This document shows, one piece after another, positions 1 to 64,000 of a stretch of 64,000 nt of DNA. The stretch lies in assembly GCA_963761335.1 (NCBI GenBank), contig CAVXGR010000018.1, positions 576,001 to 640,000 of the forward strand, in the 5' to 3' direction. The DNA is from an uncultured delta proteobacterium. GTDB taxonomy: Bacteria; Desulfobacterota; Binatia; HRBIN30; BPIQ01. Positions within the stretch are counted from its first letter, which is position 1. The number at the start of each line of letters is the position of its first letter. A program made the position numbers and the translations under genes. The notes below the pieces were generated by a model. The model had not been told where the DNA came from, did no database searches, and worked only from the letters and a program-made list of their open reading frames with translations.

Positions 1-382
1 GGGAGCCGATGGCCATCGCTGCGCCGGAGCTGAGCGCCCCCAGCAGCAGCGGGATCTCGGCGACGTCGTCCTGTCCGTCGGCGTCCAGAAACAGCAGAAT
101 GTCTCCCGACGCGGCTCGACATCCGGCGCGTAGGGCCTCGCCCTTGCCGCGATTGCGCCGATGCCGGATCACTCTTGCCCCGGCAGCCGCGGCGACCGAC
201 GGGGTGAGGTCGCTGGAGCCGTCATCGATGACCAGCACCTCGGCGAGATTCGGAGTGGCGCGGCGCGCACCGCGTACCACCTCGGCGATCGTGCCCCCCT
301 CGTTGTACGCTGGAATGATGACGCTCACCGTGCCGGCGTCGGCCGGCGGAACGCGTGGGGCGGCAGAGCTGCTTGGGGACAT
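1..382 (-). CDS. Glycosyltransferase family 2 (DPM synthase-like), runs off the window edge
   Basis: Manual translation from ATG at 382: MSPSSSAAPRVPPADAGTVSVIIPAYNEGGTIAEVV...VLVIDDGSSD...RNRGKGEALRAG...LLFLDADGQD. These are the classic GT2 motifs. Not in the ORF track because it is truncated. Confidence 0.9.
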   Translation of the reverse strand, partial: MSPSSSAAPRVPPADAGTVSVIIPAYNEGGTIAEVVRGARRATPNLAEVLVIDDGSSDLTPSVAAAAGARVIRHRRNRGKGEALRAGCRAASGDILLFLDADGQDDVAEIPLLLGALSSGAAMAIGS

Positions 383-415
383 TGACGAAGTTGTAGCCTC
401 GCCGCAGTTCGACCG

Positions 416-1745
416 TCAAGGAGAACTGCGCCCTTGGCGAGTCTGGCCGTTCAGCGGGACTCCGCCGGCTTCGCCGATCGCCGCCAGTCTGCCAATCGGA
501 GGCAGACGTCCTCCCTCACCCTCGGCTGCGCCTTGGACCATCTGGCGGAAGCGGGATCCGACAATCTGCAGATCGCGGAAGTCCAGATCACTGCGATAGA
601 AGATGTGGGCCGCGCCGACGTCGAACGGGCTCCGCAGCGAGGAAGGTGCACATGTAAGCTCGAACTCCGCCTTCCCGGACTTTCCCGAGAGGGCAGCGAC
701 GAGGCCGCTGTCGTTGACTTGGAGGGAGTCCAGGGACCAGCCGTCTGCGATGCTCTGTCCGACGATGAAGGGTCCGACCTGCCGCAGCGCGGGCACCACG
801 GCCGGCGCGCCCGCTTCCCGCGCCGTCTCCAGTCGAGTCCAACGCTGCCTCTGATGAGAGATGGCGAGCAGGGCGCATACGGCCAGCACCGCTGCGGCGG
901 CAGCGAACCGCCGATCGACCCCACCTACTCCCGCGGTGGAGTGCGCCGAGGGCGTCGGCGTGCCGTCCGCCGAGAGGCCGAAGACGAGCAGAAAGACCAT
1001 CGATTCCCAATAGAGAATGTGGGTCAGCAGGTAGATGTTCGCATGCATGGCGAGCAATCCCAGAGCGATGCAGAGCCGCGTCCGGCCGCCGGCGATCACG
1101 AGCGGCCCCGCCAGCTCGAAGCCGAGGGTGGCGACGGCGAACAGCTGAGCGACTGCCGGAGTCGTCGCTACCCAGGAGCGATAGGCGCTCAGCAAGCTGT
1201 CGGCGACCAGTCCGTCCTGTCCGATGACGACTGCCTGGATGGGGATGCCGGAGATCCACTCGGTGCCTCCGTACACGGCCTTGCTGATGCCGGCGTTCAG
1301 ATACGCCGCACCCAGCAGGGCGAGGCTGCCGGTGCGAGCGAACGACTCGTCAGTCGGCGTTCCCCGGGCGCGACCCACGGCCAAGCCGAGAAGCCATCCG
1401 GACAGACACAGGCCGCTGTAGAAAAGATGGCGCCAGGGCGATCCGAACAGCTGTGCATGGACGGAGCTGAGCAGCGCCAGGGCGGCCAGCGCGATCATTC
1501 CCTCCCACAGGCGCCCGGGCCTGCGGCCAAAGGCGATGGTGGCCGCCAGGCCGATGGCGATCACGATGCCGCGCACGGTCGCTGCGCGAGAGGATGTCGA
1601 TCAGCGGGCCGAGAGCCGGGCCGCGGGCCAGCGCCGCGGCGCGGGCCTCGCCGAGGAAGAAGAAGAAGGAGAGCAGGTCGACGGCGACGATGGCGGCCAG
1701 GGCGATGCGCAGGCAAGGCCGTGTCGGCGGGGGCTGTGCGGTCAT
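416..1745 (-). CDS. HTTM-like polytopic membrane protein with C-terminal 'GW' domain; apparent frameshift near 1580
   Basis: ATG at 1745 overlaps the upstream stop (ATGA) and reads MTAQPPP...IALAAIVAVDLLSFFFFL. The sequence continues in a different frame as ORF 416..1576, which has several TM helices and AAYLNAGISK...W.SG, resembling the HTTM 'Y..AG..K...W..G' motif. Confidence 0.6.
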
Positions 1746-2188
1746 CGTCCCACCCGGCAGTGGGCGATGACACAGTCCGCGACAGGCGCCGGCGGCGAAC
1801 CGGGGCGCAGCTCCCAAGTCCGCGTGATGAGCTCCGCCTGGAGCGCGCCGGGACCGGCATGGGTCTCGATGTAGCGAGTCAGATCCTCGAACTGATACTC
1901 GATGCCGCGCCGGTGAGCGCACCGAGCCGCGCTGCCCCGCAGGGGCTCGCTGCAGTCGAAGGAGCTGAAATCGGTGACCCGGTGCACCGCACCCCCAGCG
2001 TCGCGAATCAGAAGGTGACTCGCCTGTCTGCCCGGCAGCCGGGCATACATGGAGAAGGTGTCGAGCGGATAGAGCAGCGACGCCATCTGGTCCCCGAGCC
2101 GCATGTCGAAGCGCACCGCCCACGACAGGGCGACGTAGCCGAGGACGCAGAGCACTCCGAAACGAAGCTGCGAGGCGCGCGCGCTCAC
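1742..2188 (-). CDS. Membrane-anchored hypothetical protein (148 aa), possible partner of the HTTM-like protein
   Basis: GTG at 2188 overlaps the stop of the upstream rSAM gene. One N-terminal TM helix is followed by a YPLDTFSMYA motif. It is the C-terminal part of ORF 1742..2815. Confidence 0.7.
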   Translation of the reverse strand: MSARASQLRFGVLCVLGYVALSWAVRFDMRLGDQMASLLYPLDTFSMYARLPGRQASHLLIRDAGGAVHRVTDFSSFDCSEPLRGSAARCAHRRGIEYQFEDLTRYIETHAGPGALQAELITRTWELRPGSPPAPVADCVIAHCRVGR

Positions 2189-3333
2189 GGGTGCAGCAGA
2201 GGCTCCAGATCGTCCAGCGGATCGACCTTGACGCCACGGGCGGCGAAGGCTGCCGCAAGATGGCGGATGGTCGTCTCGGCGAACTCCTCGGTGGCGAAGG
2301 ACTGAAGCCGGTGTTGCTCGTAGAGATGCCGGACGCGCTCGCCGAGGTACATCCGGTCCAGCCGCACGGCACAGACGTACGGGGCAATCTCCGCGACCAG
2401 GCGGTCGACGTTCATCGGCAGCACCGGCTGGATGACGGCAAAGGTCCTGATCCCCGCCGCGTGCAGCGCCCGCAGGGCCGCGAATCGCTCGCCGATCGGG
2501 TCGGCGCCGGGCTCGAAAATCTTCCGGTACTCGTCGGCATCGGTGGGAATGCTGAAGCCGACGAGGGCCCGCGGGAACCGCTTCAGCAGATCGAGATCGT
2601 CGAGGACGCGCGGCGCGCGCGTCAGGACGACCGGCGCCAGCTCGCTGTCGAGGAGCACCTCCAGACACTGGCGCGTGATCCGGTAGCGCCGCTCCGCCGC
2701 CTGATAGGGATCGGTGAGGATCGGGCTCAGCCTCACGGTACCGCGCTTCGTTGTCTGGATTTCGCGTCGCAGAACTTCCGCGGCGTTGATCTTCACGTCG
2801 AGATAGCGACCCCACGCAAGCCGTGGCAGGCCCTCCAGGCGGCGCGAGAAGTCCGCCCGGTCGATGACGTAGCAGAAGGAGCAGCCGATCATGCAGCCGA
2901 CGTAGGGGTTGATGTAGTAGCGGCCCCTGCCTTCCGGCATCAGCAGGCGTTCGACGAGAACCTCGCGCACGGCGGTGCCGCGCTCGGCGCCGGGCCGCTC
3001 TCCCGCCGGGAGCAGCGCCTCGCGATCGCGGACCACCGCGACGACGTCGTCGACCAGGCGGCGATCCGCCTCGTTCATGGGCGTGTCCTCGAGCAGGCGG
3101 CGCGCGCAGACGTTGAAGCGGGCCGTGCGCGTGTAGCAGTCCAGGCGATCATTGCGCTCTTCGAGCTCCACGAGAACGGAGGCCCCATCACGTTCGAAGG
3201 TGAGGCAGATCGCCTGCTCGGCGTCCCAGCTGATCAGATTCCAGCCGGAAGACGCAGGACGGTCGTTGAGGAACGGCGCCAGGAGCTGGCCGGCAACCTC
3301 CTCGATCCCGCGTCTTACCGGTGTGAGTCCCAC
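2185..3333 (-). CDS. Radical SAM protein (SplB/Rv2578c-like) with N-terminal 'GW' domain
   Basis: YINPYVGCMIGCSFCY motif, LSPILTDPYQAAE and FSIPTD...FEPGA, as in SPL-family rSAM enzymes. Probable GTG start at 3333; the ORF-track extension upstream is shadow of the opposite-strand gene. Confidence 0.85.
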   Translation of the reverse strand: MGLTPVRRGIEEVAGQLLAPFLNDRPASSGWNLISWDAEQAICLTFERDGASVLVELEERNDRLDCYTRTARFNVCARRLLEDTPMNEADRRLVDDVVAVVRDREALLPAGERPGAERGTAVREVLVERLLMPEGRGRYYINPYVGCMIGCSFCYVIDRADFSRRLEGLPRLAWGRYLDVKINAAEVLRREIQTTKRGTVRLSPILTDPYQAAERRYRITRQCLEVLLDSELAPVVLTRAPRVLDDLDLLKRFPRALVGFSIPTDADEYRKIFEPGADPIGERFAALRALHAAGIRTFAVIQPVLPMNVDRLVAEIAPYVCAVRLDRMYLGERVRHLYEQHRLQSFATEEFAETTIRHLAAAFAARGVKVDPLDDLEPLLHP

Positions 3334-3474
3334 GGTTCTGTGCTCATTCTGCGGTCGCGAGAGCGATCCGACAGGCAGGCTAGTCGCTACGGCAACGGCG
3401 AGCAAGGATTGCGAAGGCTCGGCCCCGAGCTTTTCCTCTGGAAATGGCGCGCCGCCTGCGCGAGACTTCCGAGG

Positions 3475-5265
3475 ATGTGGCGAATCTCTTGGGCCCGGGC
3501 AGCGGCGGCGGCGCGCCTGCTCGCCGAGCTCGCCGGATTCGCGGCGCTGCTGTTCGTGACCCGCTTCATCGCCCGCGGACACCTGGTCCCGCAGATGGAT
3601 CAGGAATGTCACATCGGCGGCATCGCCATCGACGTGCTCCGGCACGGAGTGCGCTTTCCGCTGATGGTGTACGCTCCCAACGAGTACGACAACGGCTCCT
3701 TCTTCAGCGGTCTCCTGGCGGCGGCGTCCTTCTCGCTCTTCGGTCGCAATCTCCTGGCCTTGAAGCTGGTCACGCACCTGATCTGTGCCGCCGGAGCCGT
3801 GGCCACCCTGTGGCTCTTGCGGGGCTGCCTCGAGGAGCTTGGGCTGACGACGCGGAAGGTGTACTGGGCAGCCGTCGCCGTGCTGATCGTCGAGATCGCC
3901 GTGGCCCCGCGCGTGGTGACCCTGGTCTCGATGTACGCCGTCGGCAACCACGCCGAGGGCTGCGCCATCGATACCATTCTGCTGGCGCTCTACTCGCACC
4001 GGGCGCCGCGGAGATCGGCGGCGCGCACCGCCGCCTTCTGGGCGCTGGTGGGGATTGGGCTCTACCTGAACAAAGGGACCTTCCTGGTCATTCCCGTGCT
4101 GGGCGCGGCGGAGGTTGCGCTCGGCTGGCGTTCGCGCCGCCGCCTCGTCGCCGCCCTGGGCGGGTTTGTCGCGGGTATCCTTCCGGAGCTGCTGGTCGTT
4201 GCCCGGCGCCACGCGATGGGCTGGGCGACGATGGCCTCCAAGGCCGAGAACAACTCGCGGGCGTTTCCTCGCGCTTTCGCCGACAGCTTCCTGACTCTTG
4301 CCGATAAGCGACCCGAGCTCCTGCTCCTGTGGGTCATTGCCCTGGTCGCCGGTGGGCTGTTGCTGGCGGGCGCTCTGCGTCGCCGTTGGAGCGGCGGCGA
4401 GGCAGACCTGTGCGCCGGCGCCGCGCCGCCGGTGGCGCTGGCGCTGGTGGTGGGTGTCACCTGCATGCATCTGGCGGCGATGACGGTGATGGCCCAGGGC
4501 GGTCTCGACGCCTACGCGATCTACAGCTATCCCGCGCTGGCCGTGCTGGTCGCGCTACTGGTTGCCTGGGGATGCGCCCAGGCGGAGGCGCACCGGGCCG
4601 GAGGCGGTGTCCTGGTCGGTATCGCCGCAGTGGCGATGGCGCTGGTGGTCTATCGTCCCGAGGCGCTGACCTGGGGAACCGCCGAGGTTTCGGAGCTGTG
4701 GCACGACCGGGCTGGCGCGGCCTGCTCCTGGCGCTTTGCGGAAGGCTTCATGCGCGAGCAGCACTACGGCCTGGCGCCCGGGCAGACTCGTGAGCAGCAC
4801 GCGATTGCCCGCTGCCGCTCTCTCAGCGATCGGGATCAGGTGCTCGACTGCATCGGCGGAATCGGCCGCGAGCTCAACTGGAGGCAGGGGGGGCGGGTGC
4901 ACGGGACGCCGCCGCCGGAGCTCGATGCGGCGGAGCGCCGCGCCTACGCCTACTACTACGGCACTCACCGGGGCGGCGACACGACGGCATGCCGCGACTT
5001 CGATGATACCCAGCTGGTGGCGGAATGTGAGTCCGCCGTGCAGCTGGACTGTCTCATCTTCGGCGACGTCTCCACGCGCTTCGTCGCCGGCCGCGGGCTC
5101 GGCCGACCGCGATGCAGCCTCGCGGCGCCCCCGATGGACGGCTACTGGATGGCGATGCGCGCCGAGCTCCTCGGGAGGCCGGGACACCGGGGCCCCGACC
5201 TCGGCGGCGGGCTCGGGGACAACGATCTGCGGTCCTGTCAGGCGGTTTTCGACGCCTGCTACTGA
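3475..5265 (+). CDS. Polytopic membrane protein, GT-C/ArnT-like glycosyltransferase candidate, with Cys-rich C-terminal domain
   Basis: ATG at 3475. About 10-11 hydrophobic segments, an acidic DQE loop after TM1, and a soluble C-terminus with many Cys. Confidence 0.55.
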   Translation: MWRISWARAAAAARLLAELAGFAALLFVTRFIARGHLVPQMDQECHIGGIAIDVLRHGVRFPLMVYAPNEYDNGSFFSGLLAAASFSLFGRNLLALKLVTHLICAAGAVATLWLLRGCLEELGLTTRKVYWAAVAVLIVEIAVAPRVVTLVSMYAVGNHAEGCAIDTILLALYSHRAPRRSAARTAAFWALVGIGLYLNKGTFLVIPVLGAAEVALGWRSRRRLVAALGGFVAGILPELLVVARRHAMGWATMASKAENNSRAFPRAFADSFLTLADKRPELLLLWVIALVAGGLLLAGALRRRWSGGEADLCAGAAPPVALALVVGVTCMHLAAMTVMAQGGLDAYAIYSYPALAVLVALLVAWGCAQAEAHRAGGGVLVGIAAVAMALVVYRPEALTWGTAEVSELWHDRAGAACSWRFAEGFMREQHYGLAPGQTREQHAIARCRSLSDRDQVLDCIGGIGRELNWRQGGRVHGTPPPELDAAERRAYAYYYGTHRGGDTTACRDFDDTQLVAECESAVQLDCLIFGDVSTRFVAGRGLGRPRCSLAAPPMDGYWMAMRAELLGRPGHRGPDLGGGLGDNDLRSCQAVFDACY

Positions 5266-6284
5266 GCGGTGGCATTTGCCGCCGCTGCCGGCGCGAGGAG
5301 ACGCTGCCGCCTCAGAAACTCGGCGAGCTGGTCGGCCACCAGGCGGTTGCCCGCAACCGTCATGTGGCCGTGAAAGAGACGAGCGCGCTGCTCGAGCGGC
5401 AGACTTTCGACCGGCGGGAACGCATCCACCGTCAGGAGATGATTCGCCCGGGCGCAGTCGAGTGCGGCGTCTTTGATCTGCAGATGCTCGGCGGTTGCGG
5501 TGGGTTGCTGTGGTTGCGCCAGGACGACGATGCGGAGGCCGTGGGCACGCTCGAAAGCGGCGAGGCGTTTCATGAGCAAGCAGGCAACCTCTCTGCCCTG
5601 GTGATGCACCACCGTCTCGTAGGGGCCCTCCCAGTTGATGAAGGTCGGAAAGAGCAGATCGGCGGTGACGCTGACCGACAGCAGGCGGCGCAGCGGGTCG
5701 TACACGGATGGCGGGGGAATCAGGGCGGAATGAAGCCGCAGCTGGCCGTCCTCGACGTCGAAGTACGGCTTCGGGTGCCCCGACCAGTACGACATCTCGC
5801 AGCGAAGGACGTCATGGGGGATGAAGCTGACGATGACGATGTTCGGTGCGTAGACGGGGGCGAGCTGCTCGGCGCGGAGCACGGCCTGGTCCAAGCCGAA
5901 GCCGGGGACGGCGGCGTTGATCACTCGGTGGCCGGTGCGCCGCTCGAGGATGGCCGGCCACGAGTAGCGGTCGTCAACCTGGTCGCCGAAGGCGAACGAG
6001 TCGCCCACGGCGAGCATCGGCGGGCGCGCCGCCGGCGGCGGCGGATTGCCGTTGCGGCGCGTGCCGTACTCTCCGATGCTGATGTTGAAGCCTCGCGGGT
6101 GATGAATCGAGATGCCGGCTTTTGGAATGCGACCGGCGACCGGGTCGACGACGGCGTAGCGACCGCTGTTGGGTCCTCCCAGCGAGAAGACGGTGTGCGT
6201 GGCAATACGCACCGAGAGCTCGATGAGAAGGAGAACGACTGTGGTGCCCAGCAATAGGCGCAGCGCGACGCGTTTGCGCGTCAT
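5259..6284 (-). CDS. SGNH/GDSL hydrolase-family protein with N-terminal membrane anchor
   Basis: AVGDSFAFG (block I), INAAVPGFGLDQ (block II) and GHMTVAGN (block V). Confidence 0.85.
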   Translation of the reverse strand: MTRKRVALRLLLGTTVVLLLIELSVRIATHTVFSLGGPNSGRYAVVDPVAGRIPKAGISIHHPRGFNISIGEYGTRRNGNPPPPAARPPMLAVGDSFAFGDQVDDRYSWPAILERRTGHRVINAAVPGFGLDQAVLRAEQLAPVYAPNIVIVSFIPHDVLRCEMSYWSGHPKPYFDVEDGQLRLHSALIPPPSVYDPLRRLLSVSVTADLLFPTFINWEGPYETVVHHQGREVACLLMKRLAAFERAHGLRIVVLAQPQQPTATAEHLQIKDAALDCARANHLLTVDAFPPVESLPLEQRARLFHGHMTVAGNRLVADQLAEFLRRQRLLAPAAAANATAQ

Positions 6285-6309
6285 CAATTCGGTGGAAAGG
6301 GTGTGGTGA

Positions 6310-7348
6310 CTAGCCCTGCGCTGGCATCGGTGGCGGGAGGGCGCCCGGCGGCGGGGAGACCATCATCGCCGGAGAGGGCGTGAGGGGAAGGGGCGACGGA
6401 GAGGGCGCGATGGGCAGGGGCGTCGGTGGAGGTCCTCCGGCGGCCGGCGTGGCCTCCATGCCGACGCAGGTGTCTGTCCCTGCCTGCATGTAAGAGTCAC
6501 AGGCATCGGCTTGCCCGAGGGCGGCCTTGGCGAGGGTGCGCTCGCGCGCCGGAGCCGACTCCGCCAGGTCCTTCAGGCCCTTGGCGTAGAAGCCCTTCCT
6601 GTCGATGGTGTTCTTGCAGTCCTCGACGATCTCCTTGGAGTCCTTGCCCTGGGCGCTGCAGAGAGACTTGTCGAGCTTGATGAAGGCGCGGCAAACTCCC
6701 TGCAGCTCGCCGGCAGCGGAGCACTGGCTCGCGTCGCCGGAGCGCAGCGCTTTGCGGAAGTTGTCGCAGATGCTGGCCACGCGCGGATCGGCGTGGCACT
6801 CCTCCAGCTTTACGTCGTCGAACATGAACGAGCGCCCATTCGGGTAGGTGCGCAGCTCGTGGAAGATCGAGCGCATGGCCCGACAGTCTTTGATCTGGCT
6901 GTCAGTGGTGAGCAGCTGGCAGGGCGCGTCAGAGTCGGTTGCCACGGCTCCACAGGTGACGAGCTCCGATGCCCGTGGTGCCAGGGCGCGCACCTCGTCA
7001 CTCTTCAGCACGGCAGCGTCCTTGGCGTGGCCCGAGAGGGCCGCCACGTACCGCTCGCAGCGATCGTGAGCCGCGGTATTGGCCGTGGCGACAGCCGGCA
7101 CCGGCGTGGGTGATCCGGCGGGCGCGCTCGTCGTCTCGTTTGCCGCCGTGGCCGTCGCCGGGGGCGCCACCGCAGTGGCGGTGGCGGCGGGGGGCGCCGC
7201 TGTCGGGCTCGCGACGAGCCACCGCGTGCGTCGGCGTCGGGGTCTTCTGCGGCTCGGCGGGTCGAGTGCAGCCGGCGAGCGGCAGGGCCAGGAGAACCAC
7301 GGAGCCGGTTCCCCGGACGATCAGTTTCGCGAAGCGAGAACGGGCCAC
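6310..7348 (-). CDS. Cys-rich lipoprotein with Pro/Thr/Ala linkers; apparent frameshift near 7220
   Basis: ORF 6998..7348 begins with a signal peptide and lipobox (LALPLAGC) followed by TPTPT. The Ala/Pro/Thr linker continues in the frame of ORF 6310..7170, which carries a Cys-rich domain and a Pro-rich tail. Confidence 0.6.
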
Positions 7349-7349
7349 G

Positions 7350-8354
7350 TCACAGCCCGTACCACTTTCGCCGCAGGGGCGTCAACTTGGGGTTTGTCGT
7401 CCGGGTGCTGGTCGTCTGCGCCCGACGCGCCGGGTAGGCTCCCGGGTGACCCTCCCGAAAGCGGCGGCCCAGTGGGTCGTCGCGTCGCGGCTGAGCGATT
7501 CCGGTCGCCCGGCTGGTCGGGGTCATCCGTTCGCCGGCGCCATTGATCCACGATCTCTCGGAGCTCTGCAGCTCGCGCAGCAGCTGCGGCCGCTGGCGCA
7601 GAAGGGCGATTGCCTCGGGCTGCGGAAGAGCGCGGTGGAGCAGGGCTCGGTACCTCTGCAGACGGGCGCGCCACTGTGCCGGCGAGAGGGTGGTCCTGGT
7701 CGGAGGCGGGCAGGGCACCTGCTGGCCGAGCAGCATGATCATCAAACCCTCGTAGTTGAAAGCCGGGTCGCCCGTCGCACAGCGACGATTGCCGCTTTCG
7801 ACCCACGGGCCACAGGTGGAGTAGTGATCGAGCAGGGGCTGCAGGCCGGATACATCCACCGAAGCGCGACAGTCTCGCCAGAAGCGCGTCTCGCTCTTGC
7901 GGTTGAACTTGTAATGCACGCTGAGAAACCACCGCAGGTAGTCCCAGTGGGCGCCGAGCGCCTCGTTGGCGAAGGAGCGGTCGGACGGCCGATTTCCCGA
8001 CTGCAGCCCGCCGATGAGATAGGCGATCTCGACAATGACCATGTGGAGGGCGGTGGACTCGAGCGGCTCGACGAACCCGTAGGCATTGCCCAGGGCAACC
8101 GTGTTGCCCTTCCAGAAATCCCGGTGGCGGCCGCTGCGGAACTGCGGGGGGACCCGATAGGAGAATGAGTACCTGCCCGGCAGACCCCAATCGAACTTGA
8201 TGCCCAGTTTCCAGGTGGGCCGCACCTCGCGGTACAGGTCGACGATATCGATGCCGAGCTGCCGGTGTAGAAATGGCGGCATCAGGGTGGTGGTTGCTTC
8301 GCCGACGCCGACAACCTTTCGAGCCTCAAGATCTCGACGGTCCTCCGGCATCAT
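7350..8354 (-). pseudogene. Tryptophan-halogenase-family (FAD-dependent) gene with two in-frame internal deletions
   Basis: GVGEAT, TWKLGIKFDW, FRSGR..FWKGN.VALGNAYGFVEPLESTALH and FLSVHY...FWR motifs are present. The GxGxxG FAD-binding segment and the central region (including WxWxIP) are absent. Length is about 334 aa. Confidence 0.8.
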
Positions 8355-9816
8355 GAATCCCTTCACTGATGTCTCGAGGTGCTGTGGTTGCCCAGCGCGC
8401 CAGGATTTCGGCCGTGCGCGAGTCGGTCTCGTTCGCCAGGAGCTCGAACAGTCGCCGCGAGACGGCCATGTGCTCCTTGCACTCGAATGAATGCGGGCGC
8501 TGCCCGAAGAGATCTCCCCGGGTGGCAAAGCTGTGCACGGGGTCGATGCCGCAGAAGGGCTTGTTCCAGCAGTCGGCGCACATCGGCTGCGCGTCGAGGA
8601 GGGAAGCCGCGGCAATGGCGCGCACGGTGGGGTGCTGCAGCACCTCGGCCAGGGTCAGGGTGCGCACATCGCCGATCGCGAAGATCGGATCGCCGGTGAA
8701 GTCGATCAGCCGTGCCTCCTCGCAGGGAAAGACGCGTCCATCGGCATCGTAGGCGAGCTCGGACGTTCCAGCTGCGGCTGGAGACTGGATGTCGCACACT
8801 CCAGGGTCTTCCGAGGTGAGGATGCGAGTCGCGAAGATCCGTGCGGTACCCTCGACGATGTCGACGCCCTGGCGGTTGAGCTCGAGGATGTAATCCAGGG
8901 CGCGCCGATAGAAGTCGAGGTACTCCTCAGCGGAGTAGCCGATCTCCGACCAGACGTCGCCGGAGATGCCGAGAGGATTGAGAGGTCGCAGGTAGATCGC
9001 GCCGAGTCCCCGGGCCACGTACTCGTCCACCAGCCCTTGCGGTTCCTCGAGGGTTCGCCGAGTTACATTGGCGCGCGCCTCGATCGCCCGGATGCGAGAA
9101 TCCTGGCCGCTCTCCACAGACTGGCGCTGAAAGTAATCGATCCAGCGAATCACCTCGGCATGGGTGCTGCCGCCGATCCACCGGCGATTCCAATCGTGAA
9201 TGCCCGCCGGTCCGTCGAGATCCGTCCGCACGCGGACGTCGTTGGCGATCAGCCACTCGGCAGACTCCGCGGTCATGGCGGTGAGATTGGTCACCAGTCG
9301 GAAGGCCAGCGTCTTGCCGGCCGTCTGCATGTTGCGCGAGCGCGCCAGATCCAGCAGATGGCGCAGCACGTCGAAGCTCGCCAGGGGCTCGCCGTCGCCG
9401 GCGCGGAGCTCGAAGGTGATCGACGGCGAAGTGCTCTGCAGAGCTACCTCGGCCACTTGCGCGGCAGTCTCCGGGCTCATGTCGACGGCTGTTCCTTCGC
9501 CGCTCCGGCGAAGGTTGACGACGTGCAGATGCGGCCCGCGACCGACGTGGCGATTGCGCCGCGCCACCCGGTCGGCGAAGGCGTCGAGGTCGAGCCCGTC
9601 GCGCAGGAAGCCCATGCGCTTGAACTCCTCAAACCGGGAATGACCTTCGGCAACGCGTCCGGCGAGCAGCTCATCCAGCTCCGCCTCGCTCAGAAGCGCC
9701 CAGTCGCCGGCGTCGTTGGTGACCAGGATCTTGCCGGCGACGCGTCCCCAGCGGAAGAATCCGAGCCGGTCCTCAGCGAGATCCTGGCGCGACAGCGTCA
9801 GGCTGCGTCGGTCCAC
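8326..9816 (-). CDS. HxsB-like radical SAM/SPASM protein lacking the CxxxCxxC motif
   Basis: Colinear with HxsB at 23771 (ILVTNDAGDW, GPHLH, LVTNLT, LDGP, YLDFYRRALDYILELNRQG, CADC.NKPFCG), but the cluster-binding motif is missing. Confidence 0.85.
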   Translation of the reverse strand: MDRRSLTLSRQDLAEDRLGFFRWGRVAGKILVTNDAGDWALLSEAELDELLAGRVAEGHSRFEEFKRMGFLRDGLDLDAFADRVARRNRHVGRGPHLHVVNLRRSGEGTAVDMSPETAAQVAEVALQSTSPSITFELRAGDGEPLASFDVLRHLLDLARSRNMQTAGKTLAFRLVTNLTAMTAESAEWLIANDVRVRTDLDGPAGIHDWNRRWIGGSTHAEVIRWIDYFQRQSVESGQDSRIRAIEARANVTRRTLEEPQGLVDEYVARGLGAIYLRPLNPLGISGDVWSEIGYSAEEYLDFYRRALDYILELNRQGVDIVEGTARIFATRILTSEDPGVCDIQSPAAAGTSELAYDADGRVFPCEEARLIDFTGDPIFAIGDVRTLTLAEVLQHPTVRAIAAASLLDAQPMCADCWNKPFCGIDPVHSFATRGDLFGQRPHSFECKEHMAVSRRLFELLANETDSRTAEILARWATTAPRDISEGIHDAGGPSRS

Positions 9817-10055
9817 TAACTCTCCTCCGCCAGAGCCGCCTGACGCATTCGCGAAATGGTCTCGTGCAAGACGTGATTGCAGAAGGCGTTGGCTACCATC
9901 TCGGCATCATCTTCGGCAACGCCGGAGATGATGGTCTCGATGGCGTCGGCGGCGGCAGTCACTTCGATCTGGGCGTGCTCGGCGTAGGCCGCCGCGGCGG
10001 CGTCGACGGCCTCAGGCAGGTATAGCGATCGGTCGAAGGCGATGCGCTTGGTCAT
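9816..10055 (-). CDS. Small HxsD-like protein (79 aa)
   Basis: FDRSLYLPEAVDAAAAAY...ANAFCNHVL. Paralogue of 23533..23778, and translationally coupled to its neighbours. Confidence 0.75.
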   Translation of the reverse strand: MTKRIAFDRSLYLPEAVDAAAAAYAEHAQIEVTAAADAIETIISGVAEDDAEMVANAFCNHVLHETISRMRQAALAEES

Positions 10056-10540
10056 CACTCCGTTTCCGGATCCTTCTTCGGCCCGGGCTCCTCGGTGGCG
10101 CCGCCGTGCTTCTCCTCCCATGGGACCATGATCTCCAGCGGGTCCTCGAGCAGCTCTTCGGCCTCCAGCTCGGCCAGCAGGTCGTCGACGGAGGGTGCCG
10201 AGGCGGCGGCGCGAAGCGCAGCCGCCGTGTAGTAGTCGCGAATATGCGTGGTCGCCTGGGAGAGGCGCAGGCGGGTGGCCTGCGACAGAAGCTCGTTGGC
10301 GAACTCACCGGCGAGGGCGTCCAGCTCCGCGGGTGTTGCAGGGGTCCGCGAGGTCAGCCTCGCGGTCACCACTTGCGGCTTCGGCCTCGACAGATAGACG
10401 AAGCACTTCTCGACGAACAGGTAGCAGGCGCCGTAGATGGCGTCGAGAGGATAGATGCTCTCGTCGACCTCGAAGGAGATCTGGTCAGGTCCCAGAGAGA
10501 AGCCGAGGCGAGACTGCTGCTCGGCGTCGGTCGCGGACAC
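10055..10540 (-). CDS. hxsD: His-Xaa-Ser system protein HxsD
   Basis: VDESIYPLDAIYGACYLF...GEFANELLSQATR...EDPLEIMVPWEEK, the HxsD pattern; sits next to an hxsB-like gene. Confidence 0.85.
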   Translation of the reverse strand: MSATDAEQQSRLGFSLGPDQISFEVDESIYPLDAIYGACYLFVEKCFVYLSRPKPQVVTARLTSRTPATPAELDALAGEFANELLSQATRLRLSQATTHIRDYYTAAALRAAASAPSVDDLLAELEAEELLEDPLEIMVPWEEKHGGATEEPGPKKDPETE

Positions 10541-10544
10541 TGCG

Positions 10545-11201
10545 CTACCTCAACCTCCGATCCACGGGACCCGAGAACAGGCGCAGGCGCTCCGACTGCG
10601 GCATCAGCGCCGCCATAAGAGGCCTGTTCTTCCACTTGGTTTCGTTGCGGGCGAGCACGTGGGCCAAGCGCGCAACCGCTTGGGCCAATCCTTCTTCCGT
10701 GGGCAGGTCTCCTCGTCCGCCATTCATGACCACGAGATCGAGACCCTTCGTGTGGACCAAGCCCTGCGGACGCCCATCGTTGCGGCAGAGATGGACGCGG
10801 TGTTCTCGACCCCGCGGATTCACCAGGGTCAGCACGCAGGTGCCGTCAACGACTCCGGTCAGGCCTGCGACGCGCCACCCATATGCCACCAATGATCCCT
10901 TGGCGAGTGGCCGAAGCAGCTCCCAGGGAGGCGGCGCGCCGAGGGTGCTCGCCGGCCCGGCGTCGACGACAGCGGGCTGCGGATCTACGGCCTTTCGAGG
11001 GTCGCCGACTGGCTCTGGAGCTGGAACGATCGCCTCCGTGGCGGCGGTCGCCGCTTGGATGGATCCCTCTTGATCCAGGGCAGAGCCGGTGACTGGCTCG
11101 GCGCGGCGTGCTGAGGCAAAGCTGGTCCGTGCCAGCCCCGCGGCCCACATCATGGCCGTACCGGCTGCGAGCCTTCCGACCAAATCACGTCGCGACAGCA
11201 T
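10545..11201 (-). CDS. Tat-exported 'GW'-domain protein (copy 2)
   Basis: GGAGG RBS upstream of ATG 11201; MLSRRDLVGRLAAG twin-arginine signal; close paralogue of 13956..14543. Confidence 0.8.
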   Translation of the reverse strand: MLSRRDLVGRLAAGTAMMWAAGLARTSFASARRAEPVTGSALDQEGSIQAATAATEAIVPAPEPVGDPRKAVDPQPAVVDAGPASTLGAPPPWELLRPLAKGSLVAYGWRVAGLTGVVDGTCVLTLVNPRGREHRVHLCRNDGRPQGLVHTKGLDLVVMNGGRGDLPTEEGLAQAVARLAHVLARNETKWKNRPLMAALMPQSERLRLFSGPVDRRLR

Positions 11202-11270
11202 GCCGCACCTCCTTCCGTTCATCCAATATTTCTCCTGCTACCACAGGCATTTTACGTTCGCAACGCGACA

Positions 11271-13325
11271 TCAGTCGTTCTTGTCGAGGAACCTGTCGCC
11301 CTCGTTCTTCGTCGCCGGGGCCGTGTAGTCGGCAGTCCAGCACTCACCGTTGCTGTTGACGAGCTGAACCGTCATCATCGGATCCTGGTTGAGCGGGATC
11401 AGCGGCTCGAGGCTGGCGAAGTCGAGGTTCAGACCCTTCGCCAGGACGACGAGCTTGGCGCTGGCGCTCCCCGCCTTCAGGCGGATGGTCTTGATGCCGC
11501 GCTGGGTCGAGTCCCTGTCCTTGTAGCGGAAGCCACTGACTCCGGTCGCCTTCCAGCACGGATGAGAGCCGCAGGTGCTGCTGCCCGGAATACCGGCGGT
11601 CAGCAAGCGGATCGGCGTGCCCGACGAGTAGTCGTATACGCAGAAGGAGTAGAAGGTCGAGGTGTTGACCGGGTCGCCGAAGTCGGGCGGCGAGGTGACG
11701 TCCCCGTACGATCGCACCGCCGACCAGGTCCACTTCAGCAGGTCCCTCTTGTCCGGGGACTTGTCGCGGATCAGCAGCAGCGACTTCTTCGGCTGTATCG
11801 TGATGTGGCACAGGTTCGCCGGCAGCGGCGTCAGGGCGCAGGGGTTGGGTGTCGGGGTCGCCGTGGGCGTCGGACTCGGAGTGGCGGTCGGGGTATCCGT
11901 CGGGGTCACGGTCGGCGTATTGGTCGGCGTGCTGGTCGGCGTATCCGTCGGCGTCACGGTCGGCGTATCCGTCGGCGTGCTGGTCGGCGTGTTGGTCGGC
12001 GTGCTGGTCGGCGTATCCGTCGGCGTGCTGGTCGGCGTTTCCGTCGGCGTGCTGGTCGGCGTATTCGTCGGCGTATTCGTCGGGGTGTTGGTCGGGGTGT
12101 TGGTCGGCGTGCTCGTCGGCGTGCTCGTCGGCGTATCCGTCGGCGTGCTCGTCGGCGTGTTGGTCGGCGTGCTCGTCGGCGTGCTCGTCGGCGTGCTCGT
12201 CGGCGTGCTCGTGGACGTCGGCGTATTGGTCGGGGTGCTCGTCGGTGTCCGCGTCGGCGTTTCCGTCGGCGTATCGGTCGGCGTGCTCGTCGGCGTCACC
12301 GTCGGCGTATTGGTGCTGGTCGGTGTCCTCGTCGGGGTGCTCGTGGACGTCGGCGTGTTGGTCGGCGTGCTCGTCGGCGTGCTCGTCGGCGTACTCGTCG
12401 GCGTGTTGGTTGGCGTGCGGGTCGGTGTCTGCGTCGGCGTGTTGGTCACCGTCGGCGTGCGTGTCGGGGTGCTGGTCGGCGTCTGCGTCGGCGTGCAGGC
12501 CGGGTTGAAATCGGCCGGGCACGAGGCGCTCGAGCCCGTGCAGGTCTCGGCGACGTCACAGGCGCCGGCGTCGGGCCGGCAGACCTGACCGCTGCCGCGG
12601 AAGGTGCAGCTGCTGGTGCAGCAAGAGGTCGAGCTGCCGTTCGAGCCGCCGAGGTCGCACTGCTCGGCGCTGTTGTTCGTGTCGGTCACGCCGTCGCCGC
12701 AGTCCGAGTAGTAGAAGGCGACGTCGACGCTGCTGTAGTCGGAGGCGCCTGACGACGGTGTGTGTGTGTTGTTGTAGTTGGTCAGGGCGTAGTCGAGAGA
12801 GAAGGTCGGGGCGCTGGCTTTGACATCGACCCGGAACGTGAAGGAGGTGCCGCTGGTGAGCTGGAAGAGGTAGCGGATGTCGCCATAGGTGCCGCTGTCG
12901 GCGGGGCTGCCGCCGGCGGCGATCGTCGATGCGGAGCCGGAGACTCGGGTGATGACCAGCTGGTTGCTCACCGTTTGCGACCCGTTGATCTGGTCGGCGA
13001 CGCTGGTCGAGCTGGTGTAGGTGATCGACGTGGAGTTGCTGGTCGAGTACTTGAAGATGGCGCTCCCCGAGGGGGCGGAGCCCGTCATGGTGTTGCCGTT
13101 CACATTCGAGGCCGCCCGGATGCCGAAGTACACGTTGGAGTGCGAGCCGAGGCTCACTCCGGAGCAGGTGACCGTGGCGCCGCCGCTGGAGCTGGGCACG
13201 CCGCTGACGCTGCAGGAGCCGCCCCCTGGGAGGCTGTACGTCGGGCCGCCGGTGATCACCAGCGCCGAGGCGCTGCTGGCGACGCCGAATAGAATGAGCG
13301 CCGCAAGGATTGCACCACGCTGCAT
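11271..13325 (-). CDS. Secreted protein: Ser/Thr-rich beta domain, myxobacterial Cys-rich/disintegrin-like module, long Pro/Thr linker, conserved C-terminal domain
   Basis: GGAGG RBS, ATG 13325, signal peptide (…SSASA), CGDGVTD..EQCD...CCTSSC...[13 protein letters not shown] and about 215 aa of TP-rich repeats. Confidence 0.85.
11847..12494 (-). repeat. Intragenic degenerate 12-bp tandem repeat encoding (T-P-T-S/N/D)n
   Basis: Repeated gtcggcgtgctc / gtcggcgtattg / gtcggcgtatcc units on the + strand. Confidence 0.9.
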
Positions 13326-13468
13326 CGTCCACCTCCGCCGTGGGTTGTGAAGCGAGCTCGAAGAGATGCGCACCGCAACGGAATCCGCGGCTGATCTTCC
13401 CCCGTTTGGCCGAAATAACGTCATCAAGGCGCCTCCGCTAGCGCTGCGGTGCTGTTTGCACCAGGGTG

Positions 13469-13858
13469 TCACCACGATCCGTGCGAGCCGTGACTGCCAT
13501 GAGACCCGTGACTCCCGTGGGACCCGTGGCTGCCGTGCGAGCCGTGGCTTCCATGTGAACCGTGGCTTCCATGCGAGCCGTGGCTGCCGTGCGAGCCGTG
13601 GCTGCCGTGTGAGCCATGGCTGCCGTGCGAGCCGTGGCTGCCGTGCGAGCCGTGGCTGCCGTGCGAGCCGTGCGAGGCGTGCGACATGTGCTGCGCCAGC
13701 ATCATGCTTTCATTGCTGGGGTCGGTCCGCAGGGCCTGAGCCGCTGCCGCAGGATCGACGGCACCGACCGGTTTCACCGCCTGGCGGGCCTCGTCGCGGC
13801 TGAGAAAATCCAATGGCGTCTTCCGCAATGAGGGAAGCGCGTTCTTCTTCTGGCTCAT
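13469..13858 (-). CDS. hxsA: His-Xaa-Ser repeat RiPP precursor (HxsA-type): 56-aa leader + HMS-HAS-(HGS)22-W
   Basis: 129-aa ORF with a GAAGGAGG RBS upstream. 24 tandem HxS triplets with synonymous codon variation; located among hxsB/hxsD homologues. Confidence 0.92.
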
Positions 13859-13955
13859 TGTCCCTCCTTCACCGTGGGCGCATCATCGACGCGATACGCC
13901 CCCCTATCTCGATTCGTAGCCACAACCGACCCCGGCCATTGCGCCGTGGAGACCC

Positions 13956-14543
13956 TCATCGCAACCTCGCCCCACTGGCAGCGGCAAATCGCTCGAGGCG
14001 CTCCGCGTGGGACAACAGCGCCGAGGCGAGCTGCCGCTGTCGGTTCGCCTCGTTGGCCGCGAGCACGCGCCCCACAGCGGCCACCGCCTGGGCCAATCCC
14101 TCTTCCGTGGGTAGATCTCCTCTGCCGCCGTTCATCACCACCAGATCGAATCGTCGGGTATGCACGAGACCTTGGGGCCGACCGTCGTTGCGGCAGATGT
14201 GCACGCGGTGCGAGCGCCCGCGCCGGTTCTCCAGCGCCAGCACGCAGGAGCCGTCTTCCTCTCCGCTCAAGCCAGCCACCCGCCAGCCATGGGCCACTGC
14301 GGACCCGATTCCCAGCGGCTGCAACAGATCCAAGGGTGGGCTGCTCGGCGGCGCGGGCTCGGCCGCGGACATGGCGGCCTCCGCTGCCGGAGCTGTGGCC
14401 GACTGCTCTTCACCGCTCTGCGCCAATGCGGAAACACCAATATCGTCGCGAGCGGATTTCGCCTCCGCCCGCCCGATGTTGGCAGACCACGCCACGGCAG
14501 CACCGGCCGCCAGCTTTCCGACGAACGCCCGTCGGGACAGCAT
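13956..14543 (-). CDS. Tat-exported 'GW'-domain protein (copy 1)
   Basis: ATG 14543, MLSRRAFVGKLAAG twin-arginine signal; shares CRNDGRPQGLVHT...DLVVMNGGRGDLPTEEGLAQAV with 10545..11201. Confidence 0.8.
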   Translation of the reverse strand: MLSRRAFVGKLAAGAAVAWSANIGRAEAKSARDDIGVSALAQSGEEQSATAPAAEAAMSAAEPAPPSSPPLDLLQPLGIGSAVAHGWRVAGLSGEEDGSCVLALENRRGRSHRVHICRNDGRPQGLVHTRRFDLVVMNGGRGDLPTEEGLAQAVAAVGRVLAANEANRQRQLASALLSHAERLERFAAASGARLR

Positions 14544-14915
14544 GCAGTTTTCCCCCCCTACAACTAGACAGGAACTAAAGGTTCGTAACGGGCGTATCAC
14601 AAGGCCGACGGACGAGTAAAGAAAAATTTTCGCGCGACCCCGGGAATTCTGTCGTCCGTCGAGAATGCGCCTCGGCGTGGCGCACCGCTGTCCGCCGGCC
14701 CTTTGCGTTCGAAAAAAATCTGGCGTCTCTTCAGGTGTCGTGATACGCGTTTCCTCTGACACGAGACGAATCTCTTACGTCTGTTGACAAGTGCGCGATA
14801 GAAAGGGATTCAGCAGGGGGGGCAAGAATCGCGCGAAGGACGGCGTACGGCTCTCGGCCGGCGACCGCGAACGAAGCAGCAGGACTGATCCCATTCGTGC
14901 AGAGAATCTTCTTTG

Positions 14916-16769
14916 ATGCACACTGATCCCTCGATCGACGCGGTTGGTGGTCTGACCCAGTTGAGCGGCGAGGCCGCTCGACGTCTGCTCTCACCCAGCC
15001 GCGGGGCGGAGGTGGATCTGCGCCTCTCGTTGGTGCGCCAGCGCGCCATTCTGCCCTGGCGGTTTGTGCCGCCCGATGCTCGCGACGATCTGCGGTCGAG
15101 CGAGGTGATCGACGCTGCCCGGGCGGCCGGTGCACATGCGGGAGCCTTTCTCATTGGCGGCGGGGATCCCCTGCGGCGTCCCGATCTGTGGGATCTGCTG
15201 GCGGAGTTGGTGCGCCTCAGGCCGAATGATCTCGGACTCTGCATTTCCGGTCGCGGGCTGACGGCGCCGGTGATCGAGCGCCTGCGCGCCGCCGGCGTGC
15301 GGCGGCTGCACGTCCCCTTTCACTGCGCTCGGCAAGATGCCCACGATTGGTTGGTCGGCCAGCCGGGCGCCTTGAAGATGGCTCATCGCGCCATCCGCGC
15401 CGCTGCCGAAGCGGAGCTGCCGGTGGTCGCCGAGATCGTCCTGACGCGACCGACGGTGTTGCATCTGGCCGAGACGGTCGAGGTGCTGTCCCGCATCGGC
15501 GCCGGCGCCGTCTGTGTCCGGCGGCTGGCGGCGGAGGACACCGACGGCACCGCCTTCGTGCCGCTCTCTCCGCGCCTGTCCTTGGTGGGCGAGAGCCTCG
15601 AGCAGGCGGCGGCGGTGGCCCTGCGGCGCCGCCTACGGCTGCGTCTGCGCGACCTGCCCCTGTGTGTCGCGCCGCGGCTCCGGCGACTGTTCGCCGCCGC
15701 CGAGAGCGAGGCATGGGTGATGGCCGACGGCACCCTGAGCCGGCGCGCCGCGGCGGCACTGGGGTGCCCCGACTGCCCCGGACCTCCGCGCTGCGCCGGC
15801 GCGCCGAGCGACTACACGGCGCGCTTCGGCTGGGAGGAGTTCGCCGACGTGAGCGTCGCCGCGGCGCGGCTCAGAGAGAACGTCGAGGAGCAGCGGGCGC
15901 CGCATCTGTCGGCACCGATGGTCTTCGCCTGGCGCGGTCCACATCGAGTGCGCTGCGACGCCTGCGGCGACGGGGCGGAGGCGCAGTCCGGATACGAATC
16001 GACGCGAGCGGTGCGCGCCAGGCTGGTGCAGGCGGCGCGCTATCGGCCGTCGCTGCTGCGCTTGGTGGGGGCGGATCTTCTCGCCCACCCGCAGGCGGCG
16101 GCGCTGATCTTCGATGCGGTGCGGCTGTTCCCGCGCGTCGAGGTCGTCGGGGAGGCCAGCGCCGTGGTCGAATGGTCCGATCTCGACCTGCGCCGCTTGA
16201 AGGACCTGAAGCGCGTCGACGTCCCATTGTATGGGCCCGATGCGGCGACCCACGACTCCCACTGCGGTATTCCCGGAGCCTTCGCTGCGATGCTGCGCGG
16301 CGTCCAGCGTCTGGGCGCCCAGGAGATCCGGGTTGGCGCCTACGCCGTCCTTCATGACGCGCATCTGCTCGAGCGGTTCGCCGCAGCTTGGGACGCCGGT
16401 AGCTTGCCGGGCGAGCCCCGCTTTCGCCTCTCGGCCCGCGGCGCGTCTCTCGATGAGCTGGCGGAGGCGGCGCGCCGTTTGCCGAGCGGCCCGGCGCGCG
16501 CCGCGGTGGCGGCGCTCTTGCCCCGCTGCCTGTGGGACGATTCCGCCGCCGGCAGCGGCGGTCAGGTCCTGTTGGTTCAACGGCCGGAGCCGCAGCGGGT
16601 CGTCCACTGTGGCAGGAGCACTTCCTATCATTCATGCGGATCGGATCCGATCGGGGATTTTGAGACATGCCGTGAGGGCGCCGGTGCGTGCGCCGGCTCG
16701 GGATGTGTCGGAACCGCTGTCGGGTGGCGGACTGCGGCGAGGTCAGAGCGATGGAACGTGAGGATCTGA
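14916..16769 (+). CDS. Tandem double radical SAM-like protein, both domains lacking CxxxCxxC
   Basis: Domain 1 has GGGDPLRRPDL, VPFH..RQDAHD.LVGQPGA and DLPLC. Domain 2 has VGADLLAHP and VPLYGPDAATHDSHCGIPGAF. Only CDAC remains at the motif position of domain 2. Confidence 0.75.
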   Translation: MHTDPSIDAVGGLTQLSGEAARRLLSPSRGAEVDLRLSLVRQRAILPWRFVPPDARDDLRSSEVIDAARAAGAHAGAFLIGGGDPLRRPDLWDLLAELVRLRPNDLGLCISGRGLTAPVIERLRAAGVRRLHVPFHCARQDAHDWLVGQPGALKMAHRAIRAAAEAELPVVAEIVLTRPTVLHLAETVEVLSRIGAGAVCVRRLAAEDTDGTAFVPLSPRLSLVGESLEQAAAVALRRRLRLRLRDLPLCVAPRLRRLFAAAESEAWVMADGTLSRRAAAALGCPDCPGPPRCAGAPSDYTARFGWEEFADVSVAAARLRENVEEQRAPHLSAPMVFAWRGPHRVRCDACGDGAEAQSGYESTRAVRARLVQAARYRPSLLRLVGADLLAHPQAAALIFDAVRLFPRVEVVGEASAVVEWSDLDLRRLKDLKRVDVPLYGPDAATHDSHCGIPGAFAAMLRGVQRLGAQEIRVGAYAVLHDAHLLERFAAAWDAGSLPGEPRFRLSARGASLDELAEAARRLPSGPARAAVAALLPRCLWDDSAAGSGGQVLLVQRPEPQRVVHCGRSTSYHSCGSDPIGDFETCREGAGACAGSGCVGTAVGWRTAARSERWNVRI

Positions 16770-18631
16770 AGACGAGAATGCTGGCGCGCGAGCGCGTCGC
16801 CAATGTCCGCAAGCACTGGGTGCGCCTGGTGACCGCTTGTAACAGCCGCTGTATCTTCTGTCTGGACACCGACACGCCGCGCAACGTGTACATCCCCGAG
16901 GACGAGGTGCGGCGCGAGATTCTGCGCGGGCGGGAGCAGCTCAAGGCCGACAAGGTGATCCTCTCCGGGGGAGAGGGCTCGATCCATCCGAAGTTCGTCG
17001 ACTTCGTCGCCTACGCCAAGGAGGTCGGCTACAACCGCGTGCAGACGGTCACCAACGGCGTGATGTTCGCCCGCCGCGACTTCTATGCCGCGGCGGTGGG
17101 CGCCGGGCTCGGCGAGATCACCTTCAGCCTGCACGGGCACACGGCCGAGCTGCACGACCGTCTCACGGGGACGCCGGGCGCCTTCCGCAAGCTCATCAAA
17201 GGAATGGTGCGCGCCGTGCGCGAGGGGCGGATCATCGTCAACGTCGACGTCTGCATCAACAAGCAGAACGTCGCTTACATCGACCAGATCGTCGATCTCT
17301 GCCTCTCGGTGGGGGTGCACGAGTTCGACCTGCTGCACGTCATTCCCCAGGGGGTGGCCTTCGAGAACCGCAACGACCTCTTCTACGATCCGGTCGAGTA
17401 CCTGCCGCGCCTGCAGAAGGTGTTTCGTCTGAACCGCCACCCGAATGTGGTGGTGTGGACGAACCGCTTTCCGGTGGAGTTCCTCGAGGGGCTGGAGGAT
17501 CTCATTCAGGATCCGCACAAGATGCTCGACGAGGTCAACGGCCGCCGCTTCCAGGTCCGCCGCTACCTGGACGAAGGAGTGCCCCTGGAGTGCCGAGAGA
17601 AAGAGCGCTGCCAGTACTGCTTCATCGAGCCCTTCTGCAACACCGCCGATCGAGTCATCGAGCGGCAGAACCGCGCCAGCTGGGAGGTGTGGTGGATCGG
17701 CGAGCCCGGAGAGGCGCAGCGGGCGGAGATCGCCGCGCTGACCCCCGAGCAGCTGCCCTTCGGATGCGGCTACGTCGGCGTCGAGGTCGACGATCTGGCC
17801 GATCTCGAGGGGCTGGCGGTGTCCCCCGAGATCGGCATCTACGCCAAGGCGAGGCAGGTTTCGCGCCTCGTCGACCGCAAGGCGGTGTCCAATCCTCTCC
17901 TCGTCTGCGTTGCCGAAGCGGAGGCACTCGAGGTTCTGCTGTCGGCCGGCGAGATTCCGCCGGGCGTCGAGATCGAGATCGAGCTCAACCGGCAGACGGC
18001 GCCCTGGCTTCTGGCGCACCGCGAGCGCCTCGCCGGGGTTCTCTCCCGCCTGCGGCTCCATCAGCCGAGCCACGAGTTCCTGAAAGACGCCGTCGACAAC
18101 GACGTGCGCAATCCCGCCGCGTTCTTCGCCCAGCTCGCCCTGCCGGTGCGGGTCAGCGGACTCCCCGCCTGTCTGGCGCCGGGAGCGCAGCTGAGCGAGG
18201 CGCCCAAGATTCTGCACAGGACACTCTTCGACGCCGAGACCGGGCGCGTGGCGATCCGCGAGCTGGCGCGCGAGCACGTGGTGCGCGGTTACTGGGGCAA
18301 GTCGGTTCGCTGCCGAGACTGCGTGGTGAACGACCGCTGCGACGGTGCCCACATCAACTTCCTCCGCGATCAGGGATTCGCGCAGCTGGATCCTCTGCGT
18401 CAGGGCGAATGGGCCGAGGCGGCGGCGGCGCAGATGCTGCGCCTGCGACCCGAGCCGCCGGCGCGGCTGCGCGACGGACGGCCGAGCCTTCCGGTGGCGC
18501 CGAGCCTGCCCGGGTTCGCCCCGCCACGGCCGGCTCCCGTCGAGCCGCTGATCGAGCTCGGGCAGCGCGTGCGCGAGGAGCGCGAGCGGCGCCGCCTGCG
18601 CGCCCACCCGGAGGCTCCGCCGCCGGCATAA
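16751..18631 (+). CDS. Radical SAM protein (HxsC-like) with long C-terminal extension and Cys-rich tail
   Basis: CNSRCIFC, SGGEG, TVTNG and FSLHGH..ELHD.LT..PGAF; internal CxxxxxCxxC and terminal CRDCxxxxxC. Confidence 0.9.
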   Translation: MEREDLKTRMLARERVANVRKHWVRLVTACNSRCIFCLDTDTPRNVYIPEDEVRREILRGREQLKADKVILSGGEGSIHPKFVDFVAYAKEVGYNRVQTVTNGVMFARRDFYAAAVGAGLGEITFSLHGHTAELHDRLTGTPGAFRKLIKGMVRAVREGRIIVNVDVCINKQNVAYIDQIVDLCLSVGVHEFDLLHVIPQGVAFENRNDLFYDPVEYLPRLQKVFRLNRHPNVVVWTNRFPVEFLEGLEDLIQDPHKMLDEVNGRRFQVRRYLDEGVPLECREKERCQYCFIEPFCNTADRVIERQNRASWEVWWIGEPGEAQRAEIAALTPEQLPFGCGYVGVEVDDLADLEGLAVSPEIGIYAKARQVSRLVDRKAVSNPLLVCVAEAEALEVLLSAGEIPPGVEIEIELNRQTAPWLLAHRERLAGVLSRLRLHQPSHEFLKDAVDNDVRNPAAFFAQLALPVRVSGLPACLAPGAQLSEAPKILHRTLFDAETGRVAIRELAREHVVRGYWGKSVRCRDCVVNDRCDGAHINFLRDQGFAQLDPLRQGEWAEAAAAQMLRLRPEPPARLRDGRPSLPVAPSLPGFAPPRPAPVEPLIELGQRVREERERRRLRAHPEAPPPA

Positions 18632-18653
18632 CGGGATGTGAAGACGCGATCCG

Positions 18654-19691
18654 ATGGCGAATCTGGGCTATCTGCAGCTCACCCGCAATTGCTATCAGAA
18701 GTGCCAGTTCTGTAGTAATCCGCCGACCGGGGTGCATCTCAACGAGGAGGAGATGCGCGCCAACATCGACCGCCTGGTCGAGCTCGGCTACGACGGCGTG
18801 ATCCTCACCGGCGGCGAGCCGAGCATCTCGGAGCTGCTCTTGCCGGCGCTGGCCTACGCCCGCGAGCGCGACCTCTTCAGCCGCATGATCACCAACGGTC
18901 AGAGGCTCGCCGACCGGGACTTCTTCCGCCGCTGCGTCGACGCCGGGCTGACCCACATCCACGTGTCCCTGCACAGCTATCGGCGCGAGGTCCACGACTT
19001 CATCACCCAGTACCGCGGCGCCTGGGATCTCCTGGTGGAGTGTCTGAGCCACGTGCCGGAGATGGGCATCACCTGCGACATCAACACGGTGATCAACGTG
19101 TACAACTGCGATCACCTCCACGAGAACGTGCAGTGGATCTGCGAGAACTTCCCGTTCATCCGGCACTTCGTGTGGAACAACATGGACCCCGACGGCAATC
19201 GCGCCGAGGAGAATCCCGACTGCATTCCCCGGCACTACGAGTTCCAGGTGTCGCTGGAGCGCGCCATGGAGTACCTGGTGAGCAGCGGGCGGACCTTCCG
19301 CGCCGAGCGCGTGCCGCTGTGCTACATGCGCCACTTCGCCTGGGCCTCCACCGAGGCCCGCAAGATCATCAAGGAGGAGGAGCGCTGCATCAAGTTCCTC
19401 GATGCCAAGGGCTTCATCCACCAGAAGGAGTTTCTGCACGGCAAGGGCACCGCCTGCGACGTCTGTCGCTTCGACACGATCTGCGCGGGCATGTTCTCGA
19501 TGGCCAAGACCTACGACGAGCGCGAGCTGTCGCCGATCTTCGACGATCCGCTCGATGTGATCGTCCAGGTGCTGGGACGGAGGCCGTCCCCGGACCTGCT
19601 CGAGAGACTGCAGAAGCGGCGCGGCCGGCGCTCGAAGACGGAGCAGCCGTCGGTGGAAAAGAGGGAACAGGCGCTCTCGCGGGCGCTGTAG
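18654..19691 (+). CDS. Radical SAM protein (HxsC-like) with twitch-type C-terminal Cys
   Basis: CYQKCQFC, TGGEP, ITNG, VPLCYM and CDVCxxxxxC. Confidence 0.9.
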   Translation: MANLGYLQLTRNCYQKCQFCSNPPTGVHLNEEEMRANIDRLVELGYDGVILTGGEPSISELLLPALAYARERDLFSRMITNGQRLADRDFFRRCVDAGLTHIHVSLHSYRREVHDFITQYRGAWDLLVECLSHVPEMGITCDINTVINVYNCDHLHENVQWICENFPFIRHFVWNNMDPDGNRAEENPDCIPRHYEFQVSLERAMEYLVSSGRTFRAERVPLCYMRHFAWASTEARKIIKEEERCIKFLDAKGFIHQKEFLHGKGTACDVCRFDTICAGMFSMAKTYDERELSPIFDDPLDVIVQVLGRRPSPDLLERLQKRRGRRSKTEQPSVEKREQALSRAL

Positions 19692-19694
19692 GCC

Positions 19695-22007
19695 ATGCCC
19701 CGCTTGCTCTTCGTCAACCCGCCCCTCGTCCTCGACGAGGACTTCATCGACTACCCGTACTTCGCCAATCACGGACTGCTCGCCTGCGCCGGGATGGCGG
19801 CGCGCGCCGGGGCGCAGGTGGACGTCTACGACGCCTTCGCGCAGCCCGCCTCGGGGCGCCACCGGCGGGCCGCAGGCGGCTTCGTTCTCGGCGTCGGGCA
19901 CGCCGACTTCATCGCCGGCCTGCCCGAGGGCGAGCCCGACGTGGTGGTGCTCGGCGCCTCCGTCTTCCTGCGCATCGAGGCGGCACACGCGGAGACGCGG
20001 GCGCTGATCGCGGCGCTCCGCCGGCGGTTCCCGGACGCCGTGCTGCTGCTCGCCGACGGCTACGTGGGCGGCCAGCACTACATGGACTACGATGGCGTAC
20101 GGGTGCTGGCGGAGTACGAGGAGCTGGATGCGATCCTCAAGTACCCCGGCGAGCGCCTCTTCGGCGACCCCGCGTATCTCGCCACACTCCGCGGCGCCAG
20201 AAGGGTACTGACGGAGGCAGGGGAGCGCGGCGCCGATCCCCTCGCATCGTTTTATATGCTCGATGCCATCGATCTGGGGAGCTTCGATCGCTTTCTCGAT
20301 CGCTGCTTCGCCGACGGGCTGTGGCAGGACACCTTCGGTGTCGGCAGCGGCACCCGCTCCTTTCTCACCAGCATGGGCTGCCCGCATCGCTGCATCTTCT
20401 GCACCAGCAATCCCGGCTGGCGGCGCAGCGGCCGCAAGCTCTACCAGCCGATCCCGCTGGCCCGCCTGAAGCACTGGGCCTTCCTGCTGCGCACCGCCTT
20501 CGGGGCGCGCAAGCTCATCGTTCTCGACGAGATGGTGAACGTGCGCCCGGACTTCGAGGCGCTGCTCACCGCCTTCAACGACCTCGATCTCTCCTACGAT
20601 TTCCCCAACGGCATGCGCGCCGACCATCTCAGCCGCGAGGCCGTCGCCCTCATGCGGGGACGCGTCAGCGTGGTCAGCATCTCGGCGGAGAGCGCCACGC
20701 AGGAGGATCTCGACGGCCCCATCGGCAAGGGCCAGAAGCTCGACGCCATCTTTCGGGCCGCCGCCTGGTGTCAGGAGATCGGTGTGCCCTTGATGATCCA
20801 CTACATCATCGGCTTTCCGTGGGAGACCCCGGCGCACATCACCGCGACCCTGGAGATGGCATGGGACCTCTATGAGCGCTACGGCGCCTGGCCCTCGATG
20901 CAGTTCGCGACGCCGATCCGCGGCACCGCGCTGCACGAGCAGTGCGCCTCGCTCGGGCTGATACCGCCGGAAGGCATCGATCTCAAGGACGGGGCTCTCT
21001 TCCAGCACCGCCCGTGCTACGAGCCGCCGCACTGCCCTCCCGGCTACGTCGCCAAGGCGCGCGCCGCCTTCGACATGAAGATGGCCGCCCGCGAGTCCCG
21101 CAAGCTGATCGTCAACATCACCTACAAGTGCGCCAACCGCTGCGTCTTCTGCGCCACCGGCGACCGCATCTCGGCGGCGCTCGACTGGGAGAAGATCGAG
21201 GGGATCCTCCGCCAGCATCGCCAGGAGGGGACGGATCTTCTCGACATCGACGGCGGCGAGCCGACCCTGCACCCGCGACTCCTCGACGCCGTCGCCCTGG
21301 CGCGGGATCTCGGCTACCGCGCCATCAACGTCACCAGCAACGGTCGCCTGCTGCGCGATCCGGCGGTCGCTCGCGGCCTTCTCGAGAGCGGCATCACGCA
21401 TCTGCTGATCTCGCTGCACGGGGCCACTGCCGCCGTGCACGACGCCGCGACCGATACGCCGGGAAGCTTCGAGCAGACGGTTGCCGGCATCGACAACGTC
21501 ATGGCCATGCGTCCGCCGCACGTCGACACGGGCATGAACGTCACCATCGTGCGCGACAACGTCGATCAGCTGATGCCGCTCGCCGCCCTGGCGGTGGAGA
21601 AGGGTTTTGCCAAGATCAACTTTCAGTTCACCACGCCGTTCGGCCGCGCCTACGAGGACGTGGTGCCGCCTCTCGAGGAGGCGGCGCGTGCGGTGATGCG
21701 GGTCATCGACCGCTACGCGGGCGAGATTCAGATCCACGTGATCAACGCCCAGTTCTGCGCCTTCCCCGGCTACGAGCAGTACGTCGTCGGCGATCTGCAG
21801 AAGCTCGGCCGCACCATGATCTTCGCCGCCGATCCGCGCTTTCCGGAGCAGGTGAACCTGTACCAGTGGCTGGGGGCCCGTCGCGAGAAGCGCGCCGTCT
21901 GCGGCCAGTGCCCATGGACGACCGCGTGCGAGGGCTTCCAGGTCTTCGCCCAGGAGAAGCCCGATATGCGCGTCGAGCGCGCCCGACCGAGCGTCGCGGT
22001 GGCCTGA
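19695..22007 (+). CDS. Fusion of B12-binding radical SAM (class B methyltransferase-like) and a second HxsC-like radical SAM domain
   Basis: N-terminal LLFVNPP cobalamin-binding-type domain; TSMGCPHRCIFC, YIIGFPWET and TPIRGT.L; then CANRCVFC, GGEPTLHP, SLHG and terminal CxxCxxxxxC. Confidence 0.88.
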   Translation: MPRLLFVNPPLVLDEDFIDYPYFANHGLLACAGMAARAGAQVDVYDAFAQPASGRHRRAAGGFVLGVGHADFIAGLPEGEPDVVVLGASVFLRIEAAHAETRALIAALRRRFPDAVLLLADGYVGGQHYMDYDGVRVLAEYEELDAILKYPGERLFGDPAYLATLRGARRVLTEAGERGADPLASFYMLDAIDLGSFDRFLDRCFADGLWQDTFGVGSGTRSFLTSMGCPHRCIFCTSNPGWRRSGRKLYQPIPLARLKHWAFLLRTAFGARKLIVLDEMVNVRPDFEALLTAFNDLDLSYDFPNGMRADHLSREAVALMRGRVSVVSISAESATQEDLDGPIGKGQKLDAIFRAAAWCQEIGVPLMIHYIIGFPWETPAHITATLEMAWDLYERYGAWPSMQFATPIRGTALHEQCASLGLIPPEGIDLKDGALFQHRPCYEPPHCPPGYVAKARAAFDMKMAARESRKLIVNITYKCANRCVFCATGDRISAALDWEKIEGILRQHRQEGTDLLDIDGGEPTLHPRLLDAVALARDLGYRAINVTSNGRLLRDPAVARGLLESGITHLLISLHGATAAVHDAATDTPGSFEQTVAGIDNVMAMRPPHVDTGMNVTIVRDNVDQLMPLAALAVEKGFAKINFQFTTPFGRAYEDVVPPLEEAARAVMRVIDRYAGEIQIHVINAQFCAFPGYEQYVVGDLQKLGRTMIFAADPRFPEQVNLYQWLGARREKRAVCGQCPWTTACEGFQVFAQEKPDMRVERARPSVAVA

Positions 22008-22009
22008 GC

Positions 22010-22942
22010 ATGGAGACGATCCAGCTGGGCGGGCAGTGGTTCGACTACGCCGACGTCCTCATCGACGTCATGTTCGGCTACGCCTGCAACGTCCAGTGCG
22101 ACTACTGCTCGATCACCGACGACATGCGCCGGGAGAACATGACGACGGCGTCGGTCATCGCGCAGCTCGCCGAGGCGCGGGCGCGCGGCGCCACCCGGGT
22201 CGCCTTTGGCGGCGGCGAGCCGACCATCCGGCGGAGCCTGTTGCCGCTGGCGCGCTGGTGCCGCGATCGCGGCTATCGCTCGATCAAGGTCGCCTCCAAC
22301 GGGCTCATGTACTCGTATCGCTCCTTCGCGGAGGAGGCGAGCGAGGCGGGCATCAACTCGTTCCACATCTCCTTCATGGCGCACACGCCCGAGCTCTACG
22401 AGAAGATCATGGGAAAGCCGGGGGCGCTGTCGCTGGTGACCGAGGGGCTCCGCAACCTGATCGCCCTGGGCCACAAGCCGGTCGGCGACCTGATCATCAA
22501 GAGCGACACCTGGATGCATCTCGCGGACATCGTCGAGCACTGGGCCGCTCTCGGTGTCGAGACCTTCAACCTGTGGTTGGTGTCGCTGTCGGATCGCAAC
22601 CGCGACAATCTCGACTCGCTGTTGCCGGTCAGCACCATGCGCGAGGGGATCGGCGCTGCCTTCGAGCGCGGCCGGAGCCTCGGGGTCACGGTTCTGTCGC
22701 GCCACATTCCGCGCTGCATGCTCCCCGGGTACGAGGATCAGGTCGCCGATCTGCGCGACGACAAGGTGCTGGTGGTGACGCCGCGCACCTCTTTCGCACT
22801 CTGGGAATCGAAGATCTCTCCCAACACCTACGCCGAGAAGTGCCAGGGCTGCCGCCACCAGCACGGCGTCTGCCTCGGGCTGCGCCAGGACTACCTGGAG
22901 CGCTACGGCGACGCCGAGGTGCAGCCGGAGTACGCGCAATGA
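22010..22942 (+). CDS. Radical SAM protein (HxsC-like) with twitch-type C-terminal Cys
   Basis: ATG 22010; CNVQCDYC, GGGEPT, ASNG, IPRC and CQGC...VCLG...Y...YG..E..P. Confidence 0.9.
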   Translation: METIQLGGQWFDYADVLIDVMFGYACNVQCDYCSITDDMRRENMTTASVIAQLAEARARGATRVAFGGGEPTIRRSLLPLARWCRDRGYRSIKVASNGLMYSYRSFAEEASEAGINSFHISFMAHTPELYEKIMGKPGALSLVTEGLRNLIALGHKPVGDLIIKSDTWMHLADIVEHWAALGVETFNLWLVSLSDRNRDNLDSLLPVSTMREGIGAAFERGRSLGVTVLSRHIPRCMLPGYEDQVADLRDDKVLVVTPRTSFALWESKISPNTYAEKCQGCRHQHGVCLGLRQDYLERYGDAEVQPEYAQ

Positions 22943-22943
22943 T

Positions 22944-23021
22944 GGGGACAGGCTACTTTTCGGCGGCACCGCCTGCCGATTCAAGAGAAGGCGACGCGTC
23001 GCCGAAGAGTAGCCTGTCCCC
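22944..23021. repeat. Intergenic inverted repeat (22-bp arms, 1 mismatch), REP/hairpin-like
   Basis: ggggacaggctacttttcggcg (22944-22965) pairs with cgccgaagagtagcctgtcccc (23000-23021). Confidence 0.85.
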
Positions 23022-23071
23022 CTTCCACTTGATGAACGCGCAGCAATGCGGCATCCCCTGACCAGAAGCTC

Positions 23072-23527
23072 ATGACTCACACCCGAATAGAAACCCTCGA
23101 CGCGCAGGGGTCGACGCTGACCCTGTCGCTCGACATCGGCCTGTATCCGCGCGACGTGCTCTACGCCGCCGCCTACGTGTTCCTCGACCGCGCCTACGTG
23201 CTCCTCGACCGCGATGGCTCGCGTTTCCTCGTGCACCTGCGGGGCAAGCAGCTCCTCGAAGAGGAGGCTCTGCGGGCCATGGCCGGCGAGTTCGAGAACG
23301 AGCTCCTCGCCCAGGCGCTGCGGCAGCGGGTGACCCGCACCAACCAGAGACTCATCGAGGACATCGCCTCCCTGGCGATCGCCGGTGCCGCCGGCGCCGC
23401 AGTGCACGGCGACGTCGCGTCCGACGACTCCGGGCTGATCGATGTCGACGCCCCCGGCGAGGACGGCTTTCTCGACGACCCCCTGGGCATTGCCGAGCCC
23501 TGGGAGTCCAAGAAGAAGGACGGGTGA
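23072..23527 (+). CDS. hxsD: His-Xaa-Ser system protein HxsD (second copy)
   Basis: LDIGLYPRDVLYAAAYVFLDRAYV...GEFENELLAQALR...LDDPLGIAEPWESK. Confidence 0.88.
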   Translation: MTHTRIETLDAQGSTLTLSLDIGLYPRDVLYAAAYVFLDRAYVLLDRDGSRFLVHLRGKQLLEEEALRAMAGEFENELLAQALRQRVTRTNQRLIEDIASLAIAGAAGAAVHGDVASDDSGLIDVDAPGEDGFLDDPLGIAEPWESKKKDG

Positions 23528-23532
23528 GCGCG

Positions 23533-23778
23533 ATGTCTGCCGGCACCGCCGAGCCCGCCACCGTGAAGCTGCACTGCGCCCTGTACATGCGCGAGGCGAT
23601 CACGGACGCGGCGGCGACCTTTGCCGACTTCGCTTCGTTCGTCCTCCGCCTCGACGGCGATCACTTTCTCGTCGAGGTCAGCGACATCGATGCCGAGGTC
23701 GAGGGCGATGTGGTGGCGGAGTTCTGCAACTTCGCCCTGGCGCACACGGCGATGCGCCGCAAGAGCCAGCATGCTTGA
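23533..23778 (+). CDS. Small HxsD-like protein (second copy)
   Basis: LHCALYMREAITDAAATF...VAEFCNFAL; paralogue of 9816..10055. Alternative GTG start at 23524. Confidence 0.75.
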   Translation: MSAGTAEPATVKLHCALYMREAITDAAATFADFASFVLRLDGDHFLVEVSDIDAEVEGDVVAEFCNFALAHTAMRRKSQHA

Positions 23779-25321
23779 CGCCGGGGCCCGCATCGAGAAC
23801 GGCAGCCGCGATCTGCTGCCGCGCGGCCGCCAGGTCGACTTCACCAGGCTCTCCAGCCCCGACCGCTGGCAGCCGGAGCTCGCCGTTCCCTTCAATCAGC
23901 GGATGATCGGCGAGAAGGTGTTGATCAGCAACGATCTCGGCGATTGGTTGCTGCTCTCCCAGGAGGAGTTCCGCGATCTCCTCGAAGGCCGACCACAGCC
24001 GGGGGAGCCTCTCTACGAGAAGCTGGGGCGCGCCAACTTCATCGCCGCCGAGATCGACGTCCATGCCCAGGCAGAGCGCTGGCGGCGCAAGAAGCAGTAC
24101 CTGTTTCAGGGGCCGACGCTGCACGCCTTCGTGCTGACGCATCGCTGCAACCACGGATGCCAGTACTGCCACAGCTCGATCGTCGGCATGGAGCGCACCG
24201 ACACGGACATGTCGATGGAGGTTGCCGAGCGCGCCGTCGATATGGCCTTCCAGACCACTGCCTGGGCGCTGACCATCGAGTTCCAGGGCGGTGAGCCGAC
24301 GGCCAACTGGGACGTGCTCCGCCATGTCGTCGAGTACGCACGCGAGAAGAACATCACCGCCGGGAAGGTCCTTTCCTTCGCGCTGGTGACCAACCTCTCG
24401 CTCATGGACGACGAGAAGCTCGACTATCTCCTCGACCGCCGCGTGCAGATCTGCACCAGCCTCGACGGTCCCGCCGACCTGCACAACAAGATCCGCGTCT
24501 TCAAGGGCGGCAACAGCCACGAGATGGTCCTCGGCTGGATGAAGAAGATCAACCAGCGCTACGCCGACATGGGCCTGGACGTGAACCATTACCGGGTCGA
24601 GGCCCTGCCGACGATCACCCGTCCCAGCCTGACGCGCTGGAGGGACATCGTCGACCAGTTCGTCGCAGCCGGCTGCCGCGCCGTCTTCCTGCGCAAGCTG
24701 GACCCATTCGGATTCGCGGCGCGCAGCGCCAAGACGCTGGGCTACTCCATGGACGAGTTCCTGGAGTTCTACGCCAATGCCGTGGACTACATCATCGAGC
24801 TCAATCGCCAGGGCGTGCAGGTGATGGAGCGGCACGCGGCGATCATGCTCAACAAGATTCTCGCCGACGAAGAGCCCAACTATCTCGACCTGCGCATCCC
24901 CGGCGGCGCCTGCATCGGCCAGCTCGGCTACGCGCCGGACGGCAGCATCTACTCCTCCGACGAGGGCCGCTTCGTCGCCTCCATGGGCGACGACATGTTC
25001 AGGATCGGCAGCGTGTACGACAGCTACCACGAGCTGATGACCAGCGGCGCCACCCGCGCCCTGGTGATGGCGGGCCTCAACGACGGCCAGCCGGACTGCG
25101 TCAGCTGCGTCTACAAGCCGTGGTGCGGCCAGCAGGTCGAGTACAACTACAAGACCCAGGGCAGTCTGCACGGCCACATGCGCGACTCGACCTGGTGCAA
25201 GAAGCACAAGTCGATCTTCGACTACCTCATGCACAAGCTCGAGTCGGCCGACGAGCGGGACATGGAGATGTTCCGCCTGTGGACGACCAACCGCACCCTG
25301 GAGCACTTCATCATCGAATAG
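23771..25321 (+). CDS. hxsB: His-Xaa-Ser system radical SAM maturase HxsB
   Basis: LISNDLGDW N-terminus, GPTLH..VLTHRCNHGCQYC, IEFQGGEP, SLDGP, YLDLR.P.GA.IGQLGY..DG.IY.SDEGR and CVSCVYKPWCG...C. Confidence 0.93.
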   Translation: MLDAGARIENGSRDLLPRGRQVDFTRLSSPDRWQPELAVPFNQRMIGEKVLISNDLGDWLLLSQEEFRDLLEGRPQPGEPLYEKLGRANFIAAEIDVHAQAERWRRKKQYLFQGPTLHAFVLTHRCNHGCQYCHSSIVGMERTDTDMSMEVAERAVDMAFQTTAWALTIEFQGGEPTANWDVLRHVVEYAREKNITAGKVLSFALVTNLSLMDDEKLDYLLDRRVQICTSLDGPADLHNKIRVFKGGNSHEMVLGWMKKINQRYADMGLDVNHYRVEALPTITRPSLTRWRDIVDQFVAAGCRAVFLRKLDPFGFAARSAKTLGYSMDEFLEFYANAVDYIIELNRQGVQVMERHAAIMLNKILADEEPNYLDLRIPGGACIGQLGYAPDGSIYSSDEGRFVASMGDDMFRIGSVYDSYHELMTSGATRALVMAGLNDGQPDCVSCVYKPWCGQQVEYNYKTQGSLHGHMRDSTWCKKHKSIFDYLMHKLESADERDMEMFRLWTTNRTLEHFIIE

Positions 25322-25331
25322 CCGGAGGCGT

Positions 25332-25516
25332 GGCTCGGTTTCTCGGTGGCTCGGTTATCGGGTTAACGGCTTCTCGGATTGGGCGACGCGCCGCTTTCTC
25401 CGTCGACCAAGCGGATAACTCGATAACCCATAAGCCCGGTAACCGAGCTCCCGAGCCACAGAGCCACAGAGCCACAGAGCCACAGAGAAACTGAGCCACT
25501 GAGCCACTGAGCCACC
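25332..25516. repeat. Intergenic octamer repeat tract (GAGCCACA/GAGCCACT)n with partly inverted degenerate copies
   Basis: gagccacagagccacagagccacagagccacag...ctgagccactgagccactgagccac at 25453-25515, with complementary ggctcgg motifs at 25332-25353; lies between convergent genes. Confidence 0.75.
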
Positions 25517-25529
25517 GCGCTCCGAGGGC

Positions 25530-26429
25530 TCAGTGTTGCGCGAACTGCTCGAGAATGCGCTCGCGCGGCAGGGCCTTTGCCTTCATGTGCTCCTGTCGTT
25601 CGCGCACCAGGCTCTCGTAGGTCGGCGGCGGCTCGGGATCGCGGTAGAGCACCCCGGTGTAGAGCTCCTTGCCGTAGGTCTGCGCCAGCGCCATCGCCTT
25701 CACCCGGTGGAGCGGCTTGTAGCCGATCTTGGCGAGCGATTTCATCCCCTCGCGATGCGCCTTGAGCTGCCGGTCGGGCTCACCGAAGGTGACGCAGGGC
25801 GACTGCACGTTGACGAAGGCGAAGCCCGGGAAGCGGATCGCCTCCTCGATGATCGCCGCCAGCCCCGGCATGTCGGCGGGTGTCCCCTGGGCCACGAAGT
25901 GGGCACCGTAGCCGAGAACGTAGAGGAGCGGGTTCACCGGATCCTCGAGACTGCCCTCCGGAGAGGTGACCGTGTGGCGACCGCGGGCCGAGGTCGGCGA
26001 CAGCTGCCCCTTGGTGAGGCCGTACGTCTGGTTGTCCATGACGATGTAGGTGAGGTCGATGTTGCGGCGAATCACGTGCGGCAGATGTCCGCCGCCGATC
26101 GAGAAGCCGTCGCCGTCGCCGCCGGCGACCAGGACCAGTAGATCGGGGTTGGCCAGCTTGATGCCCTGGGCGATCGGCAGGGCGCGCCCGTGCACGCTGT
26201 TGAAGCCGTAGGCGGTGGTGTATCCGGGAATGCGGCTCGAGCAGCCGATGCCGGAGACGAAGGCAATCTCGTGAGGCGGCCTGCCGATGTGGGCCAGGGC
26301 GCGGTTCAGGGCCGTGAGCACCCCGAAATCTCCACAGCCCGGGCACCAGATCGGCTTGAGCTCGCTCTTGAAGTCCGACGGGTCGAAGGCCGGGGTCGAG
26401 GGGCAGCTGAGGGCAGTGTTCACGTGCAT
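25530..26429 (-). CDS. korB: 2-oxoacid:ferredoxin oxidoreductase beta subunit
   Basis: WCPGCGDFG, SGIGCSSR, HGRALP.A.G.K, GGDGD TPP-binding motif, NQTYGLTKGQ.SPT and SPCVTF. Confidence 0.93.
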   Translation of the reverse strand: MHVNTALSCPSTPAFDPSDFKSELKPIWCPGCGDFGVLTALNRALAHIGRPPHEIAFVSGIGCSSRIPGYTTAYGFNSVHGRALPIAQGIKLANPDLLVLVAGGDGDGFSIGGGHLPHVIRRNIDLTYIVMDNQTYGLTKGQLSPTSARGRHTVTSPEGSLEDPVNPLLYVLGYGAHFVAQGTPADMPGLAAIIEEAIRFPGFAFVNVQSPCVTFGEPDRQLKAHREGMKSLAKIGYKPLHRVKAMALAQTYGKELYTGVLYRDPEPPPTYESLVRERQEHMKAKALPRERILEQFAQH

Positions 26430-26439
26430 GGTGTCTCCG

Positions 26440-28230
26440 TCATTCGGCGGCTTGCAGCGCGTCCTCATGGCGGCGCTGCAGGCGCAGGGCGAGCTCGCCG
26501 AGGTGCTCGACGATCTCGGTGGGCTGGAAGGGGATGGCGCCGCTGCGCGCCAACGACTCGATTCCGGGGGGCAGGTCGACGTACATGCGCATGAGGCGGA
26601 AGAGCTGCCCCTGATACGACTGCTCGACCACCAGGCCGGCGTGCACGCCGGTGAGAAACTCGAGATAGGTCTCCTCGACCACCGGGTAGAGGAGCAGCGG
26701 TGTGAGCAGCTTGACGCGCAGGCCGGCATCCCGGGCGAGACGCAGCGCCTCGCGGCAGACGCCCGCGGTGCTGCCCCAGCTGATCAGCGCCAGGGCGGCG
26801 CCGGGATCGCCTTCGATGCGGAAGAGGTCGCTCTGGGCGCGCAGCGCATCGAACTTGTGAAAGCGCTTCTCGGTCATGCGCGCGTGCACCGCACCGCTGG
26901 CGGTGGGCGCGCCGGCGTCGTTGTGCTCGATGCCGGCGCCCTGGTAGTTGCCGCCGAGCATGCCCGGGTGGCTGATGGGGCTCACCCCGTCGTCGGTGAA
27001 GCGGAAGCGCCGGTAGCTCTGCAGCTCGGCGTCGGTCGGCTCGCGGCGCTCGAGCCGCGCGAACTGGGTCGTGTCGATCGGGTCGAGAGACTCCTTGCGC
27101 TGTGCGATCTCCTGATCGGAGAGGATGACCACCGGGGTCTGAAAGCGCTCGGCGACGTTGAAGGCGTGCACGGTCACCGCGAAGGTGTCGGCGACACAGG
27201 TCGGCGCCAGCACCGGGCGCAGCACGTCGCCGTGCGCGGAGAACACCGCCTGGAACAGGTCCGCCTGCTCCGACTTGGTCGGCATCCCCGTCGACGGGCC
27301 GCCGCGCTGCACGTCGACGACCACCAAGGGCAGCTCGGCGATGCTCGCCAGGCCGAGCATCTCGGTTTTCAGTGACATGCCGGGGCCGGAGGTCGCGGTC
27401 ATCGACTTCTTCCCGGCGAACGACGCCCCCAGGGCCGCGCCGACGCCGGCGATCTCGTCCTCGGCCTGCAGCAGAGCGCCGCCGTACTTCCAGATCTCGC
27501 GGCTGAGGAACTGCATGATCTCGGTGGAAGGCGTGATCGGGTAGCCGCCGAAGAACTCGCAGCCGGCGAACAGCGCCGCCGCGGCGCACATCTCGTTGCC
27601 GTCCACCAGGAGCTTGCCGCCCGCCTTGCCGCTGGCCGGGGCGAGAGCGCGGGCGCGCTGCAGTGGGTGATCGGTGGCGTACTCGACGCCGGCGGCGAAG
27701 GCGTCCTCGGCTCCCTGGAGCACGGCCTGGCTCTTCTTGGCGAAGCGCTTGTGCATGCCGCGCAGCAGCGCCTCTCTGGCAATGCCGAACCAGCCGGCGA
27801 GCAGGCCGAGGACGACGATGTTCTTGGCGCGGTCGCCGCCCGAGGTGCGCCGCGCCATCTCGGCGATCGGCACGCTGCACACCTCGCTCGGCGACACCCC
27901 GATGAGCGGGATCTCGTCCGGCGGAATTCCGCAGCCGGCGTCGTAGATCACCACCGTCTTGCCGCCGACCGGCAGCTCGGCCCCGAACTTCATGAAGTCG
28001 TCCCAGTTGAGGGCGACGGCGACGTCCAGCGTGCCCGCCGAGTTGAAGATCGGCTCGTTCGAGATCCGCACCCGGCAGGAGGACTCGCCACCGCGGATCT
28101 GCGAGCCGAACGCCTTGGCCATGATCACGTGGTAGCCTTCGTAGGCGGCCGCCGAGGTGAGAGACTCGCCGGCAGACACGATGCCGTCTCCACCTGAGCC
28201 GGCCATCCCAATCATCAGGTCACTGTCCAT
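26440..28230 (-). CDS. korA: 2-oxoacid:ferredoxin oxidoreductase alpha subunit (gamma-alpha fusion)
   Basis: GSGGDG...QIRGGES, GYPITPSTE, EDEIA, TSGPG and QRGGPSTGMPTK.EQ.D. Confidence 0.93.
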   Translation of the reverse strand: MDSDLMIGMAGSGGDGIVSAGESLTSAAAYEGYHVIMAKAFGSQIRGGESSCRVRISNEPIFNSAGTLDVAVALNWDDFMKFGAELPVGGKTVVIYDAGCGIPPDEIPLIGVSPSEVCSVPIAEMARRTSGGDRAKNIVVLGLLAGWFGIAREALLRGMHKRFAKKSQAVLQGAEDAFAAGVEYATDHPLQRARALAPASGKAGGKLLVDGNEMCAAAALFAGCEFFGGYPITPSTEIMQFLSREIWKYGGALLQAEDEIAGVGAALGASFAGKKSMTATSGPGMSLKTEMLGLASIAELPLVVVDVQRGGPSTGMPTKSEQADLFQAVFSAHGDVLRPVLAPTCVADTFAVTVHAFNVAERFQTPVVILSDQEIAQRKESLDPIDTTQFARLERREPTDAELQSYRRFRFTDDGVSPISHPGMLGGNYQGAGIEHNDAGAPTASGAVHARMTEKRFHKFDALRAQSDLFRIEGDPGAALALISWGSTAGVCREALRLARDAGLRVKLLTPLLLYPVVEETYLEFLTGVHAGLVVEQSYQGQLFRLMRMYVDLPPGIESLARSGAIPFQPTEIVEHLGELALRLQRRHEDALQAAE

Positions 28231-28410
28231 TCTGCTCCTGTTCCTCGATTAAACGAGAAGAAGAGGGAGCAAAGCACGTGCCCGCTAACCCCACGGTCGA
28301 TGCGGCAACTCACGCCGGCAAAGATTCCCACCCTTGGGAATAATGTGCCGCCGAGCCCCCGAAAACCGGGAGCCCCACCTGCCCCTAATGGCCTGAGCAC
28401 AAAGGCGTAT

Positions 28411-29208
28411 CTACAGCAGCCGCGTCTTGAAGAAGTCGATGATCTCGTCCACGGCCTGGCGCGTCGGCTGGCCCTGCTCGTCGATCAGATGCAGGGTGAC
28501 GACGCTGTGCGGGTTCTTCATCGGGGCGTTGGGGTTGGCGGCGCTGTCGGGGAGGACGCGGGGCTGGAAGCGGTCGCCGAGCGCCTGCTGGTAGGCGGCG
28601 AAGCGCGCCGCCCGGCAGAAGCTGTCGCCCTCGAAGCGATAGGCGAGGACGGTGAGATCCTCGCGGTCGAGCCGTTCCTTGACCGCCTTCAGCTCCTCCG
28701 GGGCGATGTGCATGCCGGAGGCTTTCGCCAACGGCAGGGAGGGCTGCGACAGGACCGGCGCCCGCACCGCCGGCTCGAGCATCATCGACAGGGCGAAGTT
28801 GCCGGTGAAGCACATGCCGATGGCGCCGACCCCCTGGCCGCCGCAGAGCGGATGGGCACGCGCCGCCAGCGCCCGCAGCCACTGGGTGACCGGGCTCGAG
28901 GCGTTGGCGGCGAAGGCGCGGAACTCGGCGCTGATGCATCCCTTGATGATCGAGCTGGCTCCGTAGAGCGTCGACACCGGCCGTCCCGGCTGGCCGAACA
29001 GGTTCGGCATCCACACAGTGAAGCCGGCGTCGCGGACCCAGCGCGCGAAGCGGGCCACCTGCGGCGAAATCCCGGGCATCTCGGTCATGACGATGACCGC
29101 GGGACCGCTCCCGGCGACGAACACCAGCTTGGTCTCGCCGTTGAGAGTGATCTGCCGGTGCTCGAAATCGGCGAGCGGGTCGGTCTTCGAGAGATCGGTC
29201 TCTGCCAT
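28411..29208 (-). CDS. Dienelactone hydrolase family protein
   Basis: EMPG and nucleophile elbow GMCFTG; D and H triad candidates present. Confidence 0.85.
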   Translation of the reverse strand: MAETDLSKTDPLADFEHRQITLNGETKLVFVAGSGPAVIVMTEMPGISPQVARFARWVRDAGFTVWMPNLFGQPGRPVSTLYGASSIIKGCISAEFRAFAANASSPVTQWLRALAARAHPLCGGQGVGAIGMCFTGNFALSMMLEPAVRAPVLSQPSLPLAKASGMHIAPEELKAVKERLDREDLTVLAYRFEGDSFCRAARFAAYQQALGDRFQPRVLPDSAANPNAPMKNPHSVVTLHLIDEQGQPTRQAVDEIIDFFKTRLL

Positions 29209-29352
29209 CGATTGGGCCCTCCGCGGGCGACCGTAGCCAACTTTGCGGCGGTGCGCCATGATGGGAAAACTTGGTGGCCAGGCTGGCCGCGGTCCCAGGC
29301 AAACGCGGGTGGGTGTGCGAATCGCGCACGGCACCGCTATGATGGCGCCTCA

Positions 29353-30681
29353 ATGAATGCGCCTCGCACAAGCCCCGACTCCGGCAGCGGCCGAGGACTG
29401 GTGCTGGAAGAGCCGGAAGCTGAGGCCCGCGCCCTCAAGGCGGCGTACGTGCACTATCTGGCCGACTGCTGCCAGCGCTTCCTCGCCGTCGCCGGGGAGC
29501 TACCTCCCGAGCTGCGCCCGGCGCATGCGGCAATCGCGGCTCTGGTGCGGCAGGTGCTTCCACAGGGACGTCAGGCGATGCTCAACTGCTTCGCTTCACC
29601 GGCGGTGGGCACGGCGCTGCAGTGCGCCGAGCTGCGGCGCGACCTCGACGACTTCCGCGTCCGCATCGACAAGGCGGCGGCGGAGATGATGCCGCACCTG
29701 CTGCTGGAGATGGCGCTGCGAGGGCTCATCCCCCCGGGACAGTCTCTTCTCTGGGAGCACGGCGCGCCGTCGCTGGCTTCGCTCGCCGTCGGCGGCGAGC
29801 TCGTCCCGCCCGCCGCGGCCACCGGCCTGCGCTTCTCGGCCAGCCACGTCGCCGCGCTCGCCGGCGGCGCCGAGCTGGCGCGGTTGCCCCTGGAGCGCGA
29901 GGCGATGCGACAGACCTTGGCCGAGAACGCCGCCGGCGGCTTCCGCTTCGAGCGCCGTTTCCGCCGCCTCGGGAAGGTCACCCATTTCGCCACCGTCGAC
30001 CACAACCCCATCGCCGCCTTCGAGGCGCATCCCGACAAGGCGGGAAATCACATCGACCTCGGCGGTCGACCTGTGGGGGAGTGGACCGAGATGCTCGACC
30101 GCTGCTTTGCCCTGGTCGAGCGCTACCTGCCCGGCGAGCTCGCCGAGATGAGGATCATGCTCCGCGAGGTCATCCCGGTCGGCTACGACCCGCACCGCCA
30201 TCTGTCCGCCTCCTATCGCGAGGCCGTCGGCATCGTCTATCTGACGCTTCACCCGAGCGTCATGATCATGACCGAGGCTGTGGTGCACGAGTTCCAGCAC
30301 AACAAGTTCAACGTCTCGAGCTACGGAGCCGAGTACCTGGCGAACGCCTTCCATCCTCTCTACAAGAGCCCGGTGCGCCCCGACCCGCGACCGCTGTGGG
30401 GAATCCTCCTGGCGGTACACGCCTTTCTCCCCGTCGCCGAGCTCTATCGGCGCATGCGCGACGGCGGTGACCCGCTGGCGGCGCATCCCGATTTCGAGCG
30501 GCGCATGTCGGAGATCGATCTCAAGAACCACGAGGGCATGGAGATGCTCCGCGCCCACGCGCAGCTCACCGCCGCCGGCGGCGCCATGTTTGCCGAGCTG
30601 GAGAGCCTCGAGCGCCGCCATCTGGCCGAGCGCGCCGCCCGCGGCCTCGACAGCACGCCGACCGACGCCCACCTCGGATGA
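29353..30681 (+). CDS. HExxH-motif peptide-modifying protein (aKG-HExxH-like)
   Basis: ATG 29353; SAS...AVG.VYL...EAVVHEFQHNKF...LYKSPVRPDPRPLWGILLAVHAF, the signature of RiPP-associated HExxH proteins. Confidence 0.85.
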   Translation: MNAPRTSPDSGSGRGLVLEEPEAEARALKAAYVHYLADCCQRFLAVAGELPPELRPAHAAIAALVRQVLPQGRQAMLNCFASPAVGTALQCAELRRDLDDFRVRIDKAAAEMMPHLLLEMALRGLIPPGQSLLWEHGAPSLASLAVGGELVPPAAATGLRFSASHVAALAGGAELARLPLEREAMRQTLAENAAGGFRFERRFRRLGKVTHFATVDHNPIAAFEAHPDKAGNHIDLGGRPVGEWTEMLDRCFALVERYLPGELAEMRIMLREVIPVGYDPHRHLSASYREAVGIVYLTLHPSVMIMTEAVVHEFQHNKFNVSSYGAEYLANAFHPLYKSPVRPDPRPLWGILLAVHAFLPVAELYRRMRDGGDPLAAHPDFERRMSEIDLKNHEGMEMLRAHAQLTAAGGAMFAELESLERRHLAERAARGLDSTPTDAHLG

Positions 30682-30918
30682 TCGGATGAGAGATCGAGGA
30701 GGTGTCCCGCCTCCTCTCTCCACCCGCGGGCGACAGCGTCGTGTCTGCGCCACATCCATGCGGAGAACCACGGCAGCTCCGCCAAATTTCTTCTTGACGC
30801 GATCGCCGTCTGTAGCATGATGCGTTCGTCCTCAGGATGGGGACGACGGACGCGGCGGTAGCCAGGTGACACGGGGTCTTCCTGGTCACGGCGGCGAAGA
30901 CAGAGCACGGAGGCTCAG

Positions 30919-33900
30919 ATGCGATCGGGATGCTTCGCGGCGTGCGCCCTGCTGGGCGCTTGGGTGTCAGTGACGACAGTGTGGGCGCAGACGGATCGGG
31001 TATCGCCAGGGGCCGGAGGCTTCGACCCCAGCTCGGTGCTCGGCATTCTCGAACAGTCGGCGCCGGGCGGCCATCCGCCGGCGCCTTTCCCGGGACTCGC
31101 CTCGCCGCTGCGGGTCGACGAGAGCAGTGGGGCGGCGGCCAGCGCCATCGACATTGCGGTCCCACCCGGTCGCAGGGGAATGAGCCCGAAGCTGTCGGTG
31201 GTCTACTCGAGCAACCGCGGCAACGGCCTCTTCGGCGTCGGCTGGCATCTGCCCATCGGCTCGATCAAGCGCAGCACGCGTCATGGGGTGCCCTTCGAGT
31301 ACGACAACGCCGCCGGCACCGAGTCCCAGTTTCGCTACGCCGTTCCCGGCGACGCCCTGCCGGGGGAGGGCGAGTACATCCTCGAGCTCGGCGGCCGCAT
31401 GATCCGCCTGGATCGCTATCTCGGCACCAGCGGTGCGTATCACGTGTTCGGTTCCGCCGTCGAGGAGGCGCCGTTGCGCGTGTGGTTCGACCCCTCGGCC
31501 AACGTCTGGATCGTCACCGACCGCTCCGGCGTGCAGTACACCTACGGCGGCGGCGGTCGGGAGACGCGCGCCGGCTTCGACGTGGATCACGCCGACGGCA
31601 CCTTCAGCTGGGGGCTCACCCACGTCGAGGATCCCAACGGCAACGCCATCGATTATGTCTATGCGGCGTTTGGCCTCAGCGGCTCTCTCAATCGCTACCT
31701 GTATCCGCGGAGCGTGACCTACGGGGGCAATCCCTCCGCCGGCTACACCACCGCGGCCTTTCACGTCGAGATGAAGTACGAGGCCGAAGCGCGGCTCGAC
31801 CAGCCGCTGTCGTACATGGGCGGCTATGAGAGCCGGCTGGAGAAGCGCATCGGCTCGATCGAGGTCTGGTACGGCGGCACCCTGTTGCGCCGCTATGGAC
31901 TGACGTACGAGAACGAGCCGAGCACCGGCGTCTCGCGCCTGCGGCGCGTCGAGCTGCGTTCCGGACCGGTTGACGGAGCCGAGGACGGCACGCCGCTGCC
32001 GGCGACCGAGTTCGCGTACGCCGAGGCGCCGTCCGGGTTCGGGCCCACGAAGTCGGTCTCGTTCGGCTACCCGTTGCCGAACGAGGGCGCCCAATGGATC
32101 CGCTGGTATGATCCCACTTACTTCGACATCGGCAGCGACTTCCTCGACGTCGACGGCAACGCGCGCCCGGACCTCGTGCAGCCGTCGGCGGACTCGACGA
32201 CCTTGCTCTGGTGGCGGAATGTGGCCAGGTCCCGCACCTTCCAGTGGCCGCGCCTCGGCTTCGAGTCGGAGCTGCCGGTGTTTGCCATCCACAGCGGCGG
32301 CTACGACTTCATCGACCTCAACGGCGACGCCCTGCCTGATCATGTCGAGACCACCTACCAGCGCTGGCATGTCGCCTACAACAACGGCAACGGCTTCGAT
32401 CCGCCCGTCGACTGGGAGTTTCACCACGATCCGTTGATCACCGCGTGGTACGTCAATCCCGGGGGTGTGGCCGCCACCGTGGATCTGAACGGCGATCACC
32501 GCCCCGATCGGGTCTTCTGCGCCATCGATCCCGACCTGCCGAAGTTCTGCCAGGTCTATCTCAACCGGGGCGACAACTTCAGCCCGACTCCGCTGCAATG
32601 GTGGAACTCCCTCGGGTGGATGCCGCTGGCGCACGGCCTCGACCAGCTCATCGACATGAACGGCGACGGTCTGCCGGACATGGTGACCTCGGTGGATTCT
32701 CAGGGCCATGCCCAGGATCATTGGGACGTCTGGCTGAACACTGGCCAGGGCTTTGCCCCGGTGGCGCAGCGCTGGACGATTCCCGGATTCGCCACCGCGC
32801 CGCACGTGCGGGTCGGCTCCACCGACAACTGCCCCAGCTTCGGTTGGATCGAGAAGAAGCTCGCCGACATCAATGGAGACGGTCTTCCCGACTACATCGA
32901 CTCGGTAAGCAGTCCGTGGCGCGTGTACATCAACAACGGCAGCTCCCTGCAGGGGCCGTTCCTCTGGTCGGGAACCGAGCCGTGGGGCGGCGAGCTGGCG
33001 AGCACGCAGGTGGAGATCTGGCCATCGCACTGGCCCTGCGTGATCGAGCCCAAGACCGACGTCATGGATATCAACGGCGACGGCACCGTCGATTTCGTTG
33101 CCGCCAAGGGCACGCAGGTCGGCATGCAGGTTCGCTACGGAGAGCGCTGGAGAGCCTCGGAGATCGTCCGTATCGACAACGGCATCGGCGGCTACAGCGC
33201 TGCGGAGTACGGCGCCGCAGCGGATCTGGACCTCAAGACGTGCAGCAGCGGTCCATACCAGGGGATGCCCTGCGAGGGAGTCACCGACTGCGGTCGCTCG
33301 GCGACCAACGGCTATTACCTCTGCGAAGACGACCCCGACACCCCCAGCTACGCGCCTTTTCCGCCCCAGGTCGTCACCCGTCTGGAGGTGGGCTCGGGCC
33401 TCGATGCGCCGGGGCACACGCTGGTGCGCGACTATCGCTACGCCGAGGCCGTCTACGATCCGGAGGAATCCGAGTTTCGCGGATTCCACTGGGTGATCGA
33501 GCGCGATGCGCAGCGGCAGCGCCTGCGCGAGCTCGAGTTCCTGCAGCCCGACGACCTGTATGATCCCGGGGCGCGCGCCGGAGTTCGTCCCTTCCGCTCG
33601 AAGCCGGTGCGTCAGCGCCTGTACGATATGGCCTCGCAAATGCCCCTGAGCGAGACTTCGTTCGAGTGGGAGGCGGTGCCCATCGCGGGTGACCGCGATC
33701 TCGTGCACCTCGCGCACCGCACCGATATCGCCTACGCCTACGACGGGTCTCCGGGCATTGCCGGACTCACCTCGCAGCGCGTCGAGCACGTGTACACGTA
33801 CGACGAGTACAACAACGTGGCGCAGGAGGCGGACTTCGCCGACGGCGCCTCGTTGCCGGCGCACGCGGCGCACATCTCCCATCGCTACGACGTGTCCCGG

Positions 33901-36900
33901 TACATCGTCGACCGGCCCTCGAGCGTACAGAGAGGGCTGCCGCTGGTGGCGCTGACGCGGCGGGACTTCCAGTACGACGCCCGCGGCAACCCGACCGCGA
34001 TTTTGGACTGTCTCGCCCCGGACACCTGCAGCAGCTTCGTCACCACGGCGCGCATCGAGTACGACGCCCCGGGGTCTCCCGACGCCGGTGCCGCGGGCAT
34101 GCCGACGCGGATCACTGATGCCCGCGGCAATGCCACCGACATCGAGTACGACTGCTCTGGGGGTGGAGTGAACTATGGTCTCTACCCCTGTCGGGTCACC
34201 AATGCGCTGGGGCAGGTGATGCAGTCCGTTTACGACGTCGGGCGCGGCGTGATCCTGTCGGCAACCGATGCCAACGGCGCCACCATCTCCTACGTGTACG
34301 ACGAGCTCGGGCGACTGGTCGGCATTCGCCGGCCTCTCGACTCACAGTACTCGCGCATGTTCGCCTACGTGCTCGGCGGTCCCGGGACGCCGAGTGCGAT
34401 CGACACGTTCGATAGGATGCCGTCGGCATTGGACGGCTATCGACAGAGCCGCACTTTCTACGACGGTCTCGGGCGCATGCTGGAGACCAAGAAGGAGGAC
34501 TTCGTCGAGGGAAATTTCAGCGTGACAGTGGCGGAGCTGGTGGCTTTTGATGCGGCTGGGCGAGCGGCCTGGAAGGCGGTTCCTTTCGCGGCCACCGCGC
34601 CTCTGGAGACCTACGAGCCGTGGCCCCAGGGCGCGCCGTCGACCGCCCTTCAGTTCGACTCGATGGACCGGGTGGTGAAGACGATCAATCCCGACGGCAC
34701 CTGGCGGCTGGCCGATTTCTCGGTTGCCGGCCGAACGGTGCGGCGGGACGAGAACACCGCGACCACGGGGCAGGGGAGGATCGTCGAGGAGCTCAGTGAC
34801 CCATTTGGCCGGCTGATCGAGAGCCGCACCTATGCCGGCACGCTGAGCGCCGGCGGACTGGTCGCGAGGAAGCGCACCACCTATGACGCCGCCGACCGGA
34901 TCGTGATGACGACGGCGTACGATTCGCTCGACGGCACCGGCTCCAACGCCACCACGGTGGTGTTCGCCTACGACGCTCTCGGGCGCCGTACCGCTGTCGT
35001 CGACCCGGACTCGGGGACCTGGAGCTACGGGTACGACGCCGCCGGAAACCTGATCTACGAGGACGATCCGAAGAGCGGTCAGCATCTGGAGATCTGCTAC
35101 GATGCCCTCAATCGAATCCGGCGCAAGTACGCGCTCAGCGGCGACACCTCGTCGAACCTGGCGGCGACCTGCCCGGCGTCCGGCAACTTCGAGGTGCGTG
35201 CCGAGTACACCTACGACACTCCGGCCGCGGGAGAGTACTGCGGCGCCGGTACCGGGCGGCTCTGCCACGTCGAGACGGCCAACACCAGCACCCGGATATC
35301 GTATGACCAGCGCGGTCGTCTCGCCACCGTCATCAAGCGGATCGCGGCGGCCGGGTCCGAGAAGGAGTTCACCTTCGTGCGCTCGTATGACCAAGCCGAC
35401 CACCTGGAAGGTGCACGCCTGCCGACCGAGGACGGCATTGAGCAGCTCACCTACCGGTACGATCCCGCCGGCCGCCTGTTTACGGTCGCTTCGTTGACCA
35501 ACACCTACGTCAGCGGCACCAGGTACGATCGCATGGGGCGGCGAACGGAGCAGCTCTACGGGCCGGCTGCTCTGCTGACCAATCGCTGGTCGTACGCCGA
35601 TTGGAGAGGCGACTTTCTCCTGACGACTCTCGACGTCTTCAATGCGGGCGGCAATCTGCAGCACTTCTCCTACACCTATGACCGCGCCGGAAACACTCTC
35701 TCGATCGACGATGGGTCGACCGATGTCTACCCCGACACCGACGCTCGCGACAGCGACAGGATCTACGTCTACGATGCGGTGGGGCGACTGATTTCGGCGA
35801 TTCCGGGGGTCGGCTCGCCGAGCGGCTACGACTACGACAAATGGGGCAACGTGCTGAGTGCCGCCGGGCTCGCCTTCACCCACGATGTCGCGCAGCCGCA
35901 TCACGTGAGCAGGGCTCCTTCGTCCAAGCCGGCCTACGGCTATGACGGCAACGGCGCCTTGATCTCACGCCCCGACACCGACGGAAGGGGCAATGACGCG
36001 GCGCGCACGGTGACCTACGACGTCGAGGGTCGCGTGCAGACGGTGACCTCCGGCGGCGATCAGCTGGAGTACCTGTACGACTATGACGGCACGCTGATCG
36101 TCCGCCTTCTCAACGGCGAGCCGACTTTCTACTTCGGGGACGCCTTCGAGGTCACCGGGAATCGCCTCACCCGCCACGTCTATGCCGGAACGCGACTGGT
36201 GGCCGAGAGCGCGGTGACACTCGGCGCCGACTCGCCGCTGTTGGCGGCGCGCGGGGGCGGGCAGGGCCGCGTCGTCGAGTTGGCCCGAGCCATGGCGGAG
36301 AGCCTGCGTCTCTCTCCGACCCTCTATCCGAGCTACGCATTGGCAGCGGAAGATGCAGTGCCGCTGGGCGGCTTCCTCTTACTGCTGCTGGTGTGCGCGG
36401 GGCACATTCCCGGCCGGGTGCGGGTCGGCCTTGCCGCCGGGCGCCGCGGAACCTTTCGCAGCCTGCGCCGCGGCCATATCGTGGTGGTCGTCATTCTCTT
36501 CGGCGCCAGCCTCACCCCGATGACCTGCGTTCGCCTGGCGTCCGCGGGCGGAGGCGGCCGGGTGGTGCCGCCGCCGCCGCCGTTGCCGACGTACTTCGTG
36601 CACTCCGACCAGCTCGGCTCGACCTCGATGCTCACCTGCTACGGCCGTCCCGCCGCGGAGAACTGCGCCGATGGCGAGCCTGCCGAGTTCTATCGGTACG
36701 ATGCCTACGGCATGGTCAGCGCCTACGACACCCGCGGCAAGTCGGTTCACCGGGGCGCCGAGAAGACCGACCGACTCTACACCGGCCAGCGTTGGGAAGC
36801 CTCGGCCCGGCTCTGCCACGCACATGCGCGGTTCTACGATCCCCGCATCGTCCGCTTCCTCTCGGAAGATCCCGCCGGACAGCAGCCGAATCCGTACGCC

Positions 36901-37680
36901 TACGCCGGCTGGAACCCGGTCCGCTACGTCGACCCCAGCGGAACCGTTTTCAGCCCCGCCAACATCAACTTCACCGCCGCGGGGGAAGCGATGATTCTGG
37001 AGTGGTCATGGGACTACCAGGTCGAAACGATATTCAGTGGAGGGTTTAGCCCGGGCAGCTTTGCGAAGGTCGACGTCGGCCTGGCGGGAGACGAGGCTGC
37101 CCGCGGTCGCCAACAGCAGCTGGTGTTGGCCGTCGCCGAAGGGGTTGCGGCGGGCCAGAAGTACTCGCGGAACGGCGTCGAGCTCAGCTTGGAGGCCATG
37201 GCGTTCGCGGCGTATTGGCCGGGAAGCCCAAGCGTCCGAGCCGCGGCCTACACGCCTCTGGCCGCGAGCAGTCAGGCCTATGGCGCGGCGGCCGGCCTGC
37301 TCGGCACGGTCATCGAGTTCGCCCTGCAGCAGTGGGCCTTCACCGCCGAGGCGGCTCACGACGCGCTGATCTTCGCGGCGAAGACCCGGGTAGCTGACCT
37401 TGGATTCCCAGGCAAACCGTTCTCTGCAGTGATGAGCTACCTGCCAGCGCAAAGGCACGACGTTGGGACTCTCCCAGAGCTGCCTCTCTCCATTACATTT
37501 CCGTCATCGGCAGTTAGCGAGCATGAGGCCGGAGTGCAGTACAGGGTTCTCACGCTTACAGGGGCGGGCGATGTAGGGAGGGGGCCATTCCTCTGGTCGG
37601 CACCGGCTAGTTCGCCGAGACAGCTAGGTCTCCAACAAGCGATTACCATCACGACGGGAGATCTGGGGTTCTACCCATGA
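30919..37680 (+). CDS. Secreted SpvB/FG-GAP/YD-RHS repeat polymorphic toxin-like protein (2253 aa)
   Basis: Signal peptide; SpvB-like start (SGAA..AIDIAVPPGR.GMSPKLS..YSS..GNG.FG.GW.L); repeated D.NGDGLPD; EFRGF; YD repeats; RHS core HSDQLGS...YTGQ...ARFYDP...RFLSEDP...NPY.YA..NPV...DPSG. Confidence 0.92.
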   Translation: MRSGCFAACALLGAWVSVTTVWAQTDRVSPGAGGFDPSSVLGILEQSAPGGHPPAPFPGLASPLRVDESSGAAASAIDIAVPPGRRGMSPKLSVVYSSNRGNGLFGVGWHLPIGSIKRSTRHGVPFEYDNAAGTESQFRYAVPGDALPGEGEYILELGGRMIRLDRYLGTSGAYHVFGSAVEEAPLRVWFDPSANVWIVTDRSGVQYTYGGGGRETRAGFDVDHADGTFSWGLTHVEDPNGNAIDYVYAAFGLSGSLNRYLYPRSVTYGGNPSAGYTTAAFHVEMKYEAEARLDQPLSYMGGYESRLEKRIGSIEVWYGGTLLRRYGLTYENEPSTGVSRLRRVELRSGPVDGAEDGTPLPATEFAYAEAPSGFGPTKSVSFGYPLPNEGAQWIRWYDPTYFDIGSDFLDVDGNARPDLVQPSADSTTLLWWRNVARSRTFQWPRLGFESELPVFAIHSGGYDFIDLNGDALPDHVETTYQRWHVAYNNGNGFDPPVDWEFHHDPLITAWYVNPGGVAATVDLNGDHRPDRVFCAIDPDLPKFCQVYLNRGDNFSPTPLQWWNSLGWMPLAHGLDQLIDMNGDGLPDMVTSVDSQGHAQDHWDVWLNTGQGFAPVAQRWTIPGFATAPHVRVGSTDNCPSFGWIEKKLADINGDGLPDYIDSVSSPWRVYINNGSSLQGPFLWSGTEPWGGELASTQVEIWPSHWPCVIEPKTDVMDINGDGTVDFVAAKGTQVGMQVRYGERWRASEIVRIDNGIGGYSAAEYGAAADLDLKTCSSGPYQGMPCEGVTDCGRSATNGYYLCEDDPDTPSYAPFPPQVVTRLEVGSGLDAPGHTLVRDYRYAEAVYDPEESEFRGFHWVIERDAQRQRLRELEFLQPDDLYDPGARAGVRPFRSKPVRQRLYDMASQMPLSETSFEWEAVPIAGDRDLVHLAHRTDIAYAYDGSPGIAGLTSQRVEHVYTYDEYNNVAQEADFADGASLPAHAAHISHRYDVSRYIVDRPSSVQRGLPLVALTRRDFQYDARGNPTAILDCLAPDTCSSFVTTARIEYDAPGSPDAGAAGMPTRITDARGNATDIEYDCSGGGVNYGLYPCRVTNALGQVMQSVYDVGRGVILSATDANGATISYVYDELGRLVGIRRPLDSQYSRMFAYVLGGPGTPSAIDTFDRMPSALDGYRQSRTFYDGLGRMLETKKEDFVEGNFSVTVAELVAFDAAGRAAWKAVPFAATAPLETYEPWPQGAPSTALQFDSMDRVVKTINPDGTWRLADFSVAGRTVRRDENTATTGQGRIVEELSDPFGRLIESRTYAGTLSAGGLVARKRTTYDAADRIVMTTAYDSLDGTGSNATTVVFAYDALGRRTAVVDPDSGTWSYGYDAAGNLIYEDDPKSGQHLEICYDALNRIRRKYALSGDTSSNLAATCPASGNFEVRAEYTYDTPAAGEYCGAGTGRLCHVETANTSTRISYDQRGRLATVIKRIAAAGSEKEFTFVRSYDQADHLEGARLPTEDGIEQLTYRYDPAGRLFTVASLTNTYVSGTRYDRMGRRTEQLYGPAALLTNRWSYADWRGDFLLTTLDVFNAGGNLQHFSYTYDRAGNTLSIDDGSTDVYPDTDARDSDRIYVYDAVGRLISAIPGVGSPSGYDYDKWGNVLSAAGLAFTHDVAQPHHVSRAPSSKPAYGYDGNGALISRPDTDGRGNDAARTVTYDVEGRVQTVTSGGDQLEYLYDYDGTLIVRLLNGEPTFYFGDAFEVTGNRLTRHVYAGTRLVAESAVTLGADSPLLAARGGGQGRVVELARAMAESLRLSPTLYPSYALAAEDAVPLGGFLLLLLVCAGHIPGRVRVGLAAGRRGTFRSLRRGHIVVVVILFGASLTPMTCVRLASAGGGGRVVPPPPPLPTYFVHSDQLGSTSMLTCYGRPAAENCADGEPAEFYRYDAYGMVSAYDTRGKSVHRGAEKTDRLYTGQRWEASARLCHAHARFYDPRIVRFLSEDPAGQQPNPYAYAGWNPVRYVDPSGTVFSPANINFTAAGEAMILEWSWDYQVETIFSGGFSPGSFAKVDVGLAGDEAARGRQQQLVLAVAEGVAAGQKYSRNGVELSLEAMAFAAYWPGSPSVRAAAYTPLAASSQAYGAAAGLLGTVIEFALQQWAFTAEAAHDALIFAAKTRVADLGFPGKPFSAVMSYLPAQRHDVGTLPELPLSITFPSSAVSEHEAGVQYRVLTLTGAGDVGRGPFLWSAPASSPRQLGLQQAITITTGDLGFYP

Positions 37681-38300
37681 CGTGGAGGGTGAACATGCAA
37701 GTCGGACGCTACCTTGTTGGCTCTGTCATCGTGGCGATGATGTTGATGAGTAGAGCCAACGCAGGAGGACACGAGTTGGCGTTTTACGTAGATGCGAGTT
37801 TTCGTGCCGGCTCCGAAACGACCACACTGAAGCTCGACAGTGGAGAGTCCCTTGTAGTCGCGCTGCCGCCTGTTGCGATCATACACTCCCAAGACGTAGT
37901 CGGCGCGCGCGTCATGAAGATCCCGGTGGAATTCTACGATCAACCACCCCCGGGTGTGCCGCACCCACAGCTACATCGAGTTGTTCTGGATTTGAAGAAA
38001 GACGCAAACGACCGCCTGCAGACGGCGTTCCGGACAACCTGTGGCTCCACCCCTGGCCTGTCGATCGCTTTGGACGAGATCATCGTCGGGTACATTACAG
38101 TGACCGGATGTAGTTCTCCTCTGGAGGCGGGCTCAGAGTTCTGGAGCCGAGAGAAAGCCCTCGAAGTGGCGCGGAGGTTCACCAAGAACGTGCGCATCGT
38201 GGAGCCGACGCCGTCGCCGACTGCCCCCGGGCCGGTGTCAGCTCATCCGGTGCGCTATCGGGCCCCGGCCGATGCTGCGGCGCAGCTGGCGAGACGGTGA
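37677..38300 (+). CDS. Exported protein, candidate cognate immunity protein of the RHS toxin
   Basis: ATGA overlap with the RHS stop (alternative ATG 37695 after GGAGG); signal peptide; visibly lower GC like the toxin tip. Confidence 0.65.
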   Translation: MTWRVNMQVGRYLVGSVIVAMMLMSRANAGGHELAFYVDASFRAGSETTTLKLDSGESLVVALPPVAIIHSQDVVGARVMKIPVEFYDQPPPGVPHPQLHRVVLDLKKDANDRLQTAFRTTCGSTPGLSIALDEIIVGYITVTGCSSPLEAGSEFWSREKALEVARRFTKNVRIVEPTPSPTAPGPVSAHPVRYRAPADAAAQLARR

Positions 38301-38546
38301 TGCCCGTGGAGTGCCAGAATGCTCGCGGCGAAGGGCACCAAGGACAGGAAGAGGGGGCGCGACCGCGGCGCCCTGCTGGCGGCGCTGCTCCTGCTGGCGG
38401 CGCTCGCCTGCGTTTCGTCGGTTTCCTGCCCGGAACAACCGGAGTCGGCCGCGGCGCAGGGCGGCGAGGTCGCGGGGGCGCGCCGATTCTGAACAGGCAT
38501 CCAGGAGCCCGTTGTTTTTCAACGGGCCACCAGCTCAAGGAGGAGC

Positions 38547-39074
38547 ATGCCCATGGAAAGGGAAACTCTCATTGCGATCATCGCCGCGCTCGGCCTGTCG
38601 CTGGGCGCCATTGCCGGGCTCGGGGCGGAGGAGGGGAGGGTCGCCGACTTTCACCAGTGGATCGAGCAACGGATGCATCCTCCACGCCGGGATGAAGCGG
38701 ATGGCGAGGCACGGCGTCGGATCCGCGGCCGCATAGATGATCTGCGCCGCGCCCGCCGCGATGCCGAGGTGAGCGTGCACCGGGTGCGCTGGCACAGCGA
38801 CCAGGGCATGCGCGACGGCGAGCCGTGGCGCATGCTGCTGCGGAGAGACCGCCGCGACGGCACCCTCGGTGGTCGGATCAGCACCGCCCGGCCGAGCCCC
38901 TTCGCCGACGGCACCATTCGCGGTCGAATGGACGGCGAAGGCATCAGCGGCCAAGTCGTGGACGCGGCGGGCAATCAGCTGGGAAGCTTCACCGGGACGG
39001 TTTCGGGGGATGCCATGAGCGGCACCTTCGAGAGCGCCGACGGCGACTACGGCACCTGGCGCACCGACGACTGA
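38547..39074 (+). CDS. Hypothetical exported protein with Gly-rich beta C-terminus
   Basis: AAGGAGG RBS; hydrophobic N-terminus; G.F.GT..G..MSGT.....G..GTW pattern. Confidence 0.7.
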   Translation: MPMERETLIAIIAALGLSLGAIAGLGAEEGRVADFHQWIEQRMHPPRRDEADGEARRRIRGRIDDLRRARRDAEVSVHRVRWHSDQGMRDGEPWRMLLRRDRRDGTLGGRISTARPSPFADGTIRGRMDGEGISGQVVDAAGNQLGSFTGTVSGDAMSGTFESADGDYGTWRTDD

Positions 39075-39085
39075 GTTGCTGACCG

Positions 39086-39631
39086 ATGTGCCGCTCGCCG
39101 TGGGCGCGGTTGGCGCTGCTGGCTGCCCTGCTGGCGCCGGCCGCCGTCGTCGCCCAGCAGATCGCTCTCTACTCGCCGCTCGCCGGGGTCCCGGGCGCCG
39201 GCTGCGCCGACCGCCCTGCCGTCTCGCTGCTCACGCGGCAGCTGCCGATTCCGCTGGCCGCCATCTCTGCCGAAGACGTGCGCGGTGTCCGCGCCGTGAT
39301 CGTTCCCCTCTCGCTCGAGCCCGGGTTCCCCGTCAGCGGCGCGCGCCCGGAGTTCTATCGGGTCATCGTCGATCTCGGAGCGCAGGCGCGTCGCCAGCTG
39401 CGCGACGCACTCGAGAGCGGATGCCGCGGTGAAAGCGCGCTGGCGCTGGACGTCGACGGGGCCTTTCTCGACGTTCCGGTCACCGCCCCGTGCACGGGAG
39501 CGGAGCTGCGCGCCCGCTTTGGCGACCGCGAGTCGGCGCGGCGCTTCGCGGCCATGTTCTCCGCCACGCCGCTCGCCTTCTTCCTCGACCCCCGCCTCGA
39601 CCCCTTCCGCGGCGGCCGGCGCGAACCGTGA
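39086..39631 (+). CDS. Exported protein, paralogue of 37677..38300
   Basis: Signal peptide; shared pattern P.A.I...DV.G.R...P...RV..DL...A...L..A....C...L...D...V..C...F..RE.A...A..F. Confidence 0.65.
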   Translation: MCRSPWARLALLAALLAPAAVVAQQIALYSPLAGVPGAGCADRPAVSLLTRQLPIPLAAISAEDVRGVRAVIVPLSLEPGFPVSGARPEFYRVIVDLGAQARRQLRDALESGCRGESALALDVDGAFLDVPVTAPCTGAELRARFGDRESARRFAAMFSATPLAFFLDPRLDPFRGGRREP

Positions 39632-39687
39632 TCCGCTGCCCTTGCCGAGGGGCATTGTGGTAGACCCCGGAGGGAGAAATCCCGCGG

Positions 39688-41175
39688 ATGCGAAGAATCG
39701 TCGCCATCGCGACCGGTGTCGCGTTACTGGCCGTGGTCGCCGTCGGCACCCGCTTGCTGTGGGTCGCCTTGCACGTGGCAGCCGGCTACACGGCACACGT
39801 GACGTGCTCATTGGCTCTGATCTCGGGTCAGGACCCGGCGGAGGTGTTCGGCGACTATGTGTCGCGCGAGGTTGCGCCTGCGGATCGGGTCCTTCGCGTC
39901 GCCGTGTCGCCCGCCGGAGCCGATGCCAGCGTGCTCGGCCTGATGCACGCGCGCGCCGCGTACCGCCGCGGCCTCGGCTGCACTCTGCTTCCCGTAGGGA
40001 GCAGGGACGACCTGCCGCTGCCGGACGGCCTCGCGATTCCGCGGCGCCGCCTCGATCCCGCTCTGCCGTGGCCGGATGGCGGCGCGGGAGTGAAGGCGCC
40101 GCCGGATCCGGCGATCGCCTCCGCCATCGACCGAGCCTTTCGCGAGCCGGTGCCTCCCCAGCCGGGTGGCATCCGGCAGACCAGGGCCGTGCTGGTGGCC
40201 AGAGACGGGCAGCTGCTTGCCGAGCGCTACGCGCCGGGGTACGGGCCGCAGACGCCGATGCTGTCTTGGTCGATGGCGAAGAGCGTCACTGCCGCCCTCG
40301 TTGGGGTCGCCGTCGGCGACGGTCGCCTGGGGTTGGGCGTCCCGGCGGCGGTGCCCGAGTGGGCGGCGCCGAGCGATCCCCGCCACGCGATCACGCTCGA
40401 CGAGCTCCTGCGCATGTCGAGCGGCCTCGCCTTCGACGAGCACTACGGCGCCATCAACGACGTCTCGCGAATGCTGTTCACCATGCCTGACACGGGAGCC
40501 TTCGCGGCGCGACAGCCGCTGGCCTTCCCGCCCGACACGCACTGGTCCTACTCGAGCGGCACGGCCAACATCATCTCGCGCCTGCTGCGCGACTCTTTCG
40601 GCGGCGATCTCGCGCAGCTGGCTCGCTACGCCGACGAGCGGCTGTTCGACCCGGCGGGAATGACCAGCGCCTTCTTCGAGCCCGACGAATCGGGCACGCC
40701 GATCGGATCCTCCTTCGCCTTCATGACCGGGCGCGACTGGGCGCGTTTCGGCGAGCTGCACCGGCGGGACGGCGTGTGGAACGGGCGACGCATCCTGCCC
40801 GAAGGCTGGGTGCGGTACGTGACCACGCCGACGCCGGCGGCGCCGGACGGCTCGTACGGGGCGCTCTGGTGGCTGAACGCCGGCTCTCCGCGGAATGCCT
40901 CCTCCCGGCCCTGGCCGGCGTTGCCGGCTGATACCTACGCGGCCAGTGGGCACAGCGGCCAGTGGGTGTTCGTCGTCCCTTCTGCGAAGCTCGTCGTGGT
41001 GCGCCTGGGGCTGTCGTTTCCCGACGACGGCAACGACGGGGCCGTGGATCTGGTCGCCGACCTGCTGCGGGCGTTCGCGGCGGCAGACGGCGCCGCGAGC
41101 CACGCGGGCACGGCGGGCGGAGCGCCAGCCGCCAGGCAGAATGCGGTCCGGCTGGCCGCGGCGCCAGGGGCGTGA
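39688..41175 (+). CDS. Serine hydrolase, beta-lactamase class C-like family
   Basis: SWSMAKS (SxxK), LLRMSSGL, WSYSSG, RDWARFG and SGHSGQ. Confidence 0.9.
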   Translation: MRRIVAIATGVALLAVVAVGTRLLWVALHVAAGYTAHVTCSLALISGQDPAEVFGDYVSREVAPADRVLRVAVSPAGADASVLGLMHARAAYRRGLGCTLLPVGSRDDLPLPDGLAIPRRRLDPALPWPDGGAGVKAPPDPAIASAIDRAFREPVPPQPGGIRQTRAVLVARDGQLLAERYAPGYGPQTPMLSWSMAKSVTAALVGVAVGDGRLGLGVPAAVPEWAAPSDPRHAITLDELLRMSSGLAFDEHYGAINDVSRMLFTMPDTGAFAARQPLAFPPDTHWSYSSGTANIISRLLRDSFGGDLAQLARYADERLFDPAGMTSAFFEPDESGTPIGSSFAFMTGRDWARFGELHRRDGVWNGRRILPEGWVRYVTTPTPAAPDGSYGALWWLNAGSPRNASSRPWPALPADTYAASGHSGQWVFVVPSAKLVVVRLGLSFPDDGNDGAVDLVADLLRAFAAADGAASHAGTAGGAPAARQNAVRLAAAPGA

Positions 41176-41192
41176 TAGCTCGCCCCTCCAGC

Positions 41193-41693
41193 ATGCAAAT
41201 TGAGATCTGCGAAGCGAGCTTCGGCGACGCGGCGCACTGCGCCGGAATCGTCGATGTGCTCGACTCCTATGCCGCCGATCCGGTCGGCGGCGGCGTGCCG
41301 CTCAGCGCCGAGGTGCGCGCGCGTCTGATCGCCGGGCTGCGCCGGGTTCCCACGGCTCTGGTGCTGATTGCCTTTGCGGCAGATCGCCCTGTCGGCATCG
41401 CGATCTGCTTCTTCGGCTTCTCGACTTTCCAGGCTCGTCCGCTGTTGAACATTCACGACCTGGCGGTGCTTCCCGAGTACCGCGGCAAGGGGATCGGCCG
41501 GCGGCTTCTGGGCGCAGTCGAGGAGCACGCCTTGCAGCGCGGCTGTTGCAAGCTGACGCTCGAGGTCCAGGACGACAACCAGCCGGCCCGCGGTCTGTAC
41601 CATGCCTTCGGGTTCACGGACTTCGTCGTCGGCGATTCGGCGGTCACGCGGTTTCTGGCCAAACCCCTCAGCGGCGCCGCGCACGACGGGTAG
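41193..41693 (+). CDS. GNAT family N-acetyltransferase
   Basis: NIHDLAVLPEYRGKGIGRRLL...LTLEV..DN..A..LY..FGF. Confidence 0.92.
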   Translation: MQIEICEASFGDAAHCAGIVDVLDSYAADPVGGGVPLSAEVRARLIAGLRRVPTALVLIAFAADRPVGIAICFFGFSTFQARPLLNIHDLAVLPEYRGKGIGRRLLGAVEEHALQRGCCKLTLEVQDDNQPARGLYHAFGFTDFVVGDSAVTRFLAKPLSGAAHDG

Positions 41694-41790
41694 TGAAGCG
41701 AGCCGCCCTGCTGCTACGCAGGCGCCGTTTTCGGCGTCTGGTGGTGAGCCGCAAGGCTCGTGACACACCGGGCCCGACGGTTCGTTCTCT

Positions 41791-42807
41791 CTACCAGAGG
41801 CGGCGGCCTTGCCGGAATCCGAGATAGCCCATGGCGAGCAGCACGAGAGCGGCAAACGCCAGCGCCCACGGCGACATCGCCGGCGCGCGGTAGCCGATCG
41901 CGTCGGTGGTGGTGCATGCCAGGCCGGAGAGAACCTGCCCGTCCTCCGGCGTCGTGCACGGCGAACACACGCCGCCGGTCTCGCAGTCGCCGTTGCTGTT
42001 GCAGCCGTAGCCGTCAAGGTCTCCGCCGACGCAGATGCCGGGGAGGCAATCCGTCTGTCCGGGGCAGTCGTTGATGTCCTCGCAGGGGACGTTCTTCGCT
42101 GTCTTGCAGACGCCGTTGTTCTTGGTCGAGAAGGCCACGGTCCAGTTGTGGAGGGTCCCGCCATAGATCGGCGTGAAGACGAGCTGGCCCGTCTTCGTCT
42201 CACCGGCATCGAGCTTTAACGTGAAGCACGCCCCGGCGTGACCGTTCGGCCCGATGCCGCACACCACCGGGCTCAGCGAGTTGGCCGTGGTCTCGGAGCT
42301 CGAGTCCGCCGCCATGTGCTCGCCCATGCCGGCGATGGACGGCGGGATGTGGCAGGTGACTCCCGAGGCGTTGGTGTCGCAGTGGATCTCGTCCCCGCCG
42401 ACGGTGGTCATGACGGCAGATGCGGCCGATGTGCTCCCGCTCGTGTCGCCGCCCACCATGCAGATGATCTCACCATCGATGATCTGGCACTCCGCCATTC
42501 CTCCGGGAACGGTGTAGTCGCCTCCCGTGCAGAAGGCATCGGCGGCGGCGGATGCCTGCGCTTGCTGATTCGGATCGGAAATCCGGCTGATCAGAAAATC
42601 CTTGGGGACAAACGGCACGAGAATCGCCGTGACGTTGCCGACCGGGCAGCTCGAGCGGTTGGTCATGGCGATGTCGAAGGTGACCGGCTCGCCGACGTGC
42701 ACCGTCGCCGGCGTGCTGGTGAGATCGACATCGATCCCACACCCGGCGCACAGAGCCGCCAGAGCCAACCCCAAGGCGAGCTTGCTCAAAAGACCGAGTC
42801 GTCGCAC
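41791..42807 (-). CDS. Cys-rich lipoprotein with IPTL-CTERM-like C-terminal sorting signal
   Basis: GTG 42807 after GGAGG; lipobox LCAGC; C-terminus APAMSPWALAFAALVLLAMGYLGFRQGRR. Confidence 0.7.
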   Translation of the reverse strand: MRRLGLLSKLALGLALAALCAGCGIDVDLTSTPATVHVGEPVTFDIAMTNRSSCPVGNVTAILVPFVPKDFLISRISDPNQQAQASAAADAFCTGGDYTVPGGMAECQIIDGEIICMVGGDTSGSTSAASAVMTTVGGDEIHCDTNASGVTCHIPPSIAGMGEHMAADSSSETTANSLSPVVCGIGPNGHAGACFTLKLDAGETKTGQLVFTPIYGGTLHNWTVAFSTKNNGVCKTAKNVPCEDINDCPGQTDCLPGICVGGDLDGYGCNSNGDCETGGVCSPCTTPEDGQVLSGLACTTTDAIGYRAPAMSPWALAFAALVLLAMGYLGFRQGRRLW

Positions 42808-42984
42808 GTGCGCCTCCCTCCCCCTGCCGTAAAGGTCAAAATCTGCCTGCTGTTTACCGTTTCTGCCTTGCGCCGACAAGTACCCAAGCAAGAGTAGTGG
42901 TGGATCTTGAGATCAACCGCGTTTCGTTTCAACTTCCCCTTACCAATCAAAATCCCCCACGACCCAACTTGGGCTGGGGGATCG

Positions 42985-43204
42985 CGCCGCGAAGCGGCGC
43001 AGGCATGTAGCCCCGGGTCGGAGACCCGGGGATCCCGGGTCCGCCTTCCCCGAAGCGCCCCGCCAGGGGCGCAGGCGTGCAAGCCGGGGCGCAGAGGCCT
43101 GTGTCAAAACCGCGCCCGCACCCCTGGCGGGGCGCCAACGGACGTCGACTTCGGGATCCCCGGGTCTCCGACCCGGGGCTACACGCCTGCGCCCCTCCGG
43201 GGCG
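42985..43204. repeat. REP/MITE-like element with ~52-bp inverted arms and internal hairpins
   Basis: cgcaggcatgtagccccgggtcggagacccggggatccc (to 43036) is the reverse complement of gggatccccgggtctccgacccggggctacacgcctgcg (from 43153). Related units lie at about 44810 and 52581-52661. Confidence 0.8.
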
Positions 43205-43401
43205 AACGATCTCCGCGCTCGCGGCCACAGATGCAACCAGGGGAAGTCGGGTTCAACTCAACCAAGCGGGGGTTGTGGTGGATCGGAGTTGACCGCGTTT
43301 CATTTCAAAATCCCCCACTACCGGCAAAAGAGTGTCGAGCCGGTGCCCTCCAGAATGCGCCCAGGCTGGCCGCGCTCCCAGGGAGCGGCCTCGCCCGCCT
43401 C

Positions 43402-44553
43402 TCAGATCTTGTAGCGCTGCAGCAGCTGCCGGGCGATCACGGTGCGCTGGATCTCGTTGGTGCCCTCGCCGATGAGCATGAGCGGGGCGTCGCGGTAGAA
43501 GCGCTCGACGGGGAACTCCTGGGTGTAGCCGTAGCCGCCGAGGATGCGCATCGCCTCCAGCGAGATCTCCTGGCAGGCCTCCGAGGCGAAGAGCTTTGCC
43601 ATGCCCGCCTCGAGGTCGCAGCGCTCGCCCCGATCCTTTCGCTCCGCGGCCTGATAGGTGAGCAGGCGGGCCGCCTCGAGCTTGGTGCCCATGTCGGCGA
43701 GCTTGAGCTGGATCGCCTGGTGCTCGGCGATCACCTTGCCGAAGGTCTGCCGCTGCTGGGCATAGCGAATGGCGCACTCGAAGGCGGCGCGCGACACGCC
43801 GACGGCGCGCGCCGCGATGTTGATGCGCCCAACCTCGAGACCGCTCATCACGTGGCGGAATCCCTCGCCCTCGACGCCGCCGATCAGGTTGGCGGCCGGG
43901 ACGGGGTGGTCCTCGAAGACCACCTCGCAGGTCTCGATGCCCTTGTAGCCGAGCTTGGCGATGTCGCGGCTGACGCTGACCCCCGGGCCGCGCTCGGCGA
44001 CGAACATGCTGATGCCGCGGTAGGGCGGGTCGGCGTCCTTGTCGGTCTTGGCCGCGGTGGCGTAGAGCGTCGCCGTGCGCGCGTTGGTGATGAACATCTT
44101 GGTGCCGTTCAGCAGGTAGACGTCGCCCTTGCGCGTCGCCGTGGTGCGGATGCGCTGCACGTCACTGCCGGCGTGCGGTTCGGTGAGACACAGGGCGCCG
44201 CGGTGCTCGCCGCGGGCCATGCCCGGAAGGTACTTCTCCTTCTGCTCCGCGGTTCCGTGCATGCGCAGCATGTAAGCCAGCATCAGATGCGTGTTGAGCA
44301 CTCCAGAGAGGCTCATCCAGCCGCGGCAGATCTCCTCGACGACCATGGCGTAGGTCGTGGTGTCGAGCCCGAGCCCGCCGTACTCCTGGGGAATGGTCGC
44401 CCCGAAGAGGCCGAGCTCGCGCATCTGATCCACCAGCGCCTGCGGGTACTCGTTGCGGTGCTCCAGCTCGCTGGCGTTGGGCATCACCTCGCGCTCGACG
44501 AAACGGCGGACGGTGGCGACGATCTCCTCGCGGACTTCGAGTGGCGTGCTCAA
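43402..44553 (-). CDS. Acyl-CoA dehydrogenase
   Basis: TTG 44553 after AAAGGAGG; LTEPHAGSD, LNGTKMFITN, R.TFGK.I..HQAIQ, GGYGY..EFPVER.YRDA....IGEGTNEIQR. Confidence 0.95.
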   Translation of the reverse strand: MSTPLEVREEIVATVRRFVEREVMPNASELEHRNEYPQALVDQMRELGLFGATIPQEYGGLGLDTTTYAMVVEEICRGWMSLSGVLNTHLMLAYMLRMHGTAEQKEKYLPGMARGEHRGALCLTEPHAGSDVQRIRTTATRKGDVYLLNGTKMFITNARTATLYATAAKTDKDADPPYRGISMFVAERGPGVSVSRDIAKLGYKGIETCEVVFEDHPVPAANLIGGVEGEGFRHVMSGLEVGRINIAARAVGVSRAAFECAIRYAQQRQTFGKVIAEHQAIQLKLADMGTKLEAARLLTYQAAERKDRGERCDLEAGMAKLFASEACQEISLEAMRILGGYGYTQEFPVERFYRDAPLMLIGEGTNEIQRTVIARQLLQRYKI

Positions 44554-44626
44554 GGGAACCTCCTTTGGAAGAACCCGCTGTCTGTCACGGAAGCCGCAGG
44601 GTTGGCAAGCGTGAGCGCTGTGGAAA

Positions 44627-44730
44627 GCAAAGACGCAAAGACGCAAAGACGCAAAGACGCAAAGACGCAAAGACGCAAAGACGCAAAGACGCAAAGACGC
44701 AAAGACGCAAAGACGCAAAGACGCAAAGAC
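44627..44730. repeat. Perfect tandem repeat (GCAAAGAC)x13
   Basis: 104 bp of the 8-mer, counted directly, in the divergent intergenic region. Confidence 0.95.
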
Positions 44731-44887
44731 GACTAGGGGTCCGCCACCGGATCATCTCTTGAACATCGACTCGGCCGCTCTTGGGGCGAAGTGGGGGAGC
44801 CGCTTTCTTGCGCCCCTGCGGGGCGTCGGTTAGGTTCTGGCGCGCTATGGGTGCCGGATCCCGCGGGTGCAGGCGCGAGGCGGTTGC

Positions 44888-47140
44888 GTGAAGGCGGTTG
44901 CCTCGGGGCTCTGCGCCTGCGCCATCGTCTTCCTGCTGGCCGGCGCCGCGGTGACGCCCGCGGTGGAGTCGCCGGCGGCCTCTCCCGAGGCGCCGTCGCC
45001 GGTGGCCACCGAGGTGTTCACCGGCAGCGGCGAGGCGCAGCGGGCGGTGGAGCGCCCGGCGACGCCGACCGTGGCCTACTGGCGCGTCGAGATCTATGTG
45101 GAGATGCCGGCGGCGACCCCCGGGGCGCGCCTCGAGATGCTTCTGCCGCTCTCCGACGCCCATCAGCGCATCCTCGTCCGCCGCGTCGTCGCCGACGACT
45201 TCTCCTTCCAGGAGAGCAGCTCCAGCCTGAACCTGCGCGGCATCTGGGTGCGCACCGCGTCGCCGGAGCCGGCAGAGATCCAGTATGAGATCACCGCGGA
45301 GATCAGCGACTCCGAGGCGACCATCCCACGCGACGCGCGCGCCCGGAAGAGGCGTCTCTCGGCGGAGAGCCGCGACGATCTCGAGGCCTCGGCTCTGGTG
45401 CAGAGCGGCGACCCGGAAATTCGCCGCCGGGCGCGCGAGCTCACTGCGGATACGCCGACGACGGACGCCGCGGCCTGGGCGCTCTTCCAGTACGCCGCTT
45501 CCCTGGCGCACGGCGGCGGCGCCGAGGTGCAGGAGGACGCCCGCAGCGTTCTGCAGGCACAACGCGGGAACGCCACCGGCAAGGCACGGCTGCTCACCGC
45601 CATGCTGCGCAGCCGCGGGATTCCGGCGCGCGTCGTCGGCGGGCTCAAGCTCGAGGATGCGACCAAGAAGCGCGCCACCGTCTCCTGGGTGGAGGCCGAC
45701 CTCGGCAACGGCTGGGTGCCCGTGGACCCGGGCGGCAACCACTTCGGTTGGCTACCCCACGACTATCTCGCCCTCTATCGCGGCGACCTGCCGTTGATCG
45801 TGCACAGCGGCGGGCTCGACGTCGAGTATGGCTTCGTGGTTCGCAAGGCCACGCGCGAGGTCGCTCTCGGCCTTGAGCGCGCTCAGCCGGGGACGCGCCG
45901 GGTGCAGGTGGAGACGCGCATCGGCGCGCAGCGCGTGCGCGCCGTCACCAGCTATCAGGACAAGCCGGTCGCCTCGGCGCTGCTGCTCGTCGACCAGAGC
46001 GTCCCGGAGAACGTCAGCGAGCGCATCGTGCGCGAGGCGCGCGCCGACGAGGTGAGCATCGTGATGCTGCAGGCGAGCTTCGAGTCGCGCTACTTCCGCG
46101 AGCAGCACCTGCAGCGGCTGGTCGCCAACAACGTCAGTCTGGTGAGCGGCGCCCACATGGTGCTGGTGTCCACCATGGACGACGCCGGGCTCTACGCCCT
46201 CTTCGCGCTCGGCGAGCGCGGCATCACCATGGGCGACGCGCGCATCGTCATTGCCGGCAGCTTCCCGGCGCCGGTCGGCACCGTCCTCGGCGCCGTGCTG
46301 CTGCGCCTGCTCGACGCCGGCGAGATCGTCCTCGTGCATCGCCCGGCGGCTCTTCTCGGCCTCTGGGAGACGGCGCGGGCCAACCTGCTGCGCGGCGTGC
46401 CCATGGAGGAGTCGTCGCAGAAATGGGATCTGCAGATGCGCACAGTGACCCCGGCGACCCTGCGGCAGATGAGTCGCTGGCGACGGCTGGTGGTCGGCGC
46501 CTGGACCCGTGCCGTGCGCGCCCAGGTGCCCCTGCAGGCGCTCAACCTGATCCTCATCCTGCCGATCATCGCGTCGATCATCGTCATCGCCCGCGTGGTC
46601 GTCGGCATCGATACCTTCGGCACCTTCTCCCCGGTGATCGTCTCGCTGGCATTCCTCACCACCGGCCTGCAATGGGGCGCGATCATCTTCGTCGTCATCG
46701 TCACCTCGGGCGCCTTGGTGCGCATGCTGCTGCAGCGCCTGCGGCTGCAGCTGGTGTCGCGGCTGTCCATTCTCATCGCCACGGTCGCCGGGGTGATGGC
46801 CGGCCTGACCGTGCTCGGCGCCTCCTTCGGCATCGGGGCGCTGATCAACGTCAGCATCTTCCCCATGGTGATCATGTCGAGTGTGATCGAGAACTTCGCC
46901 TCGTCGCAGTTCGAGTTCGGCACGCGCGAAGCGGTGCGCCTGACCTTCAACACGCTGATCATGGCCTGCATCTGCTATCTCTCGATCGAGACGCTCGGGC
47001 TGCAGTCGATCGTGCTGGCCTTCCCCGAGGTCATTCTCGTCGCCGTCGGCCTCAACGTCGCCCTCGGCAAGTGGCGCGGGCTGCGCCTCACCGAGTACCT
47101 GCGCTTCGCCGACCTGGCGCGGGAACGCCCGCGGGCATGA
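44888..47140 (+). CDS. Inactive transglutaminase-like protein fused to 7TM domain
   Basis: Transglutaminase-like core with the catalytic Cys and His replaced (GNATGKARLL; VSWVE). C-terminal VVGIDTFGTFSP...VSRLS...SIFPMVI....IE...GLRL.EY.RF. Confidence 0.88.
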   Translation: MKAVASGLCACAIVFLLAGAAVTPAVESPAASPEAPSPVATEVFTGSGEAQRAVERPATPTVAYWRVEIYVEMPAATPGARLEMLLPLSDAHQRILVRRVVADDFSFQESSSSLNLRGIWVRTASPEPAEIQYEITAEISDSEATIPRDARARKRRLSAESRDDLEASALVQSGDPEIRRRARELTADTPTTDAAAWALFQYAASLAHGGGAEVQEDARSVLQAQRGNATGKARLLTAMLRSRGIPARVVGGLKLEDATKKRATVSWVEADLGNGWVPVDPGGNHFGWLPHDYLALYRGDLPLIVHSGGLDVEYGFVVRKATREVALGLERAQPGTRRVQVETRIGAQRVRAVTSYQDKPVASALLLVDQSVPENVSERIVREARADEVSIVMLQASFESRYFREQHLQRLVANNVSLVSGAHMVLVSTMDDAGLYALFALGERGITMGDARIVIAGSFPAPVGTVLGAVLLRLLDAGEIVLVHRPAALLGLWETARANLLRGVPMEESSQKWDLQMRTVTPATLRQMSRWRRLVVGAWTRAVRAQVPLQALNLILILPIIASIIVIARVVVGIDTFGTFSPVIVSLAFLTTGLQWGAIIFVVIVTSGALVRMLLQRLRLQLVSRLSILIATVAGVMAGLTVLGASFGIGALINVSIFPMVIMSSVIENFASSQFEFGTREAVRLTFNTLIMACICYLSIETLGLQSIVLAFPEVILVAVGLNVALGKWRGLRLTEYLRFADLARERPRA

Positions 47141-48090
47141 GTCTGATCCAGGGGCTGCGCCGCCTGCGCGCCGAGGTGCTCGGCATGAACCGGCGCAACA
47201 TCGACCTGCTGCAGCGCTACAACCGCGGCCCGCTCTACGCCATCGTCGACCACAAGCAGGAGACCAAGGTGGCGTTGGCCGCTCGCGGCCTGCCGGTGCC
47301 GGAGACCTATGCCGTGTGCGCCAGCCCTTCGCGGCTGGGACTCCTCGCCGACGAGATGATGCGGCGCAGCGAGTTCGTCCTCAAGCCGGCGCGCGGCGCC
47401 GGGGGCGAGGGCATCGTCGTCATCGCGGCGCGCGACGGTGAGATCTTTCGCACCGCCAGCGGCCGGCGAATCAAGCGCTCGCACATCGTCGCGCACGCCG
47501 CCGACATCCTCGCCGGCGCCTATGCGCTCAGTCAGGCGCGCGACGAGGCGCTGCTCGAGTACCGGCTGCGCGGCGCTCCGGAGCTGGCGCCCTTCAGCCC
47601 CGGCGGCGTTCCCGACGTCCGCGTGATCGTCTTTCGCGGTGTGCCGATCATGGCCATGCTGCGCCTGCCCACCACCGCCTCCGACGGCCGCGCCAACCTG
47701 CACGCCGGCGGCATCGGCGTGGGGATCGGTATCGCCAGCGGGCGAACGGGGGCGGCGGTGTGCCAGGGGCGCCCGATCTTCGCGCATCCGGACAGCGGCG
47801 CGACTCTGGGCGGCTGGACGGTGCCGCACTGGGAGCGGATGCGCCGCATGGCGGCCGAGGCCTACGAGGCCGTGCCACTCGGCTACTTCGGTGTCGACAT
47901 CGTTCTCGACGCCGCCCGCGGCCCGGTGATTCTGGAGATGAACGCCCGTCCCGGGCTGGCGATCCAGCTGGCGACGCAGCGCGGCCTGCGCGTCGTCGTC
48001 GATCGGGTCGCCGCCCTACAGAAGATCGAGGAGCGCCCCGCCGAAGAGCGCGACAGGGTGGGCGTGGAGATCTCGGCGCCGCTCGAATAG
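47137..48090 (+). CDS. Alpha-L-glutamate ligase-like ATP-grasp protein (RimK-related)
   Basis: VLGMNRRN, FVLKPARGAGGEGI, GVPDVRVI, AMLRLPT..SDGRANLH.GG and LEMNARPGL.IQ. Confidence 0.92.
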   Translation: MSLIQGLRRLRAEVLGMNRRNIDLLQRYNRGPLYAIVDHKQETKVALAARGLPVPETYAVCASPSRLGLLADEMMRRSEFVLKPARGAGGEGIVVIAARDGEIFRTASGRRIKRSHIVAHAADILAGAYALSQARDEALLEYRLRGAPELAPFSPGGVPDVRVIVFRGVPIMAMLRLPTTASDGRANLHAGGIGVGIGIASGRTGAAVCQGRPIFAHPDSGATLGGWTVPHWERMRRMAAEAYEAVPLGYFGVDIVLDAARGPVILEMNARPGLAIQLATQRGLRVVVDRVAALQKIEERPAEERDRVGVEISAPLE

Positions 48091-48132
48091 GTGGGAGGAC
48101 GCCAGCGGCTGCGGGAATTCTCATTCGTCATC

Positions 48133-48224
48133 CTCATTCTCGTCCCGTCGTTTTCCATTTCTCTGAAGGGTGCGGGAATCACCGCAGCGCGCAGAGCAAT
48201 GGAAAACGACGGCACGAGAATGAG
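48133..48224. repeat. Palindromic intergenic repeat (family copy 1)
   Basis: ccgtcgttttccatttctctg ... cagagcaatggaaaacgacgg, flanked by ctcattct/agaatgag; between convergent genes. Confidence 0.85.
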
Positions 48225-48243
48225 AACCGGGAACGGAGAACCG

Positions 48244-48996
48244 TTACGACTGCAGCAGCTGGTTCAGCGCCTTGGTGCGGGCGTCGCGCACCAGCATCAC
48301 GTTGCGGATGGCTTCGCGGCAGCGCCGTTGTACCACGGGGCTGCCGGCCACCTTGCGAAAGAGCGCCTCGGCCTTGTCGCCGTGATCGGTCTCCGCATAG
48401 GCGTGCACGGCGAAGTTGCGGACTTCCATGCCGTAGTGCGCCTTCAATCCCTCGTAGAGGGTGCGCGCATAGCCCGAGCGCGCCGCCAGCCGCTCGCCGG
48501 CGAAGCCGAAGACGGCGATGCCCTCCTCGTACGAGCGGCGGATGTAATAGAGCATGGTGAAGGTGGTGGCGACGGTGTCGGGAAGAGGCACGTAGGCCTC
48601 GAGCTCCTCGGCGCTGATCCCCAGCTGCTGGCACCACTCCCACTTCATCTCCACGTGGTTCGGGTCGCCGAGGTAGCCGCTCTCGTCGGCGAAGTTCTGC
48701 GTCCAGTGCCCGTAGTGCTCCGAGCCGGCCATGGTGAGCGCGTCGGCGTCTGGAGCGTTGGCGATGAGGATGGCGAACTCCGGCGTCATCCACTTTCCGA
48801 GGTAGTAGTATTCCTTGGCCAGCGTCTTCACCACCGGCAACGGTGCGCTGCCGGCGCCGACGGCGGCGGTGATCTCGTCGCGGGTTACCATGATCTCGGC
48901 GATCATGCGGTCGAGGTCGGCGAGGTACTCATCGACCGGCATGGCGGTCTCCGCGGCGGTGTTTTTGATGACGTTCTTGAACCCGCTATCGGCCAT
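48244..48996 (-). CDS. TenA/PqqC (heme-oxygenase-like) iron-containing redox protein
   Basis: NFADESG....PNH...W...LG, GE and F.VHAYAETDHG metal-ligand pattern. Confidence 0.8.
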   Translation of the reverse strand: MADSGFKNVIKNTAAETAMPVDEYLADLDRMIAEIMVTRDEITAAVGAGSAPLPVVKTLAKEYYYLGKWMTPEFAILIANAPDADALTMAGSEHYGHWTQNFADESGYLGDPNHVEMKWEWCQQLGISAEELEAYVPLPDTVATTFTMLYYIRRSYEEGIAVFGFAGERLAARSGYARTLYEGLKAHYGMEVRNFAVHAYAETDHGDKAEALFRKVAGSPVVQRRCREAIRNVMLVRDARTKALNQLLQS

Positions 48997-49099
48997 CGGA
49001 AGCCCTCCCTTCTCACAGGACACGAGTCGCCGGGCCCTTGTCAAGCGGCGCTTGCGACCGTGCTCGCTTCGGGTGTAAGCCCCGTGGGCGGAGGGACCG

Positions 49100-49885
49100 A
49101 TGCGACTGAAAGACAAGGTAGCCGTCATCACCGGAGCGGGGCAGGGGATCGGCAAGGCCTACGCCCACCGCTTCGCGCGCGAAGGCGCGAAGATCGTCAT
49201 CGCCGAGGTGAACGAGGAGAACGGCCGCCGGACCGAAGAGGAGGTCCGCGGCGCCGGCGCCGAGGCGTTCTTCATCCGCACCGACGTCTCCAGCGAGCAG
49301 AGCTGCGGCGCGATGGCGGAGAAAGTGGCCGAGCATTTCGGCCGCATCGACATCCTGCTGAACAACGCCGCGATCTTCTACGGATTGGACCGGGAAAATC
49401 ACTCTCTCGAGTACTTCAACCGCATTCTCTCGGTGAACCTGACCGGCGTGTGGCTCTGCACCCGCGCCGTCGAGCGCTTCATGAAGCGCCAGGGGAAGGG
49501 CAAGATCATCAATCAGTCCTCGACGGCGGCCTACATGGGCAACGTCGGCTTCGTCGACACCACGGACCCGGACAAACCCTCCCCGCCGTTCCATTACAGC
49601 GTGGCGAAGATGGGCGTCGGCGGCCTGACCAAGTACTTCGCCGGCGCCCTCGGGCCGTGGGGTATCAACGTCAACGCCATCGCTCCGGGGGTGACGATGA
49701 CCGAGGCCACCAAGACCGTGGTGCCCGAGGAGATGATCAATACGCTGGTGATGTTCACTGCGCTGCGCAAGCCGCTGCAGCCGGAGGACCTGACCGGCAC
49801 GGCGGTGTTCCTGGCGTCCGAGGACAGCGACATGATGACCGGGCAGGTGCTGGTCGTCGATGCCGGCATGATCATGCTGGGTTAG
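49100..49885 (+). CDS. SDR family oxidoreductase
   Basis: TGAGQGIG, NNAA, YSVAK and VNAIAPG. Confidence 0.95.
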   Translation: MRLKDKVAVITGAGQGIGKAYAHRFAREGAKIVIAEVNEENGRRTEEEVRGAGAEAFFIRTDVSSEQSCGAMAEKVAEHFGRIDILLNNAAIFYGLDRENHSLEYFNRILSVNLTGVWLCTRAVERFMKRQGKGKIINQSSTAAYMGNVGFVDTTDPDKPSPPFHYSVAKMGVGGLTKYFAGALGPWGINVNAIAPGVTMTEATKTVVPEEMINTLVMFTALRKPLQPEDLTGTAVFLASEDSDMMTGQVLVVDAGMIMLG

Positions 49886-49895
49886 GGGGAAATCG

Positions 49896-51767
49896 ATGAG
49901 CGGATGGCGGTTGGTGACTGTGGCGGTGGCGCTCGCGGGCGCCGCCGCGTGGAGCGGATGCGATGACGGCGGCGTCATCCTGCTGGCGACACCGACGGCA
50001 GCGGCCCCGCCGTCGGTAACTGCGGTTGCCGCGACGGCCACGGCGGCGCCACCTACCGAGACGCCGGAGGCCACGGTCACGGCGACGGCCGAGGCGAGCC
50101 CCACGGTGGTTGGCGGCGGCGAGCTGCGCGTCGGCGTTGCCGCCATCAAGCTCACGCCCTGCGGCACCAATCCCGACTGGGATGGGCCGATCACCGCGAG
50201 CGGCGTGTGGGGAGAGCAGTTCACCGATACCAACGGCAACGGCCGCTGGGATATGGGCGAGGAGTTCGTCGACGACCCGGTGAACACCGAGCTCGACGCG
50301 CGCTCGGCCGGCAAGTACGACGGCATCTTCATGGCCGGCTTCGGCAACGATCGCATCGCCACCGGCTGCCATGACGATACCTGGGCTCGCGCTCTCGTGC
50401 TGCAGAGCGGCGATACCAAGGTCGCCATGGTGAGTGTGGATTTCGTCGGCGAGGTCTACTACGGGTCCTACTACGGATTTGCGCACGCCCAGGACATGGT
50501 CGATTCCACACTGGGCATCGATGCCTTCGTCTTCAGCAGCACCCACGACCACCAGGCGCCCGACAGCCTCGGCCTCTGGGGGGTCGACGAGCTCACCGAC
50601 GGCAAGTTCCCGCGTTACCTGCAGTTCGTCGACCGCGAGGTGGCGCGCGCCATCAGCGAGGCGGCGGCGCCGGAGGCGATGCGGCCGGTGCACGTGATCG
50701 CGGCGCAGACGGATCCCTCGCAGTCACCCGGCCTGCGCGGCCTGCAGGTGCGCACCGGTTGCCGGCCGCCGTTCTTCTTCGACGAGGAGGCGCGCGCCCT
50801 GCAGTTCGTCGACGCCGACGGGCAGACGGTCGCCACCCTGGTGAACTGGAACACCCATCCGGAGTCGCTCGAGGACGCCAACACCCTGGTGACCTCCGAC
50901 TTCATCCACTACATCCGCCAGCGAGTCGAGAGCGAGCTCGGCGGCACGGCCGTGTACTTCACCGGCGACCTCGGCGCCGTGGAGATCGTCGGCGATACCT
51001 GCGTGGGCGGCGCTCCACCGCACGAGAACGACGGCAGCAACCCCTTCGACAAGCGCGACGACCTCGGCTTTGCGCGCACCGAGATGCTCGGCGACCTGGT
51101 CGGCGACGCCGTGGTCGGGGCGCTGCGCCAGGGGCAGTCTCTGGATGCGGTCAACGTGCAGGTGGCGCGGCAGGACTATCACATCGCCGGAACCAACGCG
51201 GCCTTTGCGCTGGCCAATGCGGTTGGCGTGCTCGACCTCGACATGGACCGCTTCAGCGTCGACAACTGCCCGAGCGGCACCGTCATTTGCGTTCCCGTCG
51301 AGCAGCACCTGGTGACGCTGGCCGATGCCCAGAACCAGCCGCTGGCGCAGATCGTCACGGCGCCCGGCGAGCTGTTTCCGGAGCTCTTCTACGGCACGGC
51401 GCAACACCACCGCACCGACTGCCCGCAGGCGGACACGGGCCTGGCGTACGAGCCGTCGCTGCGCGACGGCATGAGCGCGCCGTACCGCTTTCTCGTCGGC
51501 CTCTCCCCGGACGAGCTCGGATACATCGTCCCCGGGTACGACTTCCGTGCCGAGGCGGAGCCCTTCGCCGAGGCGCCCGACCCGTGTCAGGGGCAGAACT
51601 TCGATCCGCAGGTGCCGCGCCGCACGGTGCCGGCGCACTACCACGAGAGCCTTTCCGTCGGCGTCGACATCGCCGCCACCACCACCTGCTACGGTCTGCG
51701 GCTGCTGGGCCGCGACGACGAGGTGAACGCCAACGCCGCCTGCCAGCGAGTCCTCGGCGCGCCGTGA
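49896..51767 (+). CDS. Neutral/alkaline ceramidase-like lipoprotein
   Basis: Lipobox-like WSGC; AGFG, HDD.WARAL, STHDH.APD, NWNTHPE, SDF, PGELFPE and DELGYI. Confidence 0.75.
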   Translation: MSGWRLVTVAVALAGAAAWSGCDDGGVILLATPTAAAPPSVTAVAATATAAPPTETPEATVTATAEASPTVVGGGELRVGVAAIKLTPCGTNPDWDGPITASGVWGEQFTDTNGNGRWDMGEEFVDDPVNTELDARSAGKYDGIFMAGFGNDRIATGCHDDTWARALVLQSGDTKVAMVSVDFVGEVYYGSYYGFAHAQDMVDSTLGIDAFVFSSTHDHQAPDSLGLWGVDELTDGKFPRYLQFVDREVARAISEAAAPEAMRPVHVIAAQTDPSQSPGLRGLQVRTGCRPPFFFDEEARALQFVDADGQTVATLVNWNTHPESLEDANTLVTSDFIHYIRQRVESELGGTAVYFTGDLGAVEIVGDTCVGGAPPHENDGSNPFDKRDDLGFARTEMLGDLVGDAVVGALRQGQSLDAVNVQVARQDYHIAGTNAAFALANAVGVLDLDMDRFSVDNCPSGTVICVPVEQHLVTLADAQNQPLAQIVTAPGELFPELFYGTAQHHRTDCPQADTGLAYEPSLRDGMSAPYRFLVGLSPDELGYIVPGYDFRAEAEPFAEAPDPCQGQNFDPQVPRRTVPAHYHESLSVGVDIAATTTCYGLRLLGRDDEVNANAACQRVLGAP

Positions 51768-52390
51768 GCCGTCTGCCGGCGCTTGCGGCCGCGTTCCTGG
51801 GGATCGGGCTCGTCGCCGCGTCCCCGGCCGCGGCCCACATCCCGTCGCTGCGCGGGCACCTCATCGAGCTGGTGCGCGGCAGCGACCTGGTGGTCGCCGG
51901 GACGGTTCTCTCCGAAGCCGCTGATGGGCCTGGCCGTCGCCTGACCACCATCCGCGTCGAGTCGGTGCTCGCCGGCAAGGCCGAGGAGAAGCAGCTGCGC
52001 TTTCGCGGCCGGACGCGGTTCGTGCCGCAGCGCCGCTATGTCTTCTTCCTGCAGCGCGCCGGCGATGTCATCGAGTGCCCGCAGGGATCCGGGACGCTCT
52101 TCCCGGCATCGGCGGAGGATGACGCCGCCTACCGCGCCGCCGTCGACCGCATCCGCCGCGCCCTCGGCCAGCCGCCGGACCTCCAGGCCGAGGCCATGCG
52201 TGCGGCCCTGATCGCCACGCTCACCGCGACGCCGCAGTCATTGCGCTACCACGCCGCCTTCGATCTCGCCGCCGTCGGCAGCCACGACGGGCCGCCAACG
52301 CTGGCGCAGCGGGCGGCGCTCAACCGCCTCCTCGACGACCCGCAGCTCGATCCGGCGCTGCGGCCCTTTCTCACGGCGCTGCTGCGCTAG
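51764..52390 (+). CDS. Hypothetical exported protein
   Basis: GTG overlapping the upstream stop; signal peptide (…SPAAA); LVRGSDLVVAGTV pattern. Confidence 0.65.
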   Translation: MSRLPALAAAFLGIGLVAASPAAAHIPSLRGHLIELVRGSDLVVAGTVLSEAADGPGRRLTTIRVESVLAGKAEEKQLRFRGRTRFVPQRRYVFFLQRAGDVIECPQGSGTLFPASAEDDAAYRAAVDRIRRALGQPPDLQAEAMRAALIATLTATPQSLRYHAAFDLAAVGSHDGPPTLAQRAALNRLLDDPQLDPALRPFLTALLR

Positions 52391-52580
52391 CTGGGAACAA
52401 GGTCGGCAGCAGGGGGGCAGTGCCTCATGAGCCTGCGGCTCGCACCAGGCGACGAAGATCGCCGGCCCACGGCTGCGTCTCTCATCGAGGCCGGGGCGCT
52501 GCCCGGCGAAAGGGTCGCGCGCGGGCTTTGCCCGCGCCCTGGGGTCTGGACGTTTCCTCTCGGTGCGGCGGTGCGGCTCT

Positions 52581-52661
52581 CGCCCCGCAGGGGCGCAGGC
52601 ATGTGGCCCCGGGTGCAACCCGGGGGAATCGCGGCGCAATCCGATGCGCCCCGTCAGGGGC
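52581..52661. repeat. REP-like unit related to the 42985-43204 element
   Basis: cgccccgcaggggcgcaggcatgtggccccgggtgcaacccggggga...cgccccgtcaggggc. Confidence 0.7.
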
Positions 52662-52676
52662 GCGGGATCGCGCGAT

Positions 52677-53447
52677 TCACTCCCGGCGCGCCACCAGAAC
52701 CCGCTCGCTGAGCTCGGCAGTCGTCGCGGTCTGCCGTCCGCGGATCTCCTCCAGCCGGCATTCGACCTGCCGTCGCACGTCTTCTTCGGCGATGCTCAGC
52801 CAACGGATGCGCAGCCATTCCTCGAGCGCCGCCCAGTCCACGCGAAACGGCTCCTCGCGTACCTCCGCGACCAATCCGATGCGGCCACATGCCGTCAGCG
52901 CCCGAGATTCGTCGTCCTCAACGGCGCGCATGCGGGACGAGGAGAAGACCGGCTGGAGCTCCTGCCGATCCTCGGCAGTGAGCATCCAGGCCAGGGGATT
53001 CTGCCGCCCGGCGGAGCCGACCGTGGCGATCAGCCGTCCGCCATTGGCGAGCACGCGCCGCACCTCGGCGATGCAGGCGTCCATGTCGCTCATCAGCAGC
53101 AGCACGTGGCTCATGAAGACGAGATCGAAGACCCCAGAGCGGAAGGGCAGCGCCAGGGCGTCGGCACGCAGCAGTGGCGCCGAGGGTGGCAGCCGGCGGT
53201 GCGCCTCGGCCAGCATCGCCGGGGAGAGATCGACGCCGTGGGCACGGCGGGCGCCCGGGCGCCCCTCCAGAGTGGAGAGAAAGGCGCCGTTGCCGCAGCC
53301 GAGGTCGAGCAGGCGTCCGCTGATCTCGCTCTCGCCGAAGGCCGCCCGCAGCATGGCCTCGCGCCGCGCACGGAAGTACGCCCCCTCGCCGTAGACCGGT
53401 GCCAGGCGGTCGTAATAGGTGGCGACCACGCCCTCACGATCGTCCAT
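52677..53447 (-). CDS. Class I SAM-dependent methyltransferase
   Basis: LLDLGCGNG, GVDLSPAML, ADALALPF..GVFDLV and EVRRVL..GG. Confidence 0.9.
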   Translation of the reverse strand: MDDREGVVATYYDRLAPVYGEGAYFRARREAMLRAAFGESEISGRLLDLGCGNGAFLSTLEGRPGARRAHGVDLSPAMLAEAHRRLPPSAPLLRADALALPFRSGVFDLVFMSHVLLLMSDMDACIAEVRRVLANGGRLIATVGSAGRQNPLAWMLTAEDRQELQPVFSSSRMRAVEDDESRALTACGRIGLVAEVREEPFRVDWAALEEWLRIRWLSIAEEDVRRQVECRLEEIRGRQTATTAELSERVLVARRE

Positions 53448-53588
53448 GAACGATGTTAAAGCGGCGCTGCGGGACGCCGTCAATCTGGACAGCCGTGTTG
53501 TGGTCGTTGCGCCTCCGACGGCAGTCGGGCCCAGCTGCTGCCGGGCGACGTGCGCGTGCACAGCGAGGTGCGCTGCGGCTCCGCTCCC

Positions 53589-56075
53589 TCAGTTCATCAC
53601 CTTGGCGCGCAGGTGACCGGCGGAGTTCTGTTGGATGCTCTCCGTCGGGAAGCGGCCCTCGAAGCAGATGCCGTTGCTGGCGTTGGTGATCTGCGCCACC
53701 AGCGGCGGGGTGACCCCGCTCAGGACCGGGCGGGGGAGATTCATGCCGCCGCCGCGAACCACGATGCGGCTGCGATCGAGATCGCTCCCCTTGAGGACGA
53801 TCCGCTTCACTCCACCCGCTGATTGGGTTGGGTCGACGTAGCGGTAGCCGCTCTTGATCGGCTTCCATGCCGTGCCCGGAGGAACCTGCATGCCCATGAC
53901 CGCTCCGCGCGTGTCGTACAGGCAGAAGACATAGGCGGCGGTCGCCGTGGGGTCGGCGAAGTCGGACTGCGTCGTCGGCTGACCGCGGAGCCACTTCCAG
54001 AGCAGCATGTCGCGCCCCTCGAGCTCGGCGTGTTGCTGCACGAAGAGCACGCTCTTGCCGGCGGCGCGGCAGCCACTTCTGGGCGCCGTGCCGCACGCCG
54101 GGTCGGGCGTTGGCGTGCTGCTCGGAGGCCCCGTGGGAGTCAGGGTCGGAAAAACGGCGCCGACGTTGACGCTGATGTGGCCGAGATTGGAGTCGATCGA
54201 TCCGTCCCAGGCGGCGAAGGAAAAGGAGTCGGTGCCGCTGAACCCGGTTTCAGGGAAATAGGTTGCGGTGGTGCCGGTGAGGCCGACGGTGCCGTGCGAC
54301 GGCTGCGATACGATGCGGAAGGCCAGCGGGTTACCGTCGGCATCGGTGCCGACGAGCCCGATGCTCCCCGGCATGCCGATGAAGGTGACCAGCGAGCCGT
54401 CGCTTACCGCCGGGGCGCGGTTGGGATTGCGCGACTCGTTGCTCGGCCCGAGGTGGCAGGCGTAGCAGCCGATCTGAAATCCGCGCCAGAAGGTCTTGTT
54501 GCCGAGCTCAGTGGCGAGAATGCGATCCGCCTGCGAGCGCGACAGCACCGTGCCGCGGTAGTCGCTGCCGTGGCAGGCGCGGCACTGCGACGTGCCACCC
54601 TGCTCGGCGGCGGACTGGTGCTGCTGCACCCAGGCGTTGCCGATCGGGTGCATGCCGTGCGGTCCACCGGTCACGGTGGCCGGCTGGGTGGCGTGGCAGC
54701 CGGAGCATTCGGAGAGCATTCCGGAATGCCCCTGGCGCTGAATGCTCTGGATGTTGTCGTTGCCGTGGATGGACGGGAAGACGGCGTGGGTCGAGCCGTG
54801 ACACGCCTCGCACTTCAAGCCGCCGTGGCCGGCGGAGAAGCGATAGAGGGAGAGACCTGGTGCGGGGGTATCGCTGTTGGTGGCGAAGGTCGAGTCGACC
54901 GCGACCCGTGGAACCCCGGGGGTGGTGAACACCGATGTGTAGCGGATCTGACCGTTGTTGTGGGAAGCCGTTCCGGTGTGGCATTCCTGACAGCTCGGCT
55001 CGTTGAGCCAGCCGGTGCGCGACGGGCTGGCCACCTCGCTCATGGTGCCGTGGCAGCTCTGACATTGAATCGCCAGCGTGCCGTCGGCGGCGACCGAGGC
55101 GCCCATGGCGCCGCGCAGGCATCGCGTGTCCGACCCGGGGTGACAGCGGTAGCACGCCGAGCGGTTGAGCGTGGATCCCAATGTCATTCCCGTCACCGGA
55201 TCCTCCACGTTCGCGTGCAGGCCGTGCAGGGACTGCGTCAGCGGCGCGACTCCGGGCGCGCCGCCGCCGCCGAGCGCCTCCGACGAGTGGCAGCGGGCAC
55301 AGAGGATCGAGGTGCCGCCCTGGACCGTGGCCATCAGTCCGTCGGTGTTGTAGCCGGCGAAGGAGAGAGCTCCGGAGTACGCCGGGTTCGCCGCCTGTCG
55401 CTCGTCGTGCAGCTGGATGATGTTGAGGCGCATTTCGCGCTCGGGGTTGGGGTCGTTCGTCCAGCCGGCCCCCGGGCGCGCCGCCGGAGCGGATCCGGAG
55501 GCGTGGCAGCTCTTGCAGCTCATCTCGTCAGAGATCGGCAGGACGATGTCGGTGGTCGCCAGCACCGCGCCGCCGCTATCGCGCGCCACCAGGTGCATGA
55601 GCGGGTAGTAGTTCTTCTGCCCGGCGTCGTCATAGGGCGTCAGGGGAATGCCCTCCGCGATCCACCACGACGAGGCGACGTCGAACGACATTGCTTGCGG
55701 CTCGTTGGTCGGGCCGGGCATGTCCTTGCCCAGTAGGCCCTGGTCGGGGCCCAGGGCGACACCGAACAGCGACAGCGAGTACTGCCAGAAGTTGAGCTTG
55801 TTCTGCGAGGTGGCGTTGATCGAGCCGTTTGGGTCAGCGTTCGCCTCGTAGGTGACGGTGATGCCGGTCGCATCCGTGACCAGGTGGCCCTGCGGATCGA
55901 TGAGCTGCGCGTGGATGGTGTTGTACGGGGGCAAGAGGGAGAAGACGGAGAAGTCGCCGTCGGTACAGTGCATCCCCAGGTTGTTCCAGCCGACCAGCGT
56001 CCACGGAGCTGCGTTTGCCGGGGCCGCTGTGCAGATGGCGAGAACGATGAGGCCGCTTTTCCAGAACCTTGCCAT
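53589..56075 (-). CDS. Secreted nine-heme c-type cytochrome with Ig-like domain, PT linker and conserved C-terminal domain
   Basis: ATG 56075, signal peptide, WNNLGMHC...LPPYNT N-domain; nine CxxCH motifs (CKSCH, CARCH, CYRCH, CQSCH, CQECH, CEACH, CSGCH, CRACH, CYACH); DADG..L...IVSQP.HG Ig-like repeat. Confidence 0.9.
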   Translation of the reverse strand: MARFWKSGLIVLAICTAAPANAAPWTLVGWNNLGMHCTDGDFSVFSLLPPYNTIHAQLIDPQGHLVTDATGITVTYEANADPNGSINATSQNKLNFWQYSLSLFGVALGPDQGLLGKDMPGPTNEPQAMSFDVASSWWIAEGIPLTPYDDAGQKNYYPLMHLVARDSGGAVLATTDIVLPISDEMSCKSCHASGSAPAARPGAGWTNDPNPEREMRLNIIQLHDERQAANPAYSGALSFAGYNTDGLMATVQGGTSILCARCHSSEALGGGGAPGVAPLTQSLHGLHANVEDPVTGMTLGSTLNRSACYRCHPGSDTRCLRGAMGASVAADGTLAIQCQSCHGTMSEVASPSRTGWLNEPSCQECHTGTASHNNGQIRYTSVFTTPGVPRVAVDSTFATNSDTPAPGLSLYRFSAGHGGLKCEACHGSTHAVFPSIHGNDNIQSIQRQGHSGMLSECSGCHATQPATVTGGPHGMHPIGNAWVQQHQSAAEQGGTSQCRACHGSDYRGTVLSRSQADRILATELGNKTFWRGFQIGCYACHLGPSNESRNPNRAPAVSDGSLVTFIGMPGSIGLVGTDADGNPLAFRIVSQPSHGTVGLTGTTATYFPETGFSGTDSFSFAAWDGSIDSNLGHISVNVGAVFPTLTPTGPPSSTPTPDPACGTAPRSGCRAAGKSVLFVQQHAELEGRDMLLWKWLRGQPTTQSDFADPTATAAYVFCLYDTRGAVMGMQVPPGTAWKPIKSGYRYVDPTQSAGGVKRIVLKGSDLDRSRIVVRGGGMNLPRPVLSGVTPPLVAQITNASNGICFEGRFPTESIQQNSAGHLRAKVMN

Positions 56076-56504
56076 CGCACACCCTCCCGTAGGTGGCAGT
56101 GGAGTGAACGCACCCACCGCCACCGGCGCCTTCGCGCGAAACCGACCCAACTATCCAGTGCTTCCCGCTTGCAACGGTTGTGCCCAGAAATTCGCGGCGC
56201 GCTTCCTGGGGCGGCTGGCAGATGGTTCGCAAGGTTGAGGTTTGTCCGACTGCTGCTTTCTCGATCTCTCTCGGGTTTTTCGGGCTTTCGAAACGAGACT
56301 CGCGAGATCGCCCTCCCCAGACGCCGTAGATCGCTGGTGCTCTCGGGGATCTGGAACGCCGAGTGGCATTGCAGGCTCTATGATGCACACGAATGGGCGG
56401 CAGTCGGCAAGGAACGATCGGTCGGGACAGAGCCGTGTGTGCGTCGTCTGACGCCGATCCGCGCGCACTTGACGCCGGCGGCCCGATTGCGCTCAGGTCG
56501 GACC

Positions 56505-57986
56505 GTGCCGGCACCCCACTACGATCGGATGAGCGCCACGGACCTGGTCTTCCTCGAGCTCGAGGATGCGAGCGTCTCAATGCACATCGGCGCGGTGTGC
56601 ATCTTCGAAGGGCGCTCGCTGCTCGGAGCGCACGGGGCCCTCGACATCGAGCGCATGCAGGCGTTCATGGAGTCCTCCCTCGCAGGCAATCCTCGCTTCC
56701 GCCAGCGCCTCGCTCGCGTCCCGCTGCTCGAGCATCCGGTGTGGATCGACGATCCGCGCTTCAACCTGGGCTACCACGTCCACCACACGAGTCTGCCCCG
56801 TTCCGGCAGCGATCAGCAGCTGAAACGGCTGGCTGGTCGCCTCATGAGTCAACGGCTCGACCACGACAAACCCCTCTGGGAGATGTGGTTCGTCGACGGC
56901 CTCCAGGGGAACCGGGTCGCCCTGATCGCGAAGTTCCACCACTGCATGATCGACGGCATCGCCGGCGTCGACATTCTGGCCTCGATCCTGCGGCTCGATC
57001 GGGGCCGGCGTATTCCGAGGCCGGCGGCATGGACACCGCGCCCGGCGCCGAGCGGCGTGCGGCTACTGGTCGACGAAGTCCTCCGGCGCGCCGCGCTGCC
57101 CATCGATGCGTTGCGCACAGCCGGCGAGCTGCTGCGCGATCCGGGGCAAGCGATGGAGCGCTTGGGCAAGGCCGTGCGCGACTTCGCCGGAGCCGCGAGC
57201 GCAAACATGACCGTCGCCTCCGCCACGCCGCTGAACCGGACCGTCGGGCCGCACCGCAGCTTCGATTGGACACGCATCGATCTCGCTGCGGTGAAGGCGA
57301 TCAAGCAGCGCTTGGGCGGCACGGTGAACGACGTCGTGCTCACCGTCGTTGCCGGCGCCACCGGACGCTTTCTCGACCGCGCCGGCGTACCGATGGACGA
57401 CATCGACTTTCGAGTCAGCATGCCCGTCAACGTGCGCGGAGCAGGCGAACATGGGGCTTTGGGGAACCGGGTCGGCGTGTTGACCATCTCTTTGCCGGTC
57501 GCCGAGCGCAACTCGCGCCGTCGCCTGCAAACCGTCATCGATACCACGCAGGAGCTCAAGCGTTCCGGCCAGCTGCACGGCGTGGAGATGATTGCCGAGA
57601 TCAGCGATCGCCTCTTCCCACCGCTCGCCGGATGGCTGGCCTGGATCGCCGCGCGCGCCCGCATGTACAACCTGTCGGTGACCAACGTCCCGGGCCCGCA
57701 GGTGCCGGTCTACCTGCTCGGTGCGCGCCTGCTCGAGATCTATCCGCTCGCGTTTCTGTTCTCGCACCAGGCGCTGACCGTCGCCATCCTGAGCTATCGC
57801 GGTGAATTGTTCTGGACGTTGACCGCCGACCCCGTGGCGCTGCCGCACGTGCACGAGTTGATCGCCGCCACGGAAGCGGAGTTCGATGCCCTGGCCACGG
57901 CGGCTGGGGTGACCCGACCGAGGCGCGCCCGCGCGAGAACTGTACCTCGAGAGGGGAAGAAAAGGGGACATACCCCATCTGGATGA
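56505..57986 (+). CDS. Wax ester synthase/diacylglycerol acyltransferase (WS/DGAT)
   Basis: RMSATD..FL.LE...MH, PLWE, HHCMIDG active site, TVNDV and TNVPGP. Start is GTG 56505 or ATG 56529. Confidence 0.93.
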   Translation: MPAPHYDRMSATDLVFLELEDASVSMHIGAVCIFEGRSLLGAHGALDIERMQAFMESSLAGNPRFRQRLARVPLLEHPVWIDDPRFNLGYHVHHTSLPRSGSDQQLKRLAGRLMSQRLDHDKPLWEMWFVDGLQGNRVALIAKFHHCMIDGIAGVDILASILRLDRGRRIPRPAAWTPRPAPSGVRLLVDEVLRRAALPIDALRTAGELLRDPGQAMERLGKAVRDFAGAASANMTVASATPLNRTVGPHRSFDWTRIDLAAVKAIKQRLGGTVNDVVLTVVAGATGRFLDRAGVPMDDIDFRVSMPVNVRGAGEHGALGNRVGVLTISLPVAERNSRRRLQTVIDTTQELKRSGQLHGVEMIAEISDRLFPPLAGWLAWIAARARMYNLSVTNVPGPQVPVYLLGARLLEIYPLAFLFSHQALTVAILSYRGELFWTLTADPVALPHVHELIAATEAEFDALATAAGVTRPRRARARTVPREGKKRGHTPSG

Positions 57987-58101
57987 TCGCCGACGCCGAC
58001 GTAAAGGCACCTGAGCGTGACCGTGAACCCAACGGCGACGTGGGTGATCCGGGACTTGTTCTGGCACTTGAGTGTGCCGCCAAGCATGCGATACCTGGGT
58101 G

Positions 58102-58884
58102 ATGGGTAAGCTCGCCGTGATTACCGGCGCATCAGCCGGCATTGGTCGCGCCACCGCGCTTGAGCTTGCGGCTGCCGGTCTGCGCGTAATCGCGGTCGGA
58201 CGCCGCGGAGCGCAGCTCGCAGAGCTGTCCCGGCTGAGTACCTCCATCGAGCCAATCGTCGCCGATGTGACGACCCAGGAGGGCCGTGGGCGGATCTGCG
58301 CAGCGGTGGGGCAGAGGCCCCTGTATACGCTCCTGCACGCGGCCGGGGTCTTTCCACGTGGACGGATCACGGCTTTGTCGCCGCAGGAATGGCGCGCGGC
58401 AATCGCAACGAACGTGGAAGCGCGCCTGTGGCTCGTGCTGCGCCTGCGCGAACGACTACGCGGGGGCCGCGTCTTGTTCATCGGGTCGGATGCTGCAACG
58501 ACGCCGCGCCCTGGCGGCGCCGCATACTCGGTGACGCAGGCTGCGACGGCGATGCTGTGCCGATGCATGGCAGCCGATCTCGGGGAGGAGATGGCGATTG
58601 CCATCGCAAAACCGGGCCTGGTGGCGACCGGCATGCTCACTGCGTCTTTGGGTATCGCGCTTGACGAGTTCCCGGCGCGCCGCATCTATGAGGAGATGCA
58701 GCGCCGTGGCGAAACCATTGCTGCCGAGACCGTGGCGCGCTTCTTCCGCTTTCTGCTGTTGGACGTAGAGACAGGGGAGCTCTGCAAAAGCGAATGGGAC
58801 ATTCGCGATACGAGCCACCACACGCGCTGGCTGCAAGGCAACCTGTACCGTGGAGCGCCTGAAGAGATGGACGACGACGAATAG
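58102..58884 (+). CDS. SDR family oxidoreductase (atypical YxxxQ)
   Basis: TGASAGIG, HAAG, AYSVTQAA and PGLVAT.M. Confidence 0.85.
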   Translation: MGKLAVITGASAGIGRATALELAAAGLRVIAVGRRGAQLAELSRLSTSIEPIVADVTTQEGRGRICAAVGQRPLYTLLHAAGVFPRGRITALSPQEWRAAIATNVEARLWLVLRLRERLRGGRVLFIGSDAATTPRPGGAAYSVTQAATAMLCRCMAADLGEEMAIAIAKPGLVATGMLTASLGIALDEFPARRIYEEMQRRGETIAAETVARFFRFLLLDVETGELCKSEWDIRDTSHHTRWLQGNLYRGAPEEMDDDE

Positions 58885-59091
58885 GCAGGACATCCACGCT
58901 CTGCCAACAATACTACTCGGCTGCGAGTCCCAGCCGCACCCGGCCAGCAGGGCGGCGAGGAGGAGAACCGAAAGTCGCCGCAGCTCATTCATGCGGTCAG
59001 CGCTCGGGGAAGCGCAAGCCCATATACCGGTGGCTCCGATACGGCTTGTTGACGAGGCAGTGCGACTCGATCCCAGCGACGAGACCGGCAC

Positions 59092-60108
59092 TTACTCGGA
59101 GTATCGGTTCGCATGCCGGCGCGGGGTGTCTCCGGTCCAGCGCCTGAAGGCGCGCGTGAAAGCCGCTGCATTGGAGAACCCGAGCAGAAACGCGATCTCT
59201 TTGATCGAATACCGGTCTCTGCGCAGGTAGCCACGAGCAAGGTCTTCGCGCGCCTGGTTGAGAAGCATGCGGTAGTTTGCGCCCTCCGTGGCCAGCAGGC
59301 GATGGAGGTGGCTTGGACTCAGGCAGAGCCGCCGGGCGATGATTCGCTCGGTCGGTCCATCCGGCATGGTTTCCAGCAAGGCCCGGAGTACCTGGGCGGA
59401 AAGCGTCTCCTGCTCCATCGCCGCAAGCTGCTGCGCGACGATTTCATCACTCTGCCGGGCAAGTGCGATATTCCCGTCCGGAAGTCGCCGTTCGAGGTCC
59501 GTTCTGGCGTACTCGATCAGGTTCGTATGCGCGCCGAATTGAACCTCGCATCGAAACGTCTTGTGGAAGCGGTCCACGCTCGGTGGCGCCGGACGCCGCA
59601 TTCGGATCACCGATGGGTTGACCCCACGGTCGCTCGCCAGGGACCGCACCCCGTGAACGATCAGCGCCGAAAAGGCGTCAATCCCCTCGAAGGGAGGTCC
59701 ACCCGGAAAGCTGGTGTCGATCTCGAAGGTCCCGCGGTCTTTCGTGATGGTGAAGCGGAGGGCAACGGAGTCACTGATGAAGCCCTGGTACCGCACCAGA
59801 CGGCCGAACATGGCCTTGAGATTCGGGCTGGCGATGATTCCGTAGGCCAGGGCCCCGAGGGTCGCAGGGGTCACGAACCGTGGTACTGTCAGCCCGAAAC
59901 AAGGATCACCGGTGACCTCGACGGCGCGGTGCCAGAAATCCGTGACCGCCGACTGCGGCGCCCGTATCTCGGGATCACGAATTACGCGAGCGGTGACCCC
60001 TGCATCGAGAGCGATCTGCTTCCCGTCGATCCCTTCAGCGTCAAGGGCGCGGATGATGGCGTGAACCCAGTTCCCGAGGACGGAAGGCGTTCTCCTGTGC
60101 GTCGTCAT
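59092..60108 (-). CDS. AraC family transcriptional regulator
   Basis: Arabinose_bd_2-type N-terminus; C-terminal SIKEIAFLLGFS..AAF.RAFRRWTG.TP. Confidence 0.93.
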   Translation of the reverse strand: MTTHRRTPSVLGNWVHAIIRALDAEGIDGKQIALDAGVTARVIRDPEIRAPQSAVTDFWHRAVEVTGDPCFGLTVPRFVTPATLGALAYGIIASPNLKAMFGRLVRYQGFISDSVALRFTITKDRGTFEIDTSFPGGPPFEGIDAFSALIVHGVRSLASDRGVNPSVIRMRRPAPPSVDRFHKTFRCEVQFGAHTNLIEYARTDLERRLPDGNIALARQSDEIVAQQLAAMEQETLSAQVLRALLETMPDGPTERIIARRLCLSPSHLHRLLATEGANYRMLLNQAREDLARGYLRRDRYSIKEIAFLLGFSNAAAFTRAFRRWTGDTPRRHANRYSE

Positions 60109-60324
60109 CTGCAGACTCGGGCATTTGGAAACCATAGAATGGTGAGAAAAGCAAAGAACATGAGAGATTCGGTATAGCATTTGCGCTGGCAAAATTGCCT
60201 CGAACTGCCGATACTCCCTGCACAATCGAAGGAGGTAGAGATGGCGCGTTTTCAGCTGTGCAGGAGGCCGGTTGCGACTGACCTCGCGCACCGGATGCAA
60301 GGCGAAAGTCGAAAGGGGAAAGAC

Positions 60325-61575
60325 ATGAAACGATTGACGGCTTCGACCTTGATCTGCTTGTCAACGGTAGCGCTGCTTTGCTTTCTCGCCGTGGACGCAT
60401 CGGCGAACCACCTGCACTACGTTCAAATAACAGACACGCGCTACTACCCGGCTACTCTCGCCGACGTCTTCCCAGCCGATCCCGACACTCCCCTGCTCCG
60501 GTGGATCGTTTACGCGGGTAACGATTCGGCCGTTACCATAGACGATGGCGTAAACACGTATGCCGATAGCACCGGCACGGGTACCGTCAAAGCGGTCTTC
60601 GACGCCCCCCGGTCGCAGGACGTCACGCTGCCCCAGCAGACGGCGCTTTTCGAGTTCAAGGTATTGGCGCTCGACACCTTCGGATCACAGACCATCCAGT
60701 TCGGTTGGACCGACCTCATCAATGTCATCGAGTGGGACGAAGCAGGGCAATCCATTACGGGCACCAAGAATGACGGTTCCAACACTCCAACCACGAATAT
60801 TCCTCGCTGGAGTGATCTCGGGGATCTTCCTCTCCGCATTCGGCTCTACTACAATTTCGCCGACTTTGTCTTTACCGCCGTCGTGACCGACGAAGGTGGC
60901 ACCGAGTTGGGGAGGTTCAGCTTCCATGATGTGGCCAACTCCTTCAAAAACTTCTATGACTTCCCCGGCACCGACCCCGACAATCTCGACATCTACCCGT
61001 ATGTCTTTTGCAGCGCCCCTTGCTCGGTCCAGGCTCTGGCCTGGAAGGACATGGTCTGCGATACGGTGGGCGGCGAGGTAGACGTCGACAATTGCCGGGT
61101 TCGAGGCGTCGGCGACGGCATCATCGAGCCCGGCGAGACCTGCGACGACGGTAACACGGTGTCGGGGGACGGCTGCGACGGAAACGGCCAACTCGAGAAG
61201 ATCGGCTGGAAGTGCCAGGAGGCCATCGGCAAGGCCGGCGAGAAGTATGTGAAGGACCGGCTCAAGAACCTCCAGAAGTGCCGGAACCTACTGAACAAGG
61301 GCGTGGCGCTCTTCCAGGACAAGGACCAGACCCTGGCCATCACGGACCGGTCGGAGTGTCCGAACGAGTTCAAGACCGCGGGCAATCTCACGAAGACCCG
61401 CGAGAAAGTCCGAAAGCTGGTCGCTGCCAAGTGCACCGACGCACTCGTCGGCGCTCTTGCCACCTGCGGTAAGACCGTCGACGCGCTCGTGTCGCCCGAC
61501 GGCACGGCCGGGTGCCTCATCGAGACGCACGACGCGGCCGTCGACGCCCTGCTCACGGCGCAATACGGTGGCTGA
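60325..61575 (+). CDS. Secreted protein with myxobacterial Cys-rich repeat and helical Cys-containing C-terminal domain
   Basis: Signal peptide; GDGIIEPGETCDDGNTVSGDGCD; C-terminal CQEAIGK...CR...C...C...CL...H. Confidence 0.8.
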   Translation: MKRLTASTLICLSTVALLCFLAVDASANHLHYVQITDTRYYPATLADVFPADPDTPLLRWIVYAGNDSAVTIDDGVNTYADSTGTGTVKAVFDAPRSQDVTLPQQTALFEFKVLALDTFGSQTIQFGWTDLINVIEWDEAGQSITGTKNDGSNTPTTNIPRWSDLGDLPLRIRLYYNFADFVFTAVVTDEGGTELGRFSFHDVANSFKNFYDFPGTDPDNLDIYPYVFCSAPCSVQALAWKDMVCDTVGGEVDVDNCRVRGVGDGIIEPGETCDDGNTVSGDGCDGNGQLEKIGWKCQEAIGKAGEKYVKDRLKNLQKCRNLLNKGVALFQDKDQTLAITDRSECPNEFKTAGNLTKTREKVRKLVAAKCTDALVGALATCGKTVDALVSPDGTAGCLIETHDAAVDALLTAQYGG

Positions 61576-61672
61576 AGCGGGACTCCACTCGGGTGGCTCG
61601 ATCATCGCCGCGTCGGAATAGCACATGCGCGATCGCCGGACGCCAGGCTTCTCGTTCCGTTCTCATTCCCGG

Positions 61673-61756
61673 TTCTCATCCCGTCGTTTTCCATTTCTCT
61701 GAGGACCGCGGCGAGTCCCCGACCGCTCAGAGCAATGGAAAACGACGGGATGAGAA
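61673..61756. repeat. Palindromic intergenic repeat (family copy 2)
   Basis: ttctcatcccgtcgttttccatttctctgag ... ctcagagcaatggaaaacgacgggatgagaa; same core as 48133-48224. Confidence 0.85.
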
Positions 61757-61824
61757 TGAGAACGACGGAATGAGAATGACGGGATGAAACGGGGAGAGCG
61801 CGCCGCTCTCCCCGTCACCGCCGA

Positions 61825-63302
<1,478 letters not shown>

Positions 63303-63306
<4 letters not shown>

Positions 63307-64000
63307 GAAGTCCTCCTCGTTGGTTTTCCGTTGTCGTGAAGTGCGGCGCGGCCCGCTTCAGGCTCGCCGCGGAGACTCCGGTGGTTGCCGTTGCCGCCGT
63401 CGGCGCGCCGGGCGCTGGCGACGAACAGTGCCGGTCCCTTCGCCTGCGGCTCGGCCGGCAGCGGCAGAACCCGAACCGATATGCAGCCGGCATCGCTCAG
63501 CCAGCTCTCCAGCACGGGGCGCTCGAAGCCGAGCCACACGTGTCCCATCTTCTGGCGGTACTCGAGACGTTCGTGCGGAAACATGTCGACGATCAGGATA
63601 CGGCCGCCCGGGCGAAGCGCTCGAGCCGCCTCGCGCAGGGCCGCCGGCGGGTCGCCGAGATGGTGCAGCACCAGGCACATGGTGGCGGCGTCGAGCTCGC
63701 GATCGGCGAGCGGCAGGGCCTCCAGCTCGCCGGCGCGCAGCTCGACGTTCTCCAGGCCGCCGAGGCGCTGGCGCGCCGCCTTGAGCATGGCGCGCGAGCT
63801 CTCCACTGCAATGACCCGGCCGACGAACGGCGCCAGCGCCTCGGCGATCTGCCCAGTGCCGCAGCCGAGGTCGCCGACCACCCATCCCTCGTCGAGCAGC
63901 CCGGCGAGGGCGTGGAGATCGAAGCGGCTGCCGAACAGCTCGGTTCGCAGGCCGTCCCACTGGCCGCTCGCGGAGCTGAAGAATGCCTGCGAGCGGGTGC
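63303..64000 (-). CDS. Methyltransferase-fold protein, probably the C-terminal part of an ArsR-methyltransferase regulator (SahR-like); 5' end outside window
   Basis: [33 protein letters not shown] and MGHVWLGF; coupled to ahcY through an ATGA overlap. Confidence 0.8.

Follow-up and report, generated by a model that had tools for sequence, protein, structure and literature searches.

The gene cluster carried by the 64,000-nucleotide window analysed here is real and conserved: some 25 genes are grouped around that of a single HxsA4 peptide, and provide ten radical SAM (rSAM) domains along with further tailoring enzymes. This locus is an enlarged relative of the four-gene HXS system, which prevents phage DNA from entering E. 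coli, and it is probably the form taken in the Binatia lineage by the expanded "type 4" His-Xaa-Ser (HxsA4) maturation system. The sequence-only reading had announced about ten rSAM domains in a cluster far bigger than the described Hxs system, and both statements hold; its gene inventory (hxsD, hxsD-like, hxsB-like, hxsB, five consecutive rSAM genes, a halogenase remnant and GT2) agrees with our family scans. It had also called the architecture unrecognised: the literature that we searched describes this gene set in no paper, and no paper there uses HxsA4 or the other NCBIfam "type 4" names (HxsC4, HxsD-like), but the family is already partly catalogued, by NCBIfam models for HxsA4, HxsC4 and HxsD-like. 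HxsA4, HxsB, both HxsD and both HxsD-like proteins belong to their families above the curated cut-offs.

The layout is divergent, and conserved as such: a precursor operon on the minus strand (Tat-signal protein, HxsA4, secreted Thr/Pro-rich protein) is opposed to an rSAM operon on the plus strand, where R1, R2, R3, R4, R5, HxsD, HxsD-like and HxsB form a translationally coupled row, with intergenic gaps of -19 to +22 nt across R1-R5 and of -4 and -8 nt at the HxsD/HxsD-like/HxsB junctions. Behind the precursor operon lies a second module: a Tat paralog, HxsD, HxsD-like, an HxsB paralog that has no cluster, a halogenase and a set of envelope genes to which a GT-C/GT2 pair belongs. HXS was reportedly first predicted by Haft and Basu in 2011. 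Its canonical form, HxsD-HxsB-HxsC-HxsA (TIGR03976-03979), protects against phage (Li et al., Nat Commun 2026, PMC13128918): HxsB, HxsC and HxsD mature HxsA, with a +8 Da change at SHRSS and N-terminal processing, HxsA reaches the periplasm and HxsC binds HxsD. Our locus resembles it by HxsB and HxsD above the curated cut-offs, by a His-x-Ser repeat substrate, by HxsC-like rSAM partners and by the envelope as implied destination of the product. It differs by five HxsC-like genes, all below the HxsC cut-off, by putative pseudo-rSAM scaffolds, by duplicated HxsD and HxsD-like, and by an aKG-HExxH oxygenase, a halogenase, Tat partners, a secreted Thr/Pro-rich protein and glycosylation genes; besides, its precursor consists of a leader and 24 uniform repeats with a Trp end and has no peptidoglycan-binding domain, its layout is divergent instead of D-B-C-A, and it comes from Binatia-type soil MAGs instead of Pseudomonadota.

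The HxS-repeat precursor reported near the centre is confirmed: HxsA4 (13469-13858, minus strand, 129 aa) scores 143.7 bits with NF038313, for a cut-off of 55. A 56-aa leader is followed by HMS, HAS, (HGS)x22 and a terminal Trp, i.e. 24 His-x-Ser repeats, and the core holds 24 His residues. Our codon analysis distinguishes 10 different 9-nt words among the 22 perfect HGS units, with Ser codons of both families; since the codon words vary while HGS stays fixed in the protein, the repeat is not due to chance. Alignments of the relatives' precursors display a near-identical leader, 14-23 perfect HGS units and a C-terminal HGSW in every one, and a locus labelled Bradymonadales shows the same leader/HGS/HGSW pattern. 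Unlike canonical HxsA, HxsA4 has neither a peptidoglycan-binding domain nor a signal peptide. Several precursor copies exist per genome; contig C12 of the source genome carries a second pair of HxsA4 and secreted protein. The secreted Thr/Pro-rich gene (11271..13325, minus strand; PF00200, 39-41 bits) follows HxsA4 in the window, in the C12 copy and in the relatives, and its product comprises a signal peptide, a Ser/Thr-rich N-domain, a disintegrin-like Cys-rich module, a Thr-Pro linker of about 220 aa and a C-domain with many paralogs. The ORF 11662-12588 on the plus strand was rejected as a gene: it is the antisense of the TPT linker.

Both Tat proteins that had been noticed carry the RR that is invariant in a 26-row alignment of their family. 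Paralog R (13956..14540, minus strand) opens the precursor operon and paralog L (10545..11222, minus strand) is 55% identical to it; in relatives, HxsA4 comes directly after paralog R and HxsD directly after paralog L. Among 30 loci found with the family profile, the gene lies immediately 5' of HxsA4 (15) or HxsD (12) in 27. The family has no Pfam model, none of 808 homologs contains a Pfam domain, and structural comparison of a model of the Tat domain gave no informative neighbour (best Z 6.1). In a second cluster of this genome, a Tat-family domain without signal is part of a fusion with three others: HxsD-like, HxsC4-like rSAM and 2Fe-2S ferredoxin (hhalign probability 98.7%). The export proposed for the peptide is suggested by the neighbouring Tat and Sec proteins only.

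The motif count agrees with the seven intact CxxxCxxC motifs (left-arm rSAM, R2, R3, R4 twice, R5, HxsB) and three motif-less rSAM domains (HxsB-like and both rSAM-like halves of R1) given earlier. HxsB, a radical SAM/SPASM maturase with CNHGCQYC (23771..25321, plus strand, the start being corrected to 23771), reaches 506 bits with TIGR03978 for a cut-off of 370. Its paralog HxsB' (8326..9816, minus strand) is below that value, at 351.7 bits: a 14-residue deletion takes out the Cys loop, the SPASM-type Cys residues are retained, and the motif is likewise missing in 14 of 15 orthologs. HxsD exists as a left copy (10055..10540, minus strand; TIGR03976, 50.5 bits) and a right copy (23072..23527, plus strand; 55.2 bits), for a cut-off of 50. 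The AF2 model of the right copy (pLDDT 80) is similar to small dimerisation subunits and unlike a PqqD-type recognition element. Two HxsD-like small proteins (9816..10055, minus strand, whose start overlaps by its coordinates the HxsD stop by 1 nt; 23524..23778, plus strand) score 58.1 and 59.4 bits with NF038315, for a cut-off of 41. The locus thus agrees with NCBIfam "type 4" (HxsA4 NF038313, HxsC4 NF038332, HxsD-like NF038315) by its precursor and small proteins, and departs from it at HxsC4, whose cut-off of 500 is reached by no window gene (best 119.9).

This departure concerns the five consecutive HxsC-like rSAM genes of the right arm (14913-22942, plus strand). R1 (14913..16769; PF04055, 53.5 bits) has tandem rSAM-like domains, several NCBIfam rSAM models matching over two stretches, and no CxxxCxxC in either domain; the motif is missing in all 11 aligned orthologs. 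R2 (16751..18631, CNSRCIFC) scores 96 bits with HxsC4 and 83 bits with HxsC, both below cut-off, and bears a C-terminal extension of about 390 aa that matches no known family. R3 (18654..19691, CYQKCQFC) is the most HxsC-like rSAM of the gene set (TIGR03977, 97.4 bits for a cut-off of 267.9) and its most conserved member, with 82-89% identity in 28 other genomes across families of the class. R4 (19695..22007) is a double rSAM, CPHRCIFC and CANRCVFC, matched twice by PF04055; its C-half reaches 119.9 bits with HxsC4 and its N-half matches weakly TIGR04013 and HpnJ. R5 (22010..22942, CNVQCDYC) scores 86.2 bits with HxsC4 and 68 bits with PF04055; the ORF 22036-23061, tried as fifth rSAM gene, was rejected, being in the wrong frame. 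No gene, R1-R5 included, reaches the cut-off of HxsC (best 97.4 vs 267.9) or HxsC4 (best 119.9 vs 500). Because scores with the latter are too low elsewhere in the genome as well (best 114.2 bits), the rSAM set is, judging from these scores, a different branch from the one that NCBI modelled as HxsC4.

The envelope genes of the left arm raise the question of a chance juxtaposition: only the right arm and HxsA4 would form one system, the GT2, GT-C-like and SGNH-like genes, the Cys-rich protein, memA, the 148-aa protein and the left rSAM being unrelated neighbours. The GT2 glycosyltransferase (2..382, minus strand, its 3' part outside the window; PF00535, 103 bits) is of the polyprenyl-phosphate-sugar synthase type, its best NCBIfam matches being polyprenyl- or dolichyl-phosphate glycosyltransferases, every one below cut-off; GT2 genes (37-39% identity) adjoin the GT-C-like gene in loci L050 and L056. 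memA (416..1576, minus strand) encodes a polytopic membrane protein without Pfam or NCBIfam match, for which the earlier "HTTM-like" is a weak lead (Atlas 0.77-0.78); linkage of memA to Hxs modules is seen in L026, L046, L057, L087 and L088. The 148-aa protein (1742..2188, minus strand) matches no family, always accompanies memA and has counterparts of at least 40% identity in 4 of 44 loci (L026, L046, L050, L057). The left-arm rSAM (2185..3372, minus strand, start codon uncertain; CMIGCSFC at residue 160) is of the PA0069/Rv2578c group (NF033668, 100 bits vs 360; PF04055) and syntenic in L046, L050 and L060. The candidate GT-C (ArnT/PMT_2-like) membrane glycosyltransferase (3475..5265, plus strand), Cys-rich in its C-terminal part and without Pfam match, is assigned by Atlas feature scores—0.98 to a cluster with PMT_2 in 49% of members, 0.96 to an all-PMT_2 cluster—and syntenic in L050 and L056. 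The same loci hold orthologs (63-67%) of the candidate SGNH/AlgX-like hydrolase or acyltransferase (5259..6287, minus strand), for which "SGNH" had weak matches (ALGX 24.3 bits vs 26.5; GDSL E 0.05) and a visible GDSFAFGD block.

Two genes of this arm look damaged in the source genome. The "lipoprotein" of the sequence-only reading is a Cys-rich secreted protein (6310..7330, minus strand) whose lipobox signal peptide, LPLAGC, does exist but lies in another frame than the body, an apparent frameshift; in L050, L054 and L056 the signal peptide is in frame. The flavin-dependent Trp-halogenase-family remnant (7350..8351, minus strand; PF04820, C-terminal part only) lacks GxGxxG and has lost about 230 aa internally, WxWxIP included; the enzyme is intact in L053, L054 and L056 (GGGTAG, GVGEAT, GWCWRIP). 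This damage would fit a chance juxtaposition, as would the presence of the envelope genes, with at least 40% identity, in no more than 1-4 of 44 loci, and the distance between left module and right arm in several genomes (L016 and L056, about 120 kb apart on one contig). However, these low counts are largely due to short contigs with 5-10 kb flanks, and wherever the envelope genes are seen they adjoin HxsB', HxsD, the Tat paralog or R1 in the order of the window (L046, L050, L056, L057, L026, L087, L088, L096). We consider a fortuitous neighbourhood improbable.

The system extends past 25321, where the cluster had been said to end: a conserved aKG-HExxH-type peptide oxygenase with the motif HEFQH (29353..30681, plus strand; TIGR04267, 79.7 bits vs 40) had been missed, and the end is at 30681. 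This gene follows HxsB in 12 of 44 related loci; it belongs to the system and was ancestrally adjacent to HxsB. In the window both are separated by 4 kb, through a block of three genes (25530..29334, minus strand) for the beta (TIGR02177, 267 bits vs 261.9) and alpha (TIGR03710, 551 bits) subunits of a 2-oxoacid:ferredoxin oxidoreductase and a dienelactone-hydrolase-family protein (DLH match); present in 0 of 44 related loci, this block is not part of the system. Given the halogenase remnant, the apparent frameshift and this splitting by foreign genes, the pathway may be partly eroded in the source genome.

In the 44 related loci we count R4 31 times, R3 27, R5 26, R2 25, R1 22, HxsB' 21, HxsB, HxsD and HxsD-like 17 each, HxsA4 15 and HExxH 12, in a set with many short contigs and some loci on one contig or in one MAG. 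The sequence-only reading would have been refuted by rSAM genes that do not accompany HxS precursors elsewhere; this is not the case, since many further genomes have both the rSAM genes and HGS-repeat precursors. The gene set recurs in MAG loci by the dozen, most of them with the label Candidatus Binatia, but a class-wide sample has it in only 33 of 301 genomes, from 0/49 to 13/18 per family. Such patchiness, the multiple precursor copies and the envelope-targeted neighbours would suit a system that is simply an HXS-type antiphage one, whose modified HGS peptide would bind phage DNA or block its entry in the periplasm, with the extra enzymes serving only to diversify the effector. The sole characterised relative, a homologue, is antiphage indeed, and the functional array of canonical HXS is made of His-rich repeats (PMC13128918). 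On the other hand, HxsA4 has no peptidoglycan-binding domain and its HGS repeats lack the Arg/Lys that enrich canonical HxS repeats, according to the same paper, where known HXS are 99.7% in Pseudomonadota and >99.8% four-gene (Li et al., PMC13128918). About 25 genes is much bigger than usual defence systems, the identity of R3 across families fits strong purifying selection, and PADLOC, in a release that predates HXS, found no nearby defence genes, only a generic rSAM similarity to viperins. We regard this reading as possible and tentative.

Alternatively, the locus could direct the biosynthesis of a metal-binding RiPP, either released or bound to the surface: a poly-His chelator that crosslinking and hydroxylation might make redox-active. 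The leader-plus-core precursor with its 24 His would agree with this, and Tat export is typical for cofactor- or metal-loaded cargo. We know however of no experimental precedent for an Hxs-type metallophore, and family scans recognised no metal transporter, TonB receptor, peptidase or ABC exporter among the conserved set; nor was any leader peptidase, exporter, pilin-type or membrane leader protease or prenyltransferase-like gene recognised in the locus. In favour of this reading, the rSAM/SPASM, aKG-HExxH and flavin halogenase enzymes form a tailoring set typical of RiPP clusters (PMC12636437), where the aKG-HExxH members carry out hydroxylation of His, Asp or Gln and are able to cut the backbone, and where the hydroxylation of His and Asp by ChlH needs an rSAM crosslink installed beforehand. 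The locus is like these pathways (ChlBH-type fusions, PflC/PosC, BpmH) by an rSAM maturase followed by an aKG-HExxH oxygenase, and differs by a stand-alone HExxH protein, a predicted oxygenase, and a His-Gly-Ser repeat precursor. Altogether a metal-binding RiPP seems doubtful to us, and the label "RiPP" itself is left open: in the antiphage relative, HxsA acts as an effector protein that undergoes processing, and is no classical natural-product RiPP (PMC13128918).

As for the chemistry, export and role of the "type 4" system proposed here, we can only infer them. In the cytoplasm, HxsD-type proteins with the motif-less HxsB' and R1 would be scaffolds holding the leader or the repeat, and the seven intact [4Fe-4S]/SAM sites would introduce identical radical modifications at the His and Ser of each repeat, for which the +8 Da change at the SHRSS motif of canonical HxsA may be a parallel (Li et al., PMC13128918). 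Next, the HExxH enzyme would hydroxylate or cleave the peptide, and the halogenase, where intact (not in the source genome), would act on the invariant C-terminal Trp. Lacking a signal peptide, the product would reach the periplasm carried on its Tat-signal partner and work there with the secreted, probably O-glycosylated Thr/Pro-rich protein. In the life of these bacteria the system might perhaps serve, by analogy with HXS, as an envelope barrier against phage; a metal-binding or other envelope function is somewhat doubtful, and a released natural product would be an unlikely outcome.

The window is GC-rich (0.60-0.71), so that long spurious ORFs are abundant, and its genes were called from codon-position GC and family scans. 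In the direction of transcription, the minus-strand row opens with a Tat-signal protein gene (13956-14540, -), then come the precursor HxsA4 (13469-13858, -; NF038313, 143.7 bits for a cut-off of 55), a secreted protein (11271-13325, -), a second Tat-signal paralog (10545-11222, -), and left copies of HxsD (10055-10540, -), only just passing TIGR03976 with 50.5 bits for a cut-off of 50, and of HxsD-like (9816-10055, -; NF038315, 58.1 bits, cut-off 41). The row continues with an HxsB paralog, HxsB' (8326-9816, -), whose 351.7 bits on TIGR03978 lie under the cut-off of 370, and, 3' of it, with a Trp-halogenase remnant, a Cys-rich secreted protein and an SGNH/AlgX-like protein. A plus-strand membrane gene (3475-5265, +; the GT-C candidate) separates the latter from the outermost left genes, which encode a PA0069/Rv2578c-group rSAM, a 148-aa protein, a polytopic membrane protein (memA) and, truncated at the window start, a GT2. 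The secreted protein combines a signal peptide, a Ser/Thr-rich domain, a disintegrin-like Cys-rich module (PF00200, 39-41 bits), a Thr-Pro linker of ~220 residues and a C-terminal domain. The sense strand here has the Thr/Pro GC pattern, the signal peptide and the domains, so that the "GVGV" frame at 11662-12588(+), with its in-frame pieces to 13350, is to be read as the antisense of the linker.

Divergent from the first Tat gene, five consecutive rSAM genes, R1 to R5 (14913-22942, +), precede right copies of HxsD (+; TIGR03976, 55.2 bits for a cut-off of 50) and HxsD-like (+; NF038315, 59.4 bits for 41), and HxsB, a radical SAM/SPASM maturase (23771-25321, +; TIGR03978, 506.1 bits for 370). 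The gaps are -19 to +22 nt within R1-R5, and -4 and -8 nt at the HxsD/HxsD-like/HxsB junctions, as tight as expected for one operon. An ORF at 22036-23061(+) was rejected as R5 (wrong frame, GC3 0.48) in favor of 22010-22942, as was an HxsB start at 23621 in favor of 23771.

HxsA4 is made of a 56-residue leader, HMS, HAS and 22 perfect HGS units, i.e. 24 repeats in total, and ends in Trp. The HGS units are written with 10 different 9-nt words, Ser being TCN 12 times and AGY 10 times, and by TRF the DNA copies match only 68-87%; thus the repeat is held at the protein level, with no recent slippage. Its sole Pfam match, Collagen, is caused by the Gly-x-y periodicity. The same genome (G000) carries a second HxsA4 on another contig (G000:C12:719919-721931, L067; 106.6 bits on NF038313), with 22 HGS units and a leader 89% identical; the gene after it encodes a paralog of the Thr/Pro-rich secreted protein. 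This copy is remote from all Hxs enzyme genes and lacks an upstream Tat gene. All the complete precursors seen have 14-23 perfect HGS units and end in HGSW. At locus L029 (18649-19297, -), in a Bradymonadales-labelled MAG, two HGS-repeat precursors with an unrelated leader and the HGSW end adjoin R2-, R3-, R4- and R5-like rSAMs, an aKG-HExxH oxygenase, HxsD and an HxsD-like gene, which indicates that conservation of the terminal Trp extends across phyla.

The sequence-only reading had counted seven intact and three motif-less rSAM domains, and our motif count agrees: CxxxCxxC occurs twice in R4 and once in each of the left rSAM, R2, R3, R5 and HxsB; HxsB' and the two rSAM-like halves of R1 lack it. 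None of R1-R5 reaches the cut-off of the HxsC model (TIGR03977, 267.9), the scores being 97.4 bits for R3, 83.4 for R2, 75.2 for R4, 58.8 for R1 and 51.7 for R5. The HxsC4 model (NF038332, cut-off 500) gives at best 119.9 bits in the window, with the C-half of R4, and has no match over this cut-off anywhere in the genome.

In HxsB', a 14-residue deletion takes out exactly the Cys loop, while the SPASM-type cysteines are kept; 14 of 15 orthologs also lack the motif, the one at L044 keeping CNMTCAYC. For R1 the motif is absent in 11/11 aligned orthologs, though these are 53-65% identical over the full length. Judged on their sequences, HxsB' and R1 are conserved pseudo-radical-SAM proteins, and we infer that they may act as scaffolds. 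We also considered HxsD as a RiPP recognition element. A PDB search with its model gave as best matches Rpb11/RpoL-type subunits (E 7.6e-4, TMt 0.54), type III secretion chaperones being weaker; the best 50 PDB matches listed include no PqqD-type element, and on this model comparison the idea was dropped.

The two Tat paralogs of the window are predicted Tat substrates, each beginning with a twin-arginine motif and a hydrophobic stretch (MLSRRDLVGKLAAG...), the RR pair being invariant in 26/26 aligned sequences. Such signals also open 4 distant stand-alone members among 7 Tat-family proteins fetched. In the 90%-clustered collection the family has 808 homologs, to none of which Pfam assigns a domain; at 50% identity it forms 464 clusters, mostly of 150-210 residues. 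The family is linked to Hxs genes: in 27 of 30 genome loci from a family-profile search, the Tat gene is directly followed by HxsA4 (15) or HxsD (12). The domain also occurs without signal in a 732-aa protein of a second cluster of the genome (G000:C18, ~936.7-950.4 kb), together with an HxsD-like segment (41.5 bits for a cut-off of 41), an HxsC4-like rSAM and a 2Fe-2S ferredoxin. The match to the Tat-family domain (BLASTP 37% identity over 109 residues; hhalign probability 98.7%) ties the latter, through this fusion, to the maturation machinery. The AF2 model of the Tat-family protein is confident for residues 95-225. It has no Foldseek match in the PDB at E up to 0.001, and in VIA wide the best Z is 6.1, within the range of common arrangements, with no informative structural neighbour. 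A complex prediction of the domain (residues 92-225) with HxsA4 gave no answer (score 0.00), uninformative either way.

The second cluster (L066, G000:C18:936729-950364), about 340 kb downstream of the window, encodes five more HxsC/HxsC4-like rSAM domains, a TPR protein, a large membrane protein and the 732-aa fusion; it has no HxsA or HxsB gene. Just upstream of it (G000:C18:935619-936692) a 66-nt unit is repeated in tandem ~15 times, almost perfectly, and reads in one frame as a 22-aa repeat.

The cluster had been proposed to span 416..25321. On the right this end misses an aKG-HExxH-type oxygenase (29353-30681, +; TIGR04267 / IPR026337, 79.7 bits for a cut-off of 40), which follows HxsB, directly or past an insertion, in 12/44 related loci. 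Its motif, HEFQH, is at residue 663 of the long ORF 28300-30681, whose first 340 codons were rejected as they overlap a dienelactone-hydrolase-family (DLH) gene. In the window, the DLH gene and those of the beta and alpha subunits of a 2-oxoacid:ferredoxin oxidoreductase (OFOR) form a block (25530-29334, -) inserted between HxsB and the oxygenase. None of these genes is found in the 44 related loci, and on that ground we rejected the OFOR as a part of the system, i.e. as a dedicated supplier of reductant for the rSAMs. Other, mutually unrelated genes stand between HxsB (or HxsD upstream of HxsB) and its neighbours in L012, L019 and L021; in L013, R5 is followed by unrelated genes and HxsB is absent. 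Directly downstream of the oxygenase gene, a 2272-aa ORF (30862-37680, +) encodes a Tc-toxin-like/RHS polymorphic toxin with SpvB, FG-GAP, TcdB middle/N-terminal, RHS/YD-repeat and RHS-associated core domains.

Some left-arm genes look damaged or are hard to assign. The window halogenase has lost its N-terminal FAD motif and ~230 internal residues; GxGxxG and WxWxIP are absent, and it is no intact, full-length flavin-dependent Trp halogenase (PF04820). The gene is full-length in L053, L054 and L056, with GGGTAG, GVGEAT and GWCWRIP. For the Cys-rich secreted protein (6310-7330, -), previously called a lipoprotein, the lipobox signal (LPLAGC) is indeed present, but in another frame than the body (at 7170-7330, -); in three relatives the signal peptides are in frame, and the window gene apparently bears a frameshift or an assembly error. 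The label "HTTM-like", proposed on the same occasion, stays a weak lead, with Atlas scores of 0.77-0.78 and no Pfam match to the HTTM/vitamin-K-carboxylase-like model (PF05090) or any other at E up to 1. The GT-C candidate has Atlas feature scores of 0.98 and 0.96 to PMT_2-bearing clusters (PF13231) and no Pfam match; permissive Pfam scans at E up to 1 likewise brought no further match for memA, the 148-aa protein, the HExxH protein, the C-half of R2 or the domains of the secreted protein.

Searches with R4 and HxsB' retrieved 21 and 23 related loci, 44 altogether, most of them in MAGs labelled Candidatus Binatia or "Deltaproteobacteria". Matches to the window proteins at >=40% identity were found in 31/44 loci for R4, 27 for R3, 26 for R5, 25 for R2, 22 for R1, 21 for HxsB', 17 for each right copy of HxsB, HxsD and HxsD-like, 15 for HxsA4 and 12 for the HExxH oxygenase; as the contigs are often short and some loci share a contig or a MAG, these loci are non-independent, and each count is to be taken as a minimum. 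There are two recurrent layouts. In 9/21 R4-search loci (L013, L015, L016, L018, L019, L021, L022, L025, L027), the Tat-HxsA4-secreted-protein operon is directly divergent from R1; in 8/23 HxsB'-search loci (L047, L049, L051, L052, L053, L055, L058, L063) it is divergent from HxsD, HxsD-like and HxsB', then R1-R5. The minus-strand order of the window (HxsA4, secreted protein, Tat paralog, HxsD, HxsD-like, HxsB', halogenase, Cys-rich protein, SGNH-like gene) is found whole or in part in L050/L068, L071, L086, L056/L070 and L054/L096. This recurrence supports the wide borders initially drawn, if more thinly at their outer edge. Hxs genes have the left rSAM, the 148-aa protein and memA as neighbours in L026, L046, L057, L060, L087 and L088.

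Across the class, 33 of the 301 genomes sampled have an R3 match (E up to 1e-60); G000 is one of them, and without the unpublished G177 the figure is 32/300. In 29 of these 33 it is 82-100% identical and in four 44-46%; by family the frequency ranges from 0/49 to 13/18, with 0/2 in the family of the window. The system is thus an accessory one with a patchy distribution, but highly conserved in the genomes that carry it. A search for sequencing runs listed no RNA run; what it listed were four DNA runs from a single soil-metagenome study, the best share being 0.30.

According to Li et al. (PMC13128918), the E. coli HxsDBCA system blocks phage DNA entry. This link to a function dates only from 2026, the radical chemistry (+8 Da on SHRSS) being unsolved as yet. 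By their count, 99.7% of canonical HXS systems are in Pseudomonadota, >99.8% have four genes and 99.6% have their genes arranged as HxsD-HxsB-HxsC-HxsA. In common with these, the window has HxsB and HxsD above the TIGR03978 and TIGR03976 cut-offs. By contrast, no gene of the window reaches the HxsC model, HxsA4 remains at 20.7 bits on the canonical HxsA model (cut-off 121.65), and the two arms diverge, HxsD, HxsD-like and HxsB having five rSAM genes upstream. Compared with the HxsA4-type set of NCBIfam, the HxsA4 and HxsD-like models are matched, HxsC4 nowhere in the genome. Our literature search found no paper with "HxsA4" or "HxsC4"; on Hxs terms it returned Li et al. with their preprint, a few genome-report or mapping papers mentioning Hxs genes (such as PMC9062424), and texts in which the letters stand for something unrelated.

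An HXS-like envelope defence is the role that we rank first, as a possibility well short of an even chance. Against it, the locus is large, has no peptidoglycan-binding domain and shows no defence context in a PADLOC (2023) scan, which returned only generic viperin-like rSAM matches, one low-complexity match on the TPT linker and two "mad2" partials. The latter are far from the locus (52677-53561, - and 63303-63881, -; E 1e-14 and 4e-19) and span only positions 289-400 of the 492 of the profile.

As to the mechanism, HxsD-type proteins and the pseudo-rSAMs would present the precursor, the seven active rSAM sites would modify each repeat, and the HExxH enzyme would then oxidise the product; the aKG-HExxH enzymes of RiPPs are described (PMC12636437) as hydroxylating His, Asp or Gln and as able to cut the peptide backbone. 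The halogenase, where intact, could act on the terminal Trp, and the signal-less product may be exported with its Tat partner. By analogy with the O-mannosylation of PMT-type enzymes, the GT2/GT-C pair might glycosylate the secreted protein on its Thr-Pro linker.

A more far-reaching reading is one that we consider improbable. The seven rSAM sites and the oxygenase would processively turn all 24 His-x-Ser units into one crosslinked His-derived unit, making an encoded periodic polymer of new chemistry; a dedicated family of Tat-signal carriers, unrelated to known folds, would let the signal-less product hitchhike across the membrane, where it would form, with the O-glycosylated Thr/Pro-rich protein, an envelope layer serving against phage or for metals; and no conserved pseudo-rSAM scaffold of such a pathway would have been known before the motif-less HxsB' and R1.

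With 24 uniform repeats and graded, separable enzymes, the system would give a far stronger MS signal per peptide and a stepwise route to the HXS radical chemistry, and it makes a pair of conserved pseudo-radical-SAM proteins available for study. The locus also defines a large unannotated Tat-signal family, the context of which is nearly always Hxs in the 30 loci. Finally, the locus places Hxs-type systems well beyond Pseudomonadota, in uncultured bacteria that are abundant in soil, and this bears on the generality of "periplasmic gatekeeping".

Follow-up and report, generated by a model that had tools for sequence, protein, structure and literature searches.

Does a single unnamed domain recur four times in the gene cluster carried by this 64,000-nucleotide stretch of DNA (the window), and, if so, what does it do beside the genes of a His-Xaa-Ser (Hxs) system? 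The four segments concerned, of ∼90 to 100 residues each and all on the minus strand, represent three contexts, occurring in two paralogous twin-arginine-signal (Tat) proteins, at the N-terminal end of a radical SAM (rSAM) enzyme and at the C-terminal end of a polytopic membrane protein:

416..1576, minus strand: polytopic membrane protein that belongs to no named family, with a divergent C-terminal copy of the domain (membrane-C, ∼497-814)
2185..3333, minus strand: radical SAM enzyme of 382 aa, with a divergent N-terminal copy (rSAM-N, ∼2959-3333)
10545..11222, minus strand: Tat1, a twin-arginine-signal protein of 225 aa (domain at 10548-10937)
13956..14543, minus strand: Tat2, the paralog of Tat1, 195 aa (domain at 13959-14345)

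All four segments are inside genes whose frames match the codon-position G+C content, and the spans originally proposed can be placed within them: 10640-10925 is the domain core of Tat1, 3020-3290 covers residues 15-105 of the enzyme, and 520-790 covers residues 263-353 of the membrane protein. In Tat1, the signal is followed by an Ala/Pro-rich linker and then the domain; its true start is likely the second Met, at 11201.

Tat1 and Tat2 are clear paralogs (BLASTP, 113/225 identical residues, E 2e-55), with 65% identity inside the domain. BLASTP gives no significant match for any other pair, the best being rSAM-N with membrane-C (E 0.093), at the positions claimed. Profile-profile comparison, one of the checks named with the original prediction, reaches further. 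In hhalign, the Tat profile aligns with membrane-C over up to 85 columns (probability 84-93%, E 7.7e-6 to 3.5e-7) and, collinearly, with rSAM-N over up to 95 columns (probability 35-67%, E 4e-4 to 5e-5), all E-values below those of the controls (rSAM core, transmembrane part and HxsD, E 0.024-0.63). The direct alignment of rSAM-N with membrane-C spans 71 columns with a probability of 1.3% and an E of 0.039. For neither target did any of 200 permutations of the target alignment's columns reach the score obtained (33.0 versus a permuted maximum of 25.4, and 40.2 versus a permuted maximum of 21.5).

Searches of a decoy set, composed of 270 family proteins and 270 reversed copies of these, point the same way. 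At E<10, the rSAM-N HMM retrieves 192 real and 4 reversed sequences (4 and 0 at E<0.01) and the membrane-C HMM 257 and 7 (162 and 0 at E<0.01), while the control HMMs retrieve 0 real and 2 reversed sequences (rSAM core) and 15 real and 5 reversed (transmembrane part) at E<10. When a broad family HMM is used to rank the window's 630 six-frame ORFs, Tat1 and Tat2 take the top two places, with the membrane-protein ORF in third (E 0.012) and the rSAM ORF in fourth place (E 0.11), the latter two at the claimed positions, and the best cross-family matches are reciprocal. The rSAM-N copy is the weakest link, marked by many agreeing weak signals and no single strong E-value, with an hhalign probability never above 67%.

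Structurally, the domain is predicted to be an alpha/beta fold of ∼95-100 residues, in which a short N-terminal helix with the motif P-[LF]-x2-G-x5-G-W is followed by four consecutive strands and a long helix. The AlphaFold2 models of Tat1 (pLDDT 86.8) and rSAM-N (pLDDT 87.2) share an identical order of elements; of the 95 positions aligned by hhalign, 73 agree in secondary structure, compared with 35-48 of 95 for register shifts of 6 or more. Profile comparison, decoys, ranks within the window and the two models together support the conclusion that one domain is present in four copies, in three contexts as first proposed.

Neither model matches a known fold, and function is therefore not readable from the structure. 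Foldseek at E ≤ 0.001 returns 0 matches for the Tat1 model (PDB, BFVD) and for the rSAM-N model (PDB), and the best hit of a profile search of PDB sequences with the domain is a designed armadillo repeat (E 0.0047), matched in the helix only. The four window segments match no named family at E up to 10, and the whole proteins with the domain match no Pfam-A, NCBIfam or PADLOC family over it. Among 39 scanned of the 150 listed representatives, the matches obtained (TAT_signal, weak; GT1; Radical_SAM; Fer2) all fall outside the domain.

The domain had been described as specific to this cluster, a restriction that does not hold: the family comprises 654 clusters at 50% identity, mostly proteins that consist of a Tat signal and the domain, along with further architectures. 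The core family is made of small proteins in which a twin-arginine export signal precedes a flexible linker and the domain. It has an invariant Gly-rich loop, N-x-G-x-P-x-G...D...M-N-G-G-x-G-x3-T-x-E, whose residues N53, G55, P57, G59, D67, M71, N72, G74, G76, T80 and E82 are invariant in 48 sequences, cytoplasmic fusions included. Additionally, the Tat branch has a near-invariant His49 and Cys51, a pair that the fusion forms have not retained. As divergent members of the family, rSAM-N and membrane-C have lost the loop while retaining the motif of the N-terminus and the fold; the three contexts therefore need not share one function.

The signals of Tat1 (LSRRDLVG...ASA) and Tat2 (LSRRAFVG...AEA) each have, in addition to an S/T-R-R-x-F-L-K-like motif, a stretch of hydrophobic residues and a cleavage region of the A-x-A type, and are, from these sequence features, predicted Tat signals. 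The twin-arginine motif is near-invariant in the family, with M-L-x-R-R conserved in at least 90% of 56 sequences and RR present in 109/119 representatives; the Pfam TAT_signal HMM gives weak, sub-cut-off matches in 2/39 scanned representatives. With a signal on the Tat forms and none on the rSAM copy or the fusions, the domain probably occurs on both sides of the membrane, as had been anticipated.

The neighboring genes identify the system in which the domain is embedded:

8326..9816, minus strand: HxsB-type radical SAM/SPASM maturase (TIGR03978, E 7.6e-105, 351.3 bits, just under the cut-off of 370)
9816..10121, minus strand: HxsD_rel, a small HxsD-like gene between hxsD and hxsB (NF038315, 58.1 bits, cut-off 41), start uncertain, homologous part ∼9834-10049
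10055..10540, minus strand: HxsD (TIGR03976, 50.5 bits, cut-off 50)
13469..13858, minus strand: HxsA4 precursor (NF038313, 143.2 bits, cut-off 55)
14913..22007, plus strand: four tandem HxsC-like radical SAM genes, divergent from Tat2

Tat1 is directly upstream of hxsD, in an operon where Tat1, hxsD and hxsD_rel are separate genes followed by hxsB, and Tat2 is directly upstream of hxsA4. The HxsA4 precursor has a conserved 56-residue leader lacking a hydrophobic signal, followed by His-Gly-Ser repeats and a GSW end; by inspection, 36 HxsA4 leaders are likewise conserved and free of a hydrophobic signal. The four tandem genes are HxsC-like only, since the best scores of the window's rSAM proteins are 98.2 bits against HxsC TIGR03977 (cut-off 267.9) and 119.9 bits against HxsC4 NF038332 (cut-off 500). 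This four-gene block upstream of Tat-hxsA4 pairs is conserved in many loci.

Genomic neighborhood analysis of 53 Tat-domain genes from 47 genome loci and the window, mostly metagenome-assembled genomes (MAGs) labeled Candidatus Binatia or 'Deltaproteobacteria', left 45 evaluable genes, with 8 at contig ends. The gene directly downstream is a signal-less hxsA4 in 31/45 and hxsD in 12/45 (together 43/45); the remaining 2 have another neighbor or none. In Binatia-like relatives, one Tat-domain copy sits upstream of each hxsA4 and another upstream of hxsD-hxsD_rel-hxsB, and the Tat-hxsA4 pair is duplicated as a unit, with three cassettes in one locus (L040) and two in another (L019). This link to the Hxs system is established for the Binatia-like branch only of the 654-cluster family. 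A second line of association comes from fusion proteins (P0290, the L015 ORF and P0284/P0291/P0300) in which HxsD_rel, the domain, an HxsD-like region, an HxsC4-like rSAM domain and a 2Fe-2S ferredoxin follow one another; these lack a signal peptide and keep the Gly-rich loop.

The genes at the far left of the cluster were predicted to belong to the same system, and recurrent synteny agrees. An rSAM gene with the N-terminal domain is found in loci L008 and L025, the membrane protein and a small transmembrane protein adjoin hxsB in L032 and L037, and an SGNH/unknown/membrane block is found in L001 and L008. The rSAM and membrane-protein genes each accompany Hxs genes in 2 of the 47 loci, many of which are cut by contig ends. 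The 382-aa enzyme is a member of the radical SAM superfamily (PF04055, 35.3 bits, gathering threshold 29.5), with C-x3-C-x2-C just past the N-terminal domain, and belongs to no named equivalog because its NCBIfam scores are far under the cut-offs (nearest models PA0069, 98.3 bits versus 360, and Rv2578c, 72.1 bits versus 430). The label "HTTM-like" given to the membrane protein is unsupported: neither the window protein nor three full-length homologs match Pfam HTTM at E up to 5, and a profile of 13 homologs retrieves no PDB sequence at E up to 10. Relative to its homologs, the membrane-protein gene changes frame twice, close to 1590 and close to 505.

What, then, does the domain do? The putatively exported Tat-domain family appears to be an accessory component of the His-Xaa-Ser system that has not been described before, and on balance we lean toward one new alpha/beta family that, in four copies, serves as the recognition and escort module of HxsA4-type maturation. 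The domain would hold either the HxsA4 precursor itself or the HxsD/maturase complex engaging that precursor. In the enzymes it would recruit substrate; in the Tat proteins it may bind matured HxsA4 in the cytoplasm and escort it through the Tat pathway, an exporter of folded proteins and their bound partners, or these proteins may instead retain HxsA4 in the periplasm. The evidence for a substrate- or product-binding role consists of gene adjacency and the fusions. A more specific version is speculative: the Tat proteins might be dedicated carriers with which a signal-less His-Gly-Ser repeat protein, once matured by rSAM enzymes, crosses the Tat translocon as a hitchhiker, bound in the cytoplasm by the same domain that the substrate-handling enzymes use to hold HxsA4. 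An rSAM-modified effector would then reach the periplasm without a signal peptide of its own.

The domain could also serve the maturase complex for docking or as a scaffold, binding HxsD, HxsD_rel or the rSAM enzymes rather than the peptide and leaving the Tat form with a separate periplasmic role or as a membrane tether. Its position in the fusions, between HxsD_rel and the HxsD-like region and ahead of the HxsC-like rSAM domain, is what a docking piece would show, as are the 12/45 Tat-domain genes directly upstream of hxsD and not hxsA4, and an HxsC-HxsD complex is reported in PMC13128918. We nevertheless regard this as rather unlikely, given that 31/45 Tat-domain genes have the precursor gene as their partner and are duplicated together with it, and that a cytoplasmic scaffold has no need of a conserved Tat signal.

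The Gly-rich loop could equally be a ligand-binding, metal-binding or catalytic site. The core family might accordingly comprise small ligand- or metal-binding proteins or enzymes acting on or with the His-rich repeats, for example in metal handling, leader removal or periplasmic modification, with the Tat route serving cytoplasmic folding or cofactor loading. The Tat pathway is typical for cofactor-bearing proteins, which fits such a role, as do the polar and Gly-rich residues invariant in 48 sequences and the His49 and Cys51 of the Tat branch. However, this pair is lost in the fusions, the loop is missing from rSAM-N and membrane-C, and no likeness to a known enzyme or metal-binding fold emerges from the PDB, BFVD and PDB-sequence searches, making it an improbable account. 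The notion that only Tat1 and Tat2 are related, with rSAM-N and membrane-C resembling them by chance or by convergence of small beta-rich segments, can appeal to the non-significant BLASTP results for these pairs, the hhalign probability of 35-67% for rSAM-N and the E of 0.039 between the two divergent copies, but is highly implausible in the face of the permutation, decoy and rank controls, profile alignments collinear across 85-95 columns, and independent AlphaFold2 models with matching secondary structure.

Compared with known systems, the Listeria 'GW module', an SH3-like cell-wall anchor, shares with the domain only the Gly-Trp dipeptide of its nickname; identity is rejected, as no copy matches the module in Pfam and the predicted fold differs. 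The RiPP recognition element (RRE, PqqD-like) is a closer parallel in placement: the present domain, too, is small, sits at an rSAM N-terminus and also occurs as a stand-alone protein in a cluster with a leader-bearing precursor, as would be expected of a substrate-recruiting module. The RRE is a winged helix of three strands and three helices. The present domain has no Pfam match to PqqD, and its modeled topology is a helix, four strands and a long helix. In Tat 'hitchhiker' export, signal-less hydrogenase large subunits or DmsB, for example, are carried by a signal-bearing partner. The arrangement here is alike in that a small signal-bearing protein is encoded beside a signal-less partner expected outside the cytoplasm; the known pairs, however, are redox-enzyme subunits and not a peptide-like repeat protein.

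The closest relative is the HXS system itself (TIGR03976-03979), of which the window has HxsA4, HxsD, HxsD_rel, an HxsB-type rSAM/SPASM enzyme and several HxsC-like rSAM genes. According to PMC13128918, HXS was recently shown to be antiphage in E. coli, HxsC and HxsD form a complex, rSAM enzymes mature the precursor, which is active outside the cytoplasm, and the effector HxsA must reach the periplasm, where it acts, after its maturation. Canonical HxsA has its own signal peptide and a domain for binding peptidoglycan, together with five HxS repeats, whereas the window's HxsA4 is signal-less, with a conserved leader of 56 residues and a long (HGS)n tract. The canonical E. coli system is reported to have four genes and to work without a Tat protein ('twin-arginine' occurs 0 times in the text of PMC13128918); in the window, by contrast, a Tat-signal protein with a new domain accompanies both the precursor and the hxsD-hxsB operon. 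The domain defines a large unnamed family, genetically locked to the precursor and hxsD in Binatia-like loci, and deserves a family model, with which thousands of "hypothetical proteins" could be annotated. For an rSAM pathway that is poorly understood, it is a defined candidate for the part that recognizes and exports the substrate. The authors of the 2026 HXS paper (PMC13128918) suggest that export needs other Hxs proteins, and, should the Tat proteins prove to be carriers, they would be concrete candidates for the 'accessory translocator' proposed there for HxsA.

The G+C content of the window is 65–71%, and codon-position G+C content together with family scans places all genes in 1–14,800 on the minus strand, with the exception of one membrane-protein gene on the plus strand.

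Genes of the hxs region, from left to right (coordinates, strand, description)
2–415, minus: GT2 glycosyltransferase, the leftmost gene
416–1576, minus: polytopic membrane protein bearing a C-terminal copy of the domain (membrane-C)
between the two flanking genes, minus: small TM protein
2185–3333, minus: radical SAM enzyme, 382 aa, bearing an N-terminal copy (rSAM-N)
about 3400–5265, plus: polytopic membrane protein, 621 aa
between the plus-strand membrane-protein gene and the next gene, minus: SGNH/AlgX-like gene
left of the halogenase-like gene, minus: unknown gene
7350–8615, minus: tryptophan-halogenase-like flavoprotein gene (PF04820, E 1e-34), overlapping the end of hxsB
8326–9816, minus: hxsB
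9816–10121, minus: small, seemingly unannotated HxsD_rel gene (NCBIfam HxsD_rel, 58.1 bits, cut-off 41), between hxsD and hxsB
10055–10540, minus: hxsD
10545–11222, minus: Tat1, twin-arginine-signal protein with the domain
11271–13331, minus: disintegrin-like secreted protein with a Pro/Thr linker (PF00200, E 9.5e-10), between Tat1 and hxsA4
13469–13858, minus: hxsA4 (NF038313, 143 bits, cut-off 55)
13956–14543, minus: Tat2, twin-arginine-signal protein with the domain
14913–22007, plus: four tandem HxsC-like radical SAM genes, divergent from the leftward genes

Several of these genes have features of their own. One of the four HxsC-like enzymes has a B12-binding-like N-terminal part, and after the block, within 14913–25321 on the plus strand, come a second HxsD gene (23036–23527; TIGR03976, 54.9 bits) and a 585-aa ORF. 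The disintegrin-like protein combines a Cys-rich domain with a long Thr-Pro repeat linker, and a long ‘VGVLVG’ ORF with high GC3, antisense to its gene (11653–12588, plus strand), is spurious. The minus-strand membrane-protein gene (416–1800 region) shows two frame changes relative to its homologues: about 60 N-terminal residues present in the homologues are encoded in a different frame upstream of about 1590, and the conserved C-terminal tail (C-x-R-L-x-x-W-R) runs on in a different frame after about 505. An indel in the assembly or decay of the gene would account for this; neither frame change affects the reading frame of the domain copy. The 621-aa plus-strand protein is kept with the cluster in three other loci (L001, L008 and L034); a GT-C/ArnT-type glycosyltransferase identity for it was dropped, as no match turned up in Pfam, in NCBIfam or among PDB sequences.

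The original prediction, that one domain occurs here four times in three contexts, concerns the domain cores of the paralogous Tat1 and Tat2, residues 15–105 of the radical SAM enzyme and residues 263–353 of the minus-strand membrane protein. BLASTP shows the two Tat proteins to be clear paralogues, identical at 113/225 residues (E 2e-55). It gave no significant match for any other pair of segments; the best local alignment between the radical SAM protein and the membrane protein (E 0.093) falls on the claimed segments. Relatives were gathered for each context: 1085 for the Tat protein, 86 for the radical SAM N-domain, with PF04055 present and a length of 318–487 residues in all matches listed, and 17 for the membrane-protein C-terminus. 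In hhalign comparisons, narrow profiles align Tat with membrane-C at 84% probability (E 7.7e-6) and with rSAM-N at 35% (E 4e-4), while rSAM-N against membrane-C gives E 0.039 and four unrelated controls give E 0.2–0.63. Once members drawn from genomes and two divergent fusions are included, membrane-C reaches 90% (E 1.5e-6) and rSAM-N its best value, 67% (E 5e-5); a profile of 137 representatives (50% identity) gives 93% for membrane-C (E 3.5e-7, 85 columns), the highest for that pair, and 36% for rSAM-N (E 3.8e-4, 95 collinear columns). AlphaFold2 secondary structure contributed nothing to these scores (SS score 0.0) and was left out.

A chance resemblance among the segments, the weakest rival reading, is at odds with the column permutations, none of which scored as high as the real alignments (rSAM-N, 0/200, 33.0 against a permuted mean of 12.4, sd 2.6, max 25.4; membrane-C, 0/200, 40.2 against 12.2, sd 2.5, max 21.5). 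Decoy searches over 270 family proteins plus a reversed copy of each point the same way: the rSAM-N HMM finds 192 real and 4 reversed matches at E<10, and the membrane-C HMM 257 and 7 (162 and 0 at E<0.01), an excess absent from the controls (0 real and 2 reversed for an HMM of the radical SAM core, 15 and 5 for one of the TM region). Among the window's 630 six-frame ORFs, a broad family HMM ranks the membrane-protein ORF third and the radical SAM ORF fourth, at the claimed positions, and the best cross-family matches are reciprocal.

Predicted structures extend the comparison for Tat1 and rSAM-N. The AlphaFold2 model of Tat1 (pLDDT 86.8, pTM 0.82) contains a short helix, strands at 22–27, 34–40, 46–53 and 67–72, a helix at 83–99 and two extra C-terminal helices; that of rSAM-N (pLDDT 87.2, pTM 0.79) contains a helix, strands at 31–36, 41–47, 50–58 and 72–79, and a helix at 87–106. 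Under the sequence-based hhalign alignment their DSSP strings agree at 73/95 positions, falling to 35–48/95 at register shifts of 6 or more. Profiles, permutations, decoys, ORF ranks and this agreement together uphold the prediction: the shared domain is real, with membership firm for Tat1 and Tat2, likely for rSAM-N and, judged from sequence, probable for membrane-C.

No Pfam, NCBIfam or PADLOC family matches the domain, its profile has no meaningful match among PDB sequences, and neither model matches a known fold (0 matches at E <= 0.001, for Tat1 in PDB and BFVD and for rSAM-N in PDB). ESM Atlas offers no usable match for rSAM-N and, for Tat1, nothing beyond a lead with a score of 0.75, to a cluster whose automatic name is "Twin-arginine translocation pathway signal family protein"; tblastn of a plasmid collection with three family members gave no match. 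The nickname ‘GW’ implies no kinship with the Listeria GW module, to which the domain is unrelated, and an origin as a diverged HxsD duplicate was likewise rejected (hhalign E 0.03–0.13).

Searched with a profile of 48 domain sequences, 1.84 billion representatives yield 654 matching clusters at E <= 0.001, of which 294 still match at a threshold of 1e-10 and 55 at one of 1e-30. Among the best 150 of the 654, 119 are no longer than 260 residues with at least 30 residues ahead of the domain (twin-arginine motif in 109/119), and 6 are longer than 260 residues. The 731-aa P0290 consists of HxsD_rel (NF038315, below cut-off), the domain, an HxsD-similar region (phmmer E 2.3e-5 against the window HxsD), an HxsC4-like radical SAM domain and a 2Fe-2S ferredoxin; P0284, P0291 and P0300 have its N-terminal part in common, as far as each extends. 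The HxsD_rel domain encoded by the small gene at 9816–10121 (minus strand) is also the N-terminus of these fusions. In P0255 (892 aa) and P0366 (535 aa), the domain is joined to GT1-type glycosyltransferase domains without a signal peptide. Given this size and these architectures, the domain, contrary to the first proposal, is not cluster-specific, and it is found in proteins that carry an export signal as well as in proteins that lack one. The GT1 fusions, together with the window's GT2 gene (2–415), hint at a possible link to glycosylation. A possible further context is a ~700-aa polytopic membrane protein directly after hxsB in L016 (12599–14713, plus strand), for which no family was found; its N-terminal ~90 residues are weakly domain-like, with G-Y replacing G-W (E 0.13 for the broad HMM, searched over 5963 ORFs).

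Genomic neighborhood analysis covered 47 loci from one genome-collection scan; most of the MAGs concerned bear the label Candidatus Binatia, "Deltaproteobacteria" or Polyangiaceae. Across these loci and the window, 53 Tat-domain genes are immediately followed by hxsA4 (31/53), hxsD (12/53), a contig end (8/53) or another gene or none (2/53). The Tat-hxsA4 pair duplicates as a unit, standing three times in tandem in L040 (3317–10747) and twice in L019, and the four-gene HxsC-like block upstream of it is kept in many loci. Neighbour labels (hxsD-adjacent or hxsA4-adjacent) cluster on the Tat-protein tree (0/500 shuffles as low); a division into two clean clades was rejected, since neither is monophyletic and the tree is poorly resolved. 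The proposed tie of the far-left radical SAM and membrane-protein genes to the Hxs system is supported by synteny: the left-hand genes recur together with the Tat-hxsD-hxsB operon, though not universally. The radical SAM enzyme with its N-domain is found in at least 2 of the 47 loci (L008, L025), the membrane protein and small TM protein lie after hxsB in L032 and close by in L037, and the SGNH/unknown/membrane block occurs in L001 and L008. As many loci extend for no more than a few kilobases, these counts are lower bounds. The halogenase-like gene also follows hxsB in L001 and L035, a recurrence that suggests an extra tailoring step.

In E. coli, according to the text of PMC13128918, HxsA is matured by HxsB/HxsC and acts in the periplasm, HxsC binds HxsD, and the authors suggest that HxsA export needs other Hxs proteins. 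The HxsA4 leader is conserved and 56 residues long; inspection of 36 sequences found no hydrophobic signal. For the domain itself, the family, the Tat signal motif, a position right next to hxsA4 or hxsD, and fusion with HxsD-type proteins and an HxsC-like enzyme are established. Maturase fusion in some genomes and a Tat signal beside the precursor gene in others are best explained by a module that recognises and escorts either HxsA4 or the HxsD/maturase complex in which it is held. The domain would recognise one or the other; the Tat form could then carry the matured product out of the cytoplasm or retain it outside, and through their divergent copies the radical SAM enzyme and the membrane protein may draw in the same substrate for additional tailoring. 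Alternatively, the domain may be a scaffold only, or its invariant Gly-rich loop may be ligand- or metal-binding, or catalytic. Co-folding of the Tat2 domain (29-row alignment) with HxsA4 residues 1–80 (26 rows), run without controls, scored 0.00 in both runs and is counted neither for nor against binding.

Full-text literature searches found only a 2026 paper (PMC13128918) and its preprint on the HXS system, and neither "HxsA4" nor "twin-arginine" appears in the text of that paper. On this basis we regard the locus as a new form of a known system: the HXS system itself is already known, and the HxsA4-type system adds to it an undescribed accessory domain family.

Follow-up and report, generated by a model that had tools for sequence, protein, structure and literature searches.

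What does a His-Xaa-Ser maturation cluster do with an HxsB whose radical-SAM cluster motif is missing? The question arises in a window of 64,000 nucleotides, the whole stretch of DNA analysed here, in which an earlier note had read the order hxsD, hxsD-like, hxsB on both arms of the cluster; matches to family profiles bear this out. The left module lies on the minus strand and comprises hxsD (10055-10540; 161 aa; TIGR03976 50.5 bits, cut-off 50), hxsD-like (9816-10055; 79 aa; NF038315 58.1 bits, cut-off 41) and an hxsB-like gene (8326-9816; 496 aa) whose product, P0001, we refer to as pseudo-HxsB. Both junctions are 1-nt overlaps, with the hxsD stop and the hxsD-like ATG sharing TGATG, and the hxsD-like stop and the GTG start of pseudo-hxsB sharing TAGTG. 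Directly upstream of hxsD, also on the minus strand, g10545 (10545-11222) encodes a 225-aa protein with a twin-arginine-type signal. It has no family match in Pfam or NCBIfam, and an atlas search returned "Tat signal family" at 0.75 as its sole lead, to be read as a lead only. Synteny across related loci makes g10545 a fourth, conserved gene of this module: the order g10545-hxsD-hxsD-like-pseudo-hxsB recurs in most of 54 related loci, with hxsD orthologues in 27 loci (45-82% identical) and hxsD-like kept in 19. Downstream of pseudo-hxsB, all on the minus strand, lie a remnant of a flavin-dependent (Trp-type) halogenase (7350-8330; partial PF04820 match), in which the GxGxxG stretch at the N terminus and some 200 internal residues of its orthologue in locus L047 are missing, and then g6310 (6310-7170) and g5259 (5259-6287; a weak AlgX-like match below cut-off). 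These two genes come after the left module in loci L035, L043 and L047 too.

The right module, on the plus strand, contains hxsD (23072-23527; 55.2 bits), hxsD-like (23524-23778; 59.4 bits) and an intact hxsB with the motif CNHGCQYC (23771, at the ATG, to 25321; 506.1 bits). The note called the module duplicated, which holds for the gene order in both arms but overstates the relationship, as the three gene pairs are only 36%, 31% and 34% identical. Each gene has much closer orthologues in other genomes than its partner in the window. The two are anciently diverged paralogous modules rather than a recent duplication. The cluster further holds five hxsC-type genes on the plus strand. C1 (14913-16769) encodes an HxsC-like radical-SAM homologue without CxxxCxxC, the second pseudo-radical-SAM protein of the cluster. 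C2 (16688-18631), C3 (18654-19691) and C5 (about 22010-22942) encode HxsC/HxsC4-like radical-SAM proteins with an intact motif, and C4 (19695-22007), of the same type, carries two. In all, the cluster has hxsD, hxsD-like and hxsB-type genes in two copies each, five hxsC-type genes, and extras. The putative substrate is an HxsA4-type precursor (13469-13858, minus strand; 129 aa; NF038313 143.7 bits, cut-off 55), in which a leader is followed from residue 57 by 24 His-Xaa-Ser repeats, 22 of them HGS, and a Trp at the end. Residues 1-68, the leader region, are 62-81% identical in related loci. The precursor matches the HxsA profile TIGR03979 weakly (20.7 bits, cut-off 121.65), and Pfam found no peptidoglycan-binding domain in it. 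PADLOC 2.0 matched no specific model, the intact radical-SAM genes giving generic viperin-type similarity only.

The alignment of the two HxsB proteins extends for 467 residues and opens a gap of 13 residues at the cluster loop. The right copy has GPTLHAFVLTHRCNHGCQYC... at this site and the left has GPHLHVVNLRRSGEGTAVDMS, confirming the absence of CxxxCxxC that the note had claimed, and the change it reported from QGGEP (right) to GDGEP (left) is present in the translations. The left frame is also full length and retains SPASM-type cysteines, as stated there: C413, C416, C422 and C446 are present, and with residues 341 and 365 they account for all six cysteines of P0001. A relocated CxxxCxxC was rejected, as no cysteine occurs among residues 1-340. 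Supply of the cluster ligands in trans from HxsD or HxsD-like is unlikely, because each of these proteins has one common cysteine (C46 and C59 in the window), both less than 90% conserved, and three ligands are needed. P0001 comprises an RRE-like N-terminal domain, a radical-SAM barrel without the cluster loop and a SPASM-type C terminus. The fold is that of the superfamily, though the Pfam Radical_SAM profile (PF04055) scores 19.1 bits over profile positions 25-139, past its cluster-binding start, and falls short of its gathering cut-off of 29.5; the SPASM profile (PF13186) exceeds its own (26.1 bits, cut-off 21.5). The match to the HxsB equivalog TIGR03978 spans profile positions 3-466 of 466 and, at 351.7 bits, lies below the cut-off of 370, whereas some motif-less orthologues score above it (395.6 and 386 bits). 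The neighbourhood expected of an HxsB, namely HxsD, HxsC-type enzymes and a His-Xaa-Ser repeat protein, is present around the left gene.

A missing motif could stem from faulty assembly, or from a deletion that arose very recently in one strain; nothing was found in favour of either. The same loss occurs in 98 of 119 independent close homologues (56-66% identity) from many metagenomes and genomes, with differing loop lengths, and the reading frame runs through the site unbroken, which makes this explanation vanishingly improbable. CxxxCxxC is also missing from 21 of 47 copies derived from loci. The loss is clade-wide, a point that the note had proposed to check. The cluster loop measures 6-22 residues in motif-less rows of the alignment and 25 in 20 of the 21 motif-bearing rows. 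Around the loop of the window's copy (about 9480-9520), no metagenome contig of 99% identity spans the site, and one 90%-like contig reaches position 9498 ungapped; contigs matching parts of the stretch are low-coverage and come from soil and marsh only, and no RNA dataset is among the listed matches. Orthologues were found among metagenome proteins and in metagenome-assembled genomes (MAGs) titled Binatia, Polyangiaceae, Sandaracinaceae and "Deltaproteobacteria", and no close orthologue was found in 400 sampled genomes of the window's phylum, where the best match (34%) is a canonical HxsB. On a tree built without the loop columns, the motif state requires three changes and 95 rows form an entirely motif-less clade (support 91); with the single-module motif-bearing group as outgroup, two changes suffice. 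Motif-bearing forms are basal on the trees, and the motif may have been lost once in the clade.

Motif-less pairs give dN/dS (NG86) of 0.24-0.35 at dS of 0.27-0.69, which indicates purifying selection. Eight loci with split or partial pseudo-hxsB (L026, L039, L047, L052, L065, L068, L075 and L078) were left out of the locus counts and of dN/dS; several are long-read MAGs with many frameshifts in all genes. The note's proposal of a retained pseudo-enzyme rather than a decaying gene is therefore the best reading, because most homologues lack the motif and dN/dS is well below 1. For the same genome pairs, dN/dS is 0.05-0.11 for C3, 0.10-0.15 for C5, 0.13-0.20 for C4, 0.14-0.21 for C2 (setting aside that of L032, a piece cut by a stop) and 0.13-0.22 for hxsD. 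That the motif-less values are roughly double those of the catalytic genes beside them counts against this reading.

These values describe the clade, and the left arm may be decaying locally in the window's genome, as an unselected relic of a pseudoenzyme that is functional elsewhere. Of 172 columns with conservation of 90% or more, the window's copy deviates at 15, ranking second of 120 (median 5.5), but most of these changes are conservative (V/I/L, K/R, D/E). Its GC3 is 0.80, compared with 0.88-0.93 for the adjoining intact radical-SAM genes, a gap of only 0.02-0.06 in orthologous clusters. Its loop, at 11 residues, is among the shorter ones, the adjoining halogenase is truncated, and its TIGR03978 score is below the 386-396 bits of some orthologues. 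Against decay, the 496 codons contain no frameshift or stop and align to orthologues over the full length, although at 66% GC an open frame carries little weight. The copy differs from that of the nearest locus by a dN of 0.25 against a dS of 0.96, and its end branch (0.36) is no longer than the path to members of the sister clade. The genes hxsD, hxsD-like, g10545, g6310 and g5259 remain intact, as do the 1-nt overlaps. We consider a decaying relic quite unlikely.

AlphaFold predicts P0001 with confidence (pLDDT 85.3, pTM 0.86). Among solved SPASM maturases, Foldseek places CteB first (5wgg, also 5why; E 3e-18 over 480 columns for 5wgg), followed by anSME (4k36-4k39), TigE (8vpo), ChlB (9gm3) and SuiB (5v1q). 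The CteB match to the model covers the N-terminal domain too, and profile matches to CteB and anSME run from just past the cluster loop to the SPASM CxxC. These maturases are 12-17% identical to pseudo-HxsB and, unlike it, are all active with a CxxxCxxC cluster.

A pocket-forming fold predicted with such confidence could also belong to an enzyme that works without radical-SAM chemistry, its barrel and remaining auxiliary iron-sulfur cluster carrying out another reaction on the precursor (for example redox, lyase or proteolytic-type) or binding SAM or a related ligand without cleavage. All 120 rows have C413, C416 and C422, and 114 of them have C446. The N-terminal and SPASM parts are equally conserved in motif-less and motif-bearing rows, and the barrel, whose conservation is about 0.1 lower in the motif-less rows, is still under purifying selection. 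G142, E143 and P144, which belong to the SAM-binding signature, show at least 90% conservation, and 47 of 99 motif-less rows have GGE intact, so that some ligand may still bind in the old pocket. The first Gly of GGE is, however, replaced in 48 of the 99. Three residues by the old active site, shared by motif-bearing rows and intact HxsB (Cys278, Ser280 and Lys295, right-copy numbering), are variable in the motif-less rows, in which no newly conserved catalytic motif was evident. A cysteine at P0001 position 443 occurs in 92 of the 99 motif-less rows, but is Ser in the window's copy. Among 150 representatives, judgement was confined to the 128 of 430 residues or more. In the wider subfamily, nine of the 18 motif-less representative clusters also lack the CxxCx5C cysteines and some lack GGE while keeping full length, which favours a structural over a cofactor-tied role. 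A non-radical enzyme is thus an unlikely account, if less so than a relic.

If pseudo-HxsB is instead a non-catalytic protein, its partners should indicate its role. We modelled the left HxsD, HxsD-like and pseudo-HxsB together, part of the complex prediction for which the note had called. The trio scored 0.85, and the best of three controls, the one with HxsD replaced, still scored 0.43. Of solved complexes, 116 of 157 reach the mark applied to this score, as do 2 of 215 mismatched pairs; these counts are only rough here because our own alignments and three chains were used. Contact agreement between runs was at least 61% and partner pLDDT at least 84. The predicted interface on pseudo-HxsB (residues 1-22, 72-92, 408-415 and 435-442) includes the clade-invariant R22, D408, Q410, P411, Q439 and R440. 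The models support binding of pseudo-HxsB to its own HxsD and HxsD-like.

All ten other genomes with a motif-less copy encode an intact HxsB (467-510 bits), as does the window's own genome, while a motif-bearing orthologue is the sole HxsB in two of the five genomes that carry one; these counts come from MAGs of uncertain completeness and from related, non-independent genomes. A heterodimer with the intact HxsB is less likely, judging from gene positions, because several genomes place the two genes 30-126 kb from each other or on separate contigs. Pseudo-HxsB is most likely a non-catalytic helper rather than a dying gene, selected for in many soil bacteria, because it is kept under selection and accompanied by an intact HxsB in all genomes checked.

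On balance, we favour a catalytically dead HxsB paralogue that forms a non-catalytic, substrate-handling complex with its own HxsD and HxsD-like. With all three ligand cysteines gone and the loop shortened, pseudo-HxsB cannot hold the SAM-cleaving [4Fe-4S] cluster, while it retains the whole fold of RRE-like domain, barrel and C-terminal domain, where the four cysteines would fit one auxiliary [4Fe-4S] cluster. The 1-base overlap at each gene junction suggests that it is co-produced with HxsD and HxsD-like. The trio would bind or present the HxsA4 precursor, or possibly its Tat-signal neighbour g10545, and the intact HxsB and four intact HxsC-like enzymes of the same system would perform the radical chemistry. 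Pseudo-HxsB is thus probably a scaffold or substrate-handling subunit. Substituting active-site residues of HxsB leaves the canonical HXS system without function (Li et al., Nat Commun 2026; PMC13128918); a cluster-less HxsB should therefore not serve alone.

Canonical HxsB shares the family (TIGR03978) and domain order of pseudo-HxsB, and its gene likewise follows hxsD and clusters with HxsC-like enzymes and a His-Xaa-Ser repeat protein. Pseudo-HxsB differs in lacking the radical-SAM cluster motif and in scoring below the curated cut-off. Its setting also differs: the HxsA4-type system around it is expanded to two D/D-like/B modules and has five HxsC-like genes, and the window lacks the four-gene layout HxsD-HxsB-HxsC-HxsA that Li et al. 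report for more than 99% of HXS systems. The HXS system is presented in their paper as a recently demonstrated anti-phage defence that depends on the HxsB and HxsC active sites. Our literature search found no paper on cluster-less HxsB, HxsA4, HxsC4 or HxsD-like, and no experiment on any member of the pseudo-HxsB clade. NCBIfam includes a pseudo-rSAM protein that accompanies a true maturase in a peptide system of Bacteroidales, and in RiPP pathways the non-catalytic E1-like ("ocin-ThiF-like") partners of YcaO cyclodehydratases are degenerate enzyme homologues that act as leader-peptide-binding subunits. The latter offer a working analogy only, their fold and chemistry being unrelated. The NCBIfam family TIGR04347 ("pseudo-SAM/SPASM"; cut-off 525 bits) embodies the same idea of a homologue without the SAM cluster, but is a different family: it is absent from the best 25 of the 27 NCBIfam matches of P0001, the rest having E above 0.0015. 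No model for a cluster-less HxsB is among the matches listed.

More tentatively, and with some doubt, cluster-less HxsB may represent a large, old and recurrent class of pseudoenzyme, and the four-protein left unit, in two-module HxsA4 systems, a dedicated non-catalytic complex for substrate delivery. g10545, HxsD, HxsD-like and pseudo-HxsB would then derive from a maturase set that was once complete and has since lost every radical enzyme, and the unit would select which of several HxsA4 precursors, or which sites, are modified by the shared catalytic module of intact HxsB and HxsC-like enzymes. Together with the dead C1 (motif absent in ten of ten orthologues; dN/dS 0.26-0.32), this would describe a radical-SAM maturation machine built around pseudoenzyme scaffolds. 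A dead but kept HxsB that co-occurs with a live one across a widespread branch offers a direct handle on the non-catalytic jobs of HxsB maturases, with precursor recognition, assembly with HxsD and the holding of an auxiliary cluster as candidates, and illustrates how multi-enzyme radical-SAM pathways expand when modules merge and one is then silenced. In the subfamily that includes both window copies, 18 of 23 representative clusters lack the motif, so the phenomenon is not marginal. Many motif-less homologues are annotated automatically as "radical SAM maturase" and some pass the TIGR03978 cut-off; activity is therefore being assigned where the cofactor site is gone.

Two trios of hxsD, hxsD-like and hxsB-type genes lie in the same order on the two arms of the window, as the earlier note had described, and the protein strings it quoted are present in the translations. 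Because the G+C content of the window is ~68%, open frames alone are poor evidence, and genes were called by third-position GC and family matches. The left module consists of hxsD (10540–10055, minus strand; TIGR03976, 50.5 bits), hxsD-like (10055–9816, minus; NF038315, 58.1 bits) and a 496-residue hxsB homologue, here pseudo-hxsB (9816–8326, minus; TIGR03978, 351.7 bits, short of the 370-bit cut-off). The right module contains hxsD (23072–23527, plus) and hxsD-like (23524–23778, plus), both assigned by family match, and an intact hxsB from an ATG at 23771 to 25321 (plus; 506.1 bits). The term 'duplicated' does not suit these modules: the paired genes are only 36%, 31% and 34% identical, which makes them two old modules. 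The two HxsB proteins align over 467 residues at 36% identity, and the single large gap, 13 residues in pseudo-HxsB, takes out the loop holding CxxxCxxC, the radical-SAM cluster site. GGEP of the right copy reads DGEP in pseudo-HxsB. In Pfam, SPASM is still matched (26.1 bits) and Radical_SAM is sub-threshold, with the match beginning at profile position 25. Alignment and Pfam thus bear out a left HxsB without the cluster motif, with the change to GDGEP and with SPASM-type cysteines kept.

The best 119 homologues of pseudo-HxsB (56–66% identity) are far closer to it than the right copy is, and CxxxCxxC is absent from 98 of them and kept in 21. The loop spans 25 residues in 20 of the 21 motif-bearing sequences; where the motif is missing, it measures 6–22 residues (11 in the window's copy) and has no sequence conservation. 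A tree built without the loop columns implies three changes of motif state, with one all-motif-less clade of 95 sequences (support 91) and two small pairs, and a second tree, with a remoter, motif-bearing outgroup, implies two and is compatible with one single loss. Fifty-four related loci from public MAGs gave 47 readable full copies, 26 with the motif and 21 without. All 23 copies of a distant group (42–48% identity) carry it, and 21 of 24 in a close group (50–66%) lack it, the exceptions being L027, L028 and L031. The motif loss first noticed in one sequence is therefore shared by most close orthologues, and its spread across homologues and loci excludes, for practical purposes, an assembly error or a recent deletion; the public reads that map to the window leave the loop uncovered. 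That the missing motif is an artefact is vanishingly improbable. In one Binatia-titled locus (L029:1-5446), g10545–hxsD–hxsD-like lies between two pseudo-hxsB copies that share 75% identity and both lack the motif, and the MAG that holds L027 and L030 combines a motif-bearing copy with a motif-less one.

Of the top 150 representatives of clusters at 50% identity, 128 have full length, and the motif is absent from 21 of the 128. A FastTree phylogeny of 125 sequences, rough at such depth, gives at least eight changes of motif state, six of them forced by well-supported branches. The subfamily with both window copies comprises 23 sequences, 18 of them motif-less: nine of the 18 keep the CxxCx5C cysteines, most also with GGE, and nine have lost them, six of these together with the GGE motif.

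Selection was estimated by NG86 from motif-less pairs at unsaturated divergence (dS 0.27–0.69), giving a dN/dS of 0.24–0.35 for pseudo-HxsB, from pairs that are non-independent since they have lineages in common. The same genome pairs gave 0.13–0.22 for hxsD and, for the five HxsC-like genes between the arms (C1–C5), 0.26–0.32 (C1), 0.14–0.21 (C2), 0.05–0.11 (C3), 0.13–0.20 (C4) and 0.10–0.15 (C5). The motif-less copies thus evolve at dN/dS<1, as expected of a retained gene, yet about twofold more freely than the live enzymes. Cys413, Cys416 and Cys422 (CxxCx5C) are present in all 120 sequences of the homologue alignment and Cys446 in 114; cysteines for a second auxiliary cluster are patchy, and Ser directly follows CxxCx5Cxxx in 94 of the 99 motif-less sequences. 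The N-terminal and SPASM regions are equally well conserved with and without the motif, and conservation of the barrel is ~0.1 lower in motif-less sequences. Cys278, Ser280 and Lys295 (right-copy numbering) are common to motif-bearing sequences and intact HxsB and variable in motif-less ones, and GGE is intact in 20/21 motif-bearing versus 47/99 motif-less sequences, the latter otherwise having AGE (32) or DGE (6, including the window's copy).

Pseudo-HxsB is very probably a retained, non-radical protein. With a clade-wide loss and dN/dS in this range, a retained pseudo-enzyme rather than a decaying gene, as the earlier note had it, is the best explanation. Local decay of the left arm in the window's genome is improbable: it would account for a lower GC3, 15 deviations at conserved columns and a halogenase remnant, but the reading frame is intact, the 1-base stop/start overlaps of hxsD with hxsD-like and of hxsD-like with pseudo-hxsB are preserved, and the branch of the window's copy is not longer than its sister's. 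The retained protein would be incapable of radical-SAM chemistry and would probably still hold one auxiliary cluster.

An AlphaFold model of pseudo-HxsB, based on an alignment of 49 sequences (mean pLDDT 85.3, pTM 0.86), has three strands and three helices ahead of the barrel, arranged as in RiPP recognition elements. Foldseek placed CteB at the top (E 3e-18, 480 columns), ahead of anSME, TigE, ChlB and SuiB, and a profile search of solved structures agrees, its alignments starting just past the missing loop. Structure prediction also favoured a complex of hxsD, hxsD-like and pseudo-HxsB, which scored 0.85 against 0.43 for the best of three controls, each chain being given an alignment. Solved complexes attain that mark in 116 of 157 cases and mismatched pairs in 2 of 215, counts that apply only roughly here because the run had three chains and alignments of our own. 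Contact agreement between runs was at least 61% and partner pLDDT at least 84, and the predicted contacts on pseudo-HxsB fall at residues 1–22 and 72–92 (N-terminal domain) and 408–415 and 435–442 (SPASM part), clade-invariant residues such as R22, D408, Q410, Q439 and R440 among them. The model supports binding of pseudo-HxsB to HxsD and HxsD-like of its own module. In the available text of PMC13128918, HXS pull-downs with HxsC as bait found HxsC–HxsD and no stable HxsB–HxsC association, and none is described with HxsB or HxsD as bait. A scaffold or substrate-handling role seems reasonably probable for pseudo-HxsB; that it has acquired a new function as a non-radical enzyme or ligand binder is rather unlikely.

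The unit g10545–hxsD–hxsD-like–pseudo-hxsB is retained in most related loci. Its first gene, upstream of the left hxsD (10545–11222, minus), encodes 225 residues with a twin-arginine-type signal and matched no known family. In L037, L052 and L075 (Polyangiaceae- or Binatia-titled loci) the unit lies directly ahead of C1–C5–hxsD–hxsD-like–hxsB in one co-directional array, as it does in L033, L041 and L042 to the contig limits. In L043 and L047 it stands alone, followed by a halogenase, g6310 and g5259, and in L035 the halogenase is missing; the window, where a truncated halogenase gene, g6310 (6310–7170, minus) and g5259 (5259–6287, minus) come after pseudo-hxsB, is of this stand-alone type. 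In each of ten additional genomes that hold a motif-less copy (including G415, flagged unpublished) there is exactly one more HxsB (467–510 bits), either 30, 60 or 126 kb away on the same contig or on a different one, and the window's own genome likewise has one intact HxsB besides the motif-less copy. A motif-bearing orthologue is the sole HxsB in two of the five genomes having one. L027 combines such an orthologue with a second module, so the merger of modules seems earlier than the motif loss. Single-module motif-bearing loci have two more radical-SAM genes behind them on the same strand, which are absent behind motif-less copies; apparently the left module has been stripped of every radical enzyme it had. 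Loci with intact HxsB carry genes of their own for the HxsA4-type His-Xaa-Ser repeat precursor (A4), g10545 and g13021, with several A4/g13021 pairs per genome. Pseudo-HxsB probably acts together with its own HxsD pair, as a subunit without catalytic function in an HxsA4 maturation system merged from two modules. In related genomes (L052, L082–L087) the precursor gene occurs in several copies, every one of them next to a g13021-like and often also a g10545-like gene; L052 has three A4 genes, each adjoined by a g10545-like gene.

C1 (14913–16769, plus), the first of the five HxsC/HxsC4-like radical-SAM genes (14913–22942, plus; family matches), also lacks CxxxCxxC, which is intact in the other four and occurs twice in C4. 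In Pfam, C1 matches Radical_SAM significantly, from profile position 30 onward. The motif is absent from 10/10 C1 orthologues and kept in those of C2 (19/19), C3 (15/15) and C5 (7/7). The cluster therefore has two cluster-less radical-SAM homologues, and C1, judged by its sequence, is a putative second conserved pseudo-radical-SAM protein. C4 (19695–22007, plus) is a 770-residue fusion with CxxxCxxC at residues 229 and 479, its first half like B12-binding radical-SAM proteins and its second like HxsC4.

NCBIfam curates HxsB, HxsD, HxsC, HxsA1–4 and HxsD-like families and names 'pseudo-SAM/SPASM' families elsewhere. The canonical HXS system of four genes has been published as a defence against phages (PMC13128918). 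A literature search, with subscription journals thinly covered and supplements outside its scope, found no paper on cluster-less HxsB or HxsA4-type systems. Many motif-less proteins bear the source name 'His-Xaa-Ser system radical SAM maturase HxsB', and two motif-less copies, at 395.6 and 386 bits, score past the TIGR03978 cut-off, so that the loss of the cofactor site is masked by automatic naming.

The HxsA4-type precursor (13858–13469, minus; NF038313, 143.7 bits) has a leader (residues 1–56), 24 His-Xaa-Ser repeats (22 HGS) and a Trp at the end. The Trp-halogenase-type gene after pseudo-hxsB (7350–8330, minus) is a remnant, lacking, relative to its L047 orthologue, the N-terminal GxGxxG stretch and ~200 internal residues that include the WxWxIP-type region; the terminal Trp of the precursor might be the halogenase's former target. 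Directly after the intact hxsB lie 2-oxoacid:ferredoxin oxidoreductase alpha and beta subunits (25530–28230, minus), possibly a low-potential electron source for the radical-SAM enzymes or a mere neighbour. A 793-residue ORF (28300–30681, plus) matches an aKG-HExxH-type peptide beta-hydroxylase domain at its C terminus (residues 600–766; TIGR04267, 79.7 bits) and is a candidate for another peptide-modifying enzyme near the cluster. Beyond it, a 2253-residue ORF (30919–37680, plus) with SpvB, FG-GAP, TcdB mid/N and RHS-repeat domains in Pfam is predicted to encode a Tc-toxin-type (TcB/TcC-like) protein.

Follow-up and report, generated by a model that had tools for sequence, protein, structure and literature searches.

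The window analysed here is the whole of a 64,000-nucleotide stretch of DNA from an uncultured bacterium of the Binatia, located at C18:576001-640000 in the genome designated G000. On the minus strand of the window, at 13469..13858, lies a small gene, hxsA4, which matches the family model NF038313 and consists of an ATG-initiated open reading frame of 129 codons followed by TGA. A Shine-Dalgarno sequence, AAGGAGG (13863..13869, minus strand), is visible 4 nt upstream of the ATG. Translation of the reading frame yields a leader of 56 residues (13691..13858) that ends in MMLAQ and contains a conserved stretch of 16 residues with invariant columns, followed by a core (13472..13690) composed of HMS, HAS, 22 consecutive HGS triplets and a terminal Trp; the core is 73 residues long and 24 of these are His. 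This is the layout that an earlier note on this DNA had proposed, and the translation reproduces it exactly. The synonymous codon variety that the note described was also recovered by codon count, with the Ser codons TCC and TCT to be added to its list. In total, the array uses CAC 20 times and CAT 4 times for His; GGC (15), GGA (3), GGG (3) and GGT (1) for Gly; and TCG (10), AGC (8), TCA (2), AGT (2), TCC (1) and TCT (1) for Ser. At the nucleotide level the 24 triplets comprise 12 distinct 9-nt units, and TCN and AGY Ser codons alternate over most of the array. A signal peptide was absent from the leader, as judged from the sequence and from family-model scans, and a consensus scan of 13200-15000 for promoters and terminators returned no match.

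The precursor scored 143.7 bits (E 2.4e-42) against the model for 'His-Xaa-Ser repeat protein HxsA4' (NF038313), well above the cut-off of 55, whereas it reached only 20.7 bits against the model for canonical HxsA (TIGR03979), for which the cut-off is 121.65. Because the array is longer than the 93 positions of the HxsA4 model, the match to the latter is split into two stretches. The sole Pfam match was to Collagen (PF01391; 39.3 bits, threshold 27.2), which from the sequence of the core is probably compositional, and models for the collagen-like proteins Scl1 and Scl2 gave 38-41 bits against cut-offs of 325-400. The NF038313 score shows that precursors of this kind are already catalogued. However, our literature search found no paper that names HxsA4 or HxsC4, such that the family exists as a database model only, and among the matches listed for Binatia or Binatota together with 'radical SAM' or 'RiPP', none concerned His-Xaa-Ser peptides. 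The earlier note had taken the gene to encode a ribosomally made precursor of the His-Xaa-Ser kind, a view that gains support both from the family match and from the Hxs-type maturase genes that adjoin it. By these sequence comparisons, the gene is a genuine HxsA4 precursor within a conserved Hxs-type radical-SAM locus, belonging to a family that is experimentally untouched.

Two kinds of putatively exported protein are encoded next to hxsA4. Directly after it, starting approximately 45 nt beyond its stop codon, is the gene for a secreted partner (11271..13424, minus strand), in which a signal-like N-terminus is followed by a conserved N-domain of approximately 250 residues, a Cys-rich disintegrin-like module (Pfam Disintegrin, 39.4 bits), a long Pro/Thr linker and a conserved C-domain. 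Where at least 200 residues of a homologue of this protein were present (32 loci), it began within 143 nt of the hxsA4 stop codon in 28; for the remaining 4, the top match was located elsewhere in the locus. A structural model of its N-domain, with a mean pLDDT of 68, gave no Foldseek match at E <= 0.001. On the other side of hxsA4, upstream of it, is a gene for a Tat-signal protein (13956..14762, minus strand), which probably starts at the Met of MLSRRAFVGK, close to 14543. This protein matched no Pfam or NCBIfam family, but the alignment of its homologues, which are found upstream of hxsA4 in many loci, revealed a conserved C-domain of approximately 125 residues together with an invariant R-R pair and invariant C/H/C columns. 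A paralogue of this protein, recognized by homology and alignment, is encoded at 10545..11222 (minus strand), and its C-domain was modelled by AF2 with a pLDDT of >90. With the C-domain model, Foldseek gave no hit in the PDB at E <= 0.001 and the ESM Atlas none at >=0.9, and its top VIA-align Z score, 5.8, lies under the usual background.

Beyond the paralogue, the minus strand continues with an HxsD gene (10055..10540; TIGR03976, 50.5 bits, cut-off 50), an HxsD-like gene (9816..10121; NF038315, 58.1 bits, cut-off 41), for which the true start is probably internal to the ORF as listed, and an HxsB-like gene (8326..9816). The product of the last scored 351.7 bits against TIGR03978 (cut-off 370) and shows only the SPASM domain by Pfam; it is devoid of the CxxxCxxC motif, as are 4 of 5 relatives. 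A Trp-halogenase-like ORF at 7350-8615 adjoins this gene and was considered as an enzyme that might act on the terminal Trp, but was set aside, given that it is a fragment with a partial Pfam match and no counterpart in 50 loci.

Divergently from hxsA4, the plus strand carries a row of five genes, rS1 to rS5, for radical-SAM or radical-SAM-like proteins. The first, rS1 (14913..16769), encodes 618 residues without a CxxxCxxC motif, which is likewise absent from 7 of 7 relatives; HxsC ranks third among its NCBIfam matches, and it scored 36.8 bits against HxsC4. For each of the remaining four, the top NCBIfam match was HxsC or HxsC4. Thus rS2 (16688..18631, motif CNSRCIFC) matched HxsC4 (96.4 bits) and HxsC best, both below cut-off; rS3 (18654..19691) scored 97.4 bits against HxsC and 52.9 bits against HxsC4; rS4 (19695..22007) contains two radical-SAM domains, with motifs CPHRCIFC and CANRCVFC, of which the C-terminal half scored 119.9 bits against HxsC4; and rS5 (22010..22942) had HxsC4 as its top match (86.2 bits). 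Downstream of these lie a second HxsD gene (23072..23527; TIGR03976, 55.2 bits, cut-off 50) and a gene for a true HxsB, a radical-SAM/SPASM protein with the motif CNHGCQYC (23621..25321; TIGR03978, 506.1 bits, cut-off 370). The locus therefore contains an HxsB and two HxsD proteins above their family cut-offs, and six CxxxCxxC motifs: one each in rS2, rS3, rS5 and HxsB, two in rS4 and none in rS1. Against the assignment of the five HxsC-like proteins, none reaches the cut-off for HxsC (TIGR03977; best score that of rS3, cut-off 267.9) or for HxsC4 (NF038332; best score that of rS4, cut-off 500). Family-model scans identified no protease or exporter in the locus.

The precursor gene thus sits between an HxsD/HxsD-like/HxsB-like module on one side and, on the other, the divergent radical-SAM row that ends in HxsD and HxsB. 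A tblastn search recovered the row of rS1 to rS5, at 56-88% identity, next to hxsA4 in L040, L041, L045, L053, L054 and L068, six loci in all, and in every one of them except L068 the row is followed by a homologue of the second HxsD. The module of Tat-signal protein, HxsD, HxsD-like and HxsB-like genes was recovered beside hxsA4 in further loci by the same approach. In its general features, then, the window resembles what is catalogued as HxsA4 in having a leader followed by an unbroken HxS array, with HxsB, HxsD and HxsD-like genes nearby, and departs from it in the greater length of the array relative to the model and in radical-SAM partner proteins that fall under the HxsC4 cut-off.

Comparison with the canonical HXS systems of E. 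coli, Klebsiella and Pseudomonas shows more differences than likenesses. A four-gene HXS system was shown only in 2026 to block the entry of phage DNA, and its chemistry is unsolved (PMC13128918). E. coli HxsA, 214 residues long, combines five repeats with a peptidoglycan-binding domain; HxsB, HxsC and HxsD are each required for its N-terminal processing, for a gain of 8 Da on an HxS motif and for its export; and HxsC binds HxsD (PMC13128918). That gain of 8 Da, at one SHRSS motif, is the sole measured Hxs modification (PMC13128918). The window shares with these systems the HxS motif, members of the HxsB and HxsD families and the expectation of maturation by radical-SAM enzymes. By contrast, the precursor here is a peptide of 129 residues in which the 24 triplets are not joined to a further domain; the genes are spread over both strands in an order different from HxsD-HxsB-HxsC-HxsA; there are five HxsC-like genes where the canonical systems have one, along with two HxsD genes and an HxsB-like protein without the motif; and two conserved exported proteins accompany the precursor. 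The phylogenetic setting also differs, in that 99.7% of the HXS systems surveyed belong to Pseudomonadota (PMC13128918), whereas the window derives from the Binatia. The steps after translation that are proposed below are drawn by analogy from E. coli HxsA, which has only the HxS motif in common with the window precursor, and this tells against them.

A second comparison is with the His triceptides, in which the radical-SAM/SPASM enzymes HaaB, HtkB and YhhB link His-C2 to a Cbeta over three residues (PMC11499958). Such enzymes are thus known to accept three-residue motifs that begin with His, and this is the chemistry that the earlier note had put forward for the core, giving a rigid cross-linked polymer, with a metal-binding peptide as the other product it suggested. 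The C-C cross-links of triceptides change the mass by -2 Da each, as opposed to the +8 Da measured for Hxs, and no example with 24 contiguous motifs was found in the available part of PMC11499958. The true HxsB of the window lies outside the cyclophane-synthase families, with scores of 52.4 against YhhB (cut-off 445), 53.1 against AmcB (425) and 58.5 against DynA (450). Bacterial collagen-like Gly-X-Y proteins (PF01391; Scl1/Scl2) resemble the core in having Gly at every third residue; in contrast to these, the core has no Pro, trimerization domain or LPXTG motif.

A genome-wide model search revealed two loci above the NF038313 cut-off in G000, the window and a second match on contig C12. The C12 paralogue is also 129 residues long and also carries 24 triplets. 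In a gap-free alignment, 31 of the 73 core codons differ between the two copies, all 31 of them synonymously and none non-synonymously, and the leaders show 21 synonymous and 7 non-synonymous codon differences. Overall, divergence between the copies amounts to 19% for the leader and 14% for the core, with no indel, and the pattern of TCN and AGY Ser codons is identical in the two arrays. Among the neighbouring ORFs of the C12 copy that were scanned, there were no radical-SAM genes, and a homologue of the secreted protein follows it. The preference of the earlier note for selection on the protein over simple slippage is upheld by these purely synonymous core differences, which lead us, on comparative grounds, to view the ORF as a conserved gene under purifying selection.

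The same comparison bears on whether the array is real. Contigs from public sequencing runs do little to settle its length: among four runs, X1 covers 13200-13603 with 0-1 differences, the short contigs of the others end within the array and none spans it, and the RNA run X6 supplies two short pieces only, with 3-7 differences. These breaks would fit a misassembled array or a repeat that is non-coding, as would the lack of an independent record across the array and the 3 of 48 loci in our pattern scan (below) that end within it. Nevertheless, the same protein is encoded at two loci of G000 through different synonymous codons, which rules out a non-coding repeat and renders misassembly very unlikely, and the same layout recurs in assemblies as contiguous as those of G406 (3 contigs), G685 (9), G519 (10) and G478 (10). 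We consider it highly improbable that the array is an artefact of either kind.

To place the length of the array in context, we collected relatives in two ways. In a pattern scan that took a single genome for each species, 48 loci were recovered, many from Candidatus Binatia, of which 45 were complete and 3 ran off a contig end. All 45 complete relatives have the same leader followed by HMS-HAS-(HGS)n-W, the number of triplets being 14-33; a single QGS triplet occurs in one of them. In model searches, the class-wide search of 401 genomes found the family in 34, above cut-off in 33, and the phylum-wide search found G000 alone above cut-off among 401 genomes. From the class-wide search we took 80 listed places, omitting two from the unpublished G564, two contig-end fragments, the weak matches in G464 and G694, and second stretches of places already included. 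Parsing succeeded for 76 of these 80, and the other four comprised one that runs off its contig, one with a QGS triplet, one that is frameshifted and one that is scrambled. Of 78 parsed copies, 75 have Gln as the final leader residue. The canonical count per genome is 14 in one genome, 15 in two, 16 in seven, 17 in six, 18 in four, 19 in two, 20 in two, 21 in one, 24 in two, 29 in one and 33 in one. The earlier note had described the array as much longer than is typical of HxsA, which holds against the five repeats of E. coli HxsA (PMC13128918) but not against HxsA4, given the range of the 45 relatives. An array of 24 triplets is ordinary for HxsA4 of this class, in the upper tail of the distribution and inside its range. 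In addition, two metagenome proteins were found in which an HxsA4 leader is followed by only 4 triplets and W; as their contigs measure 907 and 1604 bases, these represent either real short forms or collapsed assemblies.

Although the count varies between genomes, the canonical copies within a genome share one count, and this constancy is the main new result of the analysis. It was examined in 73 intact canonical copies, defined by a leader ending in …AQ, from 29 genomes; three copies ending in '…AL', one that was scrambled and one with too little leader were excluded. Triplet counts were equal in 75 of 75 within-genome pairs, and all 22 genomes with several canonical copies were uniform, as compared with a maximum of 7 in 10,000 shuffles of the counts, a contrast that overstates significance because related genomes are not independent. 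Counting the QGS triplet of G613 would add this genome as the twenty-third. Among pairs with a leader DNA identity of 0.70-0.90, counts were equal in 49 of 49 within genomes as against 338 of 1991 between genomes. The cores within a genome are by no means always alike in DNA, with identities of 0.66-1.00 and a median of 0.81, as compared with a median of 0.76 for equally long arrays that are unrelated. Contiguous assemblies show the same uniformity: 18, 18 and 18 triplets in G406, with 3 contigs; 16 in each of six copies in G685 (9 contigs); 17 in each of four in G519 (10 contigs); and 16 and 16 in G478 (10 contigs). In the genus g257, species have 17, 18 or 19 triplets, each uniform over 2-4 copies. 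Shifts in count between species thus include single triplets within one genus.

The three excluded copies with a divergent leader, ending in …LAL, were intact (L171 in G598, L185 in G617 and L158 in G625), and we set them apart as a class of their own post hoc. Two of them break the rule, with 24 triplets in G598 against a canonical 29 and 17 in G617 against a canonical 33 and 33; the third is the sole parsed copy of its genome. When all intact copies are counted, 22 of 24 multi-copy genomes are uniform. We did not find a rule of this kind stated in the literature searched.

An equal count among the copies of a genome could in principle have arisen in two ways. The same number within genomes and different numbers between them suggest that the mature product is under selection for its length, and we lean towards the view that the constancy reflects selection for equal length. 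The main rival, to which we give a lesser though substantial chance, is that gene conversion or recent duplication between hxsA4 copies brought it about neutrally. To separate the two, we constructed a tree of the N-domain of the downstream partner from the 30 cassettes that supply 200 or more adjacent residues. Of the 12 multi-cassette genomes, 9 had their own cassettes split among different supported clades. In G000, forcing the two partner genes together cost 139 log-likelihood units (p-AU 9.6e-07, for a cassette group chosen after inspection of the tree), and yet the two hxsA4 leaders were sisters in the leader DNA tree, with an SH-aLRT support of 95. Because the leaders are sisters while the partner genes lie apart, in different strongly supported clades, hxsA4 has probably been homogenized by conversion at some time in this genome, and the equal count of its two copies may date from that event. 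Conversion is also favored by the presence of identical or near-identical copies in several genomes, for example G685 and G479, and by a mean leader identity of 0.85 within genomes as compared with 0.76 between them.

Several observations are nonetheless difficult to reconcile with conversion as the general cause. The within-genome arrays have drifted apart in DNA to near the baseline of unrelated arrays, by the medians given above, and yet there are zero indels in the 75 pairs. Gain and loss of units in tandem arrays is usually faster than base change. Moreover, both trees pair copies across genomes (L065 with L069; L068 with L070 and L072, or with L067), and despite this the count tracks the genome, with 18 and 18 triplets in JAUIGL and 17 and 17 in JANQHZ, although the short leader tree gives support values of no more than 90-91. 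These features argue for selection on length as the cause of the constancy. A stronger form of this reading, in which the triplet number is a selected, genome-specific length that is kept even in old, separate cassettes and the mature peptide is a length-defined element of the envelope, is offered more tentatively, and we would regard it as doubtful at present.

Together, these observations are best explained, and with good likelihood in our view, by an HxsA4 precursor that would be modified by the Hxs enzymes of the locus and exported, with its length under selection. The leader of 56 residues would dock the precursor on the HxsD and HxsD-like proteins and on the HxsB-like and HxsC-like radical-SAM enzymes, and the His-x-Ser triplets would then be modified serially by these enzymes. 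Cleavage may occur after the near-invariant Gln (…LAQ|H), as its conservation suggests. The modified, His-rich core would be exported and might act in the cell envelope together with the Tat-exported protein and the large secreted protein with its Cys-rich module and Pro/Thr linker; the latter may contribute in trans an anchoring function for which canonical HxsA has its own part in cis.

Two other functions were weighed for the peptide. With 24 His in a core of 73 residues, and a Tat-exported partner with invariant Cys/His/Cys columns, the product could chiefly bind metal, as a metallophore or a periplasmic metal buffer, the radical-SAM enzymes serving to shape the ligands. This possibility, which is an inference only, appears unlikely, as metal transporters, TonB receptors and metal regulators were all missing from the genes scanned (416-29334) and a metal ligand has no obvious need for a length that is fixed genome-wide. 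Alternatively, the (Gly-Ser-His)n core might assemble into a triple helix like that of collagen, or into some other oligomer held in register, which would account for equal lengths; every third residue is Gly, the Pfam Collagen score exceeds its threshold, and there are genomes with 2-6 copies of equal length. Such a match can be compositional, however, and the core is devoid of Pro or any other imino acid, an argument from collagen stability that draws on host-guest data. We judge an oligomer of this kind to be quite improbable.

If the stronger reading is true, in which the triplet number is a selected, genome-specific length, then the radical-SAM-stiffened peptide could serve as a spacer or a ruler, or as one subunit of an assembly held in register with the secreted partner, and would not be a diffusible natural product. 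Since HxsA4 is almost pure substrate, with 24 identical motifs on a core of 73 residues behind a clean leader, and comes with a defined, conserved set of enzymes, it also represents a good place to work out the Hxs chemistry on His-x-Ser. The constancy of the count deserves further study, as does the fixed pairing of the precursor with its two exported partners. The rule of equal counts within a genome, in particular, provides a testable handle on the function of the family and argues that the length of its product matters.

Divergent and damaged copies of the precursor gene hxsA4 occur among the fetched loci. In a divergent subclass the leader ends in …LAL and not in …LAQ; its three members, L171 (G598:C402), L185 (G617:C43) and L158 (G625:C85), all come from genomes of one family group (f113). 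In both of the genomes that also carry canonical copies the triplet number differs from theirs, at 24 versus 29 in G598 and 17 versus 33 in G617. Three further copies, L186 (G617:C43:59169-60517) and the pair L184 and L187 (G519:C6), are frameshifted or scrambled, and despite this damage their arrays are roughly as long as is usual for their own genome; L184 can be read as 17 triplets, of which four are garbled. These copies are either pseudogenes or products of long-read indel errors. Among metagenome proteins, four (P0003, P0004, P0005 and P0007), encoded on contigs of 542-697 bases, begin with the hxsA4 leader and continue into unrelated sequence; in one of them this sequence includes PF08388, a maturase domain of group II introns. 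These proteins may stem from chimeric assembly at the repeat, or else from insertions that interrupt an hxsA4 gene.

The secreted partner encoded beside the window's own copy contains a Pro/Thr linker of about 260 residues with TPT-like repeats (11344-12600), which gives rise to long spurious ORFs of 392, 396, 308 and 219 residues, read in other frames or from the opposite strand. Directly after the HxsB-like gene lies a tryptophan-halogenase-like ORF (7350-8615, minus strand), which Pfam PF04820 covers in parts only, the best stretch being model positions 308-444 of 458. A GxGxxG motif was not found at its N-terminus, as far as this is readable, and none of the 50 related loci searched has a counterpart; the ORF is probably a gene remnant. 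It falls within the interval of about 6.7 kb that separates the HxsB-like gene from a gene for a 386-residue protein without any family match (416-1576, minus strand). Since homologues of this protein (48-55% identical) are encoded near the HxsB-like gene, on the side away from HxsD, in the related loci L047 and L055, the intervening stretch may be an insertion.

Immediately past the HxsB gene, a 2-oxoacid:ferredoxin oxidoreductase is encoded as an alpha and a beta subunit (25530-28230, minus strand), with homologues at 30-34% identity in one related locus, L046. We offer only as a thought that this enzyme could be a low-potential electron source for the radical-SAM enzymes. Two radical-SAM-family proteins, the HxsB-like protein (8326-9816, minus strand) and rS1 (14913-16769, plus strand), lack the CxxxCxxC cluster motif, and this loss is conserved in four of five relatives of the former and in all seven relatives of the latter. 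Both look like retained, non-catalytic partners and not like decaying genes.
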